In this document: piece by piece, positions 1 to 64,000 of the stretch
How positions within the stretch are numbered: the stretch's first letter is position 1
Layout: every line of letters starts with the position of its first letter
Origin: a virus
Taxonomy: Duplodnaviria; Caudoviricetes
Strand: one strand, 5' to 3'
Virus record (IMG/VR): IMGVR_UViG_3300021400_000379
Span: 1-64,000 of that record
Length of the DNA stretch: 64,000 bases
The notes under the pieces: generated by a model
What the model was told of the DNA's origin: nothing
The model's database searches: none
What the model saw: the letters and a program-made list of their open reading frames with translations, nothing else
Made by a program: the position numbers and the translations under genes

Positions 1-37
1 CTTGCGAGTGAGTCGCGGGCTGACTTCAAAACCTTTT

Positions 38-63
38 AAGGGGGCGCGAGCCCCCTTTTTTTT
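38..63 (+). terminator. GC hairpin plus T-tract terminator
   Basis: AAGGGGG-CGCGAG-CCCCCTT followed by a T run and preceded by AAAACCTTTT; near-identical element at 44318-44352. Confidence 0.75.
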
Positions 64-162
64 ATCGAAAAATTTTTTCAGCCTTTTTCCCGCCCGACCC
101 GGCGAGCCGGGTTTCGGGGGGACGGCGAACAAACAGACAGACATACATCGAGGAGATACATC

Positions 163-549
163 ATGACCAAGCGCATATCCAACAACAGACAGTCGGCATA
201 CGGCACGGAATACTTCGCAGAAAAGCTCACCAGAATCCCTACGGAATCGGGCGAGTATATCAGCGGATCGATTCTCGTGACATTCGTGCCTGAAACCCGC
301 ACTTATACCGTACATCTCAACACATCCCGCGTGCTGAACGACAACGGGACTACACGCGCAGGCAGATCCGAATACAGATTATTCCGCGGAATCAACAGGA
401 GGACCGCGATGGATCTCTTGGACATGACGACCGAGTCTGAGCCTGCGCCGGGGATACTCGCTGCGCTCAATGCGGAGCTCATCAGGAGGCGGATGATGAA
501 GGGTTTCAGGACCGATTTCTTTGTAGTAGGGAAAAAGAAGTCTGTGTAA
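163..549 (+). CDS. hypothetical protein
   Basis: 128 aa ORF with GAGGAG RBS, TAA stop. Confidence 0.75.
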   Translation: MTKRISNNRQSAYGTEYFAEKLTRIPTESGEYISGSILVTFVPETRTYTVHLNTSRVLNDNGTTRAGRSEYRLFRGINRRTAMDLLDMTTESEPAPGILAALNAELIRRRMMKGFRTDFFVVGKKKSV

Positions 550-935
550 GATTTTTACACTTGGTCATGGGGTGATGTAGCAGAGTTTCCAGCATTATAC
601 TACATGTCATACTACTTTTCGTAATATAGATACTAATGAATACTCATACATTCACTATAGTAACACTATAATTCCTAATATTGTAGTAGTAACCCCATGT
701 ATTATTCCATATGTATGTACACATTGAGAATAACATATAATATAATAGGAGTATGAGTAAGTATATTACATATAATAAGAATTAAGAAAATTTCATTTAC
801 TACAAACCGAAGTATGAGTGTAGCATGAGTAAAGCATGAGTACACATGAGTACACATGAGTAAGACATGAGAATGTATTAGGCAAAATACCTACTACACT
901 CTCTACTACACGCATAAAAATACAATTGGATGGGA
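550..935. other. AT-rich non-coding region, candidate replication origin or early control region
   Basis: Largest gap in the left arm, visibly AT-rich; phased ATGAGT repeats at 814-872, another at 753 and an inverted copy at 641. Confidence 0.5.
811..872 (+). repeat. six phased (C/T)ATGAG(T/A) direct repeats, 10-11 bp period
   Basis: ATGAG starts at 814, 825, 836, 846, 856, 867. Confidence 0.85.
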
Positions 936-960
936 TTTATCACAAGGAGGAAAAACAATC

Positions 961-1377
961 GTGAGTAAGAATGCCAAAAAGGATGAGACTATGATGGAGA
1001 TCATTAGTACAATCAGGAAACTGCTGCAAGGCATAGATTGTACAAAAAGGATGGAGTTGGACAAGGATACAAGGTCGAGATGGGAGAAGATAATGGGCTT
1101 CCGGATCAACATGGCAGTGTATCCTTATCACAATAAGGAAAATGTGAGTGGTTATTATGCGGAAATTTCTGCACAAGGAGCCGAAGTAGCACATTTTTGC
1201 GTAGATTATAACACAAAAAATGTTATTTTTCCGCCTAAAAGTATCATTCATTATGCGCCTTGTTTCGGTCTTAATCATAAGGTGCTCGCATCCCTCATCG
1301 ACCTTGCCTTTGAATCGCCTCAAAACGCGCGTATGGCCCTCAGAACGGAACATTTTGATGACCTTCTCGCATGCTGA
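961..1377 (+). CDS. hypothetical protein
   Basis: GTG start after AAGGAGG RBS, 138 aa. Confidence 0.7.
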   Translation: MSKNAKKDETMMEIISTIRKLLQGIDCTKRMELDKDTRSRWEKIMGFRINMAVYPYHNKENVSGYYAEISAQGAEVAHFCVDYNTKNVIFPPKSIIHYAPCFGLNHKVLASLIDLAFESPQNARMALRTEHFDDLLAC

Positions 1378-1428
1378 ACCAAGGGCACAAAATTTTTTTC
1401 ACACATTTGTGCTAAACTCTCACCCTGT

Positions 1429-1501
1429 TTATCACAATCAGGAAACCTATTCGAATTATCACAATGAGGAAGATATCATGAAAGATCATCACAATCAGGA
1501 A
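1429..1501 (+). repeat. TYATCACAATNAGGAA 16-bp direct repeats (operator or iteron-like)
   Basis: Copies at 1429, 1456, 1486, also 1125, and a partial copy at 937. Confidence 0.8.
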
Positions 1502-1777
1502 ATCTCTGAGAGGATCAGAGCTCTGGTCTTATCTCAGAACGAGGTGTACTCATGCCGTACGAGCCTGGACATGGTGAAGGAAGTGAAGACCAAGCTGTAT
1601 GGAGCATACTACTGCGAATCCTTCACTCAGGACATCAAGACAGCATTGGACTCGGCGAACTCCGCTTTGGATAAGGCGATCGCGCTCATCGAACACACAC
1701 TGATAGGACTCGACGATGAGTTCGGAGAGAGATTCATGTCGCTCATGGAGGAATTCAGGGATGACTCAGGGAACTGA
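1478..1777 (+). CDS. hypothetical helical protein
   Basis: ATG 1478 after GAGGAAG, in frame with track ORF 1220..1777. Confidence 0.7.
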   Translation: MKDHHNQEISERIRALVLSQNEVYSCRTSLDMVKEVKTKLYGAYYCESFTQDIKTALDSANSALDKAIALIEHTLIGLDDEFGERFMSLMEEFRDDSGN

Positions 1778-2045
1778 ACCGAGAATCATAACCGTCGATG
1801 GATTTGAGCTCATCGTGCCGAGGTGCGTGCAGTGTCCCATGAATCTGAAGCTGACCTTCCCGTCGGACAGATTCGATGACGAAGGATATCCCGAAGATCC
1901 CGAGGTCATGTACGCGTGCAATCACCCGAAAGGCCCGGACAGATGGCTCGAGGTCGAGGACAAGGCAAGCGACTTCCCCGAGAAGTGTCCGCTGAAGAGG
2001 AACTCAGCCGTTCCCCCGAAGACGAAGCGCGCGAAGAAGGCCTGA
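1761..2045 (+). CDS. Cys-rich hypothetical protein (CxxCP...C...CPL)
   Basis: GGAGG RBS, Cys pattern. Confidence 0.7.
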   Translation: MTQGTEPRIITVDGFELIVPRCVQCPMNLKLTFPSDRFDDEGYPEDPEVMYACNHPKGPDRWLEVEDKASDFPEKCPLKRNSAVPPKTKRAKKA

Positions 2046-2049
2046 TGAT

Positions 2050-2487
2050 ATGGCACGCGTATACACGGCATACGGAATCAACTATACAGCGGATGAATGG
2101 GCAGACATATTGTTCGTCTCGCCCAGCACGGTGCGTAAGCACGGACAGAACCAAGAAGGCCTGGAGTGCTGGATAGCCGACATGCTCGGAAGCTTCAGGA
2201 ACTCCGTGATGGACAATGTCCAGGCAGGCACGTTCATCGCCGCGATGTATGACAGGGAGGTCTGGTGGAAGATATACGATATGACCCGCGTACTGATGTG
2301 GGAGCTGGACCTCGCGATGAAGAAGCTGAACCGTAAGTCCGCGGTGTTCATGCCCTTGGAGGATGATCTAGAGAGCCTGATCACACTGAGGAACGCCGTC
2401 ACGGATGTAGAGTTCCGCGCACAGGCCCGCTACGAATATATCAACACTCTGGAGAGACGCAGGAGACTGCGCATAGGGGATGAGTGA
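2050..2487 (+). CDS. hypothetical protein, possible N-terminal HTH
   Basis: YTADEWADILFVSPSTVRKH is HTH-like. Confidence 0.65.
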   Translation: MARVYTAYGINYTADEWADILFVSPSTVRKHGQNQEGLECWIADMLGSFRNSVMDNVQAGTFIAAMYDREVWWKIYDMTRVLMWELDLAMKKLNRKSAVFMPLEDDLESLITLRNAVTDVEFRAQARYEYINTLERRRRLRIGDE

Positions 2488-2649
2488 ATGCCGCTCAGAC
2501 GTCTGAACGTGAGATACCGCCTCCGCGAGAACGGAAGATGGTCGGACTGGAGCACGATGAACGTGACGAGGATGAAGCTGATGAGTATAATCGATTTCTA
2601 CGAGAAACACGGGATCTACATGGAGTATGAAGCGAAGGAGGTCGATTGA
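2488..2649 (+). CDS. small hypothetical protein (53 aa)
   Basis: Read from sequence; fills the gap with coupled start and stop. Confidence 0.6.
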   Translation: MPLRRLNVRYRLRENGRWSDWSTMNVTRMKLMSIIDFYEKHGIYMEYEAKEVD

Positions 2650-2915
2650 TGGCGACGATATCCGACATGTACAAGCTCAGGGAGTGCATGGACAAAGCGA
2701 TGCAGAACCCGATGCAGCTTGTATGGTTCGAAAGACTGCCCATATCGTTCGTACCGTCGATGATGTGCTGGGAGATGACGTTCGAGAGTGACCTGACGGT
2801 CTTTTTCAATGATGTGAGCTGTGCGGGCAACTCGATGCAGCTGGAGCTGAACGGAGTTGTCGTCGCGTATTTCACACACATGCACCAGAGACCGCCGGGA
2901 TATGACTCGGAGTAA
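2649..2915 (+). CDS. hypothetical protein
   Basis: AAGGAGG RBS, TGATG coupling. Confidence 0.65.
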   Translation: MATISDMYKLRECMDKAMQNPMQLVWFERLPISFVPSMMCWEMTFESDLTVFFNDVSCAGNSMQLELNGVVVAYFTHMHQRPPGYDSE

Positions 2916-2943
2916 ACCTTTTTGAAAACAGATTTGAAACAAG

Positions 2944-3318
2944 GTGAGAACCATGAAACTTATGACAGAAGAACTGGAGAAAGCGTTCGAAAAGTATCCC
3001 CTGTACTCCCAAGAGGAGGTCGAGGGGAAGGAAGCGAAAGTCGTTGTGAAATATTTCGGAGGCTCGGCCGCCACATGGCTGATAACCGAGGGAGAGAAGC
3101 AGGCCGACGGAGACTGGATGTTCTTCGGATACGTGACGCTCGGACTTCCCGACCCGTTCAGCCCGGGACAGCTCATCTGGGAGTGGGGCTATGTGACCCT
3201 GAAACAGCTTGAGGAGCTGAGATTCCCGCCGTTCGGACTGGGAACCGAGATGGATGTCAGCGTTTCCCCCGGCGAGCACACGGTGAAAGACCTCGTGTTC
3301 ATGGACGGTGACGAGTGA
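2944..3318 (+). CDS. DUF2958-like protein
   Basis: PLYSQE..VVVKYF..ATWLITEG..FFGYV..EWGYVTLKQLEEL pattern. Confidence 0.75.
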   Translation: MRTMKLMTEELEKAFEKYPLYSQEEVEGKEAKVVVKYFGGSAATWLITEGEKQADGDWMFFGYVTLGLPDPFSPGQLIWEWGYVTLKQLEELRFPPFGLGTEMDVSVSPGEHTVKDLVFMDGDE

Positions 3319-3506
3319 TGGCTGAGACACGCATGAGAGAGATCCTGGAGTGGAAGGTGACTTCGACCGTGCCTGACGAGGAGCCCATCGAGGAGACCTT
3401 CGACAGGATAAGCGCGGCGAGACTCTATGCCATGTCTCTCCCTGAGATCAGCACCGTGACCATCGCGCCTGTGATGGTGACCATCGGAGGGAGCAGAGAT
3501 GCCTGA
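3318..3506 (+). CDS. hypothetical protein
   Basis: Coupled ORF. Confidence 0.6.
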   Translation: MAETRMREILEWKVTSTVPDEEPIEETFDRISAARLYAMSLPEISTVTIAPVMVTIGGSRDA

Positions 3507-3774
3507 GGACCGTCCGCTGACAGAGGAGGACAGACAGCTCCTCGGAGCGCTGACATACTACGGAGAAGCGGTGCTCCCGACCGAAGCGTGCACGCTGATG
3601 GGATGGAGTGCGACGCTCTCCCCCGCGTCGAAGATGAGGGCATGGCTCGAAGAGCTGACAGACATGGGTCTGTTGATCGAGTCGATACGCAGACACCGCA
3701 TCGTGTACACCGTGAAGAATCCCAAGTATTGGGAGGGCTACGCGAAGGAGTTCGTGCTGAGGTGTGAGAGATGA
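3499..3774 (+). CDS. winged-helix-like protein
   Basis: WLEELTDMGLLIES...IVYTV is a wHTH-type C-terminus. Confidence 0.55.
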   Translation: MPEDRPLTEEDRQLLGALTYYGEAVLPTEACTLMGWSATLSPASKMRAWLEELTDMGLLIESIRRHRIVYTVKNPKYWEGYAKEFVLRCER

Positions 3775-3950
3775 GCTTCTGCTGTGACAAATGCGACGAT
3801 GCATCTAACGGCGTATACTTCACAGAAGTCTACAGCCCGCTGACCAAACGCCTTAAGACATTCTATCTCTGCGAGAAATGTCAGAACGATCTGTTCGGAC
3901 GCATCGAGAGATGGACAGAAGACAAAACCGATTCGAAAAAGGAGGAATGA
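3771..3950 (+). CDS. small Zn-finger protein (59 aa)
   Basis: CCDKC...LCEKC; ATGA overlaps at both ends. Confidence 0.65.
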   Translation: MSFCCDKCDDASNGVYFTEVYSPLTKRLKTFYLCEKCQNDLFGRIERWTEDKTDSKKEE

Positions 3951-4507
3951 GTATGGATATCTACGCATACATGCAGATTGAGAACTTGGATGATGTGGCG
4001 AAAGCCAACGGAATAGAGAACGTCCCCAGACTCAGGGGATACAGGCTGATGATTAATGAGAAGCCTATACCCGAGGAGAACATAAAGGCGGAGATCGGGA
4101 AGGAGCTGGAGAGCCAATGGCGCGACCTGGAGAGAACGGTCGCGAACATGCTCGAGGACGCACTGGCCCAGAACTTCGACTCATATGAATGCGACAAGTC
4201 ATGGCTGAGCATGCACGAGCACATGATCCGTAATTATGCCGATGACCTGCGTGAGGAGTACGAGATGTTCAACAAGTACGCAGGGCGTGCTGATGTGCTG
4301 ATGATACACTCGCGCATGGGCGGTAAGAAGATCTCCCATTGGGACGACAAGACACACGAACATATCGTAGACTATGACCTCGAGGCCCAGCCTTGGTTCC
4401 TTGACCATGTGAGGGATGCGTTCGACTCGACCTACTGCGATATCTACGCGAAGATCGACCCTGCGACAGTGCCTGAGAAGCTGATACTTCATGATGAGGA
4501 GGAGTGA
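3947..4507 (+). CDS. conserved phage hypothetical protein (paralog of 14346..14822)
   Basis: Shared motifs AKANGI.{1,2}V.RLRGYRLM, DVLMIH.R.GG, PWFL, FD.TYCDIYA.I. Confidence 0.8.
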   Translation: MSMDIYAYMQIENLDDVAKANGIENVPRLRGYRLMINEKPIPEENIKAEIGKELESQWRDLERTVANMLEDALAQNFDSYECDKSWLSMHEHMIRNYADDLREEYEMFNKYAGRADVLMIHSRMGGKKISHWDDKTHEHIVDYDLEAQPWFLDHVRDAFDSTYCDIYAKIDPATVPEKLILHDEEE

Positions 4508-4881
4508 GTATGGATGCGATCAAATTTGCATGGAACTATCTGTACGACAAGTACAACATCGGAGCCCTGCTGGAGATCGTGAGATGCCCCGGAATGCCGA
4601 TGTCCAAGTACAAGGTCATGTTCCCCGAGTATTTAACAAGAGACGGACACGTGCAGGGTTATGTCACGATCGGGTCCACTACTTCATTCAGGTGGTGTGT
4701 GGATTCGTTGATTCGCGACGGACTCGTATCAGAGGTGACCACCAATACAAGGAGGTATCTTTACCCCACCGAGCTGGGATTCAGATTCGCGAGGAAATAT
4801 CTGGAAGCAGCCGAGATATTATGCGGGGAGGGACTGATGGCCGAATACATGTCCAAGGACTGGGAGAATATGAGGAATTGA
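4504..4881 (+). CDS. hypothetical protein, wHTH-like
   Basis: VDSLIRDGLVSE...RRYLYPTELG resembles a MarR-type wing. Confidence 0.6.
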   Translation: MSMDAIKFAWNYLYDKYNIGALLEIVRCPGMPMSKYKVMFPEYLTRDGHVQGYVTIGSTTSFRWCVDSLIRDGLVSEVTTNTRRYLYPTELGFRFARKYLEAAEILCGEGLMAEYMSKDWENMRN

Positions 4882-4882
4882 T

Positions 4883-5272
4883 ATGGGAGACAGAATCGTA
4901 GTGAACATAACCGACGGAACGGACTTCACACCAGACTTCTACGGACATTGGTGCGGCCTCAGGGCGCTCAAGGTCCTGAACGATATGGTATCAGCCAAGA
5001 TAAGTTCCAATGGAATACATTCGATGTTCTGCAACTATCTGATCTATCTGATGAAGGCACAGCCTCAGCCGTATTCGTACTACGTGTACAACCACGGGGA
5101 TGCGAAGGGCATAGCGGATTGGGATAATTATGAGTGGACCTACCACACCGACACGGACAGGTGGACTACGACCAATCCCCAATATGCGGACAAGCGCCTT
5201 ACGAGGTCGCAGGTCACCAAGATAGTGAAGAGGGAAAGGCCGGAACTTTACAAGAGGTATGACAATGAATGA
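4883..5272 (+). CDS. hypothetical protein (MGxR...YxHW-type phage family)
   Basis: N-terminal MGDR and FYGHW motif. Confidence 0.7.
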   Translation: MGDRIVVNITDGTDFTPDFYGHWCGLRALKVLNDMVSAKISSNGIHSMFCNYLIYLMKAQPQPYSYYVYNHGDAKGIADWDNYEWTYHTDTDRWTTTNPQYADKRLTRSQVTKIVKRERPELYKRYDNE

Positions 5273-5564
5273 CGAGATCAAGAAGAGCAGTTACAAGTGG
5301 GTGAATGAGATCAACAAACGCGGCGGCACGATATACCACGTCGGAGGTAAGACCGATGTGGAGCCGGGTGAGATGTACATCGAGTGTACTGTATATCTCG
5401 CGACGAACGTCGAGGTGTACAAGAAGCACAATAAGATGTGGGTCCTGTACAGGGTGATTCCCTGGACCAGTATCAGCTACGTGTATGTGCGCGATTCCCC
5501 ACGCAACGGTGTGATAGAGGACTTCATAGAGGGAGACTATGTGAAAGTGATGGCCAATCACTAA
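5265..5564 (+). CDS. hypothetical protein
   Basis: Coupled ORF followed by AAACCTT motif. Confidence 0.65.
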   Translation: MNDEIKKSSYKWVNEINKRGGTIYHVGGKTDVEPGEMYIECTVYLATNVEVYKKHNKMWVLYRVIPWTSISYVYVRDSPRNGVIEDFIEGDYVKVMANH

Positions 5565-5583
5565 ACCTTATCGAGGTGAGACT

Positions 5584-5718
5584 ATGATCGATGTGAAACT
5601 GACTGAATGGAACAACAACCTGGCCCCTATCGTAAAGAAATGGGTCAGGCAGACAGATGCGAGAATCGAAGCTCTCGAGAAACGCATCGAAGAACTTGAG
5701 AAAAGCAAGGAGGAATAA
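5584..5718 (+). CDS. small coiled-coil protein (44 aa)
   Basis: GAGGTGA RBS; RIEALEKRIEELEK. Confidence 0.6.
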   Translation: MIDVKLTEWNNNLAPIVKKWVRQTDARIEALEKRIEELEKSKEE

Positions 5719-5721
5719 AGA

Positions 5722-6300
5722 ATGGGAACAAGAGGTACACTCAGAGTGTATGTGAACGACGAATTGAAGATCCGGCAGTATAATCAGTGGGATTCGTATC
5801 CCACGGGACAGTTCGGAGAAATCTGCGAATATATGTGCGACAAGCATCTCGTAGTGAGATTCGTGCAGTCGCTTCTTAACAAGAAGTTCGCAAAAGCCGA
5901 GGACATCCATAAGATTCGTAATGATTGCAGGCATCTGTCGGATGACATCTGGTATAACGAAGCGTATATCACAACGTTATCGAACAGAGACATCGGTGCG
6001 AGGATAATCCCGCTCATGGCTGGACTTCCAGACTTGGACGGGCAACAAGAGGTGATACCCGATTGGTGTGACATCTTCGAATGTAACGACGAGTCGCTCA
6101 TGGAAGAAGGCAACTATGTAATCCGCATAGAGTGTCAAGTCGAACATGCATCCAAGGATTACGTCATACCTGACACGGTACGTTTCAAGTTAAGCGGGGA
6201 ATTCTGGGGACACAAAAGAGACTATGATTGGAACTACATCCCTACGGGTGAGGAAATCCACGCATGGGAGACGGAAGCAAACAATGATGAGGGAGACTGA
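5722..6300 (+). CDS. hypothetical protein (MGTRG...YNQWDSYPTG phage family)
   Basis: AAGGAGG RBS; characteristic N-terminal motif. Confidence 0.75.
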   Translation: MGTRGTLRVYVNDELKIRQYNQWDSYPTGQFGEICEYMCDKHLVVRFVQSLLNKKFAKAEDIHKIRNDCRHLSDDIWYNEAYITTLSNRDIGARIIPLMAGLPDLDGQQEVIPDWCDIFECNDESLMEEGNYVIRIECQVEHASKDYVIPDTVRFKLSGEFWGHKRDYDWNYIPTGEEIHAWETEANNDEGD

Positions 6301-6301
6301 G

Positions 6302-6619
6302 ATGAAGATGGTTGTATTGGGAAGCAAGGAGATCAATCTGGTGGAACAGACCGCGACAAGACTGGCGCAGTTCTACTATGACATCTCATAGCCATGGGAT
6401 TTTGACGACGGATATGACACTCATGAAGACGCGATGGAAGCGGCAAAGCTTAGTTTCGCAGAGTCTATCGTGAGCGGAGAGGTATTCGACCTTCTTGAAG
6501 AGCTGGAGAGCTACAAGGATGTTCTGGACTCTCCGAAGTCCGATGAAGACGTCAGGCTCCTTGGAGAATGGTGTGCACTGAGAACCATGCTCACCAAACT
6601 GACCAAGACCTATTTTTGA
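6302..6619 (+). CDS. hypothetical protein with in-frame TAG at codon 30 (105 aa by read-through)
   Basis: ATG 6302 one base after the previous stop; TAG 6389-6391; frame continues into track ORF 6434..6619. Confidence 0.7.
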
Positions 6620-6633
6620 ACAGGGGGAGATCG

Positions 6634-6996
6634 ATGATTGATGAAGAAGACATACAGAATGTGTTGAAAGTAATACTCAGAGAAGGGAGAGTACCCTGCC
6701 CGGTAATGCTTACCGATAATCAATGGGATGAATTACTCGAAGATATCTGGGTAGAGCTCAAACACAGTGAGAATACGAGTACACGCGGCGAGCAGGAGGT
6801 CGGAATACCCGACCAAGACAGCCGTCTGGAGGAGTATTATTTCACTGCATGGGTCTCTCTGGATGGAGAGGACAAAGTATTGGAGGTCGAAGGTAAGATT
6901 CTGGTTTCGGTCGATGAACACATCGGACGTGACGCGGATGATACCTATGACGTTGATTGGGAAGTAGTGGACTACGAATACGAGTGGTTCACCTGA
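6634..6996 (+). CDS. highly acidic hypothetical protein
   Basis: GGGGAG RBS; strongly D/E-rich. Confidence 0.7.
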   Translation: MIDEEDIQNVLKVILREGRVPCPVMLTDNQWDELLEDIWVELKHSENTSTRGEQEVGIPDQDSRLEEYYFTAWVSLDGEDKVLEVEGKILVSVDEHIGRDADDTYDVDWEVVDYEYEWFT

Positions 6997-7045
6997 CCGA
7001 TCTCAAACTATTTCGTGAACGATTTTGAATTTTCGAGGAATGAAA

Positions 7046-8119
7046 ATGACAACTGATTTCGAAAAGAATGAACAACAAGCATCTGAATACGACAAAAATG
7101 TGAAGGAAGCACTTAGGAGAGTATTCCAGGTAGTGCCCGCAGAGGAGATTCTGTTCAGGGATCACCCGACTCTGAATCCCACGGTATGGACCTTCGTAGG
7201 AAAGCTCACGACCAAAGAGTTCCTTCAGCTGACTCAACTGATGGAGAACAAGGCAGAAGCAAAGGAAGTCCCTGCGCCTGAGCCCAAGGCCGCCCCAGTT
7301 ACGGAGCCTGTGCAGGAAGTTAAGGAAGAGATCGTATCTCAGCCCAAGACCAAAAAGCAGAAGGAGAAGCCATCCGTCGAGATTGACAACCATCTCAAGG
7401 AGGGAATCCTCGCCAAAAAAGGAGAGTTCACTGTCAAAGATGTGATGGACGGTAAGATCGATGGAAAGACCCATCCCCGTTGCAGAGCAGACAGGATTCT
7501 GAAACAGCTGATCAAGGAAGGACGTGTGACCTGCAAGCAGTTCGGAAATCTGCGCCTTGCCGCGTATAATGTGGTTCGTTCCCCCGCAGCAGAGCCTGAG
7601 ACTGTGGTCAAATCAGGCAATCAGACTGTCATAGGGACTAGAACCTTTATGATAGACCCTGTGCAGACACCCGCACAGCCTCAGAAACAGCCCCAGAAGC
7701 CCGCAGAATCGAAAGAAACCCCAAAGGTGGTATCCAAGCCCGTCCAAGACCAGATTAAGCTCACAAAACCCCCGAAGATCACACTCGCTGATTTATGGGG
7801 CGACAGAGATGTAGTGAACGGAATCTACAAGGAACTGTACACCAGGATGCGCAAGGTGAAAGACCCTATCGGACAGCACGACCTCAAGGACTTCCTGATG
7901 AGGTCATTCGAATCCAGGCTAACGAAGTACGACCTTGGACCCAACAACGTGTACCTGATGACCGAAGCTCATAATCTGCTCAAGAAGATGGCTAACGACA
8001 TGAGGTACTACCCTGTAGGATACGGATGTCTTGTAAAGGAGACTGAAGACGGTACGTTCATGGCCAGGCCCAGTGAGATGAAGCACTACGCGAAGGCCAA
8101 GGGATGGGTATCCGACTGA
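7046..8119 (+). CDS. hypothetical protein with central wHTH-like domain and low-complexity linkers
   Basis: FTVKDV...ADRILKQLIKEGRV wHTH-like; P/Q/K-rich linkers. Confidence 0.7.
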   Translation: MTTDFEKNEQQASEYDKNVKEALRRVFQVVPAEEILFRDHPTLNPTVWTFVGKLTTKEFLQLTQLMENKAEAKEVPAPEPKAAPVTEPVQEVKEEIVSQPKTKKQKEKPSVEIDNHLKEGILAKKGEFTVKDVMDGKIDGKTHPRCRADRILKQLIKEGRVTCKQFGNLRLAAYNVVRSPAAEPETVVKSGNQTVIGTRTFMIDPVQTPAQPQKQPQKPAESKETPKVVSKPVQDQIKLTKPPKITLADLWGDRDVVNGIYKELYTRMRKVKDPIGQHDLKDFLMRSFESRLTKYDLGPNNVYLMTEAHNLLKKMANDMRYYPVGYGCLVKETEDGTFMARPSEMKHYAKAKGWVSD

Positions 8120-8177
8120 CATTCACTGCGGGAGACCGCAATGATACAAACACTTTTTTGAAACAACCAAAGGAGAG

Positions 8178-8699
8178 ATGAAAATGGAACATTTTTATGA
8201 GAAAGATGAGAACTGCACTTGGAAATTCAAGAATGATGAGGCATATCTCGCATTCTGCCTGGGTAAGATTGCTCAGGCAAAAGCGGAGATGAACAAGTGG
8301 GAAGCACTCCTCCCCGCACTCAAGGATTCCGTGCTCGGAGACGACAAGACCTTCAGGGGACAGTATGTCAACCTGACCAAGACAGAGGATGTCTACGGCA
8401 CGGATACCAAGCGCATCATCGAAGACTTCGGATTCATGAACTTCGTCAACTGGGCCAAGAAGGGCCTCCAGCTGACTCAGGGACAGGCGGAATCATTCAT
8501 CGCATACTGTCAGGAGAAGGATCAGGAGAAGCTTGCAAAGGGAAAGATGAGAGAGGGAGAGTCCGACAAGACTGAGGATGTCAAGGTCATCAGCAGGAGG
8601 TATCTCGATCTGTCTGCACCTACCAAGGCGGGATGTATCAAGACCAAGCTTCTGAGTCCCGCAGAGTATGAAGTCATCATGCACCCCACGGAGGAATGA
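8178..8699 (+). CDS. hypothetical protein
   Basis: AAGGAG RBS, 173 aa. Confidence 0.75.
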   Translation: MKMEHFYEKDENCTWKFKNDEAYLAFCLGKIAQAKAEMNKWEALLPALKDSVLGDDKTFRGQYVNLTKTEDVYGTDTKRIIEDFGFMNFVNWAKKGLQLTQGQAESFIAYCQEKDQEKLAKGKMREGESDKTEDVKVISRRYLDLSAPTKAGCIKTKLLSPAEYEVIMHPTEE

Positions 8700-9364
8700 A
8701 AATGGCAAAGAACAAAGGTAAGACCAAGGCCAGGAGTATGGAATATATCGAGGAAACGGTGGACGAGTTCGAATACCGCGGAGAGAATATCCTCAGGAAA
8801 GTTCTGACTGAACTGACGGACGGCAGGGTAGAGGGATTCATGTATGTACGTGATTTCTCGGACGTCAAGGTCAGGTGGCAGAGATCAGATGATGAGTTCA
8901 GGCTGCAGCTCCCTCACATGCTCATCGGCCTGCCGAATTCCCCTCTGAAGAATCTGATCGAGTCTATCTGCATGAGGTGCTACCGTCCGCTGAACACAGA
9001 ATGGCACGCCCCCAAGGAGCTGTACGCTTATCTAAGGGTCAGCCCTTGTGAACTCAGGACCAGGAACAGAGAACTCTTCCTGAAGGCAAATAACCTGACC
9101 GAAGTGACTGATGAGGAGGCGGATGAGATTCTGTTAAGGGAAGCAAACGCAAACGGAATCGATGATATCACCTTAGCTACAGGTCCGCACATAACCGAGT
9201 GCAACACCAAGAATTCCGCAGTCTTCAGGGTCATTACGGTTCCCAATGACCTCATTGACCTTGAGAAGGGCATTATCGATCGTACCGGTCTGATGCTATA
9301 TCTAAAGAAGAGGGCCAAGAAGATGGCAGAGAACATAGAGGCACTGGGTGAGATGTCATGTTGA
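8696..9364 (+). CDS. degenerate DUF45/SprT-like protein lacking HExxH
   Basis: FSDVKVRWQRS...LPHML...SAVFRVITV resembles archaeal M48/DUF45-like proteins; no zinc motif. Confidence 0.45.
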   Translation: MKMAKNKGKTKARSMEYIEETVDEFEYRGENILRKVLTELTDGRVEGFMYVRDFSDVKVRWQRSDDEFRLQLPHMLIGLPNSPLKNLIESICMRCYRPLNTEWHAPKELYAYLRVSPCELRTRNRELFLKANNLTEVTDEEADEILLREANANGIDDITLATGPHITECNTKNSAVFRVITVPNDLIDLEKGIIDRTGLMLYLKKRAKKMAENIEALGEMSC

Positions 9365-9645
9365 TGATGTATGATGGAATGTGTCCTGAATGTGATGCCA
9401 GATTCAAGATCACACCCGACATAATGTTTTCGGAAAGGTCGGAGAATCTGCACAACGGGATATACAGAGAGCACATCGAGTACAACTGCCCGGTGTGTAA
9501 TGCCCACCTCAGGTTTTATGCTCAATACGAGCTTATTTACCTGAGGTGCGAATCCGAACACGCCGATGGAATAAAAGCCAGAGAGGCTTATTCCATGGAC
9601 GGGTCCGTGGACGGGACCTACGAATGGCGGGAGCCTGCAGAGTGA
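9358..9645 (+). CDS. Zn-ribbon protein
   Basis: CPEC...CPVC. Confidence 0.7.
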   Translation: MLMMYDGMCPECDARFKITPDIMFSERSENLHNGIYREHIEYNCPVCNAHLRFYAQYELIYLRCESEHADGIKAREAYSMDGSVDGTYEWREPAE

Positions 9646-9687
9646 ACCGTTCCCACGGACAAACCTTTTTCAAATTGAGGTGAAAAT

Positions 9688-10296
9688 ATGACACACGCAT
9701 TAGTTATTGTTGATATGCAGAATGACTTCATCGACGGAGCTTTTGCAAACCCTGAAGCACAGAAAATCGTACCGAAAGTGGCAGATCTCATCAGAAAATG
9801 GGACGGCCCGATTTATGTGACCCTTGATACTCACAAGGCCGAGGATTGGATGCGCACATCTTGGCATAAGGTCCTCAGGACTGAGATGGAGAAGCTCCCT
9901 GAGCATTGTATCAAATATACTCAGGGCTGGTTGCTTGCGCCCGAAATTGTCGAGGCGCTCAAGGGGAAAGATTACAAGATTATAGAGAAGGAGTCCTTCG
10001 CAGCAAGAGATTCCTTCCTGCATAGTTGCATAAATGTGTCGTCAGATATGAAATCTATCACCCTTGTCGGGCTCTGCACGGACATCTGCGTTGTATCTAA
10101 TGCATTGGAATTAGTTTCCGAGCACCCTTACACTACCGTGAGGGTTATCAGCGACTTGTGTGCGGGAACTACTCCCAAAAATCACGAAGCAGCCCTTGCA
10201 GTGATGATGTCCTGCTTGGTCGAGGTGACTGATTCTCATGAATTGCCTGAGGTATTGGATAAAGAAGTCAAAGAGAAGGAGGAGTATAATTGCTGA
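9688..10296 (+). CDS. pncA: nicotinamidase (isochorismatase-family cysteine hydrolase)
   Basis: VDMQNDF, TLDTH, HCI, K, GLCTDICV catalytic motifs; GAGGTGA RBS. Confidence 0.9.
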   Translation: MTHALVIVDMQNDFIDGAFANPEAQKIVPKVADLIRKWDGPIYVTLDTHKAEDWMRTSWHKVLRTEMEKLPEHCIKYTQGWLLAPEIVEALKGKDYKIIEKESFAARDSFLHSCINVSSDMKSITLVGLCTDICVVSNALELVSEHPYTTVRVISDLCAGTTPKNHEAALAVMMSCLVEVTDSHELPEVLDKEVKEKEEYNC

Positions 10297-11180
10297 CATT
10301 CAGAAACCTGAACGCGGGTATATGCGAACCCGTTCCAGACATCACCGTCAAATGGTACAATGACGGTACACCGAGCATACAGATACCAAGCCAATGGAAG
10401 GTATGTGGACAGCAGAACAGGGTACAGCTGGTCATCGAATGGAGGTTCGAAGCGGATATCTGGGAGAAGGAACTCTTCGTCTTGCAGTGCGTGATGGCGG
10501 AGATCGGTCGCGGAATCGGTGTGACCTTGTTCATGCCGTACGTGCCCAACGCCAGGATGGACAGGGTACCCCCAGCGAAGCGGGATGCATTCACTCTGAA
10601 GACGTTCGCCAAAATCATCAACAGTATGGGATTCGACAAGGTGGGCGTCCGTGACCCGCACTCCGACGTGACCACTGCGCTGATTGACAGGTGTGAGGCA
10701 GACAAGCCCTGGCCAGGAATAAACTGGTTGGCGGCGAATACCAACAAGCCTGTCTGGCTGTTCCCTGACGCGGGAGCGATGCACAGATACGCAGACATTA
10801 TCCCTGAGGGGCAGGACGTGACCTATGGAACGAAGGTGAGGAACTGGGATACTCAGTACATCGAAGGATACAAGCTGATGGCTGGGAACATGCTGTGCGG
10901 TCGCAACGTGGTCATCGTGGACGACATAATCTCCCACGGATACACCCTGCTGTTCCTGCTGAAGGCGCTGGAGGAGTACTGCCCGAAGTCGGTGAAGATA
11001 TATGCGACACACGTCGAGGACTCCTTTGCCGACGGAGAGCTGTATAAGCAGCTCCGTAGCGGAGAGCTGAACGCCGAGGTGTACACGAGCAACTCGATAG
11101 TTAGGAAGAGGATACAAGAGGAAACTGTGGCGATCAATCCAACGGTAATCCGTTTGAAAATAAAGGAGGAGAAGGAATGA
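10290..11180 (+). CDS. phage-type ribose-phosphate pyrophosphokinase-like protein (candidate ADPR-PP synthetase)
   Basis: MPYVPNARMDR, DPHSDV, FPDAGA, KVR, IVDDIISHGYT. Confidence 0.85.
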   Translation: MLTFRNLNAGICEPVPDITVKWYNDGTPSIQIPSQWKVCGQQNRVQLVIEWRFEADIWEKELFVLQCVMAEIGRGIGVTLFMPYVPNARMDRVPPAKRDAFTLKTFAKIINSMGFDKVGVRDPHSDVTTALIDRCEADKPWPGINWLAANTNKPVWLFPDAGAMHRYADIIPEGQDVTYGTKVRNWDTQYIEGYKLMAGNMLCGRNVVIVDDIISHGYTLLFLLKALEEYCPKSVKIYATHVEDSFADGELYKQLRSGELNAEVYTSNSIVRKRIQEETVAINPTVIRLKIKEEKE

Positions 11181-12664
11181 AATACAACCCAATGTTAGCA
11201 TGCGACTATTACAAAGCAGTTCACGCACAGATGTTACCGAAAGGTATCACCAAGTCCGTGAGCTACTTCACACCAAGGAGCTCACGCATTCCCGGATGGG
11301 ATACGGCAGTGTTCTTCGGACTGCAGGGATTCATCAAGGAATATCTCATCGAGATGTTCAACGAGAATTTCTTCGGAAGACCTAGATTCAAGGTGATGAC
11401 AGAGATCAGGGCTGTCTTTGAGAATACCTTAGGCCCTCTGGAGTCCACGAATTACAAGAATATCGAACAGCTCCACGAACTCGGTTATCTGCCGATCGAG
11501 ATCAGGGCTTTGCCTGAGGGAATCCATGTCCCGATGGGTGTTCCGATGTTCTCCATCACGAACACCCACCCTGATTTCGCATGGCTCCCCCAGTATCTGG
11601 AGTCCTTGATATCCAGTGAGATGTGGCACGGAATCATCGTCGCAACCGTGGCAGACAAGTACAGGCAGATTGTGGATAAGTGGTATGAAAAGACCGTTGA
11701 AGACCCTTCTACCGCGAAGTTCGCCCTGAGTTGTTTTGATATGAGGGGTGAAGAATCGTTCTCCGATGCAGTGAAAGCGGGAGCAGCATGGGCAACATCC
11801 TTCGTGCCTTGTGCAACGGTGGAGACCGCACGGTACCTGAACGAGTATTATTACGTATTGGGTAGATCAATCTCCGGATCTCCTTCCACCGAGCACGCAG
11901 TGATGTGTTCCAATGCAGCTGTCGACGGGGATGAGGAAACATTCGTGAAAAGGATGCTGAAGGAAATATATCCTACGCAGAACTTCTCGATTGTGCTCGA
12001 TTCCTACGACTACTGGAGGATGGTGAAGGAAGTCCTTCCCAAGCTGAAAGAAGACATCCTTGCACATGATGGGTGCATGCTGGTTCGCGGAGATTCAGGC
12101 GACCCTGTCGAGGTAGTCACCCAGACCGTATTCGCACTGTGGGATATCTTCGGAGGCACTGCCAATTCCAAGGGCTACAAGGTTCTGGACCCGCACATTA
12201 AGGCAATCTATGGGGATGGAATCACCTTGCAGAGATGTGAGGAGATTTATTCCATCTTAGAGAGCCACGGATTCGCGGCCAACAACGTTGCATTGGGTGT
12301 GGGATCATATTCGATGCAGGCGGTAAACATCGATGGAGTGCACTATCCTTTCACAAGGGATACGTTCAACATCGCGATCAAAGCCACCTACATCGAAGTG
12401 AACGGGAAACCGTACATGATTCAGAAGAGCCCCAAGGTAAACGGAGCACACGGAGAGACTACCGAGTACTTCAAGAAATCCAAGAAAGGATGCATCGGGG
12501 TGTACAACGACTATTGTGATTATTATGCAAAAGATATGCTCACATACGATGAATTCACAAAAGACCCAGACAATCAGTTGAAAACAGTATTCAAAGACGG
12601 AAAGATAACTAAACCTACCTCATTGGATACTATCAGAGATCTTCTTGACTTCTATAGGGAGTGA
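11177..12664 (+). CDS. NAMPT-fold nicotinate/nicotinamide phosphoribosyl- or ADP-ribosyl-transferase
   Basis: DYYK..H, STEHAVMC, VLDSYD, RGDSGDP, IYGDGIT, TRDT, KKSKKG. Confidence 0.9.
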   Translation: MKYNPMLACDYYKAVHAQMLPKGITKSVSYFTPRSSRIPGWDTAVFFGLQGFIKEYLIEMFNENFFGRPRFKVMTEIRAVFENTLGPLESTNYKNIEQLHELGYLPIEIRALPEGIHVPMGVPMFSITNTHPDFAWLPQYLESLISSEMWHGIIVATVADKYRQIVDKWYEKTVEDPSTAKFALSCFDMRGEESFSDAVKAGAAWATSFVPCATVETARYLNEYYYVLGRSISGSPSTEHAVMCSNAAVDGDEETFVKRMLKEIYPTQNFSIVLDSYDYWRMVKEVLPKLKEDILAHDGCMLVRGDSGDPVEVVTQTVFALWDIFGGTANSKGYKVLDPHIKAIYGDGITLQRCEEIYSILESHGFAANNVALGVGSYSMQAVNIDGVHYPFTRDTFNIAIKATYIEVNGKPYMIQKSPKVNGAHGETTEYFKKSKKGCIGVYNDYCDYYAKDMLTYDEFTKDPDNQLKTVFKDGKITKPTSLDTIRDLLDFYRE

Positions 12665-12669
12665 AATAA

Positions 12670-13524
12670 ATGGACGACTACATGAAAGATTATGACGCAG
12701 AAGCCGCAGCAGACGATCTGATCAGGTGGATCAGGGCGTTCTTCAAGGGTTCTGGAGGTAAGACCGCGGTTATAGGTATGAGCGGAGGAAAGGACTCCAC
12801 CATCGTAGCAGCCTTGTGTGCAGAAGCATTGGGAAAAGAGAATGTTGTGGGGGTGATTATGCCGAACAGAAGAATGAAAGACGAAAAGACCGCAGTGAAC
12901 GCCGCCATGAAGTATTGTGGTAAATGGATGTACAGGTCTATCGGACCTGCATATCTCCACTTCGCGATCGGTGCAGGTTACAATGAATGCACTCCCAAGA
13001 TGGATAGAGATATCTATTGGGAAGATGGCCGTCACTGGTTGGAGCTTAGGGGGTTAGACGGATATGATCCTCACCTGACTGTGACAGACACAGCAGTCAT
13101 TAACCTCCCCGCTAGATTGAGGATGTGCGCACTGTACTTCGTGGCGCAGTGTGTAGAGCACGGCAGGGTCGCGAATACCTGCAACCTCTCCGAGGACTGG
13201 GTAGGGTATGCAACCCGTTACGGAGATGGAGCAGGAGATTTCGCGCCGTTGCACGATTATACCGTGCAAGAGGTCAAGGCCATCGGACATTATTTGGGCG
13301 TTCCCAAAGAGCTGGTCGAGAAAGTACCCGACGACGGACTCTGCGGCAAGACTGACGAGGACAATCTGGGATTCACATACGAGGTGTTGGACAGGTATAT
13401 CCGCACGGGCGAGTGTGAAGATCAGGCAGTCAAAGAAAAGATAGACCAGATGCATGTGAGGAATCTGTTCAAACTTGAACCGATACCCTATTGCTACAAT
13501 GGGTGGTGGAAAAACAAGGAGTGA
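12670..13524 (+). CDS. nadE: NH3-dependent NAD+ synthetase
   Basis: GMSGGKDS PP-loop, NLPARLRM, TCNLSE, GYATRYGDG, PDDGL, DEDNLG. Confidence 0.93.
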   Translation: MDDYMKDYDAEAAADDLIRWIRAFFKGSGGKTAVIGMSGGKDSTIVAALCAEALGKENVVGVIMPNRRMKDEKTAVNAAMKYCGKWMYRSIGPAYLHFAIGAGYNECTPKMDRDIYWEDGRHWLELRGLDGYDPHLTVTDTAVINLPARLRMCALYFVAQCVEHGRVANTCNLSEDWVGYATRYGDGAGDFAPLHDYTVQEVKAIGHYLGVPKELVEKVPDDGLCGKTDEDNLGFTYEVLDRYIRTGECEDQAVKEKIDQMHVRNLFKLEPIPYCYNGWWKNKE

Positions 13525-13529
13525 TACAT

Positions 13530-13760
13530 ATGAGTGTCGATAAGGCTTGGATTGATTAGTACCAGCAGGCGAAGGATAAATTGTGTAACGCGCTGTCTGA
13601 ATTTGAGTGGCAAGTCCTGGATCAAGTTCCAGATGCATTTTCAGGACATACTGATGAGATGTTTTCTGAAATTTCCAGACTTAGGGTGCAGTTGAGGGTA
13701 TATACCGATTTCCTCTGGGCTGCATACAACCTTGATAAGAAATTCGGAGATGTAGAATAA
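13530..13760 (+). CDS. hypothetical protein with in-frame TAG at codon 10 (76 aa by read-through)
   Basis: AAGGAGTGA RBS, ATG 13530, TAG 13557-13559, open to TAA 13758-13760; fills the gap after nadE. Confidence 0.75.
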
Positions 13761-13775
13761 CTGAGGTGATACAAG

Positions 13776-14120
13776 ATGACTGATGAAGAAGTATGGGTCG
13801 AGGACCAACCGCTGTCTGAGACCGCAAAGAAAGTTCTTGAGCTTTTGCCCGAGAGCACCAAAGAGAAATCTGAGCTGATCCTGGAGATTATGGCACACGA
13901 CACAGATCTCGTCGACGCAGTATTCGGGAGATGGATTTACGAAATCCAAGCATACATGTTATCTGAATGCGGAGAAGATGCAGAGAAATCCAACGATTTC
14001 GTACGGACATTCTATGAAAACTGCAAATATCTTGCAATGTCTGCGAAAGAGAAATACTTCCCAGACGTCGAACTGACATTCGATGCAATGAAGGACTACG
14101 AACCCGAAAAGGAGGAGTGA
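13776..14120 (+). CDS. acidic hypothetical protein
   Basis: GAGGTGA RBS. Confidence 0.75.
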   Translation: MTDEEVWVEDQPLSETAKKVLELLPESTKEKSELILEIMAHDTDLVDAVFGRWIYEIQAYMLSECGEDAEKSNDFVRTFYENCKYLAMSAKEKYFPDVELTFDAMKDYEPEKEE

Positions 14121-14341
14121 GGTTGAGATATGATAGAGCTGCACAGAAACTGACCAAGGTATGTCAAACCTGTGGAAAGGTTGTAGAAATCCCCTGTACT
14201 TTGGAACAGTACCAAAAGTACAGGCGCGGTTTTGCAAACAAAGACATAGTCCTGACTCCCAGCGATGGAGAGATATTCATCTCCAATATGTGCGGAGAAT
14301 GTTTCTACAAGCTGCTCGACAAGATGTACAAAGAAGAGTGA
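14117..14341 (+). CDS. Zn-finger protein
   Basis: CQTCG...FISNMCGECF. Confidence 0.7.
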   Translation: MRLRYDRAAQKLTKVCQTCGKVVEIPCTLEQYQKYRRGFANKDIVLTPSDGEIFISNMCGECFYKLLDKMYKEE

Positions 14342-14345
14342 TACG

Positions 14346-14822
14346 ATGGATCTTGGTGCATATGTACAGATTGACGACATTTCTGAACTTGCGAAAGCCA
14401 ACGGAATCGAGGTACAGCGCCTTCGCGGTTACAGACTGATGGTAGAAGAGGAGCCTCTGACACAGGAGGAGATTCTGAAATCTGCCGAGGATAATTCCAG
14501 GGTAATCAAAAGGCTTCACAGATTCAAGCCAGGCAGACACCAGCGCAGCAGTTGGTGGGATGACGACCCGCGTCAAGTCAGGGGGCAGGCTAAAAAGGCA
14601 TACAAACGTACTGTCAGACAGCTCCAGACCTACAATAAATATTGCGGGAGGAACGATGTCCTGATGATTCACGCACGCATAGGTGGGCCGAACTGGGAAG
14701 ATTTCGGTGGGCCACTGCTTAAACTGGAGCCTTGGTTCCTGGAGAAGGCGGACGACGGCTTCGACAATACCTACTGCGACATCTATGCAAGAATCAAACC
14801 AATCAAGGAGGAATTAAAATGA
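14346..14822 (+). CDS. conserved phage hypothetical protein (paralog of 3947..4507)
   Basis: Shared motifs as listed for 3947..4507. Confidence 0.8.
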   Translation: MDLGAYVQIDDISELAKANGIEVQRLRGYRLMVEEEPLTQEEILKSAEDNSRVIKRLHRFKPGRHQRSSWWDDDPRQVRGQAKKAYKRTVRQLQTYNKYCGRNDVLMIHARIGGPNWEDFGGPLLKLEPWFLEKADDGFDNTYCDIYARIKPIKEELK

Positions 14823-15058
14823 TTGATAGATGGAATGGAAAGAAGGTCAAAACTATGGAAGTCTATGTCAGTATCGAAGTAGACGTATCTAAAGTCGCGA
14901 CCTACAAGGAAGCTTGTGAACTAGCGGAACTTAAGGCGCAACAGATGACTGATGCTCTTGAACCGCAGTTCACAATTACTGACTGGTATGAAGTATACAG
15001 AGATAAAGAAACAGGGGAATGTCAAGACCCCGTGGACGAAACAACAAAGGAGGAATGA
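14819..15058 (+). CDS. hypothetical protein
   Basis: AAGGAGG RBS, ATGA overlap. Confidence 0.65.
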   Translation: MIDRWNGKKVKTMEVYVSIEVDVSKVATYKEACELAELKAQQMTDALEPQFTITDWYEVYRDKETGECQDPVDETTKEE

Positions 15059-15059
15059 T

Positions 15060-15218
15060 GTGGAAGAAGAATCTAAACCCTGCATACAGAAACTCACATA
15101 CCCTGCAAGAATTGCGAATAAAGGGAATGTGACAGCTGTCGTCGTCCCGGTATTGGTAATCAATGAGATGGGATTGAACGTAGGTGATCTGGTGCAGGTC
15201 ACCTTGGAAAAGTTATGA
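15060..15218 (+). CDS. AbrB/MazE/SpoVT-like DNA-binding protein
   Basis: RIANKGNVTAVVVP...EMGLNVGDLVQVTLE. Confidence 0.7.
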   Translation: MEEESKPCIQKLTYPARIANKGNVTAVVVPVLVINEMGLNVGDLVQVTLEKL

Positions 15219-15338
15219 AGGAGGATGATTGAATGAATAATACAGACGCGATCTATGAATGGCTACATCCATGGGAAGAACAGATTGAGTGGGAAGAATG
15301 GATTGAATATTTGAAATACGGAACAGGAGAGTGAAAGA

Positions 15339-15503
15339 ATGAGACCAATCGTAGTAAGAAAAGGTTGGGTCAAGGAATGGGAAGCTGACTCAGCATTCAC
15401 AATCGTAATAGAGACCGAGAACGAAGAAGATCGGAGGGCCCTGTTAGAAACCATGAGAGATAACAAGGGATTGAAGATTACGATAGAGGAGGAAGGTGAA
15501 TGA
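15339..15503 (+). CDS. small hypothetical protein
   Basis: GGAGAGTGA RBS, coupled to next gene. Confidence 0.55.
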   Translation: MRPIVVRKGWVKEWEADSAFTIVIETENEEDRRALLETMRDNKGLKITIEEEGE

Positions 15504-15652
15504 TTGAGGATTTGAAATCATGTCCTTGTTGTGGTTCATCGAGAATCCATGTCGTAGCACCAGATGACGGATGTTATTGTTGGGACTGCGGATTGACTAT
15601 GCCCAAGCGTCCTGATTGGAGAGCGCGTTGGAACAGGAGAGCGGATGAATGA
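15500..15652 (+). CDS. Lar-like (restriction alleviation) Zn-ribbon microprotein
   Basis: LKSCPCCGS...CWDCG...WNRRA; not in the ORF track. Confidence 0.65.
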   Translation: MIEDLKSCPCCGSSRIHVVAPDDGCYCWDCGLTMPKRPDWRARWNRRADE

Positions 15653-15810
15653 CGACAATCAAGGTGACTGCTGAACTTGTATTCGAAACCGAAGAAGAGT
15701 TCAATAAATTCATGGATGACTGGAATTGTTGCGACGACGAGGAATGCGTATAGATTCCTGCAGGATGGATAAACAAAGTGAACTGGAGAGAATTACACAG
15801 GGAAGAATAA
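15649..15810 (+). CDS. small protein with in-frame TAG at codon 35 (53 aa by read-through)
   Basis: ATGA overlap; TAG 15751-15753; TAA 15808-15810 two bases before the next ATG. Confidence 0.55.
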
Positions 15811-15812
15811 AA

Positions 15813-16085
15813 ATGACAAAAATTGCAAAAATTAAGCAAGGTGGAATATTCAAAGCCGGTAAGGTAATGATAACCACCATCAAGAAGAACGGAGAAGAAG
15901 GCGAAACAAAAGCATACAACATTAGTGGCAAGGTGAAGATTGAGGACATGGACGGTAAACATATCCTGAACTTCACCTCCATTTCAGGCGGGTCGGCAGG
16001 CGTCACGTCCAGAGGCACTGTAAGTGCCAGGGCGTATACAAGGCGTCAGTCGATTGTCGTAGATGAATATACATTCATCAACTGA
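15813..16085 (+). CDS. hypothetical protein
   Basis: ATG 15813 in frame with track ORF 15726..16085. Confidence 0.65.
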   Translation: MTKIAKIKQGGIFKAGKVMITTIKKNGEEGETKAYNISGKVKIEDMDGKHILNFTSISGGSAGVTSRGTVSARAYTRRQSIVVDEYTFIN

Positions 16086-16132
16086 TAAACTATTTCGAAA
16101 CTTATTAATTGAACTTTGAAAGGAGTGAAAAT

Positions 16133-17638
16133 ATGGAAAATATTGATGTGAAACAGCTGTATAGGATGAATGTGATTGACAACACCGAGGTCACCGAGAA
16201 CGGAGTGCGTAAGCCCAAGGCAGACCACTACTATTCATATGAGATGATCTACAATTCGGGTATTGACGGAGGATGGGAGAAGAGGAGAGACGGCGTTGCA
16301 ATAGCAAGGTTGTTCCTTCTGCCTTCCCAGACCAAGTATTTTACTATGGACCTGTCTTCTAAAAAGAAAGCGGCCAACCCCGTTGCAGAGATCTTGACTG
16401 CGAGGACATTCGTCAACTTCTGGAACAGACTTCCGTCGCATACTGTCGAGTACGACCATGAAGTGTTCGATTATTTCGAGAGGGCCCCCAAATTCTTGAG
16501 CAATTTACTGTCGGTAATAGAGCACAAGAATTTCCTTCCCGCATGTAAGTTGGGATTGATGGCAATCCACAGCCACCGCTGGGATATCGACCGCGGATCC
16601 TACTTCATGAATCGTATGAAGATTACCGAATCTACTCCGCTGAATAAGTATATCATCAAGGTCGCACAGGAGTCTGGTATAGACAAGGAAGTGATCAATC
16701 ATGCTATTTCCGGAGAATATTCTGGTAATGGTAAGCTAAATCGGTCAGTCCTGAAATTCTTCAGCAACTGTGAGAAATTGTACGGACTGGACTCTACAAA
16801 GACCCACTTCGTAGACAAATGGTTCAGGGAGTTGGATATGTATGGAGATGGAGACAGCATGAGTGACCTCGCGGCGATTTTCATTAAACATGGAGGATAC
16901 GGAGATGATCTGCCCAAATCATATAATGGCGATCTCGAGAAGGCCGCACATGATAACCTCAGGGTATTCGACCCTAAGACTCTCTCGGATTATCTGTTCT
17001 ATGGGCTGAAACGTCAGGGACTCCTCGACATCGGCAGGGCAGGAATGTACTTGAAGGATACCTACAGAGCTCAGGAGACTCTGTATGGTAAAATCAAGGA
17101 GAAATATCCCCCTGCGCTTGCAACACTCCATGACCAGATGAACTATAAAATCCGTGTCTATGAGTCCATCCAGGAAGCAGACGCATACCTGAAGAGGGCA
17201 AAAGATGGAGCTATTTACGAGGGAGAGGCCTATGGATATGTACTCAAACTTCTCAGCACTACGGGAGATGTCATCGATGAGGCGACTCAGATGGCGAACT
17301 GTGTCAAGACATACATCAAGTACGTTATCAATGGACAGTGTTTCCTGATGGGTCTGAGGAGGAAAGCTACTCCTGATGAATCTCTTGTAACCGTAGAGAT
17401 CAGGAACGGTGAGCCTGTGCAGATATACAGGGCTCACAACACCCCTGTCACAGCCGCAGATAAATATGCGCTGTGGACCATCATGAAGAAATATTATGAC
17501 GCTCACAGTATGACCGAAAAATCGGCCAAAGCAAAAGCAGCGATTGCCGAAGTCAAGGACGAGGCGATTGCAGAATTGGAGGCAATGAAAAAGAAGGAAA
17601 AGGAAGATAAGCAGGGCGCAAAAGAGGAAAAGGCATAA
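16133..17638 (+). CDS. PcfJ-domain protein
   Basis: C-terminal EATQMANCVKTY...GLRRK..PDESLVTVEIR...QIYRAHN. Confidence 0.75.
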   Translation: MENIDVKQLYRMNVIDNTEVTENGVRKPKADHYYSYEMIYNSGIDGGWEKRRDGVAIARLFLLPSQTKYFTMDLSSKKKAANPVAEILTARTFVNFWNRLPSHTVEYDHEVFDYFERAPKFLSNLLSVIEHKNFLPACKLGLMAIHSHRWDIDRGSYFMNRMKITESTPLNKYIIKVAQESGIDKEVINHAISGEYSGNGKLNRSVLKFFSNCEKLYGLDSTKTHFVDKWFRELDMYGDGDSMSDLAAIFIKHGGYGDDLPKSYNGDLEKAAHDNLRVFDPKTLSDYLFYGLKRQGLLDIGRAGMYLKDTYRAQETLYGKIKEKYPPALATLHDQMNYKIRVYESIQEADAYLKRAKDGAIYEGEAYGYVLKLLSTTGDVIDEATQMANCVKTYIKYVINGQCFLMGLRRKATPDESLVTVEIRNGEPVQIYRAHNTPVTAADKYALWTIMKKYYDAHSMTEKSAKAKAAIAEVKDEAIAELEAMKKKEKEDKQGAKEEKA

Positions 17639-17684
17639 GCCAACTAAAACCAATTAATTATACAAATACAAAGGAGATAAAGAC

Positions 17685-18230
17685 ATGACTACTTTATACT
17701 ACGCTGGAACTGAGATCGGAGATGTTGACTACGTTACCATCGAGGATATCGCACGTGCTGTTGGAAAATCCGTTGATGACCTGGTATATGATTATGCCAG
17801 CGAGACCCACACCGTCAAGGAGATGTGCAAGGCAGACATGGAGGAGCTTAAGGATGATCTTCTCGAGGATATCCTTGAGGGCGACTATGACATGGACGGG
17901 GACCTCACCTTAATTGAGGAGGACGACGACGATGATGACGATGACGATGAGGAGGAATATTTCAGCTATTCCCCCAAGATCACCATCGGATATTACACCG
18001 ACAAGGGTACGGACAAGCTGGAGATGGACAAGATCACCAAGCCTACCTATGCCGCCTGCGGATGCCCCATCTGTGACAGCAAGCTCAAGGTCATCGCTAA
18101 GCTCGAGAGGATGACCAGGATGCCTACCCTTTACGCATCCATTTGCAAGGGTTGCGGAGCACACATCAGCTTCGGATCCGATGAGACCATCTTCTTCCCT
18201 CTGAAGGAGGAAGGAGATGGAAAAGAGTAA
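17685..18230 (+). CDS. acidic protein with poly-Asp tract and C-terminal Zn ribbon
   Basis: EEDDDDDDDDDEEE; CPIC...CKGC. Confidence 0.75.
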   Translation: MTTLYYAGTEIGDVDYVTIEDIARAVGKSVDDLVYDYASETHTVKEMCKADMEELKDDLLEDILEGDYDMDGDLTLIEEDDDDDDDDDEEEYFSYSPKITIGYYTDKGTDKLEMDKITKPTYAACGCPICDSKLKVIAKLERMTRMPTLYASICKGCGAHISFGSDETIFFPLKEEGDGKE

Positions 18231-18423
18231 GATCCAGTACCTCCCCGATATTCTCTGTCCTGTTTGCGGAACCGAGATGTCCGTGCAAGACTATCAGGCG
18301 TCGGATTCTTACTCGACTTCCGAAGTATGTACTGAACTGGAATGTTGCTGCGATAAATGCAAGTGTTATCGCACTCTCTATTGCGTATACAAACCAGCAT
18401 ACTATTACTTCGTCAAGGAATAA
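18217..18423 (+). CDS. Zn-ribbon protein
   Basis: CPVC...CDKC..LYCVYK; similar to 19364..19558. Confidence 0.7.
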   Translation: MEKSKIQYLPDILCPVCGTEMSVQDYQASDSYSTSEVCTELECCCDKCKCYRTLYCVYKPAYYYFVKE

Positions 18424-18457
18424 ACCATTTAGCGGGGGCAACCCCGCCAAACTTTTT
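18421..18457 (+). terminator. AAACCATTT plus hairpin terminator
   Basis: GCGGGG-GCAA-CCCCGC followed by AAACTTTTT. Confidence 0.65.
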
Positions 18458-18473
18458 CAAGGAGGAATAACCA

Positions 18474-19238
18474 ATGAAATTATCTGGTTTTAACTACATT
18501 GGTAAATACAGAACCAATGTATTGGCCACAGGAGATTCAATTCATGTGATTTATGTGTTGGATAACAACATATGCATTGGATTGTGTAGAACTAGATTCA
18601 AAAGAGACCATAATCCCTGGTTTGTTGCGTATGGACTGAATCCCTTTGTAGGCACATATGTCACAAGGAATATCGCAGACTACCCGAACAGATTTGAGTC
18701 ATATCAATCTGCAAAACAGTTCATTGAAACTATCTTCGAGAGATATCATCCCGAAATATTAGTCAATAACCATATAGCAGATAGGATAGCAAATGTATAT
18801 GCGCAGTATTGTATGGAAACTACTGGGCATGGGCTGGAGCGTAATTATAGAGGTGAAACCGTAGAGTATCCGTACATCGCGTATCATACTCCGTTAGCCA
18901 GGTCTTCAGCGCCATCAATGCACAGCTGGCTCCACTCATCGCTGGTCAAGGACTTTCTGGGTTCCGACGATGTAGACGGATCTCTACCTACATTGGACGC
19001 ATTTTTTGACATATGTGCCCAGAGGTGGGAGGATTATGAGGCAAAATACCAAGAGACTGTACGTGCCGAACAAGAGTATAGCAGACAGCATCCTGAAGCA
19101 AGCCCGCATCGGTACCCCAACCGTCACAAGGTTTGTGCCAGTCGCCCCGTGACAATCACTATTGAGGATGGAGCTATGCAATCGTTTCTCTCAAACCAGG
19201 GCGGATGTGCAGAGAGGAGGTGTGATCCGAATGACTGA
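18474..19238 (+). CDS. hypothetical protein
   Basis: AAGGAGG RBS, 254 aa. Confidence 0.7.
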   Translation: MKLSGFNYIGKYRTNVLATGDSIHVIYVLDNNICIGLCRTRFKRDHNPWFVAYGLNPFVGTYVTRNIADYPNRFESYQSAKQFIETIFERYHPEILVNNHIADRIANVYAQYCMETTGHGLERNYRGETVEYPYIAYHTPLARSSAPSMHSWLHSSLVKDFLGSDDVDGSLPTLDAFFDICAQRWEDYEAKYQETVRAEQEYSRQHPEASPHRYPNRHKVCASRPVTITIEDGAMQSFLSNQGGCAERRCDPND

Positions 19239-19363
19239 AGAATTACAGAGGTTATCTGAAGAAGAACAGAAAAGGTTCTGGCATGATGTCTTCGGTATTC
19301 CCTACGAAAAACCGCTTAATCCCTCTAATGAAACCATTTTGAATAAAGAGTGCAGGTGATATT

Positions 19364-19558
19364 ATGAAGACGTCTTTAGAACCGGAATGCCCCGTCTGTG
19401 GAACGATAATGGAGCTCATGGAAGATATCGACCATGAGTTCCAAGATATGGAAGCTTGGAATTTATTGCAATACCATTGTCCAAAGTGCAACGAGTCACA
19501 TGCGTTGTACATGGTTTACAAATTCGACCATTACGAATCAAATGAAGAGGATGAATAA
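19364..19558 (+). CDS. Zn-ribbon protein
   Basis: CPVCG...CPKC..LYMVYK. Confidence 0.7.
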   Translation: MKTSLEPECPVCGTIMELMEDIDHEFQDMEAWNLLQYHCPKCNESHALYMVYKFDHYESNEEDE

Positions 19559-20188
19559 ATGCCGGATACGGAACACGGATTCAAGTATAGCTTGGGAAAT
19601 ATCAAGATGAAACACGTCATGAGTTTCTCGGTGTTGCCCTTGGTAACTTGTGCGAAGAATGTGCCTTGTAAAAAGGAATGTTATGCCGCAAGGATGTGCA
19701 GGTTCAGGCCGAATGTCAAAGACTGTTATCGGAAGAACACCGATTTGCTCAAGGCAGGGAAATACAAGACGTTCATCGAGGATTTCTTCGATGTGATCCA
19801 AAAGAAGCACGTGGATAAATTCAGATTCAATGTCGCAGGAGATTTCTTCAATTCCACATACCTCTGCGCGGCAATAGATCTTGCCATATCATGTCCGAAT
19901 GTGAAGTTCTGGGCATTCACCAAACAATGGGACGTGGTCAAAGATGTATTGGAGAATGATTGCTCGATCGAGGAATGGCCCGCGAATTTCAATCTGGTCT
20001 TGAGCAGGTGGGGGGAGTATGTCCCGCCCAAAGAGCTTTCGGATTTGTTTGGAGTATGCTGGTTCGGGGACAAGGAAGGGAAGTATCCGTACCCCGACGA
20101 CGCATTCATATGCGACGGAGGTTGCGAGACTTGTATGGTATGTGCGAATCTGAAAAAAGGACAAAATGTGGTTATCCACCAACACTGA
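19559..20188 (+). CDS. GP88-like phage protein (Cys-rich, radical-SAM-like)
   Basis: GNIKM, TCAKNVPCKKECYA, FRFNVAGDF, FWAFTK, C..GCETC..C, C-terminal H. Confidence 0.75.
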   Translation: MPDTEHGFKYSLGNIKMKHVMSFSVLPLVTCAKNVPCKKECYAARMCRFRPNVKDCYRKNTDLLKAGKYKTFIEDFFDVIQKKHVDKFRFNVAGDFFNSTYLCAAIDLAISCPNVKFWAFTKQWDVVKDVLENDCSIEEWPANFNLVLSRWGEYVPPKELSDLFGVCWFGDKEGKYPYPDDAFICDGGCETCMVCANLKKGQNVVIHQH

Positions 20189-20197
20189 GGTGAATAT

Positions 20198-20557
20198 ATG
20201 ACGAATCTACTGGAAGAAGTGACCCCTTTGATTGAGGAGTATGGGGAACCGAAATGTATCAAGATATACAACAGAAGAATCAGCTGGGATAGATTCCGTG
20301 AGCTTGCTGCCAAGACCAATTATGACTCTGGGTACGGAATGCACGAGATCGAGGGCTCACTGATGCTGATGTGGGACACGAAGATCGCAGTGAGAGCTGT
20401 GTATGACGGAGCCGAATGGTTCGATGTTGTAGACATATCGATACCCGATGAGGACATCTCCGATGAGGTGACCTCTCTCGAGTATCTTCCCATATATGAT
20501 CAGGACGAGGATTTTCCGTTCAACGATGGCTCTAAAGACCCAATCGGAGGCGAATGA
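20198..20557 (+). CDS. conserved phage hypothetical protein
   Basis: MTNLLEE...YDSGYG...R..YDGAEW motif set. Confidence 0.7.
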   Translation: MTNLLEEVTPLIEEYGEPKCIKIYNRRISWDRFRELAAKTNYDSGYGMHEIEGSLMLMWDTKIAVRAVYDGAEWFDVVDISIPDEDISDEVTSLEYLPIYDQDEDFPFNDGSKDPIGGE

Positions 20558-20881
20558 ATGGATAGAGATGTAAGTGCAGATGTAGAACTGCTTAAAATGA
20601 ATGCTAAAATTGCGCCGCAGAAGGTCGCATTCGACCTGACTCGTCTCGCAGATTTAGTTGCATGTATGACACATGATGAGCTTGTGATTTGGAAAGAATT
20701 TGTTGCGGCAGAGATTATGGCTCATGCCACAGACTATGCGAATGAGAATGTCAGGAGCAAAGAATTCAATGGATTATCTTTACCCGAAGCGATCTTGACT
20801 GTTGCGACAAATATCGTATTCAACATGTCAACATCATTTACGGATAAAATACACGGAGAAAAGAAAAATGAAGTCAAATGA
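20558..20881 (+). CDS. hypothetical protein
   Basis: GGAGG RBS, coupled. Confidence 0.7.
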   Translation: MDRDVSADVELLKMNAKIAPQKVAFDLTRLADLVACMTHDELVIWKEFVAAEIMAHATDYANENVRSKEFNGLSLPEAILTVATNIVFNMSTSFTDKIHGEKKNEVK

Positions 20882-21188
20882 TATAGTCGGGTATAACGGC
20901 ATAGATATACGTGAACCGTTCGTTGCAAGGTGGGTAACCTTGTATGATGAGGATGGAGATATGATTGCCACCGGCGATGATTGGCAGGGTGGTGATATCC
21001 CAGTTAAAAGTTGGGTGGACCTGGTGGATATGCTCGAACAAAGCGGTAACCTTAACTGCTTTGATGTGAGGTCCTTGGAATTCCAGACATACCTGACTTA
21101 TAACAATGGAGTTCAACTCGGAACTCTGAATGACTATGTAGTGGATTGGGTAGAAGGTATGCCCCGCCTATCGAGGGTGATCGCGTGA
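20868..21188 (+). CDS. hypothetical protein (tandem paralog of next gene)
   Basis: GG..VKSWVDLV. Confidence 0.65.
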   Translation: MKSNDIVGYNGIDIREPFVARWVTLYDEDGDMIATGDDWQGGDIPVKSWVDLVDMLEQSGNLNCFDVRSLEFQTYLTYNNGVQLGTLNDYVVDWVEGMPRLSRVIA

Positions 21189-21547
21189 GGAAGTATTCCT
21201 CTGTGGCTCTGCTGGCCGAGAAATGGTTGCATAACTCTATCGACGTCAGCAGGTCATTCACGGCTCATCAGGTATATATCTATGGAGGTACATCAAGACG
21301 CCCGCAACAGCTGTATGGTGGACATACATGGGTAGTAAAGGATTGGGTCGACTTGGCTAGAAGAGCTGCGGAGGAATACTCTGAAGTTACCTGTGTGTCG
21401 TTCATGACGTTTCACTATACGGAGAGAGGAGGAAAAGCAAAAGCTGACACAGTTATGACTTATGAAATACAGTGGGATCAATTGAACAGACCTATATTGA
21501 AACTTGTTTTAGATTATCCAGAATCAGGAGTGAGAAAAAATGGATGA
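21185..21547 (+). CDS. hypothetical protein (tandem paralog of previous gene)
   Basis: GG..VKDWVDLA; GTGA overlap. Confidence 0.65.
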   Translation: MRKYSSVALLAEKWLHNSIDVSRSFTAHQVYIYGGTSRRPQQLYGGHTWVVKDWVDLARRAAEEYSEVTCVSFMTFHYTERGGKAKADTVMTYEIQWDQLNRPILKLVLDYPESGVRKNG

Positions 21548-21668
21548 TGACTATTATGAAGAACCTGAAGAAGTTTATGAAGAATCTCCTTGCAGGACAT
21601 GCAAGGCAAAGGGAGAAGGCTGCCAAGGCTGTATTTGGGGCGAGGAGCCCTGACAAGGAGGATAGACC

Positions 21669-21998
21669 ATGGATGTATGGGAAGAATATGTCACGCTTAC
21701 TCCCTCGGAGTGGTATGAATGGTTCATCATGGCAAACAGAGACGTCTCTGTTACGTTCGGGAACAATATGAAAGCCAGAGCCTATGTCGTTGGCAGGCAT
21801 GACAGCCTTACTAAAGGGCACTACGACGGAGAGTATCTCAATATCGAGCTGTGGTCCGAGGACAACGACGGTCCAGATCCCGATTATGAGATCGCCATCG
21901 ATCTCTGGAGTTCCTGCCTAGAGATAGAGTTCTGGATTAATCAAGACCAATACATCATTCACATCGGAGTAGATGAGATACCTGAAGGAGATATATAA
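21669..21998 (+). CDS. acidic hypothetical protein
   Basis: AAGGAGG RBS. Confidence 0.7.
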   Translation: MDVWEEYVTLTPSEWYEWFIMANRDVSVTFGNNMKARAYVVGRHDSLTKGHYDGEYLNIELWSEDNDGPDPDYEIAIDLWSSCLEIEFWINQDQYIIHIGVDEIPEGDI

Positions 21999-23300
21999 AT
22001 GACAAAAACAGAGGACGCGCCTAAAAAGCTGAGAGTAATCGAATTGTTCTCAGGTATCGGCGCCACAAGAGCGGCCCTTGACCGCTTAGGGATAGATGTA
22101 GAACATGTTGCACAATGCGAACTCGATAAGTACGCTGTAATATCTTACAACGCCATCTTCGGAGAGACTCCGAACCTCGGGGACATCACCAAGGTGGAGA
22201 AGCTGCCTGAATGCGACCTCTTGTCTTGGACATTTCCCTGCACCGACTTGTCGAAGGCCGGTCGCGGCGCAGGGATGGATAAAGACAGCGGTACCAGGAG
22301 TGCATTGGGGTGGGAGGTCATCAGACTTCTGAATGCCGCCGAAGTCAAACCCGAATGGCTTTTGATGGAAAATGTGCCCGCGGTTCATAGTAAAAAGAAC
22401 ATCGGCGTATTCAATGAGATGATCAAAGCACTGAGTGATATGGGATACAACTCTGTATGGCACGATATGAAAGCGCAAGACCACGGTATCGGGCAAAATC
22501 GTAACAGATGTATCATGATCTCCAGGCTGAACAAAGCCGTGCCTGAATTCGGGAAACCCCGTGCAAATGCGAAGAAGACCGTACTTCGCGATTTCTTGGA
22601 GGAGAATGTCGACCTCAAGTATTACCTGAACGAGAAAGACTTGCAGAGGGTACTGTTTAAGAACGACAAGAACAAGGAACGTGGCAGGCATTTCGACTTT
22701 ACACCCAGAACTCCTGACGCACCTGCGTGTACAGTCACGGCCAAGGCGGGGGGCAGAGAGACAGACAACTATGTCATGTGTAAATTAGTGGCCAATCTCA
22801 ATAAACCCGGGTGGCATGAATGTTGTAATAGAGTCTACTCCCCTGATGGATTAAGCCCTACAATCAACACTTGCCAAGGCGGAGGACATGAGGTAAAGAT
22901 AGCCTTCAAGGTCAAAGGCACGCTCAAAGTCGTGAACGGATCCAAGAAGGGATACATGGAGGCCAAGGCCGGTGATGGTATCATATTAGGGTTCTATACG
23001 GGGTCCCAGACAGCCAGAGGCAGAGTGCAGAACCAGATGGCGCCTACGCTCCAGACGAGTATCAATGCAGCCGTTGTGGAATTTGACGGAGAGTATTGGG
23101 CTATGAGGAAGCTGACACCCAGAGAATGCTGGAGGCTGTTCGGAAGGACTGACTCCGAATTCGATGCCGCCGTGAATGCGGGGATTAGTAATACCCAGCT
23201 GTATAAACAAGCGGGGAACTCGATTGTGGTCAATGTTCTGGAGGATGCGTTGAAAGATGTGTTATTGGACAATAAGAAAAGTCAAAGTAAACTAATTTGA
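21999..23300 (+). CDS. DNA (cytosine-5) methyltransferase
   Basis: LFSGIGA, FPC, ENV, QNRNR, LTPRECWRL, KQAGNSIVV. Confidence 0.93.
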   Translation: MTKTEDAPKKLRVIELFSGIGATRAALDRLGIDVEHVAQCELDKYAVISYNAIFGETPNLGDITKVEKLPECDLLSWTFPCTDLSKAGRGAGMDKDSGTRSALGWEVIRLLNAAEVKPEWLLMENVPAVHSKKNIGVFNEMIKALSDMGYNSVWHDMKAQDHGIGQNRNRCIMISRLNKAVPEFGKPRANAKKTVLRDFLEENVDLKYYLNEKDLQRVLFKNDKNKERGRHFDFTPRTPDAPACTVTAKAGGRETDNYVMCKLVANLNKPGWHECCNRVYSPDGLSPTINTCQGGGHEVKIAFKVKGTLKVVNGSKKGYMEAKAGDGIILGFYTGSQTARGRVQNQMAPTLQTSINAAVVEFDGEYWAMRKLTPRECWRLFGRTDSEFDAAVNAGISNTQLYKQAGNSIVVNVLEDALKDVLLDNKKSQSKLI

Positions 23301-23306
23301 CTTTTC

Positions 23307-23645
23307 TTGACATTTCAGGAGATGAAGATGTACAGGATTTGTGAATATAATCGGAAAGGGATACGGTTATTCGTGCAGTGCCCGTGTGGTACCGAGGTAG
23401 AGGTTGCTAGATACAATGGAGCTCATACGAAGATAACTATCGTCGAAGCTCCTGAATCGGATAACCTTTGCGTTGTAGCTGTATCTCCTTTTGTTAATCC
23501 TACTTTTGTATTCTGTGCTAATGAGTTTAGAGTATACTGCAAATTAACGAGATATATCACCGATATGACAAATGGAAAATTTGTGAGAGTGGTCGAAGAT
23601 GACGTTGAAAAAAGAATACCAAGTCTTCTCGGTGAACCCAGATAA
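23307..23645 (+). CDS. hypothetical protein
   Basis: ORF track; exact start uncertain. Confidence 0.55.
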   Translation: MTFQEMKMYRICEYNRKGIRLFVQCPCGTEVEVARYNGAHTKITIVEAPESDNLCVVAVSPFVNPTFVFCANEFRVYCKLTRYITDMTNGKFVRVVEDDVEKRIPSLLGEPR

Positions 23646-24027
23646 GGGAATAAACGGTGTTCTGCATACTGTGGATGATCCTGCATTCCTGAACTGGTTT
23701 TTTGGAACTGATAACCTGATTTTTCCGAAGTATTATGCGGGATGTATGCCGGTTAGAGTGATGTGTAAGTATCACCCTAGCTCGAGTGAATTCCCGACAA
23801 TACACATCGGTGACTGGGAAGCCCCCTTAACCAAGGGGCCGGTAATGATCTTCGGATCCACACCCAAAGGTTGGCAAAGGTCTCTGACCGATGAGGAAGT
23901 TAAACATATAGAATCTCTTGGAGGGTTAGTGTGTGTGAATATTGACGCTAGAAATTCTCGCGTGGGATATTCATTAGCTAGATTCAATGATTCCCCGGAT
24001 ATTCAAATCTGGAAGGAGGATGAATGA
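23599..24027 (+). CDS. hypothetical protein
   Basis: ORF track; coupled to next gene. Confidence 0.6.
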   Translation: MTLKKEYQVFSVNPDKGINGVLHTVDDPAFLNWFFGTDNLIFPKYYAGCMPVRVMCKYHPSSSEFPTIHIGDWEAPLTKGPVMIFGSTPKGWQRSLTDEEVKHIESLGGLVCVNIDARNSRVGYSLARFNDSPDIQIWKEDE

Positions 24028-24173
24028 CTACTTGTTATTTTTGCGATAAGCAAGAGAAGTGCTATCTATGCGATCATAGGATAGACAACGTCGTTCTGAT
24101 GGTGTATGCGTGTAAAGCATGCATCGCCCTCAAAACCTCTTCCGCTACAAATGTAGCGAAACCTCTTAAATGA
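24024..24173 (+). CDS. Zn-finger microprotein
   Basis: CYFC...CKAC; AAGGAGG RBS. Confidence 0.6.
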   Translation: MTTCYFCDKQEKCYLCDHRIDNVVLMVYACKACIALKTSSATNVAKPLK

Positions 24174-24197
24174 TGAAAAGACTATGGAGATGATAGA

Positions 24198-24371
24198 ATG
24201 GCAAATGATCAAGAGGAGGGTCGGTATTATGCCGTTCCTCCGTGTATATGTCCGCCTACTTGTAAGAAGTGTAGGTCTAATGCAAATATAGAAATCCTAG
24301 ACCGCCCAGATAGTTGGACTTACTACTGTGTTAAATGCCGTCGCGAGATTGATGCGGAGGAATTCATGTGA
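24198..24371 (+). CDS. Zn-finger microprotein
   Basis: CKKC...CVKC. Confidence 0.6.
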   Translation: MANDQEEGRYYAVPPCICPPTCKKCRSNANIEILDRPDSWTYYCVKCRREIDAEEFM

Positions 24372-24607
24372 CCGAGCCCATAGCTGTAATCGCCACCTGC
24401 ATCAGGTCGTATAATGATAAGCTGGAGCCGATATGGCTCGCAAAGTTACTGAAACTGTAGAAGAAGACGTATGGCCGTACACTGATCTGTACTGCTCTGG
24501 ACCAACTGTCCGATTTATGCCTTTTAGAGGGTGTATGGATGAAACTAGATGGGCGGTGGATCCGGACTCTGAGAGTACCTGAGGACAACCCATGGGGGAC
24601 ACAATAA
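24368..24607 (+). CDS. winged-helix protein with in-frame TAG at codon 31 (79 aa by read-through)
   Basis: GTGA overlap, GGAGG RBS, TAG 24458-24460, ALDQLSDLCLLEGVWMKLDGRWIR wHTH downstream, TAA directly before the terminator. Confidence 0.75.
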
Positions 24608-24650
24608 ACCATTTACCAAGGGGATTACCGATAATTCGGTAATCCCCTTT
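24606..24650 (+). terminator. AAACCATTT plus 14-bp hairpin
   Basis: AAGGGGATTACCGA-TAAT-TCGGTAATCCCCTT. Confidence 0.75.
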
Positions 24651-24692
24651 GTGGGAATCTCTCACATCTCCCAAAAATCGAGGCGAAAATTC

Positions 24693-25442
24693 ATGTCAAT
24701 TCCGAAGCAAGATCCGATAGAACGTCAGAAGGCATTTCTGAAACAGTATCTTCTTCAACAAGACCCTTGTCTCGACTACGCGGACATCGTATTTGATTTC
24801 CGCAACTTCAATGAGCCCAAAAGTGTAGTCTATATAGATGGGAAACAGGTGCTTCACATCTATATGGATACGTGTTTCTCGATATACTCCGCACATAAAC
24901 TCAAGCCAATCGCGATACATTTGATGAAGTGGTACGAGGGCAGTGTGCCCACCATGTACCCCGAGAATATATGGGTCATGTTATCTCGCCCGGAAATCCT
25001 CCCCGTCATTAAACACAAATTTGACGTATATTACAGAGTGCCTCCTAAGACTTGGGTAGAACCTGAAAATCTCAAAGAGTATAGGGAGAAGATAATCTCC
25101 CTCTTGCGTGAGAGACATCCGAGGATGACTAAATACCTTGATAAATCCGATATTCTGATAAGTTGGAGGCAGATGGAGAAGGATGTCTCACGCATACCGA
25201 TTGCAGACACGGATCCCTATGGGAACCGCATATTCCTAGACCCGATAATTGCCACCGCGCCTATCGAAGTGGGGATGTATATCCTTCGGCATGAGTTGGC
25301 GGTTATAAAGGACTTCAATTACAGCTCCTTGAAGGCAAATCCCCGTAAAGTACGGGAGACTTTATGCCAATCTAAGGCAAATGATAATGCACGCGATTAT
25401 ATGATTAAACATGGATGGTGGTTCAAGTATGACAGAACATAA
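24693..25442 (+). CDS. degenerate SprT/DUF45-like zincin (HELAV)
   Basis: RIFLDPII..AP.EV..YILRHELAV; second His missing. Confidence 0.55.
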   Translation: MSIPKQDPIERQKAFLKQYLLQQDPCLDYADIVFDFRNFNEPKSVVYIDGKQVLHIYMDTCFSIYSAHKLKPIAIHLMKWYEGSVPTMYPENIWVMLSRPEILPVIKHKFDVYYRVPPKTWVEPENLKEYREKIISLLRERHPRMTKYLDKSDILISWRQMEKDVSRIPIADTDPYGNRIFLDPIIATAPIEVGMYILRHELAVIKDFNYSSLKANPRKVRETLCQSKANDNARDYMIKHGWWFKYDRT

Positions 25443-25893
25443 ATGGTATAATGGGCCCTCTGATGTGCCCGCATTTATCTACGTGTATAAACACAAGCTC
25501 TTTGGACGCTTCAAAGATGACTGCGATACGCTGACTAATGTCCGGGGACAGTATGATGAACTAGGGTCTAAGTATGGATTTATCTACAAATTCCCTAAGA
25601 AATTCACAATCCAGCTGGATTACTACCCTAAATCGATAGATGATCTTTGGATTGTAAGGCCGACAGTATACTGCGGAAAAGTAGAACTCGGGCCCTTGAA
25701 CAATATCGAGTTCATAAACGACGGTGACGCAGTCCAAGTCAAGACTGGGCTGCTCACGCTGATATTCGACCTCCCCGGTGTAGAAAAGAGATACAATAAT
25801 CTCGTAGCCGGAGAGAAGATGAACGAGGATATCGATAAACGGGAAAAGGAGGAAAATGATGTCATCGAGTCTTTCAGGTATCGGTACGGATAA
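25429..25893 (+). CDS. hypothetical protein
   Basis: Coupled ORF. Confidence 0.6.
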   Translation: MTEHKWYNGPSDVPAFIYVYKHKLFGRFKDDCDTLTNVRGQYDELGSKYGFIYKFPKKFTIQLDYYPKSIDDLWIVRPTVYCGKVELGPLNNIEFINDGDAVQVKTGLLTLIFDLPGVEKRYNNLVAGEKMNEDIDKREKEENDVIESFRYRYG

Positions 25894-26329
25894 ATGTCCA
25901 CCCAGTAAACATCCCTTATATGAGGTCTGGCGCACTATCAAGAAACGTACCGAACAGAAGGACTACAAAGACTATGCCAGGTACGGCGGTCGCGGCATCA
26001 AGATGTGCGACGAATGGCGCAACGATTACATGGCATTCTACCGCTGGGCTTTGACACACGGATGGAAAAAAGGTCTCACTCTTGATAGGGTTTGTAACAA
26101 CCGTGGATATAACCCCTATAATTGCAGATTCGTCTCCAGAAAAGCTCAGGCAAACAATAGGTCTACCAACACCAAAGTCACGGTCAATGGTGTGGAGAGG
26201 ACTATTGCTCAGTGGGGCAGAGTCAATCATATCGGAGAGACCACGATATTACAGAGAATTGCTCGCGGATGGTCCCCCGAAAAAGCAGTTACAACTCCAT
26301 CCAGAGAATATGAGAAGAAGGGGGACTAA
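25856..26329 (+). CDS. HNH (His-Me finger) endonuclease-like protein
   Basis: LY.VW..IK.R, YGGRGIKMC.EW, LDR..NN.GY.P.NCRF, QANNR. Confidence 0.85.
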   Translation: MMSSSLSGIGTDKCPPSKHPLYEVWRTIKKRTEQKDYKDYARYGGRGIKMCDEWRNDYMAFYRWALTHGWKKGLTLDRVCNNRGYNPYNCRFVSRKAQANNRSTNTKVTVNGVERTIAQWGRVNHIGETTILQRIARGWSPEKAVTTPSREYEKKGD

Positions 26330-26345
26330 GTCCCCCAAAAAGTTT
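26320..26345. terminator. convergent terminator between the two genome arms
   Basis: GGGGGAC-TAA-GTCCCCC; on the - strand the stop is followed by AAACTTTTT. Confidence 0.7.
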
Positions 26346-26636
26346 TCAGTAGTGTCCGAGAACCCTGATTTTTACGATGCCTTCTGTTGCGGTAACGGTA
26401 GGGGTGATGACCCACTTGCCATTAGTCTTCGCAATAGTTGCAGTTCCTCCAACGAATGGAAGAACACTCTCAGGGACGAAGCGCTCGGGGAGAGTGATGG
26501 TACCTGCAGTAACTGCAGATTCATCCTCTCCTCCGAGTTTGCTGGCGTCGATCTCACACACTACCATGGTCATACCCATGAAGTTCCAAGGTCCTCCAGG
26601 AGTGATGTTCCAAGGCATTGTTGGCATCGTTATCAC
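26346..26636 (-). CDS. putative head decoration or minor structural protein
   Basis: 96 aa beta-rich protein downstream of the capsid gene. Confidence 0.55.
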   Translation of the reverse strand: MITMPTMPWNITPGGPWNFMGMTMVVCEIDASKLGGEDESAVTAGTITLPERFVPESVLPFVGGTATIAKTNGKWVITPTVTATEGIVKIRVLGHY

Positions 26637-26923
26637 CTGATGAGCACGTAAACGGTACAGTCAGTGGAAGCTACCAGAGGCGTAACTGTGATTTGAGCAC
26701 ATGTCACGACTCCTGTGGTTTTGTCCACACTGCGCTGACGGGTAAGTGTAGCAGTTGCGGTACCGTTGATAGATCCTACGAATGTGACATCATCGGGGAG
26801 GTTAACCTCAGTAACCGCAGTTTTAGATCCATCTGCGGTAACAGTGACCTCGAAGACCTTGTTGAGAAGGATGTTCGCGGTAACGTACTTAGAGTCTTTA
26901 AGAGTAGAGCTTGGATCAGTCAT
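26633..26923 (-). CDS. putative head decoration or minor structural protein
   Basis: 96 aa T/V-rich protein directly after the capsid gene; AAGGTGA RBS. Confidence 0.55.
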   Translation of the reverse strand: MTDPSSTLKDSKYVTANILLNKVFEVTVTADGSKTAVTEVNLPDDVTFVGSINGTATATLTRQRSVDKTTGVVTCAQITVTPLVASTDCTVYVLIR

Positions 26924-26934
26924 TTAAATCACCT

Positions 26935-28290
26935 TCAAGCGTCATCCTGAATTCCGGTAATCCTTCCGGAGGTGATGAACTTGTCAATCCTGGACTCGCA
27001 CCTCATGTGCATGAGGTTGTGCTCCTTGTACTCCTTCATGACGTTGGGGTCATTGTTGGTGTACATCTCGAGAGGAGTGAGCAGAGAGATCCAGTAGTGG
27101 TCGTAGTCGAGAAGCATGAGGTCACCCATCTCGTTGATAGAGGGCATCTCATCTGCATAGTTGAACGCAACGTTTGCGTCCTCGACCATGGGAATTCCCT
27201 CGAAAACGTTGACCTTCATTCCAACTTCCCTTCCGGGCTCAAGAGTGATACCGTTGAAGGATTTGGACATGTACTCCTGGTTGATGAGGACGTTGTTAGC
27301 CAGCATCAGAGTGGAGATCTTGTTTCCGAGAATGGGGGAGAGCACGAATGCCTTGTTGGTGTACTTTCCTTCCCAGTTGATAGAACAGGCGGTCTTGAGC
27401 CTCTTGATGTCTGCGAGGGAGATTACGCCTCCACCAAGGTCGATCCACTGTCCGTCAAGGTTGTTCTTCTTGTGGTTAGCTCCACCTTTCCTGAGCTTAT
27501 AGAAGTCTCCGTCACCTCCTCCGAAGGGAGAGACCATTTCCTCAGTGATGGTAGATGTCTGAGGAACACCAGCAGCGTTGTAAATGGTGTTTTTACCAAC
27601 ATTGGTTCCGTTTGCTTCCTTACCGGATGCGATACACCTGTATACAGAGTTAAGAGAAGTCTCAACAATTGCGTCGGATCCCTCCTCATATGCCGTAGGC
27701 ATCTCGCATGCGATAGGTCTGAGAAGAGTCCTGTCAATGTTGTTGGAGAAAGTGACTGCCATCTGGTTGCAGTATGCCTTCTTAGCCATGACATCGTCAT
27801 CCTTGTTCTCGAGAGCCTGAAGTCCGAGACCGTAATCGAATGCGAAGTCGATTTCCTTCCAAGGCATCCTGAACTCTGCAACGGGCATCCTGTAGGTAGG
27901 AGAAATCTTACCCTCACGAGTAGTGGATGCTCCGACACCAAGGAACCTGCCTGTGGTTGGATCCTTTCCGTATGTTGGGAGTTTGGTTGCGATCCTGACA
28001 CCTTCATGACCATAAGGCCTGGTCTGAACAGTAGAGTAGAAAGTCTCGCCGGTATACATGGCGAACATGGTCTCTTTACCCATCACTGCGTTGAAGTATG
28101 CAGTCTCTTGGTTGGGGTAATTAGTACCCCTCCATCCGTATGCTGCTGCACCCGCGGATTTACCAATCGAGCTGGATTTAGCCGCGGCGAAGCTCCTGTC
28201 ATAATAGTCATTAATGTAACCTTCCGTCTGAGAGGGATCCTCAGCGTAGGTGGTAAAGTAATGACCATTCACCTGATATATTCCAGACAT
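26935..28290 (-). CDS. major capsid protein (HK97 fold, archaeal tailed-virus type)
   Basis: Position after protease and scaffold, size, YFNAVMG...GVRI, FEGIPM, LMLLD, C-terminal GRITGI. Confidence 0.85.
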   Translation of the reverse strand: MSGIYQVNGHYFTTYAEDPSQTEGYINDYYDRSFAAAKSSSIGKSAGAAAYGWRGTNYPNQETAYFNAVMGKETMFAMYTGETFYSTVQTRPYGHEGVRIATKLPTYGKDPTTGRFLGVGASTTREGKISPTYRMPVAEFRMPWKEIDFAFDYGLGLQALENKDDDVMAKKAYCNQMAVTFSNNIDRTLLRPIACEMPTAYEEGSDAIVETSLNSVYRCIASGKEANGTNVGKNTIYNAAGVPQTSTITEEMVSPFGGGDGDFYKLRKGGANHKKNNLDGQWIDLGGGVISLADIKRLKTACSINWEGKYTNKAFVLSPILGNKISTLMLANNVLINQEYMSKSFNGITLEPGREVGMKVNVFEGIPMVEDANVAFNYADEMPSINEMGDLMLLDYDHYWISLLTPLEMYTNNDPNVMKEYKEHNLMHMRCESRIDKFITSGRITGIQDDA

Positions 28291-28353
28291 AGTAATTACA
28301 CCTGTTGTTATGAGAATTTATCTCGTCAAATATAAAGGTATATCATAAATTAC

Positions 28354-28791
28354 TCAATTTCTATGACTTCTACAGAACATCTCGTAATCTTTCCAATCTT
28401 TTTCAACGGCGAGAGCAGGGTCCATACCTTTTGTCCATTTGACTGCATTCACACCTTGCGGTTTGTCAGATTCTGCCATGGATTTCTCTATTGAATAAAG
28501 GTCGGGACGTGCAGATCCTGCGTATCCTGCATGCGGGCGATCTTCCATCTTGATGATCGCTCTCGCCTCAGCCAAAGTTTTGATATGCCTGTGTTCCCTT
28601 ACACTTTTGTATATCGGTGCAGAGTCTGATTTTGTGATGGACTCTTGGGCAGGGATATACGGGTTTGGAGCATTATTGATATATGCTACCTCTCCCGCAG
28701 TGTTGGTGAAGAGGGGGATTGCCCCCTCAGGCACATCTTCTATCTTGTTCACCGTGCCGGTGTGGTTCTGTACGACCTCATCACGCGTCAT
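28354..28791 (-). CDS. scaffold-like head protein
   Basis: Immediately upstream of the capsid gene; ITKS, IYKS, IEKS motifs. Confidence 0.6.
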   Translation of the reverse strand: MTRDEVVQNHTGTVNKIEDVPEGAIPLFTNTAGEVAYINNAPNPYIPAQESITKSDSAPIYKSVREHRHIKTLAEARAIIKMEDRPHAGYAGSARPDLYSIEKSMAESDKPQGVNAVKWTKGMDPALAVEKDWKDYEMFCRSHRN

Positions 28792-31700
28792 TTTTCTCAG
28801 CCTCCTTATCTTTTTTATCTTTGATGCTGGACTCCTTCTTCTTCTGAGCCGCCCTGAGTTTTTTAGCCTGTTCCAGACCTTTCTTTCCGCCACGCATGGC
28901 CGCATTCTGTGCATCGATTTCCGAGTTGACATCCTCGTTAATCTTGGCCTCTTTCATCTTAGGTTCAGATGGCGCCTCGGGCGATTTGGATTCATCTTTG
29001 CCCACACCCTGGTCTCCTGCAACCCCTCCTTTGAATGATTGGCTGTCGATGTAATCCCTAAGTAAAGTGTCAGCCTTTGTCCAGTCTGCCTGATTCTTAC
29101 TACCATATAGCTTACGGAATACCTCAAATGGTTGCCACATCCACGTATTTTTAGTATCTCCAGATAGATCTTTCCATCCTGGGAGAAGCCTGTCATAATC
29201 CTTCTCTTCAAAGTGCTTCACATTGGGGTCAGCAATATTGAGTCCTTTATTCAAGAATTCCCTGATTTTAGCCCCATTACGTAGTTGATTAGCACTGGAG
29301 AATAATCCGTTTATCTCATCATCGCTTAGTGGCGCGTCTAGTTTAAATTTAGCAATCCTCGCTTTAATCTTGTTAAATGCGTCGGTGGCCGCCTTCCATT
29401 CCTGAACTGCCCCTTTTGGCATGGAATATGCCTTGCCGTTGAACATTCCGCCCTTCTCTCCTTCGAAGATACGCTTTAAACGCTCATCTTCCTCCCCCTT
29501 ATGGTCGGATTCTGTACGAAGATATGGCATTTTGTCACCGGTCAAGCCATACAGAAGCCTCTGGGTGGGCTCGAACATCTTATCCGAGAATGGGTCCACA
29601 ATCACGGATCCTTTTCCGGATTTACGGTCATTGTAAGCTTCCTCTACGAGGTGTTTCAGCGCGGTGAATGCGTTAGCAACACGTGCATAAGGTGTATTGA
29701 CCACATCCGTTAAGAAATCCGTCTTGGGGCTATACGCCTGCCGGATAAGTGTCTCGAGGTCGTTATCTTTTTGAGATTCCTTCCTCATATCATTCCACTC
29801 TTTTGTAGACAGGTCATCCCTTCCGATATTCTCTGCCCACAATTTCCAGAAGTCCGCAGTATGTTTGAATGGGTCGATATATCCCTTCTTATACAGATTC
29901 TTAGCGTATGCTCCTGCGCCACCATCGGGGAATATGCCCTCTGGCTCAATATAATCTCCTTGGATCAAGGAATTATATACCTTGTCCGACTCGGGGATTT
30001 CCATTTTAGGTATTTTTCCGCTCTTCCACTGGTTTCCTATCAAACTTCCTGGTCCAGAATCCTTCATACGGGTAGAGGTGAGGAAGAATATCGGATTAGC
30101 ATTTCTTGACCAAGGATACTTTGCATTATATGCAAGTTGATCCAAGAACTCATACTCTGTAGGTGAGACTTGAAGGTCTAATGACTTTGGGTCTCCAGAT
30201 TCCATCTCTGGGCGGTATATCGCTCTTGCTCTGGATAGTTGAGGAATGGCTGCAGCTGGTTCTACACCCGATTGGTGGAAATAATCCAGAACTGCTCTGT
30301 CAAACTTATTAGGGAGGAGTTTCTTCAAGATACGGTAAGACCTATCAAATGAATTTAATTGCTCATCACCCGATACAGAGATATTACTTCCTGAATATGC
30401 CTCATCCTGATCAGGATAGGTGTTCTCTAACCTCTCGGCAATTTCTTTGAGTGTCCTATAATTATCCCCGATATTCGCAAGTTTCTTAGACTCCTCAAAC
30501 TGTGCTCTGGCGCGGTCTCCCTCATGGAATAGGTTAGATTGATTAATCACTCCCTCGTAGAGAGGCTGTTCTACGCCATGTGTGTTGCGGTCCCAAGGTA
30601 TGGGTGCGTCGATTCTGAGGTTACCCCCTTCGTCGAACATTTTGTTTCCATATTCTCCCTTAAGCGTGTCGTAGAGTTCATTATCAAACGCCGCGCTCTC
30701 GTCGTGGTGCCTCTGTACTCTCTCGTTGAAAGTATTCTCGTTGAGTGACTTGATATTCTCCTCTATCTTGGATTTTGCCGATTCAAGATTGGAAATCACC
30801 TTATCAAACCATTTCTTGCTAGCCAGCCTCTTCCAGATTTTATCTTGATTTTCTCCTCTGATTGCAGAGTCGAGAGTCTCATCTATCTCTCCCGCAGCAG
30901 GGTTATACATGAATCCCTCGTTCGGATTTGACGGATTAGGCATGTATACAAGGTCTGGGAATTTCTCGTGGAAGAGATCCAATGTTGCCTTTGCGTCAGC
31001 CGCGTTCGGGTCTCCCTCCTTTTTACTCAGATTCAGCAAATTAGTGTACTGGCTGTACATCTCTGGGTCATTATGGCGCTGGAGATAGTCATAAGTTTTA
31101 TTTGCAGTAGCCCGTGTATCACTGAGGGCACGGGATTCAAGTTTCTTCTTAATATCCTCCAGAGTAGTTGTTAACGTTGCAATCTGTTGATCTTTATCAA
31201 CTGGTTGGGCTTGAGCTGTTTGCTGCCTCTCGTATGCTTGGTCGAGAATAGAATTAAACTCGGGCATACGACTTGCGAGGTCAGTATTATGCTCCGATAA
31301 CCAGTCTCTAAAATTCGGATATACAGATTGTAGGTATCCACTAAGCCCGGTGGACCCGCGAGGCAGTGGTAACACCCCCAACTGGGATGGAGACAATCCG
31401 AATATCTTTGCATTGTCATCTTGCCCAGATGCGAATGCTTTAAGTGCGTCAACCGAAGGGTGATCTGGATTATCTGGATTCTTCATCGCGTCCTTAAGAT
31501 TTTTATTCTTGGTATATAGCGTACTGGCAAGAGTGCGTTCCGCATTGGGATTTGTTGTAAAGTCCCTCCATCCCTCATAACCTTCATTACCCTCATTAAG
31601 TTGCGGATATTCATTCAGGATTGCATCTAATACACGGTTCTCATACGAGTCCCTATCTAACAATACACCATTATTATAAAGTGCAGAGTTAAGCCATTCC

Positions 31701-32887
31701 TCGCCCTCATCGCCCACGAGTGTAGGTGGTGTGTAAGTGGGGTTTCCTCCATCGAATTTGTATTTAGCTGGATTCTTACGCCCCTTCAGGTCCTTTTTCC
31801 ACTGACCACGCTCTACTGCTCTGAATCCCTTAGCAGTATTAGTCGAGCCTTTACCACGTTCGGTAATCTGAGAGGTTGAATTATCCTTACCAAGTATATT
31901 CGCGGATAATGGTTCGAATAAACTCTTGATGAACATTTTACGAGTATTCGGGTCAGATGACAAGTCAATATTGTACCTACTCATCAATTGATCCAAAGGC
32001 TCCCCCTCATTAGGGTCCCATTCATCGGGCCAAATCGCTTCCAGAGCTTCATTAACCCCCTCCTCCATATCACTAGGATTGTTTCTATTCAGATATGATC
32101 CAAGGGTTTGCTCTATATTCCTGTCTCCTGGTCCAGGGGGAATTAACGACGCGAGAGTCTTAATCAGTTGCGCGTAGTCTGATTTCTCGCTTGTAGGAGT
32201 CTCAATAACCTTAAGGTTATACCTCCCAGTGTCTGCATAAGGTGAGGGTAAATATTTTCCTCCCTGGGGAACATAGGCCCTACTGGTTGCTTTATCGTAG
32301 TCCTTGACCCTTCCGCTAACCCTCATAGCCTTTGCAATAGGCTCGCCTCCGCCAAGTTCATTGACTGGGACGGAGGCTGAGAGAGGGGCTATATCGTTCT
32401 GAAGTGCCACGAGGTTACCCTGGACGTTTGTCAACTTCATGAGCTTACCGATGTCGCCTGCGTCAAGTGCTTGATGAGCCGCCTCAGAAATTGCATTGAC
32501 CAGCTGGTCAAAGATGGCCATGACTTTGTCATCTCCATCGTTTGCGTTGACTGCATCCGCGATGGGCTCCGTGGGGAGTTCTGCAAGGTCTGCCTTCATC
32601 ATAGGCTCACCCTCTTCACCCTCTTCCTGTGCAGGGGGTACTGGGGGCATACCTCCACCCATCATAGCCATGGGGTTAGGTTGTTCAGCTTGGAGGGCCT
32701 GCTCGTTTGCCACTTGGTTTTCCTCACCGTCAATGGCTTCTTTAAGCTCCGGCAGTACCTTTGTGTCTTGTTCAATCTCGTTGAGCTGTGCAGAGAGCAC
32801 GTTAAGCTGTTCTCTGATAGAGTTCGCCTTCTGAATACCGCTAAGGGTACGTTTAAACTCGTCCCAGTCAGAATTTACACTATCCAT
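28781..32887 (-). CDS. large head-associated protein (1368 aa), scaffold-like N-terminus plus unknown body
   Basis: Between protease and capsid genes; IQKA, MMKA, IAKA motifs. Confidence 0.7.
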   Translation of the reverse strand: MDSVNSDWDEFKRTLSGIQKANSIREQLNVLSAQLNEIEQDTKVLPELKEAIDGEENQVANEQALQAEQPNPMAMMGGGMPPVPPAQEEGEEGEPMMKADLAELPTEPIADAVNANDGDDKVMAIFDQLVNAISEAAHQALDAGDIGKLMKLTNVQGNLVALQNDIAPLSASVPVNELGGGEPIAKAMRVSGRVKDYDKATSRAYVPQGGKYLPSPYADTGRYNLKVIETPTSEKSDYAQLIKTLASLIPPGPGDRNIEQTLGSYLNRNNPSDMEEGVNEALEAIWPDEWDPNEGEPLDQLMSRYNIDLSSDPNTRKMFIKSLFEPLSANILGKDNSTSQITERGKGSTNTAKGFRAVERGQWKKDLKGRKNPAKYKFDGGNPTYTPPTLVGDEGEEWLNSALYNNGVLLDRDSYENRVLDAILNEYPQLNEGNEGYEGWRDFTTNPNAERTLASTLYTKNKNLKDAMKNPDNPDHPSVDALKAFASGQDDNAKIFGLSPSQLGVLPLPRGSTGLSGYLQSVYPNFRDWLSEHNTDLASRMPEFNSILDQAYERQQTAQAQPVDKDQQIATLTTTLEDIKKKLESRALSDTRATANKTYDYLQRHNDPEMYSQYTNLLNLSKKEGDPNAADAKATLDLFHEKFPDLVYMPNPSNPNEGFMYNPAAGEIDETLDSAIRGENQDKIWKRLASKKWFDKVISNLESAKSKIEENIKSLNENTFNERVQRHHDESAAFDNELYDTLKGEYGNKMFDEGGNLRIDAPIPWDRNTHGVEQPLYEGVINQSNLFHEGDRARAQFEESKKLANIGDNYRTLKEIAERLENTYPDQDEAYSGSNISVSGDEQLNSFDRSYRILKKLLPNKFDRAVLDYFHQSGVEPAAAIPQLSRARAIYRPEMESGDPKSLDLQVSPTEYEFLDQLAYNAKYPWSRNANPIFFLTSTRMKDSGPGSLIGNQWKSGKIPKMEIPESDKVYNSLIQGDYIEPEGIFPDGGAGAYAKNLYKKGYIDPFKHTADFWKLWAENIGRDDLSTKEWNDMRKESQKDNDLETLIRQAYSPKTDFLTDVVNTPYARVANAFTALKHLVEEAYNDRKSGKGSVIVDPFSDKMFEPTQRLLYGLTGDKMPYLRTESDHKGEEDERLKRIFEGEKGGMFNGKAYSMPKGAVQEWKAATDAFNKIKARIAKFKLDAPLSDDEINGLFSSANQLRNGAKIREFLNKGLNIADPNVKHFEEKDYDRLLPGWKDLSGDTKNTWMWQPFEVFRKLYGSKNQADWTKADTLLRDYIDSQSFKGGVAGDQGVGKDESKSPEAPSEPKMKEAKINEDVNSEIDAQNAAMRGGKKGLEQAKKLRAAQKKKESSIKDKKDKEAEKNDA

Positions 32888-32925
32888 AGTGATTACCTAT
32901 CTAAGAATTGCGTTCCTTCTATATA

Positions 32926-33948
32926 TCAGATGAACCTCGTAAGGCGATAATACCCATCATCGTCCTTCACGATCAGGCCATCTGAGACATACTTGGTGAA
33001 CTCGTCCTTAGATATTTTCTCGGTGAGGTGTCCGTCTTTGGTAATCGACCCAGATTTACGTAATGCGGTGTACGCATCCTTCATAACTGCCTCTCTGGGA
33101 CGTACAAATAATCCCTCTGCGGTAGGTGAACTCCAATACCCCATCGCAGCTAGGTCAGTCATCTCCTCGAGGAGGTGATTGGGCTGAACTGTCACAGTAC
33201 ATCCGTTCGTTTTGGCATGCACATCAGAATACCCAGCATCTCTCAGAGATTTCTTGAGTGCTTGTATTGGGCAAGCGGTATAATCCTTATGTATCTCGTA
33301 GGATTCTACTTCCAAGGTGAAGGGAGACTCCGTCGCAGACTTGGTAAGTTTAGCGTTCCTGTTGTACCAGACCATAGTCGCTTCTTTATTAGCTGGCACT
33401 GTACACAGGGATATCTCGAGCAACTGTGTCACATGCCTACGGGTGTAGCACCCTTTATCATCACACTGGTACACTCCCTGGTCGGCTTCTCCGCCGATTG
33501 AAAGGCTACTCTTACCGTTCAGGAAAGACTGACGTGTTGCGTCGTAGATTATGTCCCCGCCGAATACATTACCCCACACTTGGAGCCCGGGTTTTCCCTT
33601 ACTTGTGATCGGGTCCCAGCCCCATATCGTCGCAACATTGTAGTTACCGTGCTCGTTCTGGACATTGCCCCCGTATTTCATGAAGGAGTTCATGTGGTCC
33701 ATGATTGACCTGACATCGATGACCTCATTATCCTTGTCAATGATCTCCACAGAGGCTTTGATACAGAAGCTGAAGCTGGAGGGGGCGGTTTTAACTGCCT
33801 CCCATGCTTTACGCCTGGCTGCAATTACATCGTCGTCCGAGGGATTTTCAGGGATTACCGAATTGTACACGTACATCCACGCTTGTGCATCCGCATCATC
33901 GAGAGATGAGGTAACTTGTGTAGGCAGTTCCGAAATATTCGTATACAT
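32926..33948 (-). CDS. prohead (HK97-type) maturation protease, with ChaB-like N-terminus
   Basis: ASVEIIDKDNE, QNEH, SLSIGG, LLEISLCTVPAN; N-terminal ELP..V...L...AQ.W...YN...AW.AVK. Confidence 0.85.
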   Translation of the reverse strand: MYTNISELPTQVTSSLDDADAQAWMYVYNSVIPENPSDDDVIAARRKAWEAVKTAPSSFSFCIKASVEIIDKDNEVIDVRSIMDHMNSFMKYGGNVQNEHGNYNVATIWGWDPITSKGKPGLQVWGNVFGGDIIYDATRQSFLNGKSSLSIGGEADQGVYQCDDKGCYTRRHVTQLLEISLCTVPANKEATMVWYNRNAKLTKSATESPFTLEVESYEIHKDYTACPIQALKKSLRDAGYSDVHAKTNGCTVTVQPNHLLEEMTDLAAMGYWSSPTAEGLFVRPREAVMKDAYTALRKSGSITKDGHLTEKISKDEFTKYVSDGLIVKDDDGYYRLTRFI

Positions 33949-34667
33949 CAGGGTGACCTCCAGTACTTGGTCGGACGCTTTCCGCCCTTTCCGAGAGATG
34001 AGTCCTCCCATACCGATTCGGGCAGGTCCGCACCGTTAGTGTCTTGACCGTCGACGACGACTTCTCCCCCTACAATGGACCAATTGGAGATAGGTTCGAA
34101 TTTATAGCTGTCCTTCAGAACACCCGTAATCTCCATGCCATTGTACTCGAAGACGTCTTTGATCTTCTTGCAGAGCTTTTCGGCGATTTCCAGGATTGTT
34201 CCCCCCTCATCTATGAAGGAGGTCGCGTTCCCTTCTCCGCCTCCGATCTCACGCATGATCAGGTCTATAGACGACCTCACTGCTGGGCTGGGTGCGGTAC
34301 CTTCCTTATTGATTTTGTCTATGAATGCCATGGTAAGTTTACGCATACGGTTCTCATCGGGCGCGGTACGAATCCTCTTAGCAACCCAATTGCGCATCCT
34401 CTCCACGGTCTCGGCACTATTTGGGTCTAGCTGATTCTCTCTGGGTAATGTGCCAAACTCGACCAATGGTGCATATGGGCAGTCCGAATATACTATTGCG
34501 GGTTGAAGTTTCAGGACACCGTCCTTTGTATTTTCTTCTATGGAGTCGTCCATCATACCCTCTAGGAGGTCCTGAAGAAGGTCTGCACTGCCCTCTTCAT
34601 CTATGTCGATATCCATTTCAATCTTGACCTGGATCGTAACCTCTTCAGGGGTATCTGACGCCATCAC
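33948..34667 (-). CDS. HK97 gp10-like neck or minor morphogenesis protein
   Basis: PYAPLVEFGT motif; GT.P.P. Confidence 0.6.
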   Translation of the reverse strand: MMASDTPEEVTIQVKIEMDIDIDEEGSADLLQDLLEGMMDDSIEENTKDGVLKLQPAIVYSDCPYAPLVEFGTLPRENQLDPNSAETVERMRNWVAKRIRTAPDENRMRKLTMAFIDKINKEGTAPSPAVRSSIDLIMREIGGGEGNATSFIDEGGTILEIAEKLCKKIKDVFEYNGMEITGVLKDSYKFEPISNWSIVGGEVVVDGQDTNGADLPESVWEDSSLGKGGKRPTKYWRSP

Positions 34668-36427
34668 ATCGCTCCTGCTTCTCCATCTGCTTCATCCATG
34701 GACTCGTCAACCTCGCTTTTGGTCGCGTCGATTTCCGGGTCCTCCCTGCGGGCGGTGCCCTTGTCTGGTCCTCCGTGTTCCCTGTTCGGGTCCTCGGTAC
34801 CCATCGGAGGGGCCTGTGGAGCCATTGCCTGCATCTGCATCTGTGCGGCTTGCATCTGTTCCTGAGCTCTGCGCTGAATCTGGTCTATCGGCTCCTCGGA
34901 ATAACGGAACTCACCGTCCTCACAGAAGATGTCGAATCCGAGCTGCTTCATCCTAGAGATGAATTCAAGTTCATCCATACGCTTCTTGTGCTCGGTGTGT
35001 GCCTTGGATGGGCGGTCTACAACAAGGGAATAATCCTGGATCTGCGGGACCCAGCCTACGAAGAACTTAAGCAGGTTATCGACCCTATTAAAGAATCCTT
35101 GGATAGACCTGTCGAAGACTGTGATCTGCTGGCTCTCGTTATTCAATCCTCCGCTGGACTGAGAATCACCTGAAAATATGTCGGTTACACCGACATGGGT
35201 ACACATCCTGCGCCTGACGTCATCCTTGACTGCCAGTGCCTCATCGATGCTCTCCGCACCAAGCTCGATTGCCTGGGCTTTAAGTTCAGGCGTTCCGGGG
35301 AGAGGAGGTGGAGTACAGACGATCGGGATGGACGAGTTGTTGGTCGCAAGGATGGACTGGATACCCTGGGTAATCGCTTCTGCGGCATCGTCGTCAAATC
35401 CGGGAAGCAGGAGAATCTTACGGACATATCCGTTCTGGTACCTCTTGTATAGGAGCTTCTCGATATAGTGGTACACAAGGATGTCGTCCTCCATATCAAA
35501 CCAGATGGGGACTCCGTAGATGAGTGACTGTGTGAACCATTTATCCTGATACACTTCTTCTCCGGTATAGTACCAACATGGGCCGGTACCTCCGTAGTTC
35601 ATACCAATCTGCCACTCTGCTGGGTATAAGACCTCTCCCGCATCAGTCATAGTCTGCATGACCTCTGGATTCTCATCCAGATCATACATCACCTGTCTGT
35701 TACTCCTTGTAAATCCATATTTGGTACCGGGTTTACCGGTGTCGTCATACAGGTACTTCACATATTTCGGGTCTTGGAATAGGAACTCCATAGGGTAGGC
35801 GCGGATGAGCTCACCCGTCTCATGATCTACCACATCGCCCGTAATACATACAATATACGCTTGGTTGTTCTGAATTTCAGAATATGCGTATGCAAATACG
35901 ACATCCAGCAGGGACTGATGGCTGTCGTTGGCTTCCTCCAGGAAGGATTTCCCGTTAGGCCTTCTGAAGTATTCCAACTGGTGGGGGTCGGGCTTTCTTA
36001 ATTTGGTGCCCCCGCATTTCGGACATTTGTGTGCATATGTCTGCAACTCATATCCGCAAGAGGGATTCATACACTTCAGATAGAAATTTGGAACCCATGT
36101 GAGTCCATATCTCAAAACCTCCCTGGGAATTGTGAGTTCGAGGGAAGATAATGCCGAACATTCACTGGTATACCAGTCCATAAGTGCATAATTGTGCCAG
36201 AAACTCGTTACACCGTTATACCTGTACAAGAGGTTGGTCGGACGTTCTCCTCCAACCACGTCAACAGATTGGTGGATCCGAGACCTCGCAACCGCACTAT
36301 CCAAGTCCGCTCCAAAAGCCTCCTTTGGCGCGCCCATAAAGGATTCAAAAGTGTTCACAGGTGTCGCGGGTGACCTCTCTGCAATAGATGATTTGGATAA
36401 ACGGCCCGACCCGTAGACTTTTACCAT
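34664..36427 (-). CDS. portal protein with Zn-ribbon insertion
   Basis: Follows terminase; YGVP, GGLNNESQQITV; CMNPSC...CPKC insertion. Confidence 0.85.
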   Translation of the reverse strand: MVKVYGSGRLSKSSIAERSPATPVNTFESFMGAPKEAFGADLDSAVARSRIHQSVDVVGGERPTNLLYRYNGVTSFWHNYALMDWYTSECSALSSLELTIPREVLRYGLTWVPNFYLKCMNPSCGYELQTYAHKCPKCGGTKLRKPDPHQLEYFRRPNGKSFLEEANDSHQSLLDVVFAYAYSEIQNNQAYIVCITGDVVDHETGELIRAYPMEFLFQDPKYVKYLYDDTGKPGTKYGFTRSNRQVMYDLDENPEVMQTMTDAGEVLYPAEWQIGMNYGGTGPCWYYTGEEVYQDKWFTQSLIYGVPIWFDMEDDILVYHYIEKLLYKRYQNGYVRKILLLPGFDDDAAEAITQGIQSILATNNSSIPIVCTPPPLPGTPELKAQAIELGAESIDEALAVKDDVRRRMCTHVGVTDIFSGDSQSSGGLNNESQQITVFDRSIQGFFNRVDNLLKFFVGWVPQIQDYSLVVDRPSKAHTEHKKRMDELEFISRMKQLGFDIFCEDGEFRYSEEPIDQIQRRAQEQMQAAQMQMQAMAPQAPPMGTEDPNREHGGPDKGTARREDPEIDATKSEVDESMDEADGEAGAM

Positions 36428-36428
36428 A

Positions 36429-37952
36429 TTATCGCCTCATAATCTGATCATTTCTATTTATAGTGTAACCCAAGCGCTTGCTTTGAGTGACGGTTTGCGG
36501 GTCTACCTCTCCGCACACTCTGGGTGTAGTGCGTGCACCCTCGACAGGCGTCTCCACCGTGCCCAAGACGCGAACAGTGTTCTTCTTTTCCGCTGGAGGA
36601 ACATAGCTGTCTGAATCCAATGCAGACACGATTCCTCTGCCCTTCACGAAGAACTTGGCACATGCATACCTAAGAGCGTCCATAGCGTGATCAAAATCCT
36701 TCACAGGTTTACCCGTGAATTTTCCATCCTTGTCAACCTCATAACAGTAGTTATTGAGCTCAATGATTACGTTCCTGCACTTTGGATGTACGATGATGTG
36801 GTATGACTGGAGATTCTGGATTCCGTTCATCACCGAATCAGGACCCTTGAGTGCGGGCCTGATGCGGGGGAGCTGCCAGTGCACGACCGTGGAATTGACG
36901 TCGTCCAACTGTACCTCCTCATCAAATCCGTTTTGGAGTTCAAAGATGGACTTCGGCTCGGCGGCGTCTGCCCAGATCTCCTCTTTAGCGTATCCCATAG
37001 AGGTAAGCTTCTTGGCAATATCGATATTGGATAGGCCCTTTTCATACAATTCATCGTAGACCCAGATGATATGTTTATTGAGATCGATCAACACTGCTAC
37101 GAACGCGTTGAAGCTGATCTTATATCCAAAGTCTAACCCGAATGTGGATTTGACAGTGGGGGATTTCATTATCTCCCATGGGTCGAATTCCTTCTCCTCC
37201 CAATCCTCGTAGATGAGTCCTTCCGCAATACCCCAATCTCCGTCACAGATAACTCTCGCTGCACGAGGATTACGGACGTACATATCCTCGTAACGGACGA
37301 TATCATCGGGCCCTAGCCATTCGTTACACTTATACGTCGTGACCTTGGTGAAGATCCTGTCCTTCTCCTTCTCATGTGGATTGTCCCAGAACCTCTCCTT
37401 GAGCCAGGTGTGCTCTGACCAGGGGTTGAAGGTCAGAGTCACCTGCTTCCAAAGGCCTGTCTCAGGGGGCAGATAACCACGAATGGACATGACCAGCTTA
37501 TCAAAGTCGGCCTCATTGGTGATCTCATATGCCTCTTCGATCCAGACCCAGCAGAGGTATCCCTTACGTACCGTGATGGACGCAAGCTTCAGAGGGTCAT
37601 CCATACCTCTGAACAGAATGACTTGCCCTGTCTGGGTATTGGTAATCTGCAGAGGATTGACAGAGCATTTCCAATATTGTGTAGTTCCCGTGCGGTCGAT
37701 TGCCCATTGTAAATCTGTATAGCATGACTGCTGAAGCGTACCGAAGACCTTACGCACAACCAACGCATTGGCCTGCGGGTATTGCATCATCTTGAGAATC
37801 AGGTCTAAGGCAGTAGTCTTGGATTTCTTCGATCCTTTTGACCCTCTGCATACCCTATAGAACTTTTTGGTGCGGATAAAGTCATTATATCCGCCTCCAA
37901 AAAGTGCCCTCAAGCTTGTGACAGGGCGCTCATCCAGACTCGTCTGGGTCAT
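36429..37952 (-). CDS. terL: terminase large subunit (PBSX family)
   Basis: GSKGSKKS Walker A, WIEEA, LTFNP, GLDFG, ADAAEP, DHAMDALRY. Confidence 0.95.
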   Translation of the reverse strand: MTQTSLDERPVTSLRALFGGGYNDFIRTKKFYRVCRGSKGSKKSKTTALDLILKMMQYPQANALVVRKVFGTLQQSCYTDLQWAIDRTGTTQYWKCSVNPLQITNTQTGQVILFRGMDDPLKLASITVRKGYLCWVWIEEAYEITNEADFDKLVMSIRGYLPPETGLWKQVTLTFNPWSEHTWLKERFWDNPHEKEKDRIFTKVTTYKCNEWLGPDDIVRYEDMYVRNPRAARVICDGDWGIAEGLIYEDWEEKEFDPWEIMKSPTVKSTFGLDFGYKISFNAFVAVLIDLNKHIIWVYDELYEKGLSNIDIAKKLTSMGYAKEEIWADAAEPKSIFELQNGFDEEVQLDDVNSTVVHWQLPRIRPALKGPDSVMNGIQNLQSYHIIVHPKCRNVIIELNNYCYEVDKDGKFTGKPVKDFDHAMDALRYACAKFFVKGRGIVSALDSDSYVPPAEKKNTVRVLGTVETPVEGARTTPRVCGEVDPQTVTQSKRLGYTINRNDQIMRR

Positions 37953-38343
37953 TGTATATCACTGCGTTCTGAATTATAGACTCATCCTCAAGATCCTCTT
38001 TGGACTCGTGCTGTACATCCAGCGGTTCACCGAGTTCATCATCGCCCAAGTCATCCACGAAAACAGGTGTCTCCAAGGACACTTGGGACTCCTTGATTGG
38101 TTCCAGTCCGCCATATTTCATGAGGAATTCCGCAGCTCCGCGCTCACCGTTGCACGCCTGAAGGGCTTGAACGGATATGATACGGGTCTTGACGTCGGTG
38201 TTCTTCCCCTTGAGGTCTTCAAGGCTCATATTCTCCGCCAGCTCTACAAGCGCCTTTTTCTTGGTGTTGTTGATCGGTGTATCAAGCACCATCCTAATCA
38301 GGCGTTGCATATCTTGGCGGTCTTTGGTCGGTGTGACCATCAT
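37930..38343 (-). CDS. putative terminase small subunit
   Basis: Directly upstream of and overlapping terL; helical, 137 aa. Confidence 0.55.
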   Translation of the reverse strand: MMVTPTKDRQDMQRLIRMVLDTPINNTKKKALVELAENMSLEDLKGKNTDVKTRIISVQALQACNGERGAAEFLMKYGGLEPIKESQVSLETPVFVDDLGDDELGEPLDVQHESKEDLEDESIIQNAVIYNDPDESG

Positions 38344-38349
38344 CTCACC

Positions 38350-38565
38350 TCAGATAATATATCCTGGGTCAAGAGCACCCTCATATTGAGGATTCTTTTT
38401 AGTTTCGGTCACTTCTACCGATTTATAAATCAGGCGGAAACGATTAGCGAGTACCTCTGCATGCTCGTCGGGTGCTTCTGCGAGAAGTCTATATGTAGCA
38501 GTCTTCTTAGTACCATTTTTTGTGATGGCATTGGTGGATTCTACACCGTATATATACTTAGTCAT
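38350..38565 (-). CDS. hypothetical protein (likely leaderless)
   Basis: TTATATAG box about 25 nt upstream. Confidence 0.6.
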   Translation of the reverse strand: MTKYIYGVESTNAITKNGTKKTATYRLLAEAPDEHAEVLANRFRLIYKSVEVTETKKNPQYEGALDPGYII

Positions 38566-38592
38566 GATTACGAAATCACGCTACTATATAAT

Positions 38593-38627
38593 AAAAAGTT
38601 CCCCCGTTAGGGGGTTTTAAAAGGTTT
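38593..38627 (-). terminator. AAACCTTTT plus hairpin terminator
   Basis: On - strand: TGA AAACCTTTTAAAA CCCCC-TAAC-GGGGG AACTTTTT. Confidence 0.7.
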
Positions 38628-39296
38628 TCAGAGTCCGAGAAGCTTAGCGATGGCTGCTTTCTGCTCATCGCTCAGAGCCTTGGAGGAAGCTTCCTCAGCC
38701 ACAGGCTCAGCAGACTTATGAAACTGGTCGACGATTGCCTCCTCGAGGGGATCCACGACCTTTGCCTTGAATGTACCATCTGCGATGGGACGTCCGAAGA
38801 AGCGGTCGAAGATTGCAAAGACGACAATCTCAGTCATAACTGCGTAGAAGCAGCTTGTGTAGACGTTGGAAAAGTCAACGACAGTTCCAACGCCCGCGAC
38901 GAGGACAGCGAATGAACCGACGGAAGTGATTGCAATTCCGAGGAGCATTGCCATCTTATAGATGAAGTGGAATGTTTTGACCCTCTCGATTGCGATCTCA
39001 TCCTCAGGCTCACCCTTCTGAAGTGCTGCTGCACGCTCTGCGAGAACCTTGCTTCTCTTGATCTGGTAAGATACGAGGTAGGCTACGAGATACAGTACAA
39101 CTGCAGTCACGACGATTGCAACTGCAACGGGAATCACGAAGTCCCCTGGCATATAGACAATAGTATCCATATTACTCACCATTGCGCCAGCATATATCCA
39201 AATCCAGATTATAGGATAGACCGTCAGGTACCACAATACGAAGATTGCTAAGGGTATCTGGACAACCCCATCGTCTATTTTTGGAATCAGCCGCAC
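38628..39296 (-). CDS. multi-pass membrane protein (holin-like candidate)
   Basis: 3-4 hydrophobic segments; start uncertain. Confidence 0.6.
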   Translation of the reverse strand: MRLIPKIDDGVVQIPLAIFVLWYLTVYPIIWIWIYAGAMVSNMDTIVYMPGDFVIPVAVAIVVTAVVLYLVAYLVSYQIKRSKVLAERAAALQKGEPEDEIAIERVKTFHFIYKMAMLLGIAITSVGSFAVLVAGVGTVVDFSNVYTSCFYAVMTEIVVFAIFDRFFGRPIADGTFKAKVVDPLEEAIVDQFHKSAEPVAEEASSKALSDEQKAAIAKLLGL

Positions 39297-39327
39297 AAAT
39301 GATTAACCGAAATTAATCTATTTAAAG

Positions 39328-39816
39328 TCATATCCTTTTTAGGACACCATCGCGTTGCATTTCACCCATTGGGGTTAATCTATGACATTTTGAGCACTCC
39401 AGCGGAAGCGTTCTCCAAGGCATCATATATCTCTGGCCACAAGCACATTTATAGGATCTATTCGGGGGGTCCGGAACAGGTGAGTCGTTACTTCCGTGCC
39501 CATAATAGTCAAAATAAATCTTCTCCAGAGATTGGTCCAGCCCGATTTGTCTGAAATCTGCATGTTTTTCCAATTTTGAGGAGTCTATACGCGTATCACG
39601 TGCTCTTTCCATCTGCGCATAATCCTCGGTACGGTGGATAAAATGTTTTGTAGAGGAGTCTATCGCGCCATATTGCTTAACAAGGCTCTTTTCCACCACA
39701 TCTTGGTCAACAACGTGAAGAAGAAGCTCTGTATCCATGAGTCTTGCATTTTGATGCAGGTCCGAGAGGAAGGATCTCCTGAGATTCTCCCGGAATTGTT
39801 CGGTACTGCGTTTCAT
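39328..39816 (-). CDS. hypothetical protein with C-terminal Zn ribbon
   Basis: CACG...CSKC. Confidence 0.7.
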   Translation of the reverse strand: MKRSTEQFRENLRRSFLSDLHQNARLMDTELLLHVVDQDVVEKSLVKQYGAIDSSTKHFIHRTEDYAQMERARDTRIDSSKLEKHADFRQIGLDQSLEKIYFDYYGHGSNDSPVPDPPNRSYKCACGQRYMMPWRTLPLECSKCHRLTPMGEMQRDGVLKRI

Positions 39817-39873
39817 AAGACTACATATGTAGTAATTGGTATAAGAAACCCCCCGAAGGGGGAAGGAGTTTTA

Positions 39874-41070
39874 TCAGAGCCCGATGTCAGGAGTGCTTGT
39901 AGGATGTTTGAGTCCGTCGTCTGTGACCGCGGGCTCTCCTTCCTCGGGCATAACCTCGGAAATCATCTGAAGCAGCTGCTGGGCGCTCTCGGGATTGGCG
40001 AGCATCTGCTGGATTTCCTCGGGGGACATGCCAAGAGCCTGTGCGAGTGCCTGAATCTCCTCGGGAGTAAGGTCACCGCTCTCGGCAGGTGCCTCAGCAG
40101 GTGCCTCGGCAGGAGGCATTTCTGCGGGAACATCCTCGGGCACCTGCTCGGGAGGAGGAGATCCAGCCGCCTCGGACTTGGTAATCGATGCGGCAGGGGC
40201 CTCTGGCACGAACTGATATCCGTTCTTGATATCCTGCCAGCTGGGAATCTCTCCGAACTTGATACTCTTCTTGACGGGGGTAGATTCTGACTTTGCGATA
40301 GATGCTGTTGTATTTGTCTCGGTCATTTTATTCACCTGTGCTGTCTTAGTGATTGTTGTGCGGGTATGCTCTGCGGGAGTAGATGCGTTATATCCAGACC
40401 CAGCATGGGATTTCATGTACTCCTCGCGGATCTCTGCGAAGGACTTGATGGGTGGGAAGGGATCTGCCTCCTCTGGGACGGCCTTCTGGATGGACTCAGA
40501 AGAGGTCTCTGCGGGCTCCTCGGACTTCTTGACTTTCTTTTCGTCCTTCTTGTCCTTGTCATCCTTCTCTTCATCCTCTTTCTTGTCCTTCTCCCCGCCC
40601 TCTCCTTCTTTCTTCTCGGGAGCGGGTGCCTCTTCCTCCTCAACGGGGGGTTCAGCCTCTGGCGTGTTCTCGGCAGGAGCCTCCTCTACAGGTGGCATCT
40701 CCTCTGCAGGACCATCGAGAGCGCCCGGATCACCCATCGGTGCGGGCTCTCCTTCTGCTTCGGCAACTTCCTCAGGCGCGACTCCCTCACCTGCAAGCTC
40801 CTTCTGGTGCTCGGTGTTCCTGAAGTATTCGATTACGGCCTCGGGCGAGTCAAATCCTTCTGCAATTTTCTTAGGAAGTTCTCCTTCCTCTGGGTCTTGG
40901 ATGATGACGTATGCTTGGCACAGTCCATCCTCATGCAGTTCGATACCGTAGTTGTTCCATCTGTAAAAGGGATCGGCATGCTCATCAGAGGTGCCGATAC
41001 CCTCTACAATCTCCATCTCCTCCCATTCCTCAAAAGGTGGGAAATCCGATTTTTGAATTTGTGTGGGCAT
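39874..41070 (-). CDS. acidic, Pro/Glu-rich low-complexity protein, probable internal head or scaffold protein
   Basis: Many [IV]xK[SA] motifs; TTTATAG box upstream. Confidence 0.7.
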   Translation of the reverse strand: MPTQIQKSDFPPFEEWEEMEIVEGIGTSDEHADPFYRWNNYGIELHEDGLCQAYVIIQDPEEGELPKKIAEGFDSPEAVIEYFRNTEHQKELAGEGVAPEEVAEAEGEPAPMGDPGALDGPAEEMPPVEEAPAENTPEAEPPVEEEEAPAPEKKEGEGGEKDKKEDEEKDDKDKKDEKKVKKSEEPAETSSESIQKAVPEEADPFPPIKSFAEIREEYMKSHAGSGYNASTPAEHTRTTITKTAQVNKMTETNTTASIAKSESTPVKKSIKFGEIPSWQDIKNGYQFVPEAPAASITKSEAAGSPPPEQVPEDVPAEMPPAEAPAEAPAESGDLTPEEIQALAQALGMSPEEIQQMLANPESAQQLLQMISEVMPEEGEPAVTDDGLKHPTSTPDIGL

Positions 41071-41130
41071 ATATACCGAAAATAGAATCTGTCTCACGCT
41101 ATAAATAGGGATACCCTGGCAACGCTACTC

Positions 41131-41138
41131 TTTTATAC
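41131..41138 (+). promoter_or_regulatory. TATA box for the tRNA operon
   Basis: TTTTATAC just over 20 nt upstream of the first structured element at 41161. Confidence 0.5.
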
Positions 41139-41160
41139 CTGCTAGATATATAGTTATTCT

Positions 41161-41216
41161 GCAGGCGAAATATACGGCCCTCATAGCCCAATGTACATCT
41201 CGTATCTTTTGCCTGC
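41161..41216 (+). ncRNA. long hairpin leader of the tRNA operon
   Basis: GCAGGCGAAA/TTTTGCCTGC plus ATACG/CGTAT pairing. Confidence 0.45.
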
Positions 41217-41219
41217 GAC

Positions 41220-41294
41220 GCCTCTATGGCCTAACAGAATGGCACTCGCCCTGTAAGCGAGCGATTGTGGGTGCAAGTCCCATTGGAGGCTCCA
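41220..41294 (+). tRNA. tRNA-Thr(UGU), atypical (C33, TGCAAGT T-loop)
   Basis: Acceptor GCCTCTA/TGGAGGC, U73, CCA; anticodon arm CTCGC-CCTGTAA-GCGAG. Confidence 0.8.
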
Positions 41295-41295
41295 T

Positions 41296-41371
41296 GTCCA
41301 GGTAACTCAGCTGGTAGAGTGTTCGGCTGTTAACCGAACTGTCCAAGGTTCAAGTCCTTGCCTGGACGCCA
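41296..41371 (+). tRNA. tRNA-Asn(GUU)
   Basis: Canonical cloverleaf, loop CTGTTAA, CCA. Confidence 0.95.
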
Positions 41372-41373
41372 AT

Positions 41374-41449
41374 AAGGGGGTAGGGAAGAGGTCATCCCAC
41401 TTGGCTCATAACCAAGAGATCGGTGGTTCAAGTCCATCCCCCCTTACCA
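41374..41449 (+). tRNA. tRNA-Met(CAU), archaeal initiator-like
   Basis: A1-U72, GGGA/TCCC D-stem, loop CTCATAA, CCA. Confidence 0.85.
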
Positions 41450-41454
41450 CTAAA

Positions 41455-41505
41455 CACAGACAGGTGATCAAACTGCAACTGGGAACTAGGTGCCTGTCTG
41501 TGACC
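41455..41505 (+). ncRNA. minihelix-like hairpin between tRNAs
   Basis: CACAGACAGG/CCTGTCTGTG 10-bp stem followed by ACC. Confidence 0.45.
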
Positions 41506-41513
41506 TTTAATCT

Positions 41514-41589
41514 GGGTTCGTGGTGTAGCTTGGCATCACCGTTGCCCTGGGAGCAACAGACTGCGGTTCAAATCCGCACGAACCCACCA
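41514..41589 (+). tRNA. tRNA-Pro(UGG) with C33
   Basis: GGGTTCG/CGAACCC; arm GTTGC-CCTGGGA-GCAAC; CCA. Confidence 0.9.
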
Positions 41590-41591
41590 AT

Positions 41592-41669
41592 GGACGTATA
41601 GCATAGTCGGTCCAATGCGCCGTTCTTATAAAGCGGAGATCGCCCGTTCGAATCGGGTTACGTCCACCA
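41592..41669 (+). tRNA. tRNA-Ile(UAU)
   Basis: GGACGTA/TACGTCC; arm CCGTT-CTTATAA-AGCGG; A73, CCA. Confidence 0.9.
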
Positions 41670-41671
41670 AT

Positions 41672-41749
41672 GGGCCTGTATCTCAGACAGGTTTGAGAAC
41701 CCGCCTTTTAAGCGGGTAGACAGGGGTTCGAATCCCCTCAGGCCCACCA
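41672..41749 (+). tRNA. tRNA-Lys(UUU)
   Basis: Arm CCCGC-CTTTTAA-GCGGG; CCA. Confidence 0.93.
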
Positions 41750-41754
41750 TAAAC

Positions 41755-41827
41755 AGTCCCGTAGTGTAGCGGTCAAGCACCTCGGCCTTTGGAGCCGATA
41801 ACCCTGGTTCGAATCCGGGCGGGACTA
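41755..41827 (+). tRNA. tRNA-Gln(UUG)
   Basis: Archaeal A1-U72 acceptor AGTCCCG/CGGGACT; loop CTTTGGA. Confidence 0.93.
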
Positions 41828-41832
41828 CCTAT

Positions 41833-41908
41833 GCCATCATAGGACAGTGACGAAACCGCCCGCTTCGTAAACGGGAGAGCGTGGGTTAGAAACCCACTGA
41901 TGGCACCA
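41833..41908 (+). tRNA. degenerate tRNA, probably Thr(CGU)
   Basis: GCCATCA/TGATGGC plus ACCA; loop TTCGTAA with C31-A39 mismatch; T-loop TTAGAAA; weak D-arm. Confidence 0.6.
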
Positions 41909-41909
41909 A

Positions 41910-41994
41910 GGGGAGATAGTCTAGCCTGGTAAGGCGGCAGTCTTGAAAACTGCAGCGACTCGGTCGCATGGGGGTTCAAATCCCTCTCTCCCCG
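41910..41994 (+). tRNA. tRNA-Ser(UGA)
   Basis: Long variable arm GCGAC-TCG-GTCGC; loop CTTGAAA; G73. Confidence 0.93.
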
Positions 41995-42010
41995 CTAATT
42001 TTAAAATTTT

Positions 42011-42067
42011 CGAGCAGAGGTCAAAGGTAGAGTTCCATCCCTGGAGTCGGATCCTGTGACATGCTCG
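42011..42067 (+). ncRNA. irregular hairpin downstream of the tRNA cluster
   Basis: Nested pairings CGAGCA/TGCTCG, GTCA/TGAC, AGG/CCT, TTCCA/TGGAG. Confidence 0.4.
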
Positions 42068-42187
42068 ACATCCTCACCCCTTGGTTTACCTAGGCCCTCG
42101 GGGACTGTTTTCTTGGATGGGCGATATGATTTCTCGTCACATTATATAAGCGAAATCGCTATAAATACATACGGATTTCAACTATCC

Positions 42188-42355
42188 ATGAAATCTATCT
42201 GTATTTCTACCGAGACTGCTGTTGGTTGCAAAAAAATCACCTATGAGGTCCCCGAGATTGTCTTTGACTATGTCGTTAAGGTCCTCGAGGGTGAGGAGCC
42301 CGTCCCCTCTGTCACTATGACCGAGGGCGAGCAGGCCCCTGAGGCAACCTACTGA
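42188..42355 (+). CDS. small acidic protein
   Basis: TATA-like boxes upstream, hairpin downstream. Confidence 0.6.
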   Translation: MKSICISTETAVGCKKITYEVPEIVFDYVVKVLEGEEPVPSVTMTEGEQAPEATY

Positions 42356-42427
42356 AATCATTTACGGGCCTTCATGGCCCGGTATATCTTTTTGATCCGA
42401 TATGCACCGCGAGGAGTGGTAGCATAC

Positions 42428-42865
42428 TCAAGCATCTTCTCTTCTGTCCTTGGTTTGCTCTTTCTGCTGTATGTAGGCTCTGTTGACTTCTCTTCTGTAG
42501 GCATCTGCGGCCTCCCTGAACCTGTCGTCCTTCATACAGTACTCCGAGATGACTCTCGACTTCTCATCAGCCATCTTTTTGCGTGCATTTTTGACATCTG
42601 GGTCATCCTTGACCGCAGACTCCATCACTACGAACAGATCCAGATCCATGGGAGTAGGTTTCTGCCCGTTCTCCTCCAGATTCTTCACCTTGGTCTCGAG
42701 TGAATCGAGTTTTTTGATGAGATCTGGGATGTAAATCCCGTCCGACATCATCTTGGAAAAGGCGGAGTAGTTATCTGCCTGTTGCTGTGTGCTGAGCGTG
42801 TTGCCATTGTTGCCGATGGCCTTTAGAATGTTGCTATATTGGTTTGTGTCCATGTGTCTCACCAA
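42428..42865 (-). CDS. hypothetical coiled-coil protein
   Basis: Downstream neighbour of 42951..43889. Confidence 0.7.
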   Translation of the reverse strand: MVRHMDTNQYSNILKAIGNNGNTLSTQQQADNYSAFSKMMSDGIYIPDLIKKLDSLETKVKNLEENGQKPTPMDLDLFVVMESAVKDDPDVKNARKKMADEKSRVISEYCMKDDRFREAADAYRREVNRAYIQQKEQTKDRREDA

Positions 42866-42950
42866 CGTGAATATATGAAAGGGGTTTGACCCCCGAGGTT
42901 TACAGCCTCAGGGGTCGGGGAGGATCAGGTCCTCCCAGTCGGGGTCGGCC

Positions 42951-43889
42951 TCAAGAAAGAGTACCGGTTCCCGTTCCGGTCCAGGTTCCCGCAGTGGTGT
43001 CGAGAGTCCCTTGGATGGTTGTGGCAATGGTGTCCTTGTTCTGGATAGCTGTGAGGATTGCCTGTGTGTTGGCAGTACTCCTCTGCTGTGCCAGCTGGTC
43101 GCGGAGCTGTTGGATCTCCCTCTGGTCCTCACGGTTCCTGATCAGGCAGAACTGCTCTGCGAGGTATGCGTTCTGATCACAGAAAGCCTTGGTGATCAGG
43201 GTGTTCTGCTCGTTGAACAGCTGCTGGTTCTGGTAACCAGCGGTGGCGAACGCATTGGCCATGGACTGACCGAGGTCAGCCACGGACCTCTGGACTCCGT
43301 TGAGTCCCCTCTCGGTTCCGAGCTGGATGGCGTTGCTCTGGGCCTGCATCTCGGTCCTGATGTTGCAACAGCAGGACTGAATCGCGGACTTGATGTCGCC
43401 CCTGTTGATGGCGATCTCCTTGTCCATGGCGGCCAGTGCCTGATTGATCTGCACCACGTCGGTGTTGAGGTTGTTGGCCAGTGCCTGAACGGCTGCGGTC
43501 TGTGCCTGTCCGCTCTGCGTGATAGCCTGCATCATCTGGTTGAAATTTCCCTCATTGATAATGGTCCTGTCGAGACCGAGGTCTCCGCGGTTGTTGCCCC
43601 ATCCGAATCCGTTTCCACCCATAAGGATGACAAGGAACAGAAGGAAAAGAAGTCCTCCACCGTGTCCGAATCCGTCGTTGTTCTGAAGCATCGCAAGGAT
43701 GCCTGGGTCAATGCCTTTCTGGCTGAGAAGTCCCGCCAGCATTCCTGAATCATAAGATTCTCCCATTTTCTCATCTCCTAGCATACGTATGAGACTATCT
43801 GTATCGTGTCCTATATGCTCTAATTTATCGTGCTCCCATTTCTGGTAGCTCGACCAATCAAAGCTATCGGATTTGACCTCTTCGTCCAT
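42951..43889 (-). CDS. Gly-rich TM plus coiled-coil CCC-motif protein of gut-phage type, function unknown
   Basis: GGGLLFLLFLVILMGGNGFGWG, QSCCCN, Q/N-rich coiled coil; alternative start 43766. Confidence 0.75.
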   Translation of the reverse strand: MDEEVKSDSFDWSSYQKWEHDKLEHIGHDTDSLIRMLGDEKMGESYDSGMLAGLLSQKGIDPGILAMLQNNDGFGHGGGLLFLLFLVILMGGNGFGWGNNRGDLGLDRTIINEGNFNQMMQAITQSGQAQTAAVQALANNLNTDVVQINQALAAMDKEIAINRGDIKSAIQSCCCNIRTEMQAQSNAIQLGTERGLNGVQRSVADLGQSMANAFATAGYQNQQLFNEQNTLITKAFCDQNAYLAEQFCLIRNREDQREIQQLRDQLAQQRSTANTQAILTAIQNKDTIATTIQGTLDTTAGTWTGTGTGTLS

Positions 43890-43958
43890 ATTATTTCCTG
43901 CCCATGTGGGCAGAATATTAACTGCGATGAAGGTTAATAAAGAAAATTTTGAATATCC

Positions 43959-44126
43959 TTATATACTAAATATCGCAGATTTCAGTCTGGGTCTTCCTCT
44001 TTTTCTGTCAGAATACTGATAGGGATTCAATTTGCGTTCACATCTTGCGATGTGTTTGCGGATGTACTCTTTGGTGTAGAGTGAAAGATTCTTCTTGCAA
44101 AACGGGCACCTGGCATCATCTGACAT
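43959..44126 (-). CDS. C2HC zinc finger plus AT-hook microprotein (55 aa)
   Basis: MSDDARCPFCKKNLSLYTKEYIRKHIARC...RKRGRPR; not in the ORF track. Confidence 0.7.
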   Translation of the reverse strand: MSDDARCPFCKKNLSLYTKEYIRKHIARCERKLNPYQYSDRKRGRPRLKSAIFSI

Positions 44127-44220
44127 GCGCAAATATCTTTATCTGGGTATATGAAACGCACTATCATTTTTCAATACAGTTGGATTAGTTGAAATATATC
44201 TATTGCGATTATTCAATCCC

Positions 44221-44316
44221 ACCCCTTCTGGCGCAGGAGTTCTATGAAACGGGCTTCCAACAGGAGGAAAATAATTTTACCTTGGTTCAACCGGATCATC
44301 CGGCCGGCCAAGGGCT
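44221..44316 (+). ncRNA. candidate two-hairpin small RNA
   Basis: AATATATC box upstream, two multi-stem hairpins, terminator directly downstream. Confidence 0.45.
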
Positions 44317-44317
44317 G

Positions 44318-44352
44318 AAACTGTTTAAAGGGGGCGCAAGCCCCTACTTTTT
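44318..44352 (+). terminator. AAACTGTTT plus hairpin terminator
   Basis: GGGGC-GCAA-GCCCC followed by TACTTTTT. Confidence 0.7.
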
Positions 44353-44377
44353 ATATCTTGTTCATCATTTTACTACT

Positions 44378-44830
44378 ATGTTAGGTATAACCAATGCGAC
44401 ATATTTTGATAACACACGTATTCAGATAACAAGTAAAACTCTCGGTTCGTCACTAACAATGTGGGGATCGTTAGAATATCTTCGTATTGCACCAAAAAAA
44501 GGATTGTTGAATGGTTGTATTCACATTCCCCCCAATTCTTCTAATACCTTCCCTGTTACCACCCTCGATATTCTTGGAAATCTTTTAGGTATCTCTATCA
44601 AAAAACCTTCCGCGTATTATCAGACAGGAAAATGGTCTGCTCACGGAGGAAATAACTCATATTTGCAATATTGTGAATACGGAACTTATGTAAACATCTA
44701 TCCAGAGGGTGCTGTTCAATTTGGAAGATTTTATTATAATTCAGATAATATTTTGACTGGAGATTGGACATTAAGTGATATGTCTGACGCCCATATACAA
44801 TTTTGGGATGTATATATAGAAGAAAATTGA
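44378..44830 (+). CDS. AT-rich hypothetical protein (150 aa), moron-like
   Basis: TTTTATAT box upstream of ATG 44378; own terminator. Confidence 0.65.
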   Translation: MLGITNATYFDNTRIQITSKTLGSSLTMWGSLEYLRIAPKKGLLNGCIHIPPNSSNTFPVTTLDILGNLLGISIKKPSAYYQTGKWSAHGGNNSYLQYCEYGTYVNIYPEGAVQFGRFYYNSDNILTGDWTLSDMSDAHIQFWDVYIEEN

Positions 44831-44850
44831 GGGGGATATTCCCCCTCAAT
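44826..44850. terminator. convergent hairpin
   Basis: ATTGAGGGGGA-TAT-TCCCCCTCAAT between two convergent stops. Confidence 0.7.
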
Positions 44851-44854
44851 CCTC

Positions 44855-46483
44855 TTAATTAAGTATATACCCGATATGAAATGTCATCTCCTCAAGTTCC
44901 TGTTGAGTATATTGCTTCTTAGCATAGATGATGATTTTATCTGTATCTGTTGACGCAATCGGGGCCCAAATTCCTTTTGCAAGTTCATCCATTCCAAATG
45001 TCACTGTCGGGATATGATATATATTGGCACCCGTAACTGTAAACCAATATTCATAATACCCTGATACTACCGTAGATGCATCCCCTCCGAAGATGGCTCT
45101 GGATTGCACTTCACTCGATAAATCATTTCCAGAAAGATTGATCCATCTTGATCCATCACTATATACGATATCTCCGGGAGCAATCGTGCAAGATCCTGCA
45201 ACTACCTCGGGGTGCGCGGAGCTACTACCACTCCCTCCTCCGCCACCGCTAATTGGATGATTGGCAACGTACGCACGCGATATTGTTGCAACGTCCTTCT
45301 GAGTCCACGAGAGAGAGGCCCTGATTTCACTTATATAATATTGATTTTTAGTTGATGCGTATGGTATCGATAAAGAGACTGTTGAAGTAGTGATTTGTCC
45401 CATATATATCATATTCTGGGTGCCTATCAAATCCCACTGTGTACCGTTATATACCAACAAGCACAATCCATTGAGGAGCATTCTATCACTACCGCTCCCT
45501 ATTATTACTCCGCGATACCGTATAGATTTGGCTCCCGTACCATTGATATTCAATGTAGGGGAATTTGCTGTATTAACATAACTAAAGTTCACATACACCG
45601 TAAGCCCCTTACTAAGTATCGGTGTTCCAGTGGTTATGGTTGCAGTTTTGGCTGCCGTAGTCGAAGTGGTAGTACATGATGCGTACCTATTAAGTGTCCC
45701 ACTTACATCAGAGGTAATTGAGTCCATATTGTTGATATCATGCTTACCGACTAACTCCCAATGTGAGTCAATATATATGAAATCGCATACACCTGCAATA
45801 AGTGATTTATTTAATCCAGAGGTTATTTTTGATCCCTTGTAATAGATATTTTTTGCACCACTGCCATTAACATTCAGTGTAGGTGTACTTGCAGTATTCG
45901 GATATGAGAAATTAATGGATACCCTTATGCCTGTCTCTGCGGAATTAAGTGTGGGGAATGTACCCCCCTTGATAGTGGCCGTCTTCGCAGCAGTAGCCGC
46001 GGATGTATTACATGATCCGTACCTATTAATTGTCACACCTGTGATGCCATCCTGTTTGATGGCCTGAAGATCTGCGTTCTTCGCATAGTTCGTGTCAATC
46101 CTCACGCCGTTACCATCGCGGATAGCAGAGTCGACCTGAACCTTGTTGCCGTTCAGGAGGATGTGTTCGTAATCCACAGGAGACACACCAGTACCATCGA
46201 CTACATATAGCTCGGCATAATTATTCGAGGTTACGGATTTGTTGATTGTTGCCCCATTGGTATATGTTGCTGTATCCGCATTTGCTGATAAAGAGAATCC
46301 TGTAAATGTTCCGCTTCCATTATAGGTATATATTGTAGTAGTAGTTGATGCGCCATCAATATTCTTTATTCCGTCAAGACCCGTAGATGTAACCTTATAA
46401 CTACTATATGCCGTAGGCCCGTCGAACACATAGAGCTCGGTCTGACCATCATTAGAATATATCTTTATTCCATACGTAGCCAT
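44855..46483 (-). CDS. tail fibre or receptor-binding protein
   Basis: Two C.T...TAAKTATI...N..NTA..PTLN.NG.GAK.I repeats; VQVDSAIRDG motif. Confidence 0.75.
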   Translation of the reverse strand: MATYGIKIYSNDGQTELYVFDGPTAYSSYKVTSTGLDGIKNIDGASTTTTIYTYNGSGTFTGFSLSANADTATYTNGATINKSVTSNNYAELYVVDGTGVSPVDYEHILLNGNKVQVDSAIRDGNGVRIDTNYAKNADLQAIKQDGITGVTINRYGSCNTSAATAAKTATIKGGTFPTLNSAETGIRVSINFSYPNTASTPTLNVNGSGAKNIYYKGSKITSGLNKSLIAGVCDFIYIDSHWELVGKHDINNMDSITSDVSGTLNRYASCTTTSTTAAKTATITTGTPILSKGLTVYVNFSYVNTANSPTLNINGTGAKSIRYRGVIIGSGSDRMLLNGLCLLVYNGTQWDLIGTQNMIYMGQITTSTVSLSIPYASTKNQYYISEIRASLSWTQKDVATISRAYVANHPISGGGGGSGSSSAHPEVVAGSCTIAPGDIVYSDGSRWINLSGNDLSSEVQSRAIFGGDASTVVSGYYEYWFTVTGANIYHIPTVTFGMDELAKGIWAPIASTDTDKIIIYAKKQYTQQELEEMTFHIGYILN

Positions 46484-46484
46484 T

Positions 46485-47324
46485 TTAATCTACCTCCATC
46501 AGGGACACTATCGTACTCGTTATCGTCGGTACGGTCGCACTGATTGTATTGCCTGTAATCGTGATATTCGTTCCTGCTGTAAGCACAGGGGTCTTGAACA
46601 CTACCGACTTGCCACCAGCAGTAAGTGTGTATGCCGTGTTATGTGCAAGGTTGACTGTGGCAGTACCGCCTGAGGCCAGAGATATATCATGAGTATGTCC
46701 TGCTGTTGCATAGGCAGTACTTGCAGTATATGCTGCAGAGCCGAGTCCTTTCACATCCACATTCGTACCAGCGATTTTCACCTGTCCGTTAGAATCACCT
46801 GTGGCGAGAGTTATAGCGTGTTTATGGTCTTTTCTGGCGTAACTTGTACTAGTTCCTGATGCACCCGTACCATTGCTGTTATATATGATTGCCAGGGCAT
46901 TATCGGACGATGCATATGACTCATCAACTACTTTCTTGCTGCCCTCATTCTGATAGAAGAATCCGTCGATCTGTACGGACATCTGCCCGCCCTTGGATGC
47001 GATGGCCAAATCTGACCCCTGATCACCATGAATACCTGCAACATGTGCATACCCATTCGCGGATTTTAACGTACCCCAGTTAGAGATTGCGGTATTATTG
47101 GTTGCACCGTTGTACAATTTGATGTAGGCTGTATCATGATCATGATTTGCTGCGGCTTTACCATCCAGTGTGGTCTGAAGATTGGTAACATCAGAGATTG
47201 CGTGAGTGTGTCCTTTCAGAGCATATGTATCCGCGATGACCTTTCCGCTGCCGTCCCTAATCGCACTCTCGACTTGTACGGGTTTGCCATCGTATGTGAC
47301 CTTCCTAGCTTCCGTATTAACCAC
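46485..47324 (-). CDS. tail fibre protein
   Basis: HTHAISDVTNLQTTLDGKA fibre repeat; GTG start after GGTGA. Confidence 0.75.
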   Translation of the reverse strand: MVNTEARKVTYDGKPVQVESAIRDGSGKVIADTYALKGHTHAISDVTNLQTTLDGKAAANHDHDTAYIKLYNGATNNTAISNWGTLKSANGYAHVAGIHGDQGSDLAIASKGGQMSVQIDGFFYQNEGSKKVVDESYASSDNALAIIYNSNGTGASGTSTSYARKDHKHAITLATGDSNGQVKIAGTNVDVKGLGSAAYTASTAYATAGHTHDISLASGGTATVNLAHNTAYTLTAGGKSVVFKTPVLTAGTNITITGNTISATVPTITSTIVSLMEVD

Positions 47325-47328
47325 AGTA

Positions 47329-47655
47329 TCACCATGCCGTAATATGGCACGTCCAAGTCTGATTTGCAACGGTGCCTATCAGATTATATGTTATTTGCGT
47401 AGATGTCATTGTGATGTCGGCGCCAACCTCGTTGCCATCGGCATCGAAGATCTGTATGATGCGCGGCGTCTTCCCGCCTAATCCCAAGTCAGCAACCATC
47501 ACATTCCCAGATGTCGTGGTTGCAGTTGTGGTTATAGTGAACTCCGCATGTCTTGTGTAGGTAGTGTTAATCTGCAGACCAGTCCCGTCACGGATGGCTG
47601 ACTCCACCTGCACAGGTTTGTTATCATATGTAATCTTCCTAGCTTCCGTAGCCAT
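47329..47655 (-). CDS. small fibre-associated protein
   Basis: VQVESAIRDG motif. Confidence 0.65.
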   Translation of the reverse strand: MATEARKITYDNKPVQVESAIRDGTGLQINTTYTRHAEFTITTTATTTSGNVMVADLGLGGKTPRIIQIFDADGNEVGADITMTSTQITYNLIGTVANQTWTCHITAW

Positions 47656-47659
47656 GGTA

Positions 47660-49291
47660 TCACATATCCGCGAGAGTCACGTTGGTCGCTGCAATCAGAG
47701 GAGAGGTTATCGTGATCTTACCATTCGCGTCACACTTAACCGTGGTCCCGCCTGATCCTACAATATTATGAGAATTGCGGACTGTGTTATCTTCAATAAG
47801 ATTAAGGAATATGCTATTGGTTGTTGTATTTGCCGCATTGCTCGTGGAATTATTCGCGGGACCCGTGATCAGATTCGCGGTGTAATGGGTATTGTCGCTT
47901 GCAGGGATTGTCACAGTCTTCGTGCTTGCCGCAGTAAGACGACCTTGTGCATCAACGGTGAAATATGGTACATTGAACGTCTTGCCGTACCCGGGAGTGG
48001 CATTGGCAGATGGGCCGTAGCTTCCAGCTGTGACGGCTGTATTAGCCAGACCAATGGTTCCTGACCTTGTGATAGCATCACCATTACTACCTGGGTTGAG
48101 ATTGGTGGTAGTGAGGCCAGTCCCGGGAGTGACTGTAGTCACAGTACCGCTGGGTTCATCACCTGAAGGGACGACCGTCCACGCGGAACCATTAGAGATG
48201 AGTGTGTCCCCTACCTTATACGCGGGGTATACGGGGTTCGTACTAGATGCATGTGCTGTAATGGCCTTGTACGTGAATCCCTCGTTGGCCGCAGCGGCCG
48301 CAGGGAGTGTGGTAATCGTTCCACCCTCACCAACGGTACCCTTGAACAACATGGGCTCAGGGAGGTTATCAATGGCTGTTTTAACGAATTTGGTTGTAGC
48401 AATCTGGTCAGTATTCGTTCCCGCAGCCGCGGTAGGTGCCGTAGGTGTGCCAGTTAATGCAGGAGAGTTCAATTTTGCATATGTTGTCTTGATCGCATTC
48501 CCATCTACATCCTGTGTGGCCTTGGTTGCAGAGGTTGCATTTCCTGAAAGCGACGCCTTGATCGTGGCAGGGAGTTTCAGCGTAAAGTTGGCAGATCCGT
48601 CGATACTGTTCGTTGCCTGTGTATTGGTACCGTCATTGTCTGATATGGTGATATTCCGGGCAGTACCCCATTTCGAAGTCGTTATGTCTGCAGACCCGTC
48701 AAAGCTAGTTCCATTGATTGATCTAGCCGTAGCTAAGGTAGTGGCGGTAGCGGAATTACCAGAACACGCACCAGAAGTTATGGCAGATTGGTTTACCCAT
48801 ACACCCTGACCGCTTCCGTCGGATTTCCACAACTGACCGTTCGTACCTGCCGAAGTAGGAGGGTAGATCGTCACTTTATCGATACTGATGACGCGTCCAT
48901 AGGTGTCTACCTTGACCTTTGGTACCTCTGTGGCTGACCCAACCACTGTAGTTCCGATCGTTATACCTGTACCAGCAGTCACAACCCCGCTTTTCTGTTT
49001 GAATTGCGTTCCGTCAAGAACTATGGTGGTACCATCGGCTGTGTAGACCTTACCTGTGATAGCAAAATCATCATTATCCGATGGAGAGTCGACTTTACAT
49101 AGGTACACTAGCCCATTATTTGTCAGGACAAGGGATCCCTTATAGTAAGTTGTTCCCGATACATAGGGGGTGGCACTAGCCACTACTATAGGGTTAAAGG
49201 TACTGTATTTAACAACATCATCGGCGTTAGTACCCTGTGCTGCCTTCTGGGTTATCTTTCCGTGTACATTAAGGTTTGAATACTGCTCCAT
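47660..49291 (-). CDS. tail fibre protein
   Basis: LATARSINGTSFDGSADIT, SPALTGTPTAPTAAAGTN..QIATT, VDAQGRLT fibre motifs. Confidence 0.8.
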   Translation of the reverse strand: MEQYSNLNVHGKITQKAAQGTNADDVVKYSTFNPIVVASATPYVSGTTYYKGSLVLTNNGLVYLCKVDSPSDNDDFAITGKVYTADGTTIVLDGTQFKQKSGVVTAGTGITIGTTVVGSATEVPKVKVDTYGRVISIDKVTIYPPTSAGTNGQLWKSDGSGQGVWVNQSAITSGACSGNSATATTLATARSINGTSFDGSADITTSKWGTARNITISDNDGTNTQATNSIDGSANFTLKLPATIKASLSGNATSATKATQDVDGNAIKTTYAKLNSPALTGTPTAPTAAAGTNTDQIATTKFVKTAIDNLPEPMLFKGTVGEGGTITTLPAAAAANEGFTYKAITAHASSTNPVYPAYKVGDTLISNGSAWTVVPSGDEPSGTVTTVTPGTGLTTTNLNPGSNGDAITRSGTIGLANTAVTAGSYGPSANATPGYGKTFNVPYFTVDAQGRLTAASTKTVTIPASDNTHYTANLITGPANNSTSNAANTTTNSIFLNLIEDNTVRNSHNIVGSGGTTVKCDANGKITITSPLIAATNVTLADM

Positions 49292-49302
49292 GTTATCACC
49301 AT

Positions 49303-49653
49303 TCAGATCAGAGACCTCACAAGCAACTCCAGATCTTCGCCACCCTCGGGGAGCTCTATGAAGGAGATTACTATCTGTGTAGCCGTGACTGTTATATCCG
49401 CTTCTATCCTCTCGAGGGTCTCGAGCCCTGCGGGATTCTCCGGAGGATGGACCACGTATAGGGACACTGCGACAGGTGCATTATGCAGGCCGTGCGAGAT
49501 CACAAGATGTTTATTGCCTGCTGGCCTGGCCCTGATATCTATCTTCTTAGGGTAGGTCGTAGCGATCCTGTATCCATCTCCGTCACGGATCGCAGAATCG
49601 ACCTGTATCTTGTTATCACCATGTGTGAAATATTCGTACGCAGCGTCAGTCAC
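49303..49653 (-). CDS. small fibre-associated protein
   Basis: IQVDSAIRDG motif; ISHGL..P.V. Confidence 0.65.
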   Translation of the reverse strand: MTDAAYEYFTHGDNKIQVDSAIRDGDGYRIATTYPKKIDIRARPAGNKHLVISHGLHNAPVAVSLYVVHPPENPAGLETLERIEADITVTATQIVISFIELPEGGEDLELLVRSLI

Positions 49654-50401
49654 TATAGCTCACCTCTGCTTCATAATATTCGCGTTCATCTATATCAAAA
49701 GGTACGGAGAAATTCCCGGACATCGCATACCAGACCTTCTGTCCGTCTTTGATATAGAGTTTATACCATGCGCCTGTGTCAAGCGCGACCGCTGTGTCTC
49801 CTGATTCTGCGTCGCCCGTATACTCTGGATTATTCAGGTCCGCCTCGGTAGGCACCTCGAAATGGTCCTCCGCAAGGTCGCTGAGTCCGATACTGAAGAC
49901 TGAATCATCCACACGGGTGAATGTGAATGTGGATGTACTGTCATCATATGACACGTCCTTGATGACGCTGGATACCGCGGGCAGCTCGACCGCAAGTCCC
50001 TCCCTGATCAGTAACGCATCGATGAAGGAGTGAGGCATTTGCAGGGTGTCCAACGCAGATTGCTCGATTATGAGCTCTGGGTCCTCCCCGTCTACCGTGA
50101 ATGCGAGAACATAGCGGAGTTTGTTCTGGGTCGCACGCCTGGATACCGCATACGGTATAGGGAATGTATATCCGTTGAAGGCGGGGCGGGTGACGGGGGA
50201 GAAATAGATCCTCTTCCCTCTATCATCGAAGACATCGAATACGATGAATGGGACACGACCGTCCAAATACCCCTGCTGGGTATATGTGAAATGCAAAATC
50301 ACGGAGCTCTCGTCCTCGGTCGTTCCGCCAGCGCCTCCGGGAGATTTAATACTCAATTTCCTGGTCTGGGGGTCGTATTCCCTGAAGATATGTGTGGTCA
50401 T
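49646..50401 (-). CDS. BppU-like baseplate or fibre adaptor
   Basis: N-terminal domain paralogous to 50398..50877. Confidence 0.5.
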   Translation of the reverse strand: MTTHIFREYDPQTRKLSIKSPGGAGGTTEDESSVILHFTYTQQGYLDGRVPFIVFDVFDDRGKRIYFSPVTRPAFNGYTFPIPYAVSRRATQNKLRYVLAFTVDGEDPELIIEQSALDTLQMPHSFIDALLIREGLAVELPAVSSVIKDVSYDDSTSTFTFTRVDDSVFSIGLSDLAEDHFEVPTEADLNNPEYTGDAESGDTAVALDTGAWYKLYIKDGQKVWYAMSGNFSVPFDIDEREYYEAEVSYSD

Positions 50402-50877
50402 GCTCCGCCTCCGGCCTGATCCTCCAAAGCCGTGACCCTCGCCTCCAAATCGGCCAGGGTCTGCCTGAGTGCAGTCAGTTCGACAGCTGCTGGCACAGGG
50501 CTATCGGCCATACCTTGTGGATCTTGGATGGACCGTGAGAACTGTGCAACGTCGATCACGCTCTGTTCGACATAATTGAGATTGGTCTTGCCGATGAGTA
50601 TGAGCTGGTACTCAAGCTTATTCTGGGTCACCTTCGAGGTCACCTCGTAAGGTAATGCGATGGAGCAGGAGCTGAAATCGTACCAATATGGCTCATATGT
50701 CTCGGGATCGAGCACATTGAACGCGATGAACGCGTCCTTATCGTCCAAATACCCCTGCGGGAAGTCTACGATCAGGACTGTGGACTCGGAGTCGTTCACC
50801 ACTCCTCCTGTGTTGCCTGATTTGGCTCTGAAATCCCTCGTCTGGGGGATGTATTCGCGACGGATTACGGTCGACAT
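50398..50877 (-). CDS. BppU-like adaptor with C-terminal coiled coil
   Basis: REY.PQTR...GG....S..L...QGYLD; LEARVTALE. Confidence 0.5.
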   Translation of the reverse strand: MSTVIRREYIPQTRDFRAKSGNTGGVVNDSESTVLIVDFPQGYLDDKDAFIAFNVLDPETYEPYWYDFSSCSIALPYEVTSKVTQNKLEYQLILIGKTNLNYVEQSVIDVAQFSRSIQDPQGMADSPVPAAVELTALRQTLADLEARVTALEDQAGGGA

Positions 50878-50929
50878 GTGCTCACGATAGTCACATATCT
50901 CAACCGAGGTTATTAAATGCTCTCCTTTC

Positions 50930-53344
50930 TCAGCTATTATTGAGCTGCGAGACAGTATTGGCCAAATCGAGCTGTTTGCTGATACCGAATGAGTATTTTG
51001 TACGCCCAGAGGGGTATTCTCTTGAATATTTTGACAGTGCCAGCTTCTGCGGATAGTATCTGCTGGGGAATTTCAGCCCCATCGCGGATACTGCGAGGTC
51101 CTGTTCGATATCGGTGAACTGTTTGACCGAGCTTACCGCGGGGAACAGCGCAGACCAGTAAGAATCAGGGCTGGTCTCGCCGTATGACCCGGAATTACGC
51201 TCGTTCGCGGTGAATGAGACCGATGTTCTGGTCTCTCCCCAATAGGCGAGCACCATATACAGCACCTTTCTGGCATAATACTCGGGCAGGACTGCGAAAT
51301 ACTGTGTCAGGTCAAGAGTATACAGCCCAGGGCCTTCCCCGATATCCTTGATGGACTGCTCAGCCATGTCGCGGATGCTCGCATACTCGGGATTTTCCGA
51401 AGATACGGAGTATTTTACGCATGGGCCGTCTCCCGAAAGGGGAGAGATCCATTCTCCGATGATAGGGTCGCTCAGGTCGTCCGCTTTATACCTGCCGAAC
51501 TAGATCGTACGGGTCTTGACGGCCTTTTCCAGGCTCGTATATACGTTATATTTCACCGCGACCGTGTTATATGTCGTGGTAGAACCCTGTGCGTCCTGAG
51601 ATACAGTCCCGTAAACCCTTCCCATCAGACGGTCATATGTACGTTCGCTGTGCAACTCGACGGAATCCAGAGTAGCCCTCCAGTCCTCGGGGCTCATTTC
51701 AATTGCCTGGATGTTTCCCATCGCCTCGTCCCACCCGAATGATGGGTTGCTGCCCATATCAAGACCTGATCTCACGATGAGCCTGTTGAACGCTGTCCTC
51801 TTACGCTCGTCAGACCAGTCCTCGGATGCGGTACTGGGTATGTTCTCTGGCACTTCATCTGCCAATTTGGTATAATCTATGATATAAGCCCTGCTGTTCG
51901 CGAAGAATATGCGTGCGTTGCATATCATCGCGCATATCTGGAGGGTCGTCCAGATGTTCGCCCCCTTGATTATGGGGATGAACTCATCATGTGCGCTACC
52001 GAGCACGTCTAGAGTCATATCCTTCACGACGTCCTCATCGGTATGGATTGGTGCAGACCTGACCGCATTCACGGAAATCTTCGACACGTCCACGTTGGAT
52101 ATGATCTGGTAAGGCAAGTAATAGTACCGTGAGTACAGCCCCGTACCGATGATATCCAGGATCATCGACAGCGGATCGGTCCAAGTGATGTTTGACGTGA
52201 ATTTCATACCGCGGATTTCGCTGATTCCGCAATATGCGATCATATCGTAGGAATTATCCCGCAGGGCACACTCAGTCACGATATATTCCCCCCTGCCTAC
52301 GGCATTTATCTGCAGCTTGCTCTCACCGGGCTGGATTATCGCGATTACCTTATCAGTCTGCATGTTCACATTCCCAGCCAGTTCGGGATATGTTCTCATG
52401 AATGCCCTTTTGGATAATTTTAGGGACACGTGCTCAAAAGGCTCCTCCAGTCCGCCGGTCATTGTATATGAGCTCACCAAGTCAAGACCCATATACCCTC
52501 CGTGCGAGGGGTCTGGTTGACCCTGTCTCGACCCGATGGTCAACGCGTATTCGGGAGTCTGTATCAGCACCCCGTTCAACTTCTTGACCGCCCTGACCTT
52601 GATGGACGTGTCCCTGGTGAAATACCACTCGTTATACTCGTTATACGCATTGTAACAGCTTGCGGTATTCAGATTGTCATAGATGGGGATATATCTGAGG
52701 GCGGGGTTCTTCTCATATAGCTCCCTAGGAATTGCCTCATACTCTCCGTCTATGTGAGTGAAGAGCACACTATCCTCGTGCCCCTCGGACAGTTTCTCGG
52801 TCAGCCTGCCGCCTACCACTACGACCATGGACCCCGTGAGGTATTCCGAGTCTCCGCAGTTCAAGTCGATCTCCACTTCTTGTACGAAGATGTTCACCGC
52901 ATGGCTGGAAGGTAACATCAGAGTTTGAGGGATGAATGTCTCTGTATCCTTTGTGATGTCCTCTGCATTCTTGGTATTGATGAACATGGTGTAACCGTCG
53001 GTCTTGATCTGCCACCTGTTTGCCAAGGACATGAGCGCGTCGCACCATTTGGCATTAGTCCATTTCCAAGAGGTCTTATCATAGTCGTCATCGTACACAT
53101 AGGTCATATATGTGCCGTTAGGCAACTTTTTCAAGGGGTTCTTGCGGGCAAATGTGAATGTATAACTGTTCGAGGTGTTGGATTCCAGCGCGTATGTCGA
53201 ATCTGTAGGCAGATTAGGGATGGGGATTGCGGTAATAGCCTTGTTCAGTGTGTCTGTAATCCCTGTCACTATCCCCAGATCATACATCGTTCCTGAATTC
53301 GTGCTGAAGCCCGTCCTTATCTGGATTAGTCCATATTCATCCAT
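50930..53344 (-). CDS. tail or baseplate protein, 804 aa by read-through of TAG at codon 615
   Basis: Track ORFs 51500..53368 and 50930..51367 are in frame and joined by 44 stop-free codons after the TAG at 51500-51502. Confidence 0.75.
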
Positions 53345-53348
53345 ATAT

Positions 53349-56300
53349 TCACCCGTTGTTAATGACATCTCCGAGGAATTCTATAATTATTACTCCGTCT
53401 GCTCCAGCTCCACCAGGCGTGGTATATGTGCAAGCCCCATAATCTAAGGCCTTGTGAACATAATTCACTGTATAATTCACAGTGTTAGTCACAACGCCTA
53501 GTGCCGCCTTCCATGTGTTTATATTGAACGCATTAATTATGGCGCCCCCTGGGGAAAATGCATGCATCTGTTGTTCTATCGGTACTTTGACTACCTCCAC
53601 CATTTCTTTGATGTTCAGGTCATAATCCTGCCACCTGAGCTTAGAGCATCCGCCTCCGCCGTACCTTGCGTTGCCTGCAGAGGAGGTTACAGTACATGTC
53701 GGGTCCTTGGTAGAGGTGGCTGTTTGACTTAAGATGCACCCCCCGAGACTTCTGATGAGCTTCGCCTGAGCTTGCCTGCCGGAGAATTCTGCGTCGCCTG
53801 TCGCAGACCTGCCAGAAACGACCCAGATATTGGAGCTGGCCCGATAATGCCTATTAATGTTCGCCGCAGCTCCCCCAGAACTCGGATATACAACAGGATT
53901 GTTGTTCGGGTATGCCCCGTATCCCATACCTCCCCTGATAGAGTCGGGATCAGCCTCGCCCGTAGAGCTGTTCTTCGATAATTCTCCATCTGTGGGGGAC
54001 CCCTGGGACCCTTTGATGGCCTCTCCCGAGTCCCATCTGAGGTCCACATCCTTGCTGGTGGAGTTCTCCCCTCCGTTATAGGCTCCTGTACCTCTTTTAT
54101 CTCTGCCACCGGCCTCTCCGCCTCCGGCACTGACGATTAATGCACTGCCATATCTGATTTCAGAGCTCTCACCATTGATTTCCGACGCTCCGCCCGCACC
54201 CAAGGTCAACGAGAATTCCCTGATACCCTCTTTGGAGATATGCACGGTCCTGGCAACGGTAAATCCGCTTCCGCCGCCCCCGCCGACCATGAATGACGCG
54301 AGCTTGAACCTTATAATGTCATTCCCGCCAGTGATTTTCTCACCTGTGGCATAGCTGGAGCCGCCACCTCCGCCTCCGCCTACGGCGATACATTTAGCAT
54401 ATGCGTGGGTGTTTCCCTCCAATATCGTATTCCACAAGGTATCATGAGGGATTCTGACCTCGTAGGATCCGTTCACGGGGGCCTCGAAGACTACTACACC
54501 CAAGACCCGCCTGTATTTTATCGTGAACACCTGAGTGGAATCGATGTCTTGACCCTCCTCCTTGATGGTTTGCAGAGTAATCGGAAGCTCATCCCCGGGA
54601 TAGGCATACCTTGTCACGGTCTTCTTCTCCATCACGGTAGACCCTTCCGACACGGGCGCACTCTCTTCTACGGTATATGCCCAGCATGCGGGCTCAGTAC
54701 CCTCTTCTTGGAGCACGTCCTCAGGGAACTGGGGGGCGATATAGACCCCATTGTAGGTTTCAAGCGTGATTCCTTTAACTTGTCCATCACGGTTGACATA
54801 TCTGAATACGATCGACTGCTTCTTGATTGCGTTCCTTCCGCGCATGGATGCGACGGTAAACTGGAGGGTAAGTGTTACGCCTGCCCTGTTATATGGATAC
54901 TGGAGCGGTGCAGAGAGGAACACGTTCTTATCGATCTTGGGGTACCCGTTATAGGATATGAGCGGGTCGAGGATGAGATTGTACCCTCCGCTCCTTTCCT
55001 CCTTGACGTCGTAGTTGGAATTCTGCCACTGGTCGAAGAAGGTCTTGACATATTTCACCCATTTGTTCGTCGACCAATCCGCGGGATTATGGCTCCTGTC
55101 ATTAGGTTTGGCAGGTGGGGTGCGGGTGACGGTGATTATGCATGTCTCCAAATTACCCAGATCTATGATATAGTTGAACTCCGAGGATTTTGTGAGCATC
55201 GGCGATTGATTCAGCTGCACCCTCACCTTTCTGCGGACGTTGGTGATTGCCAGGTTAGGCTGGGTCTCCGTGGACAGGTATAACTTCTGCATATCCTCCT
55301 TGTGTTTCGTAGGATATTTGGTCACTACACACAGCGGGGCAAGGGGCAGTTCATCCAATATCTTCAGCAGGAGCACATTGTGCTTCTCCTTCGGACTCTC
55401 GCCTTGTACCGCCTCTGGGTATGTGACGAAATCCACCGCATAGAGTCCTTCATCAGCCCTTTCGGACACGAATGTTGCCCCGAATGTCTCCACCGACACA
55501 TACTGAGTCGTAGCACCCTGCACTCTTGCCTCGAAGTGTTGGGTCTGTTTGCCCGTGGCCGCCAGCCATGACGCATATATCTCGTTGAATATCCAGTATC
55601 CGCTGGAATCCGTCACGAGCTTATACGTTCTGATCTCGGCAGGCTTCTGGGGGAGCCTCATATCCAGAGTATGCGCATATTTGTTAGATAATACAATCCA
55701 GTTTCCTGTATTGTCCATGTCCGAGCGGACCTGGGTATAACTTGCGTCCAATATGCTGACTCCCTTGGTCTCGGTAAGGGATGGCGTGAGCAGGGTATAA
55801 TCTGGGTTGGTCGGGTCCACATATATCCTGACTGTCTCTCCAGGAGTAAGTGTCAGGGTGACCTGTGTCTCACCAGATCCATTGATTGGTATCAACTCCG
55901 ACGAAGGATCGGACGGGTTGCTGAACCTGTACATGAGTCCAGTAACGTAACCCACTCCCGCCTGGAATATCACTTTCGGGAACTGGGAGAAGGGAATCGT
56001 CACATCCAGCGACTCGCCGGGAATCACAAACGACTTGGCCCATAACGGATTCGCAATAGCCATCACATACAGCTCCACGGTCGCTTGGTTCCCGTAGGGG
56101 ATCGCCAGGTCGGTGACATGAGAGATAACATTGTCCTGGGTATTGAACGCGATTGCTCTCACGGTGTCGGTAGTCTGGTCAATCCAACTGACCGCGGGAG
56201 TGATATCCAAGTACTCGTAGGTCTCATGGTCCTCGGTCTCCCACGCTACCGGGCCGATACAGCTATATTCTGTGCTGGCCCAAGCCCATTCAAGGTTCTT

Positions 56301-59300
56301 TGGAGACCATACCGCGTGTACAACGATTGCTCCAGCTCTAGCAGGAACGCTATACCCTACGACTTCACCCGCTTCCTCGGTCGGAACGATGCCCTCTCCC
56401 TCCCATGCGGACCATGTGCGGGTCTCCATCAGCGGGACGATATTCGTCAATTGAATGGTCTGCCCCGTATAATCGGTATAATACCTGCGGAGATTCGCGG
56501 GAGTCGTACCCGTCGGCCAAACGCCCCCGTCCAAGTCGTAGACAAGGTCTGTGGTCCATGCCGCATATAGCGTCTTGCTCTCGGTAGCATTTGCGGCCAG
56601 TGTGACAGCGGACTCCAAAGCCCCGTTCTGGGTAAGAGTCCATCCTCCGTGTATATGCTGACTGTCTCCGCTGGCGGCTCTGTATCCGCCGAGTTGCCAA
56701 GTTCTATCCATCACGGTCTCGGTAGATCTCCTGATCCAATTTATCCTAGCGGGAAGGATGACGTTGTTCCCCGCGGTGGCGTCGGTGTTCTCGAACGAGA
56801 TGGTAGATAGTTTGAACTGTATCTGAGAAGATGGGACGACTCCGCTGGAGGCGTTTATATTAATCGGCTTGAAGGTGAATGAATATGTGCCAGCGTCACA
56901 TTCGCTGAAATCCAGTTCTACCGTAGATACATTGGAATTACGGGTAATCCTGACGGGGACCGATCCCGTAGACGCCTGCGAATCGAGCACTATGGTCGGA
57001 TTGGCCGCGTCCGTCGGGGTCGCAATATATCTGATGGTCACCTTGTCTGGGCCGATTTCCACTCCGCTTTCCGTAAGGGTCGTGACGAACTTACCCCAGG
57101 TGGCATAGAAAACCACCTGGCTATTCTCCTCAGGATATGCACCCAACGCGTTGAGATATGTGCCGTAATAGTCTATTCCTGCGGAATATTCAGGAGTGCC
57201 GTCGATTGTCCTTGCAAATCCCATGAACGAGTTGTGTCCGCCATCCTCCAGGGCCACGATCTGTTCGCTGGTAGCGAAATCAGAGATGTCCAACACATTC
57301 GACTCGCCATAGGTCACAGGCATGATATAAGTCTCCGGCGCAGTGGCGTCGTTAGCACCTTTGTTGACCAGGAGTCTATATGTGGAATGCCTGCACTCCG
57401 CGAACAGACGGATGGTTGCGGAGCCTCCGGGTATAGAGCTCGCCTGGACTGTCGCGACCAATCCATCGTTCTCGGGGGTGTACACGATTGGTCCTGTGGA
57501 AAGATTAACTCCGTCTGGGTCATATGTCTGCCCAAGATATATCTTCGAGACATGCCACTTCGCTTGGGTCTCGGCAGACACATATTCCTGATCCGTCGGA
57601 ATTCCGAGCTTGGACACGGCGTTAATGGTGATGGTGTTTCCGAAGTCCGCTACCCAAGGTCCGAAATATCTAGGCTTGTAATTGTCCTCAGGGATTCCGT
57701 AGTACAGCATCAGCGTATACTGCGTGGTCCAGTCTGCGACATATTTAGGTGTGGCCGTTGTAGCTGCGAATGTATTGAATGCCACAGGGGTCTCTGCACG
57801 GCCACCTGCGTCAATCTCATGCGCAGGAGTATCAATGTCATCCCATCCGTTGAATACTCCTCCTCCCGTAGGCGTGAGGGTAGTCAGCGAGTACCTGACC
57901 TCGAAGGTGTATCCAGTCATGGCGGTACCGCTCATCGAAGGTACGAACCAATAATCCGCGGAGGGGGTCTGGCTCGGAGTAGTGTTATCGACACGAGAGT
58001 AATCTCCCGCATCTATCGGGCCCACCACGGTCTTGACCGGTTCTCCATCCTCTACGAATACCACATTTTGGACAGATGATGTGTAGGAGGTGTAGTAGGA
58101 TACTTCTACCGTGAACTTGGGAGAATATATACTGTAGACTGTTCCAGAGACCGTGGTCGTCAGCGTGACTTTATCCTTGGAATATGCCTGCACCTCCAGA
58201 TTAGACGCGCTCCACCCTCTGAAGGTGTATCCCTCTGTCGGACGGATGGCGTTCAGCATAGAGGTCAGAGCGACGGGTGACTGTCCCGCAGTGGTGCAGG
58301 TCCATACTCCCCCGACCTTCTCTATCGTCCAGATAGTCCCAGAATTTTGAATGGTCCAAGTGATTCCTGTGTCAGCTTCATGCTTCCTGGGCAGGGCGGA
58401 GGGGGCGATGTACGCGCCATTCTCCCTGATCGTCGCCTCGAAAGCTCCTACCAGAGTCTTCTTCATGGACATCGTGCATCCCTGTGCGATCAGGAAGGAG
58501 ATCGTACGGGTGTACATCCTCTCCCTCTCTACTGTCAGAACGATCTTCTGTCCGGGTTTGACCGCGATTGTAGTGTAAGTCCCTGTTGCAGAATAGATAA
58601 CGGAGCTCCCGCTAATGACCCAGCCGTCGAAATACCAGCCGTCCACCTGCGTACTGCGCCCGCTCTCGTCCACATATGTGCCCGCTTCCAATACAGGTAC
58701 ATTGCTGATGATCTGGTGTTGCATGTTGCTGCCGATATACCCTGTGAGAGTTATCGTCGTCTCCTCGGGTGTGTCATTGGGTGCCCAGCTCTCTCCTCCT
58801 CCGTTGCGGTTGGGATCCAATACATATGAGACTGTGCCCTGTCCCTTCCAGACCGCGTAATAGATATAGTCTGCCCCAATGTCTACGGATGAGCCAGCAG
58901 CATGGATTACGCCCGTATCATCGATTGTAGGGCCGTATCCGATGAAGTTTCCGTTCTCGAACAAAGCCGCCGTAGTCCAGCCGTGATAGGTGTATTGAAG
59001 CCCGTCTTTGGTCCAGCCCGGAATTGCGGCTGGCGCTGTTCCAGAGAGGTGTGTCGTAGCTTTCACCGTTGAATACGCCGTCCAAGCGGGAGACCATACG
59101 GTCACGGTGGAGAATGTGCTGGAATTCTCTCCAGCGGGGCGACGATCGTCATAGAACTTAGAGTCGTATCTACGCTTATATTGTTCCGAACGGACATACT
59201 GGAGGTCCAATACCGTGTTTGCAGTGAATGTATACTGGGTGCCAAAGGAATATTCCGTAGACCCGCCTTGCACTTTGTATTTATTCGGCGTGAGTGTGGT

Positions 59301-61484
59301 CTTGGCCTGGGCGGTGAACGCATCCTCTGTGGCGTATGCGACGCTTGTCTTGACGATCTCGGTATATCCGCTGGAGGGGATGGTATAGTGCCATTGGACC
59401 CTGTGCGTCAAGCCCACGGTAGTTGAGGTATATCCGCCTACGGATAGGGTCTCGGATTCTGTCGCATGATGTGCGGGGACGATGGTAACGGCATCTGGGT
59501 CATACGCTCTGAGCGTGAGTGTGACCTTTAAGAACGGTACCGCATACAAAGTCAGGTTCTGCATATCCGTGATGTTCAGTATCGTCCTCTTCCCGGACTC
59601 ATATGCGAACGCCCAGTATTTCGCGGTATCCTCCGCGTCTATGGTATAGCTGGTCTCAGTACCAACGGTCGTACCCTGTGTCCAAGTAGGGATTGTGGTC
59701 CTGGAGGTTTGGGTTGCAGAGAGGTGCCACCCCTCATAGGTGTCTGTCGAGGTATCTGCTGGGTCATATGCAGAGACCCATTCGATTATCCAGTCATTCG
59801 CGTCTCCAAACCCGCTTACCGTGTCCTTATATGCGTTGCTGGCGGTATCATTCTTCTTCTTATACAGTGTCAGGGTGTGCGGGACGAGTGTATACGTTGC
59901 GGTCGCAGTAACACTCTGCGCGGGCATAGTGTTATTAGAAGAAGTCCAAGTATAAGTGTGACCGTAGGCGTATGCTACCGTATGATTCGGATCCATTCCC
60001 GCGCTGGCAATGTTTGTGGATATATTGGACCCGTAGGGGAATTTCTTGGTCTTGGATCCGGACACATTCACGCGCCTATAGACCTTTGTCACGTCCAACG
60101 ACCATTGTATGGTAAGATCATACCAATCCAGCCTGTATTTGGCATAAAGTGTGATGTTTCCGTATGCTCCGCCTGTCGCCGTCGAGATCTGTGCCAAGGT
60201 TATAGTGAACGACGCGGGTTTTGAGGAATCCGACTCCCCGGACGCAGTATCATCCGATACCTGTGTGAAGCCCCACCCTGTACATGTATATCCCGTGCGC
60301 CCCGTTGCTGCATAAATAGTCAAACTAGCGGTCTCTACAGTATAGTACGTCGGATTTCCAGTAGATGCTGTACCTTGCCCCGCATTGTATGTAATCGTAT
60401 ACTTATGCGGAGTCCAGTAAGCATATAGCGTGAGATTTTGATGTTCTGACGCAGGGGTGATTGTGGTGACTTTATTAGCGAAGCTATCCTCCCGATACCA
60501 TCCCTGGAAATCATAATGAGCCCTCCGTGTGGCTGCTTGTGTCTCAAGATCGATCTGGGAGGATTCTACCGTGTACGTTATTGGTGATACCGCAGAACCA
60601 CTGTTGGTCTGGAAGGTGATTGTATATGTTATAGGGGTCCATTTCGCCCAAATCTCTACGTCACCTATTGACCCCGCAGGAATTCCTGTTATCTGGGTCG
60701 TACCTTGTGCGTCGGTGTACCACCCCGAGAAGTTGTAATAACTTCTCGAAGGGTCGGCAAAGGTGATTGCACTGGACTCAACCGTATACTTTAACGGATT
60801 CGCTATCGCGTTGATCCCAGGAGAGACATGGTATGTGATGGTGTATTCAATCACACCCCATTTCGCGTATAATGTCAGATTACGGGCGGTCTCCGAGGGA
60901 GTGATCGCAGTCAATGGGTCTCCCGAATACTCCGCATTGTCATACCATCCCGCAAAGGTGTACCCCCTCCTTGTGGATATTGCACTGGTTGCAAGATCAA
61001 TCTGGGAGGATTCTACCGTGTACGTTATTGGTGATACCGCAGATCCGTTCACGGTATCGAACGATAGAGTATATTGTATCGGTGTCCAGGTCGCGGTAAG
61101 GGTCATTCCCGTTTCCGAGACTGTATCCTCGGAAGCTTGCCACGCCAGAGAATATCCTGTCTTAGTTACGGTCTGGGCAAAGTCGGCCAACACGTCTGCT
61201 TTGGCCATTCCAAGCGGAAAATCTTTGGTATATCCTCCTTGTATAGGGGTCCATCCTGCGGGAGCGGAGGGCACCGTCCCCCCACTGAGAAGTACTCTGG
61301 CAAATCCCGCGCCGGTTACAGTGTATTGGTCGGGAACAAGTACAAGCGAATAACTCTCGCGCTCCGTAGTATTCGGAATATACAATAATTCCTCTACTGG
61401 GGAGAAGACGAGTGAGTAACTGGTACGCTCAGTGGTATTCGGGAGCGAATCCCCCGCGTTAATATATTCTGTCAGTATCTCCAC
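53349..61484 (-). CDS. giant tail adhesin (2711 aa): Listeria-Bacteroides (InlB B-type) repeats, tail domain, Gly-rich C-terminal domain
   Basis: Repeated R.GY.F.GWY...TLYAKW units; AVGGGGGGGS...GGGGGSG...GADGVIIIE. Confidence 0.8.
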   Translation of the reverse strand: MEILTEYINAGDSLPNTTERTSYSLVFSPVEELLYIPNTTERESYSLVLVPDQYTVTGAGFARVLLSGGTVPSAPAGWTPIQGGYTKDFPLGMAKADVLADFAQTVTKTGYSLAWQASEDTVSETGMTLTATWTPIQYTLSFDTVNGSAVSPITYTVESSQIDLATSAISTRRGYTFAGWYDNAEYSGDPLTAITPSETARNLTLYAKWGVIEYTITYHVSPGINAIANPLKYTVESSAITFADPSRSYYNFSGWYTDAQGTTQITGIPAGSIGDVEIWAKWTPITYTITFQTNSGSAVSPITYTVESSQIDLETQAATRRAHYDFQGWYREDSFANKVTTITPASEHQNLTLYAYWTPHKYTITYNAGQGTASTGNPTYYTVETASLTIYAATGRTGYTCTGWGFTQVSDDTASGESDSSKPASFTITLAQISTATGGAYGNITLYAKYRLDWYDLTIQWSLDVTKVYRRVNVSGSKTKKFPYGSNISTNIASAGMDPNHTVAYAYGHTYTWTSSNNTMPAQSVTATATYTLVPHTLTLYKKKNDTASNAYKDTVSGFGDANDWIIEWVSAYDPADTSTDTYEGWHLSATQTSRTTIPTWTQGTTVGTETSYTIDAEDTAKYWAFAYESGKRTILNITDMQNLTLYAVPFLKVTLTLRAYDPDAVTIVPAHHATESETLSVGGYTSTTVGLTHRVQWHYTIPSSGYTEIVKTSVAYATEDAFTAQAKTTLTPNKYKVQGGSTEYSFGTQYTFTANTVLDLQYVRSEQYKRRYDSKFYDDRRPAGENSSTFSTVTVWSPAWTAYSTVKATTHLSGTAPAAIPGWTKDGLQYTYHGWTTAALFENGNFIGYGPTIDDTGVIHAAGSSVDIGADYIYYAVWKGQGTVSYVLDPNRNGGGESWAPNDTPEETTITLTGYIGSNMQHQIISNVPVLEAGTYVDESGRSTQVDGWYFDGWVISGSSVIYSATGTYTTIAVKPGQKIVLTVERERMYTRTISFLIAQGCTMSMKKTLVGAFEATIRENGAYIAPSALPRKHEADTGITWTIQNSGTIWTIEKVGGVWTCTTAGQSPVALTSMLNAIRPTEGYTFRGWSASNLEVQAYSKDKVTLTTTVSGTVYSIYSPKFTVEVSYYTSYTSSVQNVVFVEDGEPVKTVVGPIDAGDYSRVDNTTPSQTPSADYWFVPSMSGTAMTGYTFEVRYSLTTLTPTGGGVFNGWDDIDTPAHEIDAGGRAETPVAFNTFAATTATPKYVADWTTQYTLMLYYGIPEDNYKPRYFGPWVADFGNTITINAVSKLGIPTDQEYVSAETQAKWHVSKIYLGQTYDPDGVNLSTGPIVYTPENDGLVATVQASSIPGGSATIRLFAECRHSTYRLLVNKGANDATAPETYIMPVTYGESNVLDISDFATSEQIVALEDGGHNSFMGFARTIDGTPEYSAGIDYYGTYLNALGAYPEENSQVVFYATWGKFVTTLTESGVEIGPDKVTIRYIATPTDAANPTIVLDSQASTGSVPVRITRNSNVSTVELDFSECDAGTYSFTFKPININASSGVVPSSQIQFKLSTISFENTDATAGNNVILPARINWIRRSTETVMDRTWQLGGYRAASGDSQHIHGGWTLTQNGALESAVTLAANATESKTLYAAWTTDLVYDLDGGVWPTGTTPANLRRYYTDYTGQTIQLTNIVPLMETRTWSAWEGEGIVPTEEAGEVVGYSVPARAGAIVVHAVWSPKNLEWAWASTEYSCIGPVAWETEDHETYEYLDITPAVSWIDQTTDTVRAIAFNTQDNVISHVTDLAIPYGNQATVELYVMAIANPLWAKSFVIPGESLDVTIPFSQFPKVIFQAGVGYVTGLMYRFSNPSDPSSELIPINGSGETQVTLTLTPGETVRIYVDPTNPDYTLLTPSLTETKGVSILDASYTQVRSDMDNTGNWIVLSNKYAHTLDMRLPQKPAEIRTYKLVTDSSGYWIFNEIYASWLAATGKQTQHFEARVQGATTQYVSVETFGATFVSERADEGLYAVDFVTYPEAVQGESPKEKHNVLLLKILDELPLAPLCVVTKYPTKHKEDMQKLYLSTETQPNLAITNVRRKVRVQLNQSPMLTKSSEFNYIIDLGNLETCIITVTRTPPAKPNDRSHNPADWSTNKWVKYVKTFFDQWQNSNYDVKEERSGGYNLILDPLISYNGYPKIDKNVFLSAPLQYPYNRAGVTLTLQFTVASMRGRNAIKKQSIVFRYVNRDGQVKGITLETYNGVYIAPQFPEDVLQEEGTEPACWAYTVEESAPVSEGSTVMEKKTVTRYAYPGDELPITLQTIKEEGQDIDSTQVFTIKYRRVLGVVVFEAPVNGSYEVRIPHDTLWNTILEGNTHAYAKCIAVGGGGGGGSSYATGEKITGGNDIIRFKLASFMVGGGGGSGFTVARTVHISKEGIREFSLTLGAGGASEINGESSEIRYGSALIVSAGGGEAGGRDKRGTGAYNGGENSTSKDVDLRWDSGEAIKGSQGSPTDGELSKNSSTGEADPDSIRGGMGYGAYPNNNPVVYPSSGGAAANINRHYRASSNIWVVSGRSATGDAEFSGRQAQAKLIRSLGGCILSQTATSTKDPTCTVTSSAGNARYGGGGCSKLRWQDYDLNIKEMVEVVKVPIEQQMHAFSPGGAIINAFNINTWKAALGVVTNTVNYTVNYVHKALDYGACTYTTPGGAGADGVIIIEFLGDVINNG

Positions 61485-63226
61485 CTCTGGATAGTATATA
61501 AGTATGTACGGGGCCCAATCTCGGTCTGAACCTCTTTAGAATACTGTATCTCGGGCACCGCGATGGACTCACCGGGCTGGACAGTATATGTCCTCAGAAT
61601 GTTGCCGTCTACGTCCTGGAGCTGTACTTGAAGGTCATCCTGGACCAGCGTGGTCGCATAATATGCAACTTGTCCATAAGATGTTGCACCTTTTGTGAAC
61701 ACCAAGGAAGATTGATTATACACTGTAGTGAGCGAAGTGCAACCGCGGAACGCATACATTTCGATAGAGGTGACCGTGGATGGAATAGTGATTGTTGTGA
61801 GTGAAGTGCATTCGTAGAACGCTTCGTTTCTGATGATTTTTACCGAGTTGGGAATGGTGATGGAGGTCAGCGAGGCGCATTTGCGGAACGCAGCGGATCC
61901 GATGTCCGTGACCGAGTCGGGGATGATGTATAAGGCGTTATTCTTCCCCACAGGGTATAGGATCAATGTTGTCTTGGCCTTGCTGAACAGTACTCCCTCC
62001 TCAGAGGAATATGTGGTATTGGATTCTGCAACGGTAGTCGATTCCAGAGAAGTGCATCCGTAGAACGCTTGGACCCCCATGTACGTCATCGAGTTACCTA
62101 TAGTCACAGATGCGAGCGATGTACAGTAGTAGAATGCTTGGATTCCGATTGACGTGACTGAGTCGGGGATGGCGACCGAGGTCAGTGAGGTACAATTCCT
62201 AAACGCATAGGGTCCGATGGTCGTGACCAAGTTGGGAATGGTGATGGAGGTCAGCGAGGCGCAATAGGAAAACGCACTACTTCCGATGGTCGTTACCGAG
62301 TCGGGGATGGTGACGGATGTGAGGGAGGTGCAACCGTAGAACGTACCAGGTTCAATGGACGTGACCGAATCGGGGATAGTGACGGATGTGAGGGAGGTGC
62401 AGCCGTTGAAAGCATTTGTTCCGATAGATATGACCGAGTTGGGGATGGTGATGGAGGTCAGCGAGGTGTATATGTAGAACGCACGCGTATATATCTCATA
62501 GTTCCCTCCGTTGATAGTCTCCGGCAGGATCACGGATGATTCGTTCCCGATGTACTTGATGAGATAATTCGTCCCTGCACTTCTCCCGTAGACGAACTTT
62601 CCGTTGAGGACCCCCACAGTGGCATCATCGACCGAGGTGAACACGTTCATCGCATGATACGCGACAGATCCGTTATCCGAGGAACCTTTCGTGACGGTAA
62701 GACCGCTGAGATTGATAACTTCAAAGAGCGAAATGCAACCGGTGAACGCGTAGGTTTCGATGGTCGTGACTGAGTTGGGGATGGTGATGGAAGTCAGTGA
62801 GGTACAATCGTGGAACGCCCAGCCTCCAATGGATGTTATCCCTGGGTTACCTCCGGATGTATCACTATTAAAGTGTACTGCGGAAATCTGAGTTTTATAA
62901 TCAATCCATGGCGGATCACTTGCATTAGGCCAATTCGTCATCGCGCCGTACCCACTGATTGTGAGTACTCCCTGATCGTCCAAGTCCCAGGTCAAATTAT
63001 CTCCGCATGTTCCGTTCGCGACTGAAGTCATGTTATTATCCTCTTGGGTATCTATTGCTGGCTCGGGCGGTACAGGGTTCGGAACCACCACCTCTGGCTC
63101 GGGCTCAACATAGGGCCCTGTCTCGACATATGGGTCAGACCCAGCCAGTATTTCGTATCCTACTATTCCGCCCGCGGCTATTGCGCAGACTGCGATAATC
63201 CCTATTATCGCGTGGATACTGTTCAT
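61472..63226 (-). CDS. BspA-type leucine-rich-repeat adhesin with N-terminal membrane anchor
   Basis: GTCGDNLTW.L...GVLTISG.GAM; repeated CTSLTSITIPNSVTSIG..AF. Confidence 0.9.
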   Translation of the reverse strand: MNSIHAIIGIIAVCAIAAGGIVGYEILAGSDPYVETGPYVEPEPEVVVPNPVPPEPAIDTQEDNNMTSVANGTCGDNLTWDLDDQGVLTISGYGAMTNWPNASDPPWIDYKTQISAVHFNSDTSGGNPGITSIGGWAFHDCTSLTSITIPNSVTTIETYAFTGCISLFEVINLSGLTVTKGSSDNGSVAYHAMNVFTSVDDATVGVLNGKFVYGRSAGTNYLIKYIGNESSVILPETINGGNYEIYTRAFYIYTSLTSITIPNSVISIGTNAFNGCTSLTSVTIPDSVTSIEPGTFYGCTSLTSVTIPDSVTTIGSSAFSYCASLTSITIPNLVTTIGPYAFRNCTSLTSVAIPDSVTSIGIQAFYYCTSLASVTIGNSMTYMGVQAFYGCTSLESTTVAESNTTYSSEEGVLFSKAKTTLILYPVGKNNALYIIPDSVTDIGSAAFRKCASLTSITIPNSVKIIRNEAFYECTSLTTITIPSTVTSIEMYAFRGCTSLTTVYNQSSLVFTKGATSYGQVAYYATTLVQDDLQVQLQDVDGNILRTYTVQPGESIAVPEIQYSKEVQTEIGPRTYLYTIQRWRY

Positions 63227-63262
63227 GCGTCTGTATCTGTATCCCTAAATAAATAACCGCGG

Positions 63263-63985
63263 TCAAGATACGTATGTTTCGCTGAGCATAAGGTGGCCCG
63301 GCGCATTACAAACGATCCTGTCAGTACTTGGATCCTGATAGATCATGACGTACTCCTCTGGGTGAGTAAGGTCCTCGACCTTGATATTGAGCTCGCCTCT
63401 CACATTCTGGGACAAGTCATATCTATACGGTACCAAGTTCTCTACCACTATCGAAATGGACGTACAATCGACACTATCCAGTTTATCCACTAAAACGGTG
63501 CTGTCCGCGTCCCAGCCCATGGACCTTACAACAACATCTGTGACCTTGAACTGGATATTCGATAAGTTCCTATGTATCTGCTCATCCTCGGTACTGGCAC
63601 TAGACCTCATGGTAAGCTCTGGCAGGGGCAGGGACATCTCGTTATAAGATGAGTTCCCATACTGGTAGCCCCCCGTGAAAACTCTCTGCCTGAAGGTCTT
63701 CGAATCCTTTGCGAATACCGTACACGAGAACGTATTGCTTGACTCCTCTTCCGTATATGTCCTCGCTACAGCCAGTAATATGCCATGTTTGAGCACGACC
63801 GTGTTCTTCATCTGTACCGATAGTGCCAGCACATCGGAAATCGGCTCATCCCCGATATACAGGCAGGAATATTGGACAGGATTAGGAATCCGCTTCCGAT
63901 AGTCCGTCCCGTTCAGGATGCCTGTGACCAGCCCCGCAGAAATACCCAGCTTCTGGTCGGCGAACACCCCGCTCAGATGTACCAT
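63263..63985 (-). CDS. hypothetical protein in the tail module
   Basis: 240 aa ORF; start uncertain at window edge. Confidence 0.6.
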   Translation of the reverse strand: MVHLSGVFADQKLGISAGLVTGILNGTDYRKRIPNPVQYSCLYIGDEPISDVLALSVQMKNTVVLKHGILLAVARTYTEEESSNTFSCTVFAKDSKTFRQRVFTGGYQYGNSSYNEMSLPLPELTMRSSASTEDEQIHRNLSNIQFKVTDVVVRSMGWDADSTVLVDKLDSVDCTSISIVVENLVPYRYDLSQNVRGELNIKVEDLTHPEEYVMIYQDPSTDRIVCNAPGHLMLSETYVS

Positions 63986-64000
63986 CGCCTGCGAGGTCCC

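Follow-up and report, generated by a model that had tools for sequence, protein, structure and literature searches.

The stretch of DNA analysed here (64,000 nucleotides, the window) represents two thirds of the complete genome of a tailed virus, 99,638 bp long and with terminal repeats, whose setting is the gut. A head and packaging module occupies positions 26935–37952 and comprises the genes of the major capsid protein (26935–28290), the prohead protease (32926–34011), the portal (34664–36427) and TerL (36429–37952), all on the minus strand. It is followed by an array of nine tRNA genes on the plus strand (41220–41995; Thr, Asn, Met, Pro, Ile-UAU, Lys, Gln, Thr and Ser) and by a tail-hub or distal-tail gene on the minus strand (50930–53368, 812 codons). 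The latter is located immediately downstream of a gene in tape-measure position (53349–61484, minus strand), whose 2711-aa product carries Flg_new (Listeria-Bacteroides) repeats in three stretches (Pfam PF09479, E=3e-28). Flg_new proteins have been reported from gut Methanomassiliicoccales and their viruses (PMC10673518), and the repeats were used here as a marker of the host lineage.

Five ORFs of the window contain a single in-frame TAG, and all five positions given in the preliminary description were confirmed. They are the tail-hub gene (TAG at 51502–51500 on the minus strand, codon 623) and, on the plus strand, a 79-aa winged-helix gene (24368–24607; TAG at 24458–24460, codon 31), a 105-aa gene (6302–6619; TAG at 6389–6391, codon 30), a 76-aa ORF directly 3' of nadE (13530–13760; TAG at 13557–13559, codon 10) and a 53-aa ORF (15649–15810; TAG at 15751–15753, codon 35). 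Each ORF is bounded by TAA or TGA. Two further genes beyond the window (91714–91974 and 92090–92458, both on the minus strand) bring the in-frame TAGs of the genome to seven, one per gene.

Self-trained gene calling was run on the window and on the entire 99,638-bp genome. In the window, 63 genes were called, closed by TGA (49), TAA (13) and TAG (1); in the entire genome, 106 genes were called, with 84 TGA, 19 TAA and 3 TAG stops (79, 18 and 3%, respectively). In all three genes closing at TAG, the reading frame runs on past this codon. The remaining TAG-terminated ORFs of at least 50 aa have negative codon log-odds throughout (reference means are 0.35 in frame and -0.28 off frame), which marks them as antisense or off-frame shadows. 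Thus, no coding-like ORF of the entire genome requires TAG as a terminator, and normal genome-wide use of TAG stops, which would contradict a sense reading, was not seen. The substance of the earlier claim that some 90 genes all end at TGA or TAA stands, while its count does not, given the 63 genes of the window. When the median TAG share among terminators of archaea lacking Pyl (22%; PMC12626013) is taken as the expectation, the probability of three or fewer TAG stops in 106 genes is 2e-8. In the control virus psiM2 (GC 46%), which infects a methanogen lacking Pyl, TAG closes 6 of 32 genes (Fisher p=0.005).

Each of the seven read-throughs either stops short of the following start codon, overlaps it by 4 nt (ATGA) or reaches a terminator, and none of the seven produces an out-of-frame overlap of more than 60 nt (a Category 4 gene). 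In the window, two close ahead of an RBS-ATG, one ahead of an ATG and one at a hairpin with a T-run, as originally described, and that of the tail hub forms an in-frame fusion. The extensions past TAG are longer than those past TGA or TAA (Mann-Whitney p=0.0045, on a TAG set picked by eye). The post-TAG segments sum to about 1 kb of the 99.6 kb and, when TAG was read as sense, coding density rose from 92.5 to 93.8% (greedy ORF cover), a gain of about 1%.

The homologs of the tail-hub protein do not end at the TAG. Relatives of 844–882 aa span it and align over 98–99% of the read-through protein, more distant homologs are one uninterrupted protein, and the nearest relative, present in three other samples (L001, L002 and L003; 52% identity), has TAG at the identical codon. 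In the tail loci of relatives, genes are closed by TGA (36) or TAA (3), and TAG occurs solely at this internal site. The 44 codons from the TAG to the next ATG contain no start codon and, from their first residue onwards (FGRY...), align to homologs of full length. Their nucleotide identity by codon position is.64/.64/.39, and pN is.36 versus a pS of.78, with a saturated third position, which indicates purifying selection. At the level of sequence comparison, these results prove that the tail-hub TAG is internal to a conserved gene. It sits in a variable, gapped linker between conserved parts of 620 and 190 aa. The structure matches obtained with the Atlas model of the tail hub, a low-confidence one (mean pLDDT 0.37), are Phage_GPD, Prophage_tail and Sipho_Gp37 proteins, to be taken as leads since TM is below 0.5 by query.

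The winged-helix gene has a GGAGG RBS ahead of its GTG start and, past its TAA, a terminator hairpin with a T-run. A phmmer search of 1.84 billion representatives gave 20 matches at E<=1e-3, aligned over residues 3–73 (best short-protein match, 6.4e-8), and all 20 proteins span the TAG. Conserved residues lie both ahead of this codon (W23 and L27) and past it (D45, D49, W57 and W64), whereas the residue aligned to the TAG itself varies from protein to protein (D, N, R, T, I, K, Q, S or E). The AlphaFold model (pLDDT 92.6) is a single domain of H-H-H-hairpin topology, with the TAG falling between helix 2 and helix 3, and in the PDB it is most similar to PadR/MarR regulators and to wHTH proteins of archaeal viruses. 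Stopping at the TAG would leave a 30-aa fragment deprived of recognition helix and wing. As judged from these alignments, the position of this TAG inside a conserved gene is also proven.

For the other three TAGs of the window, the evidence is indirect. In the gene at 6302–6619, codon log-odds are 0.46 ahead of the TAG and 0.42 past it, and the read-through closes 14 nt ahead of a GGGGGAG-ATG. A relative from another sample (92% identical, seen as called ORFs only) was called as a 29-aa and then a 61-aa ORF, with frame and spacing alike; an internal sense TAG has good indirect support here. The ORF at 13530–13760 has a strong RBS (AAGGAG) ahead of its ATG, a post-TAG log-odds of 0.20 over 67 codons, and an end ahead of the GAGGTGA-ATG of the gene at 13776. 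A homolog search found none for it, and one relative has other sequence in place of this region; its context is what suggests read-through. The weakest case is the ORF at 15649–15810, with a log-odds of 0.50 before the TAG and 0.16 over the only 19 codons after it. Its TAA lies 2 nt ahead of the next ATG, which is the contextual argument for read-through, and the segment 15040–15808 is missing from relatives; the TAG could be a true stop there.

If all TAGs were true stops, the tail hub would be split, with a second gene starting from the ATG at 51367, the small ORFs would be truncated, decaying or simply short, and the preference for TGA would be compositional. In agreement with this, the ATG placed 45 codons past the tail-hub TAG is conserved in both viruses, gene callers report a product of 145–146 aa there, and homolog proof covers two of the five window TAGs, leaving three without it. 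However, in the window this ATG has no RBS in front, and the 44 start-less codons that precede it are conserved at the protein level. The winged-helix domain would lose the parts mentioned above. Moreover, a sister genome (G001:C2; stops TGA 67, TAA 14) has its one TAG inside the primase-helicase gene, where it aligns to Q, and sister genomes also hold a TAG inside an EcoRI-type DNA methyltransferase paralog. Off frame, the TAG trinucleotide is as common as expected and is not avoided (9.5 per 1000 codons, versus 12.2 for TAA and 22.3 for TGA). We therefore regard true termination at these codons as very improbable.

An origin of the TAGs in sequencing errors, misassembly or minority alleles is less credible still, to the point of being negligible. 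The evidence does consist of assembled contigs, and the stretch occurs at full length only in what is probably its source sample. Nevertheless, word depth is about 66x, a second assembly of the same run is identical, three further samples share the tail-hub TAG and another one shares the codon-30 stop of the gene at 6302–6619; seven independent errors all giving TAG, and never TAA or TGA, are not believable. The comparisons described so far show that the TAGs are real and lie inside conserved genes, and that the sequence past them appears to be translated. That TAG acts as a sense codon in this genome is therefore well supported, with two of the five genes of the window proven by homologs. Since TAG is not needed as a terminator and stands inside at least two conserved genes, the host would have to decode it as an amino acid.

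Concerning the decoding machinery, the preliminary description had reported no tRNA(CUA) or pyl gene in the window, and this extends to the entire 99.6-kb genome. Neither ARAGORN (on window and entire genome) nor Rfam (on all 99.6 kb) detected a tRNA(CUA), no tRNA was found beyond the nine-gene array, and PylS, pylT and pylBCD were likewise absent from the virus genome. Because neither tRNA(CUA) nor PylS is encoded, the virus should depend on its host for the decoding of TAG. RNA folding of 120-nt segments starting at each TAG gave z-scores between -1.5 and +0.2, with no stimulatory structure, and no common 3' context was observed (+1 bases C, T, A, A, T, G and C). The lack of stimulatory structure fits the context-free Pyl decoding described for Code 34 archaea (10.1101/2024.09.30.615893).

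The host was approached through the kin of the virus. Thirty-two of its 106 proteins match, in syntenic order, those of vir335 (Caudoviricetes sp., BK063680.1), a virus from baboon faeces, the common order extending over head, tail and recombination modules. In a collection of 50,697 phage records, vir335 is the only match of the capsid, protease and portal (E-values of 1e-73, 1e-74 and 3e-142, respectively) and of the tail hub, whereas TerL, 49.5% identical to that of vir335, is equally similar to those of Bacillus phages. The head modules are 35–50% identical and vir335 is equally TAG-poor (TGA 95, TAA 9, TAG 3; each of the three TAG stops among its 107 closes a small ORF of doubtful status). 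It nonetheless represents a different genus- or family-level branch (GC 58 vs. 49%, 83 vs. 99.6 kb), its tail-hub homolog being of 641 aa without TAG, and no convincing internal TAG was seen in it. The recorded host of vir335 is Methanomassiliicoccales, a label that comes from this one database record. Among GTDB species genomes, the only relative was found in a MAG that bears the name of a bacterium, Dialister hominis; since the contig represents a free viral genome (90.7 kb, terminal repeats), this name looks like a binning artefact. The stop profile of the virus mirrors that of 'Ca. Methanomethylophilus alvus' (17% TAA, 1.6% TAG; PMC4153887). Viral kinship and stop-codon profile together point to a host in Methanomassiliicoccales; Pyl is missing from some Methanomethylophilaceae (PMC12626013).

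Taken together, the virus is probably one of Methanomassiliicoccales whose TAGs are read by the pyrrolysine system of the host. From the kinship with vir335 and the 'Ca. M. alvus'-like stop profile, we infer that the inserted residue is pyrrolysine. The preliminary description, which had assigned TAG to this amino acid, is in this respect partly supported: the sense reading holds, and the name of the residue is our inference, the residues aligned to the TAGs being variable (D/N/R/T/K/Q..., with Q in one case) and naming no amino acid. The virus lineage would infect gut methanogens that read UAG by means of Pyl-tRNA(CUA). There, UAG would be an unreliable terminator, and viral genes would come to be closed by TGA or TAA. 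Occasional TAGs may then arise by mutation and be tolerated at permissive sites, such as the tail-hub domain linker and the turn between winged-helix helices 2 and 3. Host pylT, pylS and pylBCD would allow their translation without any viral suppressor, and the production of full-length tail hub and regulator would be tied to the host supply of charged tRNA-Pyl.

Read-through might instead occur without pyrrolysine, by another amber suppressor (TAG=Gln-like, from the host or a co-infecting element) or by near-cognate leakiness. The case for pyrrolysine is built on kinship and stop-codon profile, one aligned residue is Gln, and TAG=Gln gut phages are well documented (PMC9523058). In those phages (code 15, and code 4 with TGA=Trp; crAss-like and Lak phages) the recoded stop lies inside essential conserved genes, structural ones included, as it does here. 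However, they have a code unlike that of the host, many in-frame TAGs, usually suppressor tRNAs and a density gain of 5–10% or more, whereas the present virus would follow the host code, with seven single TAGs, no suppressor tRNA in 99.6 kb and a gain of about 1%. As the preliminary description had argued, this rarity favours Pyl over TAG=Gln. Furthermore, the recorded host of vir335, the sole characterised kin of the lineage, belongs to a Pyl-decoding order, the TAGs have neither a stimulatory structure nor a common context, and a leakiness of a few per cent would serve a structural tail protein or a primase-helicase poorly. Read-through of this kind seems unlikely to us.

With the pyrrolysine reading, the closest known systems are the Code 34 archaea (Kivenson et al., 10.1101/2024.09.30.615893) and Methanomassiliicoccales (Borrel et al., 2014, PMC4153887), in which TAG terminators are nearly absent, as here. 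Category 1 genes (an internal TAG flanked on either side by sequence more than 30% identical to known proteins, with an extension longer than 15 aa) are represented by the tail hub and the winged-helix gene, and in the sisters by the primase-helicase and the methylase paralog. As in Code 34 archaea, there is no large out-of-frame overlap and no PYLIS-like structure, and the TAGs occupy variable, tolerant positions. Unlike these archaea, the virus has no pylT, pylS or pylBCD of its own and would borrow the code from its host, and its TAGs, as read from the sequence, fall in a protein of the virion tail and in a DNA-binding regulator. The Code 34 preprint (10.1101/2024.09.30.615893) does not mention viruses, and the literature searched yielded no published description of such a virus.

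A variant in which host and amino acid are unchanged assumes that UAG is decoded both as Pyl and as stop and works as a device, giving tail-hub isoforms of 622 and 812 aa or tying completion of the protein to Pyl. It is based on Methanosarcina acetivorans, in which UAG is read in both ways and UAG transcripts give truncated and extended products (Shalvarjian et al., 2025, PMC12626013); this is a cellular host of another order. The tail-hub TAG, at the linker between the two conserved parts, is kept in two lineages with saturated synonymous sites. On the other hand, relatives that are 45–57% identical keep the residue at about half of the codons, so that its retention is not statistically remarkable. 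Distant tail-hub homologs are a single protein, the winged-helix stop product would be useless, and gut Methanomethylophilus-type genomes have been reported as fully recoded (10.1101/2024.09.30.615893). We consider dual decoding possible, with perhaps a minority chance. Rather unlikely, in our opinion, is the stronger proposal that the amber codons are a switch, through which tail hub, winged-helix regulator and sister primase-helicase need charged tRNA-Pyl; if true, the virus would sense the methylamine/Pyl status of the host or fix the short:long ratio of the tail hub. If the TAGs are indeed decoded as pyrrolysine, the viral genes would offer natural test cases for full versus partial sense decoding of UAG in Methanomassiliicoccales.

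Pyrrolysine is known mainly from methylamine methyltransferases and from scattered cellular proteins. If the pyrrolysine reading holds, it would also occur in viral virion and regulatory proteins, and the virus would be locked to UAG-decoding hosts. Uncultivated viruses could then be assigned by a simple signature in their sequence to Pyl-decoding methanogens, which matter for rumen methane and gut trimethylamine. Surveys that use a coding-density gain above 5–10% as the recoding threshold have reported non-standard codes for no archaeal virus (PMC13465236). This blind spot includes standard gene calling, which splits or truncates TAG genes; the tail hub, for instance, is filed in the database as a 614-aa protein.

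TAG is almost absent as a gene terminator in the genome of this virus. In a gene call with a self-trained three-periodic gene model, the 106 genes of the whole genome end in TGA (84), TAA (19) and TAG (3); 63 of these genes, one of them with a TAG stop, belong to the window. The preliminary description had counted about 90 genes, all ending in TGA or TAA; the number is too high for the window, but the observation holds in substance, as the three TAG-ended calls all continue in frame. In a cruder picture based on the longest ORFs, 12 end in TAG; with three exceptions, these show negative codon log-odds and overlie better genes in antisense or out of frame. One TAG-ended ORF, 85342-85761 (-), has negative codon log-odds and is probably no gene. 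Off frame, the TAG trinucleotide occurs 9.5 times per 1000 codons, as frequently as composition would suggest, and therefore its absence from gene ends does not reflect a general avoidance.

Seven ORFs of the genome contain one in-frame TAG each, five within the window and two outside it, and scanning all uncovered stretches for coding-like ORFs yielded no more candidates. The five TAGs of the window were found where they had been described, in frame and within ORFs bounded by TAA or TGA: 6302-6619, 13530-13760, 15649-15810 and 24368-24607 on the plus strand (TAG at 6389-6391, 13557-13559, 15751-15753 and 24458-24460, respectively) and 50930-53368 on the minus strand (TAG at 51502-51500). The read-throughs end sensibly, as had been claimed: each closes ahead of the ribosome-binding site and start codon of the next gene, overlaps the next start in an ATGA, or stops at a hairpin with a run of T behind it. 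The two genes outside the window are small (91714-91974 and 92090-92458 (-), which is 7714-8458 of the genome stretch L087); one gives a 122-aa protein with Cys-rich modules on either side of the TAG, its TGA overlapping the next ATG, and the other has about 44 codons before the TAG and 21 after it.

Read-through of the tail hub gene, 50930-53368 (-), gives an 812-aa protein, with which five database proteins of 844-882 aa align over 98-99% of the length. Conservation past the TAG is strong (for example FTDIEQ and PQKLALSKYSREYPSGRT in the homolog alignment) and resumes from the first residue after it. The nearest relative, 52% identical, is stored as a 642-aa protein that ends at the exact alignment column of the TAG; its DNA was recovered from three separate samples and carries TAG at the corresponding codon, with 189 open and conserved codons behind it. 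The stretch from the TAG to the next ATG comprises 44 codons devoid of a start codon, and no Shine-Dalgarno motif precedes this internal ATG in the genome of the window. Over the 44 codons, the virus and this relative share 0.64 of the nucleotides at the first, 0.64 at the second and 0.39 at the third codon position (pN 0.36 vs. pS 0.78). Since these start-less codons diverge like coding sequence, and conservation sets in immediately behind the TAG, translation must continue past it; at the level of sequence comparison, we regard this as proof that the tail-hub TAG is translated. The selection acting on these codons also does not fit a fission or decay of the gene, which would moreover imply broken domains. 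A query of IMG/VR with the single tail-hub protein gave no match, and look-ups in the Atlas returned only the taxa 'Viruses/Uroviricota'.

The second case is the winged-helix gene, 24368-24607 (+). An exhaustive phmmer search with its 79-aa read-through product retrieved 20 proteins at E<=1e-3 (best short-protein match 6.4e-8), each in one continuous alignment from about residue 3 to 73, with the TAG at codon 31; the phage collection contained no match. Conservation is almost complete at W23 and L27, ahead of the TAG, and complete at D45, D49, W57 and W64, beyond it. From this alignment AlphaFold predicted a confident single domain (mean pLDDT 92.6, pTM 0.81) with three helices and a beta-hairpin wing, whose best counterparts among solved structures are PadR-/MarR-type regulators and archaeal-virus winged-helix proteins (TM 0.55-0.70, E 0.008-0.09), modest values that are usual for an 80-residue domain. 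Termination at codon 30 would cost the modelled protein its recognition helix and wing. Alignment and model together amount, as far as prediction goes, to proof that this TAG is translated. The check proposed earlier, to align homologs across the TAGs, was therefore positive for two genes, the homologs of both tail hub and winged-helix protein continuing past the TAG.

As for the other three genes of the window, 6302-6619 (+) has codon log-odds of 0.46 before and 0.42 after the TAG, as compared to means of 0.35 in frame and -0.28 off frame. A 92%-identical relative from another sample was called as two ORFs of 29 and 61 aa, matching in frame and spacing; the stop at codon 30 recurs there and is therefore no assembly slip. 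In general, sequencing error as the origin of the TAGs does not fit, because the stops recur in other samples. The assembled contigs of the likely source sample stand at about 66x, and the bovine-gut samples holding a small share contain scattered parts at 80-95% identity, in which the TAG sites are not visibly covered (these being contigs, they give no allele frequencies). No RNA runs are listed among the sequencing runs holding the stretch. The genes 13530-13760 (+) and 15649-15810 (+) have good ribosome-binding sites and tidy ends, and are plausible as genuine read-through genes; the former has no homolog except itself, none was found for the latter, and relatives have other sequence, or a deletion, in place of these regions. 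A bovine-gut relative lacks the segment 15040-15808, which holds the 53-aa TAG ORF, with a clean joint (15039>15809, 8 bases inserted), and contig L092 lacks it too, so that it represents a variable insert. When metagenomes were scanned with the PcfJ-like gene, a single close contig of 2.3 kb was retrieved, without the 15649-15810 segment. No Pfam family was found for any of the small TAG genes.

Judged from the sequences of its relatives, the avoidance of TAG at gene ends, with internal TAGs, is a family trait. The deposited annotation of vir335 (Caudoviricetes sp. BK063680.1) has 95 TGA, 9 TAA and 3 TAG stops, the last being three small, low-complexity ORFs, and in the tail loci of five relatives (36 TGA and 3 TAA stops) TAG occurs solely at the internal site. 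The sole match among species-representative genomes is a contig of a MAG labelled Dialister hominis (G001:C2, loci L110-L114; CAVICI010000002.1, 1-90731), which measures 90,731 bp and has a terminal repeat of 832 bp. Of the 106 proteins of the studied virus it shares 40 (capsid 48% identical) and, given also its terminal repeat, it is thus the free genome of a sister virus that ended up in a bacterial MAG, the Dialister hominis label probably being a binning artefact. Its stops are TGA 67, TAA 14 and TAG 1, and the lone TAG-ended call is the internal TAG of a D5-like primase-helicase (60500-62038 (+)) that aligns end to end with the 498-aa enzyme of the studied virus. A sheep-rumen viral contig with a member of the winged-helix family (L107) carries two tandem EcoRI-type methylase paralogs (15641-17465 (-)), the second with one in-frame TAG and strong similarity on both sides. 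Relatives of the virus were found in bovine and sheep gut metagenomes.

The previously noted lack of a tRNA(CUA) or pyl gene extends to the whole genome, where none of the nine tRNA genes has a CUA anticodon and PylS has no match; decoding must therefore be supplied by the host. None of the TAGs is followed by a significant RNA structure, and the bases next to them vary from site to site, which argues against context-dependent programmed read-through. The evidence on the host is indirect but consistent, and points to a Methanomassiliicoccales-type archaeon. The genome vir335, from baboon faeces and with Methanomassiliicoccales as host in its database record, matches 32 of the 106 proteins with gene order kept, and is the only one of 50,697 phage records to match the capsid, prohead protease, portal and tail hub. 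The giant protein in tape-measure position carries Flg_new repeats, which are reported from gut Methanomassiliicoccales and their viruses (PMC10673518). The stop profile of the virus (79% TGA, 18% TAA, 3% TAG) is almost that of 'Ca. Methanomethylophilus alvus' (17% TAA, 1.6% TAG; PMC4153887). Median TAG stops are 5% in Pyl-plus and 22% in Pyl-minus archaea (PMC12626013); psiM2, a virus of a Pyl-minus methanogen with similar GC content, ends 6 of its 32 genes in TAG, in contrast to the 3 of 106 called here. Gut Methanomethylophilus-type archaea are reported to translate every TAG as pyrrolysine, with no PYLIS element involved (10.1101/2024.09.30.615893). Most simply, the virus would be written for a host that reads TAG as pyrrolysine. 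The earlier proposal that TAG is a sense codon, probably for pyrrolysine, is upheld in its first part by the tail-hub and winged-helix TAGs; as to the second, the homologs carry varying residues where the virus has TAG, which gives no pointer to the amino acid.

It is rather improbable that TAG is read through otherwise, by another suppressor or as Gln. The hallmarks of recoded gut phages are a tRNA(CUA) of their own, genes with many TAGs each and a coding density that rises strongly on recoding, whereas here the tRNA is missing, each of the genes concerned has one TAG, and re-calling with TAG as sense, which had been suggested as a check, gained about 1% (the Markov gene model penalises TAG by construction, and therefore the total score under TAG as sense is uninformative). 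A live variant of the pyrrolysine reading is that partial decoding produces two tail-hub isoforms: the linker that holds the TAG joins two conserved parts of the protein, and Methanosarcina decodes UAG ambiguously (PMC12626013), but at this divergence keeping the codon is in itself no evidence of selection.

The preprint on Code 34, the genome-wide use of TAG for pyrrolysine in archaea, does not mention viruses (10.1101/2024.09.30.615893), and a survey from 2026, covering 3,708 genomes of archaeal viruses, reported no non-standard code among them; it applied a coding-density criterion (PMC13465236) of which the studied genome would fall short. Frameshifts are the sole entries for archaeal viruses in reviews of archaeal recoding. 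A virus borrowing the pyrrolysine decoding of its host is unreported in the literature searched, and is an expected consequence of known host biology.

The virus genome is one contig of 99,638 bp with its initial 108 bases repeated at the end, in agreement with its IMG/VR record as a virus with direct terminal repeats. Its genes include those for the large terminase, portal, prohead protease and HK97-type capsid protein, as well as for tail-fibre-like proteins, a D5-type primase-helicase, an SNF2 helicase, a YqaJ exonuclease, ParB, RtcB, ThyX and an NAD salvage module; with the terminal repeats, this gene set identifies a tailed virus genome, complete or nearly complete. The NAD module (9688-13524 (+)) consists of four genes, for an isochorismatase/nicotinamidase-like protein, a PRPP-synthetase-like phosphoribosyltransferase, a NAMPT-family enzyme and NadE. 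The latter is about 50% identical to NadE of many 90-200 kb gut phages, and its use as a query for close relatives of the 6-25 kb region was discarded: the 80 loci obtained were from such phages, unrelated and without synteny, and none encoded the small TAG genes. The nine tRNA genes form a tight array (41220-41995 (+)) that includes a tRNA-Ile with UAU anticodon and no stop-codon-reading tRNA. At 53349-63226 (-) are a 2711-aa protein in tape-measure position, with Flg_new repeats, and then upstream a 584-aa BspA-type leucine-rich-repeat protein (LRR_5, E=2e-88); both domains are adhesin-like and typical of gut methanogens. The octamer TTTATATA is enriched in intergenic DNA, and a few TATA-like boxes lie 28-46 nt upstream of start codons; as an archaeal promoter signal they were rejected as too weak, the octamer copies being mostly clustered in one AT-rich region. 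This non-coding region of 430 bp, between the primase-helicase and ParB genes (75654-76083, which is 11654-12083 of the genome stretch L086), contains five of the seven copies in the genome, on both strands at 75.7-76.0 kb, and may be a replication origin.

What the first reader, a model, noticed from the sequence alone, without database searches (positions are those of the whole stretch)
9688..13524. Four-gene NAD module: a possible deamidated NARP1-like anti-defence pathway in an archaeal virus
Seen: translationally coupled nicotinamidase, Prs-like, NAMPT-fold and NadE genes, with no NMN/NaMN adenylyltransferase in the window. Known: phage NARP1 uses a Prs homolog (Adps, ADPR to ADPR-PP) and a NAMPT homolog (Namat) to rebuild NAD+ directly after SIR2/TIR-type depletion, with no adenylyltransferase. 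Inference: here nicotinamide goes to nicotinate, nicotinate plus ADPR-PP gives NaAD, and NadE amidates it to NAD+. That route explains all four genes, and the NaAD intermediate might escape NADases. Alternative: an ordinary Preiss-Handler salvage finished by host NadM.
Basis: partly seen in the sequence, partly recalled or inferred. Interest (0 to 1): 0.88.

Follow-up and report, generated by a model that had tools for sequence, protein, structure and literature searches.

The report
Nicotinate-type NAD rebuilding module, archaeal virus
A tailed virus, probably of gut methanogens, carries four tightly packed genes that most likely rebuild NAD+ from ADP-ribose and nicotinamide through nicotinic acid; this variant of the phage counter-defence NARP1 implies an enzyme reaction I found in no paper.

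Summary
Four overlapping or abutting + strand genes (9688-13524) encode a nicotinamidase, a Prs-like enzyme, a NAMPT-fold enzyme and an NH3-type NadE. No adenylyltransferase is found in the whole 99.6 kb virus record.

The Prs-like protein groups with phage Adps, not with cellular Prs. The NAMPT-fold protein lies inside the Namat radiation, not with Nampt. It keeps the catalytic core and most adenine-clamp residues.

Two nicotinamide-pocket residues are switched: Asp215 to Ala and Ala242 to Ser. Across 153 family representatives this switch marks essentially one clade. In 9 of 10 loci examined that clade travels with PncA and, where the contig reaches that far, NadE; in 0 of 6 Asp-type loci.

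The best reading is a nicotinate-type NARP1: Nam to NA; ADPR to ADPR-PP; NA plus ADPR-PP to NaAD; NaAD to NAD+. The donor (ADPR-PP versus PRPP) is inferred, not shown.

The same operon, usually with NrtR, is chromosomal in at least 73 Lachnospiraceae-type genomes. It also occurs in gut phages such as Phass-1.

The virus backbone is collinear with a Methanomassiliicoccales virus and avoids TAG stops, so an archaeal host is plausible.

This scan has already noted this module on other DNA (69 notes). I found no publication describing it.

The parts
9646..9687 (+). Short spacer before the module, with ribosome-binding site GAGGTGA 6 nt upstream of the ATG
   Evidence: Sequence read.
9688..10296 (+). 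Nicotinamidase (PncA-like, isochorismatase family), 202 aa: nicotinamide to nicotinate
   Evidence: Pfam PF00857 1.6e-24. The best solved relative is P. horikoshii pyrazinamidase/nicotinamidase 1ILW, 2.4e-13. The catalytic Asp, Lys and Cys align; a D-x-H ... H metal motif is present by my reading, but HMMER itself aligns the second metal ligand, His54, to Met.
10290..11180 (+). Adps-like Prs homologue, 296 aa, TTG start: inferred ADPR + ATP to ADPR-PP + AMP
   Evidence: phrog_619 4e-53. It scores 64 bits against true Prs TIGR01251, cut-off 113. It falls in a 97/97 clade with SPbetaL1, Staphylococcus, Felixounavirus and ICP1 Adps, apart from E. coli and Lachnospiraceae Prs. The DD ribose motif and the Lys185 equivalent are present; the PP loop reads DDIISHGYT.
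11177..12664 (+). Namat-like transferase with a nicotinate-type pocket, 495 aa: inferred nicotinate + ADPR-PP to NaAD + PPi
   Evidence: PDB best hit is SPbetaL1 Namat 9w5w/9w5x at 2e-109, against Xanthomonas Nampt 1e-52 and human NAMPT 1e-45. Asp215 to Ala and Ala242 to Ser; core and clamp residues kept; 9-aa insertion in the clamp helix motif. It is nested in the Namat radiation.
12670..13524 (+). NH3-dependent NAD+ synthetase NadE, 284 aa: NaAD + ATP + NH3 to NAD+
   Evidence: TIGR00552 1.7e-44. The best PDB hits are all NH3-dependent NadE, and the SGGKDS P-loop is present.
13530..13760 (+). Small ORF abutting nadE, open only if its single TAG (codon 10) is read through; membership in the module is uncertain
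   Evidence: Translation with TAG read as a residue; ribosome-binding site AAGGAGTGA. No family was assigned.

Best explanation
This is a nicotinate-type version of the phage NAD+ reconstitution pathway NARP1. After NAD+ is split into ADP-ribose and nicotinamide, PncA deamidates nicotinamide to nicotinate. The Adps-like enzyme pyrophosphorylates ADP-ribose to ADPR-PP. The Namat-like enzyme has a pyridine pocket remodelled for a carboxylate; it joins nicotinate to ADPR-PP and gives deamido-NAD (NaAD) directly, with no adenylyltransferase. NadE then amidates NaAD to NAD+. Shown here: gene content, clade membership, the residue switches and their co-variation with PncA and NadE. Inferred: the substrates of both middle enzymes, and the counter-defence role in this virus.
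For: 1) The Namat-like protein is far closer to solved Namat (370 bits) than to Nampt (183 and 157 bits).
2) In a tree of 58 family members, 22 of 23 Ala/Ser-type proteins form one clade (support 99). That clade is nested among Asp-type Namat; NARP2-type Nampt sit on a separate long branch.
3) Among 153 representatives, residue 215 is Asp in 102 and Ala or Ser in 51. Ala242 becomes Ser in 50 of those 51, against Ala in 101 of 102 Asp-type proteins. Both residues line the nicotinamide pocket (PMC12774641). F189, R192, H245, R306, D308, G390, S391, T398, R399, D400, clamp-loop Arg40 and the aromatic at 392 stay conserved.
4) NAMPT Asp219 is reported to define nicotinamide specificity (Khan et al., as cited in PMC7096376).
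5) Context test. Ala/Ser-type loci carry PncA and a Prs-like gene, and NadE wherever the contig extends that far. These are the window, L001, L002/L003, MT835544, Phass-1, P0149, P0136 and P0147; P0131 shows PncA and the Prs-like gene, with the contig ending where NadE would lie; P0178 is too short to judge. Asp-type loci (SPbetaL1, Felixounavirus, ICP1, Staphylococcus CH1, P0151, P0156) carry neither PncA nor NadE.
6) The Prs-like protein clusters with Adps at 97/97, away from Prs.
7) No adenylyltransferase is present in the whole virus record. Bacillus phage G has a classical PncB route; it carries NadD and no Prs-like gene.
8) Four of five Lachnospiraceae genomes with the operon also hold a canonical PncB, and all five hold canonical Prs. 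The operon is therefore not their only Preiss-Handler route.
9) ADP-ribose-related genes ride in the module elsewhere: Macro (MT835544), NADAR and the ADPR-sensing regulator NrtR in 60 of 80 bacterial loci (PMC2330246).
Against: There is no biochemistry for any member. Namat keeps PRPP activity in vitro (10.1101/2024.02.11.579819; PMC12774641), so a PRPP donor is not excluded by clade membership. In the window's subclade the clamp helix motif carries a 9-residue insertion, so the equivalent of the second adenine-stacking aromatic (Tyr396) is uncertain. The window's Adps-like PP loop (DDIISHGYT) differs from both Adps and Prs. The published Adps-versus-Prs discriminators are not sharp at residue level. 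The Prs tree has few cellular outgroups. A housekeeping operon in Lachnospiraceae shows that the module is not inherently an anti-defence device.
Confidence: 0.58

Rival explanations
1. Ordinary Preiss-Handler salvage with a NAMPT-fold nicotinate phosphoribosyltransferase. PncA makes nicotinate, the Prs-like enzyme supplies PRPP, the transferase makes NaMN, the host NadM or NadD adenylylates it, and the viral NadE finishes.
For: The nicotinate-type pocket and the PncA and NadE partners fit this route equally well. Namat can still use PRPP in vitro (PMC12774641). NrtR-controlled prs-nadV operons were long read as committed PRPP supply (PMC2330246). Any host supplies a NaMN adenylyltransferase.
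Against: The Prs-like protein groups with Adps, whose SPbetaL1 member gave no product in the Prs assay (10.1101/2024.02.11.579819). The transferase derives from Namat, not Nampt, and keeps adenine-clamp residues that a PRPP enzyme does not need. Four of five operon-bearing genomes already have a canonical PncB, and all five have canonical Prs. The one phage seen with a classical PncB route brings NadD and no Prs-like gene.
Confidence: 0.3
2. Canonical NARP1 (nicotinamide plus ADPR-PP gives NAD+ directly), with PncA and NadE as an unrelated second salvage branch that happens to be linked.
For: Adps-like and Namat-like genes are adjacent, as in NARP1.
Against: Asp215 is lost in all 51 members of the type, and a D215A mutant of Namat loses about 8-fold activity with nicotinamide (PMC12774641). 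The loss co-varies with PncA and NadE neighbours and with Ala242 to Ser.
Confidence: 0.05
3. The module is metabolic boosting of NAD+ supply for viral replication, an auxiliary metabolic gene set with no link to host NAD+-depleting immunity.
For: The same operon is a chromosomal, NrtR-linked housekeeping unit in many Lachnospiraceae. No NADase defence system of the presumed archaeal host was examined.
Against: This rival concerns the purpose, not the chemistry. NARP1, the parent system, is a demonstrated counter-defence (10.1101/2024.02.11.579819). A route that starts from ADP-ribose only pays when NAD+ has been cleaved.
Confidence: 0.25

Closest known systems
NARP1 (Adps + Namat) of phages SPbetaL1, Bas63 and ICP1, and of Paenibacillus foliorum (10.1101/2024.02.11.579819; PMC12774641; PMC13586617)
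   Same: An adjacent Adps-clade Prs-like gene and a Namat-clade transferase. Conserved catalytic core, clamp-loop Arg and first clamp aromatic. No adenylyltransferase.
   Different: The pyridine pocket is switched (Asp215 to Ala, Ala242 to Ser). There is a 9-aa insertion in the clamp helix motif. A nicotinamidase and NadE are obligatory partners. The implied product is NaAD, not NAD+.
Preiss-Handler salvage (PncA, PncB, NadD, NadE), as carried whole by Bacillus phage G
   Same: It starts with PncA, ends with NadE, and uses nicotinate as the pyridine.
   Different: No classical PncB here (TIGR01513 scores 17 bits, cut-off 297), no NadD, and an Adps-like gene instead.
NARP2 (Nampt + Nmnat, Vibrio phage KVP40 type)
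   Same: A NAMPT-fold enzyme in a virus.
   Different: The window's enzyme is not in the Nampt clade, and no Nmnat is encoded.
NrtR-regulated prs-nadV operons of gamma-proteobacteria (PMC2330246)
   Same: A Prs paralogue next to a NAMPT-fold gene under an ADP-ribose-sensing regulator; the bacterial copies of this module share that design.
   Different: Those operons lack PncA and NadE and were read as nicotinamide/PRPP salvage. Their pocket residues were not examined here.
Phage Phass-1 (OQ749652.1), genes annotated nicotinamidase, ribose-phosphate pyrophosphokinase and nicotinamide phosphoribosyltransferase, followed by two hypothetical proteins
   Same: The same four enzymes in the same order, with Ala at the Asp215 position.
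   Different: 34% identity, a canonical-length clamp motif, and an extra 139-aa gene before NadE. In the record, NadE itself is annotated as hypothetical.

Membership tests
NARP1 (Adps + Namat) | Prs-like gene of the Adps clade next to the transferase gene | tested here: met
   ATGA overlap between the two genes. The protein is in a 97/97 clade with four phage Adps, away from E. coli and Lachnospiraceae Prs. It scores below the Prs cut-off in TIGR01251.
NARP1 (Adps + Namat) | Adps catalytic Lys185 and DD ribose-binding motif | tested here: met
   The alignment with ICP1 Adps shows GTKVRN and VVIVDD in the window protein.
NARP1 (Adps + Namat) | Transferase belongs to the Namat clade rather than Nampt | tested here: met
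   370 bits to Namat 9w5x against 183 bits to Xanthomonas Nampt; tree.
NARP1 (Adps + Namat) | Selectivity-clamp loop with a stacking Arg, Lys or Tyr (Arg40) | tested here: met
   Window Arg37 aligns with Arg40. Arg is present in 42 of 47 aligned members of the type.
NARP1 (Adps + Namat) | Clamp helix motif GSxxxxxxTRD with aromatics at positions 3 and 7 | tested here: inconclusive
   Position 3 is Tyr and TRD is kept, but 9 residues are inserted (GSYSMQAVNIDGVHYPFTRD), so position 7 has no clear equivalent. Basal members of the type keep the canonical motif.
NARP1 (Adps + Namat) | Asp215 that hydrogen-bonds the nicotinamide amide | tested here: not met
   Ala in the window and in all 121 close homologues. 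It is coupled to Ala242 to Ser.
NARP1 (Adps + Namat) | ADPR to ADPR-PP and ADPR-PP-dependent dinucleotide synthesis | not testable with these tools
   Needs enzyme assays.
Preiss-Handler salvage | Nicotinamidase with Asp-Lys-Cys triad and metal site | tested here: met
   Alignment to 1ILW: the Asp, Lys and Cys align. HMMER aligns the second metal ligand, His54, to Met; a D-T-H motif three residues upstream fits by an alternative alignment of my own.
Preiss-Handler salvage | Classical PncB-type nicotinate phosphoribosyltransferase | tested here: not met
   TIGR01513 scores 17 bits against a cut-off of 297. The host-lineage bacteria carry a separate true PncB.
Preiss-Handler salvage | NaMN adenylyltransferase (NadD or NadM) | tested here: not met
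   No PF01467 match in the 99.6 kb record. The host copy could substitute.
Preiss-Handler salvage | NAD synthetase NadE | tested here: met
   TIGR00552 152 bits, cut-off 64; PDB hits.
NARP2 (Nampt + Nmnat) | Nampt-clade enzyme plus a virus-encoded Nmnat | tested here: not met

The most novel reading that the evidence does not exclude
The NAMPT-fold enzyme catalyses an undescribed reaction, nicotinate + ADPR-PP to deamido-NAD. This makes a four-enzyme route that rebuilds NAD+ from its cleavage products without any adenylyltransferase. Here it is carried by a virus of Methanomassiliicoccales, which would be the first NAD+-reconstitution counter-defence seen in an archaeal virus, and it is shared with a housekeeping ADP-ribose recycling operon of gut Lachnospiraceae.
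Probability: 0.45. Interest if true: 0.82.

Novelty: new variant of a known kind. Interest (0 to 1): 0.7.

Why it matters
If the inferred chemistry holds, it adds a new enzymatic reaction and a fourth way for viruses to undo NAD+-depleting immunity. It would show that the same route is a regulated ADP-ribose recycling pathway in abundant gut bacteria. It would also extend NAD+-centred virus-host conflict to methanogenic archaea. The paired pocket switch (Asp215 to Ala/Ser with Ala242 to Ser) gives a simple sequence rule for separating nicotinate-type from nicotinamide-type Namat in annotation.

Tried and rejected
- A DNA-level search of phage records found only short 70% matches and was uninformative.
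- NARP3 (PnuC + NadR) was read and set aside as unrelated.
- Adps-versus-Prs residue discriminators from PMC13586617 (Phe18, Arg87, Phe92) are either shared with Prs or not conserved among Adps, so they could not decide the donor.
- Three short gut phage scaffolds with NadE alone (MT836475, MT836279, MT835946), and cyanophage and pelagiphage NadE genes, show no link to a Namat-like gene.
- The attempt to name the MAG that holds a related viral contig failed: no names, and the record is not held.
- A bacterial host (Lachnospiraceae) was my first guess, from 60% identity of the module. I dropped it after the backbone comparison with vir335.
- P0178, a Ser-type protein on a 4.6 kb contig, has no NadE downstream and is cut upstream, so it counts as inconclusive.
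- No structure or complex prediction was run. The tools return no ligand geometry, so they could not settle the donor question.
Full report
**Observation.** The four + strand ORFs lie exactly where reported.
- 9688-10296 is an isochorismatase-family protein (Pfam 1.6e-24).
- 10290-11180 is Prs-like. It matches phrog_619 at 4e-53 but scores only 64 bits against true Prs TIGR01251 (cut-off 113).
- 11177-12664 carries NAPRTase and NAMPT_N domains (phrog_448, 2.7e-156).
- 12670-13524 is an NH3-type NadE (TIGR00552, 1.7e-44).

The genes are joined by a 7-nt overlap, an ATGA overlap and a 5-nt gap. Each start has a GGAGG-type ribosome-binding site. The whole record is a 99,638-bp virus genome with direct terminal repeats. 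It holds no PF01467 adenylyltransferase, and the control search rang in 14 of 14 genomes.

**The transferase.** Against solved structures the 495-aa protein matches SPbetaL1 Namat (9w5w/9w5x) at 2e-109. A second phage chain (9ke8), deposited as Nampt and not identified further here, matches at 8e-92. Xanthomonas Nampt scores 1e-52 and human NAMPT 1e-45.

In that alignment Namat Asp215, which hydrogen-bonds the nicotinamide amide (PMC12774641), is Ala. The clamp-loop Arg40 is kept. The clamp helix motif GSFTYQYNTRD reads GSYSMQAVNIDGVHYPFTRD, a 9-residue insertion. All 121 closest database homologues share the Ala and the insertion.

I then took 150 representatives at 50% identity plus reference phage proteins.
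- Position 215 is Asp in 102 and Ala or Ser in 51.
- A column scan found one more near-perfect discriminator, Ala242 to Ser: 50 of 51 against Ala in 101 of 102. Residue 242 is also listed in PMC12774641 as lining the nicotinamide pocket.
- Gly213 becomes Lys, Asn or Pro, and Ser239 becomes Gly.
- Every other catalytic, ribose-phosphate and adenine-contact residue is conserved in both groups.

A FastTree of 58 proteins puts 22 of 23 Ala/Ser proteins in one clade (support 99), nested among Asp-type Namat. Two NARP2-type Nampt sit on a long separate branch. Basal members of the clade (Phass-1, P0147, P0149) still have the canonical clamp motif, so the insertion is a later change. NAMPT Asp219 is reported as the determinant of nicotinamide specificity (PMC7096376).

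**Co-variation with neighbours.**

Ala/Ser-type loci:

| Locus | Gene content |
|---|---|
| L001 (90.7 kb contig, transferase 73% identical) | PncA, Prs-like, transferase, NadE |
| L002, L003 (Lachnospiraceae chromosomes) | the same four genes plus NrtR |
| MT835544 | Prs-like, transferase, Macro, NadE, PncA |
| Phass-1 | all four genes |
| P0149 | all four genes |
| P0131 | PncA and Prs-like; contig ends at the NadE position |
| P0136 | all four genes plus NADAR |
| P0147 | NrtR, Prs-like, PncA, transferase, NadE |
| P0178 | contig too short to judge |

Asp-type loci have neither PncA nor NadE: SPbetaL1, a Felixounavirus, ICP1, Staphylococcus CH1, P0151 and P0156.

NadE is rare in phages: 42 of 50,697 records, against 2,019 records with a Namat or Nampt homologue.

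**The Prs-like enzyme.** In an IQ-TREE analysis, the window protein, the other phage copies and the Lachnospiraceae operon copies group with four phage Adps at 97/97, apart from E. coli Prs and the main Lachnospiraceae Prs. The catalytic Lys and the DD motif are present.

The PP loop varies as follows:

| Source | PP loop |
|---|---|
| Lachnospiraceae operon | DDICS[KR]GGTF |
| SPbetaL1 Adps | DDLSSFGGTF |
| E. coli Prs | DDMIDTGGT |
| This window | DDIISHGYT (more divergent) |

SPbetaL1 Adps made ADPR-PP from ADP-ribose and gave no product in the assay for Prs activity (10.1101/2024.02.11.579819).

**PRPP or ADPR-PP.** This step is inferred. Evidence for ADPR-PP:
- Both middle enzymes derive from the NARP1 pair.
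- The adenine-clamp residues are retained.
- No adenylyltransferase appears in this record, nor in the parts of the other phage modules that were fetched.
- Bacillus phage G is the contrast case. It carries PncA, a classical PncB, NadD and NadE but no Prs-like gene.
- Four of five operon-bearing Lachnospiraceae genomes also have a true PncB (559-583 bits). All five have Prs homologues above the cut-off, while the operon copy scores 84-118 bits.
- ADP-ribose-related genes ride in or beside the module: Macro, NADAR and NrtR.

Evidence against:
- Namat retains PRPP activity in vitro.
- The clamp insertion in this subclade is of unknown effect.
- No member of the type has been assayed.

**Distribution.** A scan of species genomes found 315 with a relative. 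Of the 80 loci fetched, 73 carry the colinear four genes and 60 have NrtR directly beside them; the rest are cut by contig ends. Almost all are Lachnospiraceae and related Clostridia. The module is therefore primarily a cellular operon under an ADP-ribose-sensing regulator (PMC2330246), and viruses have taken it up several times.

**Host of this virus.** The terminase matches Bacillus phages and 'Caudoviricetes sp. vir335, host Methanomassiliicoccales' about equally. A whole-genome comparison is clearer. 48 of 274 stop-to-stop frames of 100 codons or more match vir335, some of them overlapping frames of one gene. The matches fall in two collinear blocks: capsid 37%, protease 39%, portal 41%, terminase 49.5%, tail genes, RecE-like nuclease 43%, helicase 42% and primase 33%.

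Fifty annotated vir335 genes end in TGA (47) or TAA (3), and none in TAG. In this genome a tape-measure-like gene (50930-53380, minus strand) has one in-frame TAG, and its two halves both match one uninterrupted vir335 gene. This fits a host that decodes TAG, as pyrrolysine-using Methanomassiliicoccales do; that last point is my own knowledge. vir335 lacks the NAD module. I rate an archaeal host as likely, at about two in three. It is not proven.

**Comparison with the literature and with this scan.** I found no paper that links NARP1 with nicotinic acid, PncA, NadE or NaAD. The only paper holding both NARP1 and 'nicotinic acid' is the NARP3 report, which describes a PnuC-NadR route. Phass-1 is published with three of the four genes annotated, but the record offers no pathway reading.

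This scan has already noted the same module many times: 69 notes in at least 63 genomes, with follow-up agents reaching the same reading. What is new in this window is the likely archaeal-virus setting and the Ala242Ser co-switch that I measured here.

**Verdict.** It is a new variant of a known kind (NARP1). The nicotinate acceptor is well supported. The ADPR-PP donor is probable but unproven.

Noticed in passing
window 50930-53380 (- strand): A tape-measure-like gene is one 816-codon frame with a single in-frame TAG at codon 627. Both halves match one uninterrupted CDS of vir335. Among stop-to-stop frames of 150 codons or more in the genome, 87 end in TGA, 26 in TAA and 10 in TAG; ARAGORN finds no suppressor or Pyl tRNA in the 99.6 kb record.
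   Followed up: partly
window 41220-41995: A cluster of nine tRNA genes on the + strand (Thr, Asn, Met, Pro, Ile-UAU, Lys, Gln, Thr, Ser), set within minus-strand structural genes.
   Followed up: no
window 53349-61484 (- strand): A 2,711-aa ORF. It has only a weak 28% match over 222 residues to a vir335 tail-region gene, and no function was assigned.
   Followed up: no
P0183, P0206, P0212 (Namat homologues): Insertions of about 290 aa, bounded by Cys ... His-Asn as in inteins, sit exactly inside the Namat clamp helix motif, between GS[FY] and TYQ.
   Followed up: no
L102 (Bacillus phage G, JN638751.1 200123-207372): A complete classical Preiss-Handler set in one phage: an NrtR-like Nudix protein, PncA, PncB, a KptA-like protein, NadD and NadE, with no Prs-like gene.
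   Followed up: partly
G003:C9:46070-50580 and G005:C4:116141-120490: In two Lachnospiraceae genomes the canonical PncB lies about 2 kb from a second Prs homologue. This is a separate Prs-PRTase pairing beside the nicotinate-type operon.
   Followed up: no
L015 (OMVY01000023.1, labelled Methanobrevibacter MAG), L032/L070/L077/L083 (labelled Bacteroides or Bacteroidaceae) and L063 (labelled Paludibacteraceae): Lachnospiraceae-type copies of the operon, about 60% identical to the window, sit on contigs binned into unrelated taxa. This is probably mis-binning rather than true distribution.
   Followed up: no
L004 9255-9878 and L106 3352-3771: A Macro domain gene and a NADAR domain gene are inserted inside two phage copies of the module. 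Both families act on ADP-ribose derivatives.
   Followed up: partly

Follow-up and report, generated by a model that had tools for sequence, protein, structure and literature searches.

Gene layout and signals around an internal TAG

The window analysed here is a stretch of 64,000 nucleotides of viral DNA and forms part of a virus record of 99,638 bp that carries terminal repeats. On the + strand of the window, a short Cys-rich ORF is followed by a winged-helix gene whose frame contains only one TAG and ends in a TAA at 24605-24607 (Table 1). The GTG start codon of this gene (24368-24370) shares bases with the TGA stop codon of the upstream ORF (24369-24371), forming a GTGA overlap, and the two genes are translationally coupled. 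Comparison of the upstream ORF with Pfam produced zinc-ribbon matches that were weak, all of them under the cut-off.

Table 1. Positions of the genes and signals discussed in the text
Feature	Position	Strand	Details and basis
Upstream 57-aa Cys-rich zinc-ribbon-like ORF	24198..24371	+	ORF list
GGAGG ribosome-binding site, 7 nt 5' of the GTG	24356..24360	+	read from sequence
Winged-helix gene	24368..24607	+	79 codons; GTG start, TAA stop; translation
TAG in frame at codon 31, where helix 2 ends	24458..24460	+	translation and AlphaFold2 model
AAACCATTT motif and 14-bp perfect hairpin	24606..24649	+	folding compared with shuffles
Tail hub gene with TAG at codon 623	50930..53368	-	homology to 851-882-aa relatives

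The 3' end of the winged-helix gene is equally compact. The AAACCATTT motif (24606-24614) shares bases with the TAA, and beyond it lies the hairpin at 24618-24649, for which we calculated a folding energy of -29 kcal/mol and a z-score of -6.1, with 0 of 200 shuffled sequences folding as well. This hairpin is the probable end of the transcript. Alternatively, it is possibly a protein-binding palindrome or operator; the palindrome occurs in one copy in the whole virus genome, and it was rejected as a repeated operator. A similar arrangement is found at 18420-18450 where, as at 24605-24649, a TAA lies inside TAAACCATTT and a GC-rich hairpin follows. The 9-mer is present in 4 copies in the window versus 0.57 expected, and its combination with a hairpin at these two sites may represent a shared transcript-end element. 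A first-pass annotation of this DNA had described a frame with an internal TAG, a GTGA overlap, a GGAGG ribosome-binding site and a TAA beside a hairpin, all of which we confirmed in the sequence.

By a composition estimate, 79 codons free of TAA and TGA are expected by chance in about 5% of frames, and two antisense ORFs, one of 82 and one of 90 aa, are likewise open under the standard code. Openness of the frame by itself is weak evidence for a gene, so the case for one rests on homology and fold. The codon-usage score of the frame is 0.34 before the TAG, which is typical of coding sequence, and -0.008 after it, which is ambiguous and lies under the 5th percentile of long-gene windows.

A protein family and a fold on both sides of the TAG

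Searches with the single viral winged-helix protein yielded no family match in Pfam (E <= 1), PHROGs or PADLOC and only weak matches in NCBIfam, to archaeal winged-helix regulators; likewise, a word-indexed search with this protein found no homologs. An exhaustive phmmer search of 1.84 billion representatives returned 20 matches at E <= 1e-3, of which 18 are genuine small relatives of 73-155 aa. Their alignments extend from residue 2 to residue 74 of the query and so include sequence before and after the TAG. The remaining two, the top match P0005 and P0019, are TPR/CHAT repeat proteins that we rejected as repeat-driven false positives and excluded from every alignment. A profile built from the 18 relatives recovered 49 proteins, mostly of about 96 aa, with E-values down to 6e-33; among them are one from a Methanomethylophilaceae MAG and two named PadR by JGI. 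When the 99.6-kb virus was translated in six frames, TAG being masked, and compared with a profile made without the query, the sole match was 24368-24607(+), as one domain of 69.6 bits (E 2.7e-20) that runs straight through the TAG.

The alignment places a sense residue at the TAG in every one of 60 relatives, and in most of them this residue is Met, Leu or Phe (M 36, L 14, F 7, I 2, T 1). Seven conserved positions of the ~96-aa family (W23, L27, D45, L47, D49, W57 and W64) are kept in the viral protein; four of these, D45, D49, W57 and W64, are invariant, and every one of the four comes after the TAG. On average, the viral protein is 30% identical to its relatives upstream of the TAG and 32% identical downstream. 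Cellular members have an N-terminal extension, about 20 further residues beyond the wing and a C-terminal helix; the viral protein lacks both the extension and the helix.

Homologs of the winged-helix gene occur in 15 of 201 Methanomassiliicoccales genomes. No in-frame TAG was present in the cellular homologs examined; an apparent internal TAG in the homolog of host locus L008 proved to be its terminator. Queries with the winged-helix gene, its downstream neighbour, the methylase, the tail hub, P0027, P0010, P0006 and P0074 uncovered no orthologous locus in viral_contigs, metagenome_contigs or phage records, and the winged-helix gene is absent from L021, L022 and L023.

AlphaFold2, run on the viral protein with the family alignment, gave a model with a pLDDT of 92.2 and a pTM of 0.81. 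The predicted elements (H3-17, H24-31, H37-49, E54-60 and E63-69) form a three-helix bundle followed by a beta-hairpin wing. All top Foldseek matches are winged-helix proteins, the best being PadR with TM 0.60-0.70, and VIA-align superposes 74 of the 79 residues on MepR/MarR with Z 10.8 and an rmsd of 1.9 A, compared with Z 9.6 for a PadR. All three methods thus assign the viral protein to the winged helix-turn-helix fold.

PadR proteins (PF03551; Brachyspira PadR 9qbc/9qbd, M. tuberculosis Rv3488 5zi8, LmrR) have the same winged-helix core, and their recognition helix and wing show a pattern similar to the family consensus LDkLfDlG.I.G.W....G.WtRt. PadR is also the best PDB profile match (E 0.043), and 5 of 19 relatives have a weak PadR match (best E 3.7e-4). 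However, the viral protein has no Pfam match at E <= 1 and so falls short of the PF03551 gathering score. It ends 10 residues past wing strand 2, without the PadR dimerisation helix, and the ~96-aa family differs from PadR in having a conserved Trp pair and two Asp of its own. The best superpositions are on MarR/MepR structures (5ffx, 3vod), with Z 10.8-10.4, an rmsd of about 2 A and 72-74 of 79 residues, although sequence identity to these is only 8-17%. MarR proteins are about 140 aa long with N- and C-terminal dimerisation helices, whereas the 79-aa viral protein consists of the core only and has no such flanking helices. Stf76 of pSSVx (2mlg), at Foldseek rank 11, is likewise a stand-alone winged helix, about 80 aa long and carried by an archaeal mobile element, but it has no detectable sequence relationship to the viral protein and comes from a different host phylum.

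Given this homology and fold, the frame at 24368-24607(+) is beyond what chance would produce and, judged by its sequence, is a genuine gene in a family of uncharacterised ~96-aa proteins seen so far in Methanomassiliicoccales. The first-pass annotation had called a winged-helix protein with the TAG inside its domain, and both the fold and the family homology bear this out. It had named profile and structure searches with the read-through protein as the check, and a lack of homology across the TAG as what would speak against the call; in these searches the family and the winged-helix fold both cross the TAG, with homology over residues 2-74, and the residue that homologs align to it is the one reported above, mostly Met, Leu or Phe. 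It had also held that truncation at the TAG would remove the DNA-binding part, and a product ending there would indeed retain helices 1-2 (30 aa) and lose the recognition helix and the wing. The description as a transcription regulator stands in part: the winged-helix fold agrees with it, and the regulation itself would follow from that fold only, no target site having been found. On the strength of the model, we expect that the viral protein binds DNA and regulates transcription.

TAG as a probable sense codon in the virus and its presumed host

The tail hub gene provides an independent case of an internal TAG. Its 851-882-aa relatives cover 99% of residues 480-812 and are continuous across the TAG; at this position they share a conserved Trp within RT[LI]W[FY]G. 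The hub is 50% identical to its relatives downstream of the TAG and 43% identical upstream. In addition, the gene call of a 56%-identical hub relative (P0074, 642 aa) ends at exactly the TAG residue. This match suggests that a stop-like codon, inferred in the relative from the end of its gene call, is conserved at this position between diverged viruses. Both TAGs, at the hub Trp and at the winged-helix Met/Leu/Phe, replace bulky hydrophobic residues whose codons are one base change away (TGG or TTG to TAG), an agreement that rests on n = 2.

We also examined how TAG is used elsewhere in the virus. With the standard code, 79 non-overlapping ORFs of at least 120 aa were called, and TAG is the stop of 7. 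Better-scoring genes lie on the opposite strand of four of the 7, and a fifth shares its DNA with a gene that fits better in a different frame, leaving the tail hub and a possible small membrane gene. The latter, G000:C1:85342-85761(-), lies beyond the window; it is a small, hydrophobic, membrane-like ORF and the only plausible gene that ends in TAG. Another stop follows 4 codons after its TAG, such that read-through adds just 5 residues. Joining 85342-85761 and 84899-85330 into a single frame was rejected, as the two are in different frames. We scored 107 genes by codon usage; 85 of them stop at TGA and 22 at TAA, and TGA and TAA likewise close the ORFs that lie in the gaps between scored genes and agree with them in strand. 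Although about 23% of the stop-like trinucleotides in the virus genome are TAG, plausible genes that terminate on it number 0-1 among about 110-120. TAG thus terminates essentially no gene of this virus, and reading through it creates no long out-of-frame overlaps.

Further small ORFs with a single in-frame TAG are found at G000:C1:91714-91974(-), at 92090-92458(-) and in the window at 13491-13760(+), and in the second of these, Cys-rich modules flank the TAG on both sides. The internal-TAG ORFs other than the hub had no match in Pfam or PHROG, and of this set only the hub is confirmed by homology. A stretch of 675 codons in the window at 2004-4031(-), open but for 7 TAGs, was considered as a Pyl-rich gene and rejected as an artefact because it is antisense to five better-scoring + strand genes.

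Taken as a whole, the virus almost certainly has its TAG codons translated as an amino acid throughout. None of the 9 tRNAs in the whole virus is a tRNA-CUA. Since the virus has no tRNA-CUA of its own and TAG is a sense codon genome-wide, the full-length winged-helix product needs amber decoding, and the dependence proposed in the first-pass annotation is supported by inference from these two observations.

Homologs of the hub are present in 4 of 201 Methanomassiliicoccales genomes, and the match to one such genome is continuous across the TAG position (E 1e-35). In each of these four genomes, which hold related proviruses, PylRS scores over the curated cut-off, with 259-279 bits versus 178. 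The virus probably infects methane-making archaea, with a putative Methanomassiliicoccales-like host, and its TAG is most likely decoded as pyrrolysine (Pyl) in a manner like that of "Code 34".

Published work on such archaea offers close parallels. In "Ca. M. alvus", 1.6% of terminators are TAG, 16 extra Pyl proteins are predicted, and a new in-frame amber is described as "a stable mutation" (PMC4153887). Proteomics of M. alvi located Pyl at TAG genome-wide and led to the proposal of Genetic Code 34 (bioRxiv 10.1101/2024.09.30.615893). In hosts of the Code 34 type, TAG-to-Pyl decoding is reported to be constitutive (PMC4153887; bioRxiv 10.1101/2024.09.30.615893). The "Category 1" genes of Code 34 and the extra Pyl proteins of "Ca. 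M. alvus" likewise have a single TAG inside a conserved domain, with a sense codon in homologs, and the winged-helix gene shares with Category 1 genes homology on both sides of the TAG. Code 34 archaea have few TAG terminators and need no special RNA element for decoding, and the same is true of the virus. Unlike these archaea, the virus is without pyl genes or a tRNA-Pyl of its own and relies on the code of its host. Our literature search found no description of Pyl codons in archaeal viruses.

A probable tolerated Pyl codon and the alternatives to it

We consider it likely that 24368-24607(+) is a genuine winged-helix gene in which the TAG at codon 31 is read by host tRNA-Pyl under a TAG-as-sense code, as a tolerated substitution and not as a switch. 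The viral copy would be a trimmed version of the host's ~96-aa winged-helix family. Because the virus brings no suppressor tRNA, host tRNA-Pyl must read codon 31; the host ribosome would use it there to insert pyrrolysine as the last residue of helix 2, in place of the Met, Leu or Phe of the relatives. Such decoding would be the normal mode of translation for this virus, in which TAG is shunned as a terminator and present inside other genes. If TAG is normally a sense codon in the virus, codon 31 looks like a tolerated substitution rather than a dedicated switch, one that would have arisen in a single step (for example, TTG to TAG) and become fixed under the TAG-as-sense code. An ordinary gene under an unusual code is also a simpler reading than a special sensor.

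A different account of the same codon is that the virus captured a winged-helix gene and recently lost its function through a nonsense mutation at codon 31, leaving a pseudogene from which just 30 aa are translated. No other family member that we saw has a TAG inside the gene, the codon-usage score of the viral copy becomes ambiguous after that codon, and our searches found no close viral relative that bears on whether the TAG is conserved. However, this virus does not end genes on TAG, and its tail hub needs a TAG to be read through. All of the invariant residues, along with an unbroken frame of 48 codons, are kept downstream of codon 31, where identity to relatives is not below that upstream, and the stop, the hairpin and the gene spacing all suit the long form of the protein. 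We therefore regard a pseudogene as unlikely.

The first-pass annotation had gone further and proposed a sensor of host Pyl status. Here, decoding of UAG would be ambiguous and the yield of full-length regulator would track charged tRNA-Pyl, thereby coupling viral expression to the methylamine/Pyl state of the host. There is precedent for ambiguous decoding in Methanosarcina: UAG serves as both stop and Pyl in M. acetivorans (PMC12626013), and read-through there follows Pyl demand and tRNA-Pyl charging (PMC12626013, PMC13663744). The position of the TAG, early in the gene and ahead of the DNA-binding parts, would also suit such a role. Against this, the hub and several other genes also have a TAG, and nothing singles out the winged-helix gene among them. 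No structured RNA stands out 3' of the codon-31 TAG (folding z = 0.23), and the near absence of TAG terminators fits constitutive decoding by the host, as has been argued for M. alvus (PMC4153887). The sensor proposal thus finds no support beyond the codon itself, since the hub shares the need for decoding, no RNA structure accompanies the TAG and decoding is reported to be constitutive in Code 34 hosts, and we rate its probability as very low.

The neighbours of the cellular homologs raise another possibility. A PRTase-like gene (335-362 aa) adjoins the ~96-aa winged-helix gene in 7 of the 15 host loci, and an HD-CE gene (PF24391, above the cut-off) does so in at least 2. Loci with PRTase-like or HD-CE neighbours are L004, L006, L007, L008, L012, L013 and L018, examples being L012:420-1505(+), L012:1983-2786(+) and L013:468-1328(+). 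In PADLOC, host neighbours are weakly similar to a retron-type PRTase effector and to the HD region of a defence reverse transcriptase. These PRTase-like and HD-CE neighbours suggest a small conflict or defence module, and the three genes together, winged-helix, PRTase-like and HD-CE, may form a unit that is perhaps defensive. A literature search on PRTase-CE and HD-CE returned nothing relevant. The PRTase-like neighbour at L008:1998-2693(+) has an in-frame TAG of its own, and its similarity to an ortholog stops 3 residues later; this TAG is uninformative, as it may mark a truncated gene rather than a Pyl site. The trimmed, monomer-like viral copy, which has no C-terminal helix, could conceivably be turned on its host and silence the module by occupying its operators or poisoning the host dimer, with its yield set by the host's supply of Pyl-tRNA through codon 31. 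This idea is a long shot; if it were true, the protein would be a Pyl-containing viral anti-defence regulator.

Finally, that the real feature is the 82-aa antisense ORF 24364-24612(-), or a non-coding 3' region, is extremely improbable: although the two antisense ORFs are open under the standard code, the family profile matches the + frame only (69.6 bits), antisense frames have low codon-usage scores, all neighbours up to 26329 are on the + strand, and the fold of the + frame is confident.

Both kinds of element at this locus are known: winged helices that resemble PadR and MarR, and genes that carry an internal TAG under a Pyl code. The viral gene joins the two in a small, clean case that can be interpreted structurally, with a TAG, probably read as Pyl, at a conserved hydrophobic position. 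The winged-helix family as defined here has no Pfam or NCBIfam model and is linked to host PRTase-like and HD genes. Standard gene calling misses the viral member, seeing 30 codons and then "non-coding" sequence. Because of such misses, viruses of Pyl-decoding archaea need to be annotated with TAG as a sense codon, or else regulators and structural genes will be lost or shortened. For the virus itself, the finding means that it must borrow the expanded code of its host, a dependence that narrows the range of hosts it can use.

Follow-up and report, generated by a model that had tools for sequence, protein, structure and literature searches.

Does an amber codon in the middle of a viral tail gene end the protein, or is it read as an amino acid? 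The question is raised by a minus-strand gene in the window, a stretch of 64,000 nucleotides at the beginning of a viral contig that measures 99,638 bp and has terminal repeats of 107 bp. The original prediction held that the gene forms one continuous frame of 804 aa interrupted by a single TAG and that its full-length product needs amber decoding. It further proposed that virion completion could be tied to the availability of pyrrolysine (Pyl) in the host and, with it, to methylamine metabolism, or that partial read-through could yield two isoforms of 614 and 804 aa.

Layout of the gene and its homologs

Translation of the minus strand from 53368 to 50930 gives a single frame with one internal stop only, whereas plus-strand translation of 50930–53344 yields no ORF. 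The junction described in the original prediction (KAVKTRTI-TAG-FGRYKADD...IRD-MAEQSIK) is exact on the minus strand, and both product lengths were right. The gene likely starts at ATG 53344 (MDEYGL...), which is preceded by a GGGTGA Shine-Dalgarno (SD) match, lies 5 nt past the stop codon that ends the gene upstream and agrees with the starts of homologous proteins. The structure model described below is numbered from ATG 53368 (812 residues, with the hub TAG at residue 623). Gene callers using genetic code 11 end the gene at the TAG, and the public gene call P0001 (614 aa) is 100% identical to the part before it. The downstream Met at 51367 had been pointed out as having no clear ribosome binding site. 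It does have an SD match of 3 nt only, but this is poor evidence, since a match of at least 4 nt is reached at only 52% of confident gene starts in this virus.

Table 1 Features of the viral genome that bear on the decoding of TAG (positions in the window).
Feature	Position	Strand	Remark
Putative baseplate hub gene, complete	50930..53344	-	804 codons including one in-frame TAG
Terminal TGA of the hub gene	50932..50930	-	
In-frame TAG of the hub gene	51500..51502	-	codon 615 from ATG 53344
Part before the TAG, 614 codons	51503..53344	-	"whole gene" of code-11 callers
Linker of 44 codons, from TAG to internal Met	51368..51499	-	coding, no intergenic spacer
C-terminal 145 codons of the hub gene	50930..51367	-	separate small gene according to code-11 callers
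Giant protein of 2711 aa in tape-measure position, upstream of the hub	53349..61484	-	order relative to the hub conserved in all relatives
Cluster of nine viral tRNA genes	41220..41995	+	ARAGORN
In-frame TAG candidate, gene ~6302..6619	6389..6391	+	coding score 0.22 upstream, 0.31 downstream
In-frame TAG candidate	13557..13559	+	extension of 66 codons, 16 nt short of the next gene's start
In-frame TAG candidate	15751..15753	+	18-codon extension
In-frame TAG candidate	24458..24460	+	48-codon extension

Homologs speak for one gene. An indexed search returned five homologs of 844–882 aa, each covering 98–99% of the read-through product in one ORF, and both halves also match one 641-aa ORF of Caudoviricetes sp. 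vir335. An exhaustive HMMER search collected 182 family members, most of which match both hub halves. A closer relative (P0002, 642 aa) stops where the hub stops at its TAG, and the sole stand-alone match to the C-terminal part (P0011, 146 aa, 74% identical) is a gene call located downstream of P0002. P0011 is the relative's counterpart of the same false gene call. The stretch is thus a single gene, neither broken nor made of two genes. The name of one relative's contig suggests a rumen metagenome.

The relative carries the amber codon itself. In the three contigs that encode P0002 (L001, L002 and L003, from three samples and independently assembled), TAG stands at the identical codon (…TRTI-TAG-FGRY…), and the frame continues past it to the end of the protein. 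The parts before the TAG share ~56% protein identity between our virus and this closest relative (L001) and differ by 170 synonymous codon changes. Of the six codons that precede the TAG, four carry such changes, as do the third and fifth codons after it, while the TAG is kept. Retention of the same codon as TAG in a ~56%-identical relative, in three assemblies, argues for more than chance.

The linker that would serve as a spacer between two genes evolves as protein. It comprises 44 codons in both viruses, with zero indels and zero stops between them, and the differences are distributed over the codon positions as 16/16/27, that is, with an excess at third positions. The two viruses have the opening motif FGRY...P-I-I-x-E-W-I in common, of which EWI is also present in distant fused homologs. 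In addition, the extension of the hub behind the TAG has a coding score of 0.21, compared with -0.13 for extensions of at least 4 codons, and -0.16 for those of at least 15 codons, behind TGA and TAA. Conservation of this linker and the occurrence of homologs as one ORF had been named as points on which the amber-decoding claim could fail, and on both it stands.

When the stop is entered as X in the alignment, the TAG column corresponds to a conserved Trp in the next-closest homologs (P0003–P0006), in the context RT[LI]-W-[FY]G. As a Trp occupies this column, a TGG to TAG transition is the simplest origin of the hub TAG, and it probably occurred in the common ancestor of our virus and its closest relative. 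A scan of IMG/VR with the hub alignment gave no confirmed relatives, and a scan of genome contigs gave one distant match only, on a contig binned into a Dialister hominis metagenome-assembled genome. The match was rejected as evidence of a bacterial host: the contig has TAG-free stops (TGA 10, TAA 1, TAG 0) and the same order of a giant protein followed by the hub, and it may be mis-binned.

Predicted fold of the hub

The original prediction called the gene a probably essential tail gene, and both its predicted fold and its position specify this as a structural baseplate hub. A structure model of the read-through product reached a pLDDT of 81 and a pTM of 0.85, and residues ~250–800 confidently model as a baseplate hub fold of the gp27/Mu gp44 type. 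The N-terminal part is predicted to contain a baseplate/tube-initiator-like domain, followed by the gp27/gp44-type hub. Solved hub chains align up to model residue ~796–810 with an identity of only 6–14%, and the predicted fold covers a complete reference chain. Neither half nor the fused protein gave a match in Pfam (E<=0.1) or PHROG (0.01), and the assignment to the gp27/gp44 fold class is accordingly one by modelled structure and gene position, not by sequence profile. The gene lies in the tail module directly downstream of the gene in tape-measure position, and the order of giant gene and hub is the same in L001, L008, L009 and L010.

Structure prediction across the junction, which had been proposed as a check, places the TAG within a beta-strand (616–627 in model numbering) of one hub fold. 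A product truncated at the TAG would, according to the model, end in mid-strand and be devoid of the C-terminal third of the hub fold. A short isoform is therefore unlikely to be useful.

Compared with gp27, Mu gp44 and VgrG-type hubs (N-terminal hub of Tal, T5 pb3, HFTV1 tail tip), the present hub differs in being interrupted by TAG. It also has an extra N-terminal domain of ~190 aa, which is a separate gene in the relative L004, as well as large insertions, and no gp5-like spike follows it.

TAG usage, decoder and host affiliation

Across the whole viral genome, a codon-score-based set of 110 genes ends in 87 TGA, 20 TAA and 3 TAG, and the three TAG-ended genes are the hub and two small ORFs. 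For comparison, TAG accounts for 16% of off-frame stop triplets inside genes. TAG ends no gene among 30 on the contigs of the relatives, the same hub site excepted. TAG is thus avoided as a terminator genome-wide, and the hub TAG is not special to the hub gene. The avoidance of TAG stops in all relatives points to a property of the host.

Eight TAG-terminated ORFs were examined, at 6389, 13557, 15751 and 24458 on the plus strand and at 51502, 85344, 91782 and 92224 on the minus strand. In all eight, the frame stays open past the TAG and closes at the next gene or shortly ahead of it. The extensions have a median of ~45 codons, compared with 11 after TGA or TAA (one-sided Mann-Whitney p=0.010), and are more coding-like (p=0.002), with seven of eight scoring positive against a null mean of -0.13. 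None of the eight produces the large out-of-frame overlaps on read-through that define Category 4. The affected genes comprise several early and late genes and have no common theme. At 92224 (genome position), a Cys-rich gene has two continuous homologs (91% and 85% identical) with Tyr at the TAG, which makes it, by sequence comparison, a second internal TAG validated by homologs. A homolog search with the gene at 6389 returned only a truncated downstream gene call on a 92%-identical contig, which was uninformative, and tblastn of the seven TAG-containing candidates other than the hub against vir335 gave no informative matches. Altogether, homologs support two of the eight sites, and the other six are identified by frame continuity and coding statistics only. 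Trp and Tyr at the aligned positions indicate that the residue inserted at TAG need not be Gln.

A decoder of viral origin was not detected: the nine tRNAs that ARAGORN identified, run on the window as well as on the full 99,638-bp genome, include none with a CUA anticodon. The 120 nt located 3' of the hub TAG have MFE z-scores of 0.18 in the window and -0.11 in L001, with predicted structures that differ between the two, and no PYLIS-like or read-through-stimulating element was found after the hub TAG. With neither a viral CUA tRNA nor an RNA structure, the host must supply the decoder.

The virus is archaeal and is affiliated with Methanomassiliicoccales viruses. Among 50,697 GenBank phage records, the PCNA-type clamp that it encodes matches nothing but PCNAs of haloarchaeal viruses; in the same records, capsid and hub match only vir335 (BK063680.1), whose recorded host, Methanomassiliicoccales, is an order-level label only. 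Our virus and vir335 have at least 32 genes in common, arranged in a similar order, with identities of 37% for the capsid, 41% for the portal and 50% for the terminase. Stops are TGA-dominated and TAG-poor in both viruses, and among the CDSs deposited for vir335, 95 terminate with TGA, 9 with TAA and 3 with TAG, all three of the latter being tiny ORFs. The vir335 hub homolog, labelled 'tail tape measure protein', differs from the present hub in that it has no internal TAG and none of the large insertions, and the two are only ~27–31% identical. We take vir335 to be described by Medvedeva et al. (2023, Nat Microbiol). The link to a host is an indirect one, drawn from the PCNA and the order-level vir335 label, and the host genus is what we infer rather than observe. 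As the virus groups with Methanomassiliicoccales viruses, pyrrolysine would be the most plausible residue at the hub TAG, in line with the host Pyl decoding proposed in the original prediction.

Several observations on Pyl-decoding archaea are relevant here. In 'Ca. Methanomethylophilus alvus', TAG accounts for 1.6% and TAA for 17% of stops (Borrel et al. 2014, PMC4153887). Kivenson et al. proposed a "Genetic Code 34", in which every TAG is read as pyrrolysine, for Methanomethylophilus, Methanogranum, Methanoplasma, Methanimicrococcus and some Methanosarcinaceae (10.1101/2024.09.30.615893). Proteomics confirmed Pyl at TAG in M. alvi (genome-wide) and in M. burtonii; no PYLIS requirement was found, and the authors argue that such organisms come to express their Pyl machinery constitutively (10.1101/2024.09.30.615893). 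Release factor RF1 was found in all Pyl archaea examined (10.1101/2024.09.30.615893), and in Methanosarcina acetivorans the decoding of UAG is ambiguous, with expression of the Pyl machinery following demand (PMC12626013). Viruses are not mentioned in the Code 34 preprint (10.1101/2024.09.30.615893). Full-text searches of the literature turned up no description of pyrrolysine, or of amber codons read as sense, in viruses of archaea; the presumed vir335 paper lies outside their coverage.

Probable decoding of the hub TAG and its consequences

Since the virus, like its probable host, hardly ever ends genes in TAG, the hub TAG almost certainly encodes an amino acid. Probably, Pyl-tRNA(Pyl) of the host reads UAG straight through and gives a single 804-residue hub with one pyrrolysine, and several other genes are read likewise. 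The mechanism would start from a virus of Methanomassiliicoccales-type methanogenic archaea, for which the hub TAG is an ordinary, if rare, sense codon. Its host would use TAG little or never as a stop, in a manner similar to 'Genetic Code 34', and decoding would fall to the host's own apparatus for reading amber, with Pyl-tRNA(Pyl) as the most probable candidate. A TGG codon would have turned into TAG in the ancestor shared with the closest relative and have been retained since, so that pyrrolysine would be inserted where relatives have Trp; several other viral genes would be decoded in the same way. As the virus carries no suppressor tRNA, completion of the hub, and hence of infectious particles, would depend on a TAG-decoding host. 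Decoding is presumably efficient. Some termination at the hub TAG may nevertheless occur, given the presence of RF1 in all Pyl archaea examined and the ambiguous UAG of M. acetivorans.

The need for amber decoding put forward in the original prediction is borne out by the continuous homologs, the conservation of the linker as protein and the position of the TAG inside the hub fold. It is very improbable that the TAG is a true stop, either between two genes of 614 and 145 aa that are separated by a 132-nt spacer or in a pseudogene, or that it stems from an assembly error. Code-11 callers do yield these two genes in the virus and its relative (P0001, P0002 and P0011), but the 'split' forms are only split by the same TAG, whereas all more distant homologs are fused. 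The spacer shows neither stop nor indel across a long divergence, and the break would fall inside a beta-strand of one predicted fold. Also, the internal ATG has no SD sequence, although this is weak evidence, and the recurrence of the TAG in independent assemblies speaks against an assembly error. Insertion of a standard amino acid, either by a non-Pyl suppressor of the TAG-to-Gln type or by near-cognate read-through, is improbable as well. Phages with recoded stop codons are known (cited within 10.1101/2024.09.30.615893), and a standard residue would fit the Trp aligned with the hub TAG and the Tyr aligned with that at 92224. Against it, the 99.6-kb genome holds no suppressor tRNA, this is an archaeal virus that clusters with one of Methanomassiliicoccales, and the avoidance of TAG stops extends to all relatives. 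For Gln in particular, the aligned residues at the two comparable sites are not Gln, and TAG is rare (8 sites), whereas in recoded phages it is abundant in late genes.

A further alternative retains Pyl but makes its use ambiguous or regulated: UAG would have a dual meaning, products of 614 and 804 aa would both arise, and virion yield would follow the supply of Pyl-tRNA and thereby methylamine metabolism. The tuning of Pyl expression to demand in M. acetivorans (PMC12626013) and the occurrence of RF1 in all Pyl archaea examined (10.1101/2024.09.30.615893) favor such a scheme. It also suits a virus without its own decoder, and the host genus, and hence the decoding regime, leaves room for either mode. 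We nevertheless consider it unlikely. TAG lies in several early and late genes that share no theme, no structure or context is conserved 3' of the hub TAG, and the truncated product is predicted to end in a beta-strand with a third of the hub fold absent. Moreover, the near-total avoidance of TAG terminators in the virus and its relatives fits a host in which TAG is essentially always sense. With a codon that is avoided as a terminator genome-wide and found inside several other genes, the idea that a special hub TAG ties virion completion to methylamine metabolism went unsupported. Gating of assembly by this metabolism and the production of two isoforms are possible but lack support; the missing stimulatory RNA structure, the truncation in mid-strand and the constitutive Pyl machinery argued for Code 34 hosts speak against them.

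Sense decoding of TAG by host Pyl-tRNA(Pyl) would, in our best reading, make the hub a viral counterpart of the internal-TAG ('Category 1') genes described for Pyl archaea and Code 34 hosts (10.1101/2024.09.30.615893; PMC4153887). In both cases the TAG lies in a conserved gene that has homology to either side of it, is almost never used as a gene end, entails no large out-of-frame overlaps and is accompanied by no PYLIS-like element. The stop profile (TGA ~79%, TAA ~18%, TAG 3% or less) is similar to that of 'Ca. M. alvus', and drift from a neighbouring codon (TGG or TAY) is the probable origin of the TAG. In contrast to Category 1 genes, the gene resides in a viral genome that has no pylT/pylS of its own and borrows the code of its host, and the affected protein is a structural protein of the virion. 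TAG-to-Gln phages (crAss-like, Lak and others) resemble our virus in having TAG in essential late genes that are fragmented by standard gene calling. However, the hosts of those phages are bacteria, a suppressor tRNA is usually encoded in the phage genome, at times together with release-factor genes, and in-frame TAGs are numerous and stand at Gln positions, while the archaeal virus described here has no suppressor tRNA and ~8 TAGs, with Trp or Tyr aligned.

These results have a practical side. Calling with code 11 splits the hub into "genes" of 614 and 145 aa and truncates several others, and public archaeal-virus catalogues are affected, as P0001, P0002 and P0011 are such calls. A near-absence of TAG stops combined with internal TAGs could be a signature by which uncultivated viruses are assigned to gut and rumen methanogens that decode Pyl. 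Furthermore, the peptide around ...TRTI-[TAG]-FGR... offers a concrete target with which pyrrolysine might be detected in a virus particle for the first time.

The use of amber as a sense codon, so far described for cellular genomes, would herewith extend to a virus and to a structural protein of its virion. In hindsight, a sense TAG is to be expected there, since viruses use the code of their hosts. One speculative extension, to which we give only a small chance, is that the conserved hub TAG and the other TAG-containing genes act as a host-code lock and possibly as a rheostat, with Pyl as a building block of the virion. If so, infectious particles would be formed only where the cell has a working pyrrolysine system, and, were UAG ambiguous in addition, virion output would scale with the supply of Pyl-tRNA and so with growth on methylamines. 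Since the virus comes without a decoder, the finding implies that the genetic code itself may act as a barrier to its host range.

Internal and terminal TAG codons

Beyond the hub gene, an interrupted frame was also found in a gene for a 122-aa Cys-rich protein (genome positions 92458..92090). Two homologs, 91% and 85% identical to this protein, run uninterrupted across the TAG site, and both carry Tyr at the aligned residue. On the basis of this alignment, the site is a second internal TAG validated by homologs. In the related virus Caudoviricetes sp. vir335, which has an assigned Methanomassiliicoccales host, only three CDSs end in TAG, all of them tiny ORFs that may reflect the same read-through artefact.

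Features within and outside the window (L005 and L006, stretches of the same viral genome beyond the window; L007, stretch of the vir335 genome; L004, contig stretch with a distant hub homolog; L006 gene loci as listed)
Feature	Location	Strand	Remark
NAD-related block, four genes	window 9688-13524	+	
tRNA cluster, nine genes	window 41220-41995	+	
Giant protein in tape-measure position	window 53349-61484	-	2711 aa
In-frame TAG, Cys-rich gene	genome 92222-92224 = L006:10222-10224	-	beyond window; continuous homologs
PCNA-like clamp	L006:4344-5054	-	
RtcB RNA ligase	L006:6642-7901	-	
ThyX thymidylate synthase	L006:11608-12789	-	
vir335 hub homolog	L007 6010-7935 = BK063680.1 37501-39426		GenBank label 'tail tape measure protein'
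vir335 TAG-terminated CDS	BK063680.1 61026-61121		31 aa
vir335 TAG-terminated CDS	BK063680.1 65865-66137		90 aa
vir335 TAG-terminated CDS	BK063680.1 70097-70294		65 aa
Contig stretch with distant hub homolog	L004, CAVICI010000002.1, 71474-90731		hub homolog 28% identity; MAG contig binned to bacterium Dialister hominis

Hub homologs and the neighbouring giant protein

The vir335 homolog is more likely a baseplate hub than a tape measure, because it is homologous to the present hub protein, whose predicted model shows a baseplate-hub fold. In the relatives, the counterparts of the giant protein comprise 2447-3095 aa and contain Flg_new (PF09479) repeats, which are unusual in a tape measure.

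The distant homolog consists of two ORFs of 217 and 555 aa, split at the boundary between the N-domain and the hub, and the gene order (giant protein, then hub) matches that of the present virus. The contig has a GC content of 53%, and its genes end in TGA (10) or TAA (1), with none ending in TAG. It may be a viral contig mis-binned to D. hominis.

Accessory gene content

The tRNA cluster comprises Thr-UGU, Asn, Met, Pro-UGG, Ile-UAU, Lys-UUU, Gln-UUG, Thr-CGU and Ser-UGA, most of which target A/U-ending codons; this bias would fit a virus of 49% GC in a GC-richer host. The presence of tRNA-Ile(UAU) in the cluster is unusual. In addition to the tabulated L006 genes, L005 encodes a YqaJ-like exonuclease, an SNF2 helicase, a D5-type primase-helicase and a ParB-like protein. 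The NAD-related block, consisting of an isochorismatase/nicotinamidase-like protein, a phosphoribosyltransferase-domain protein, a NAPRTase/NAMPT-family enzyme and an NAD synthase, could serve NAD salvage or counter-defence.
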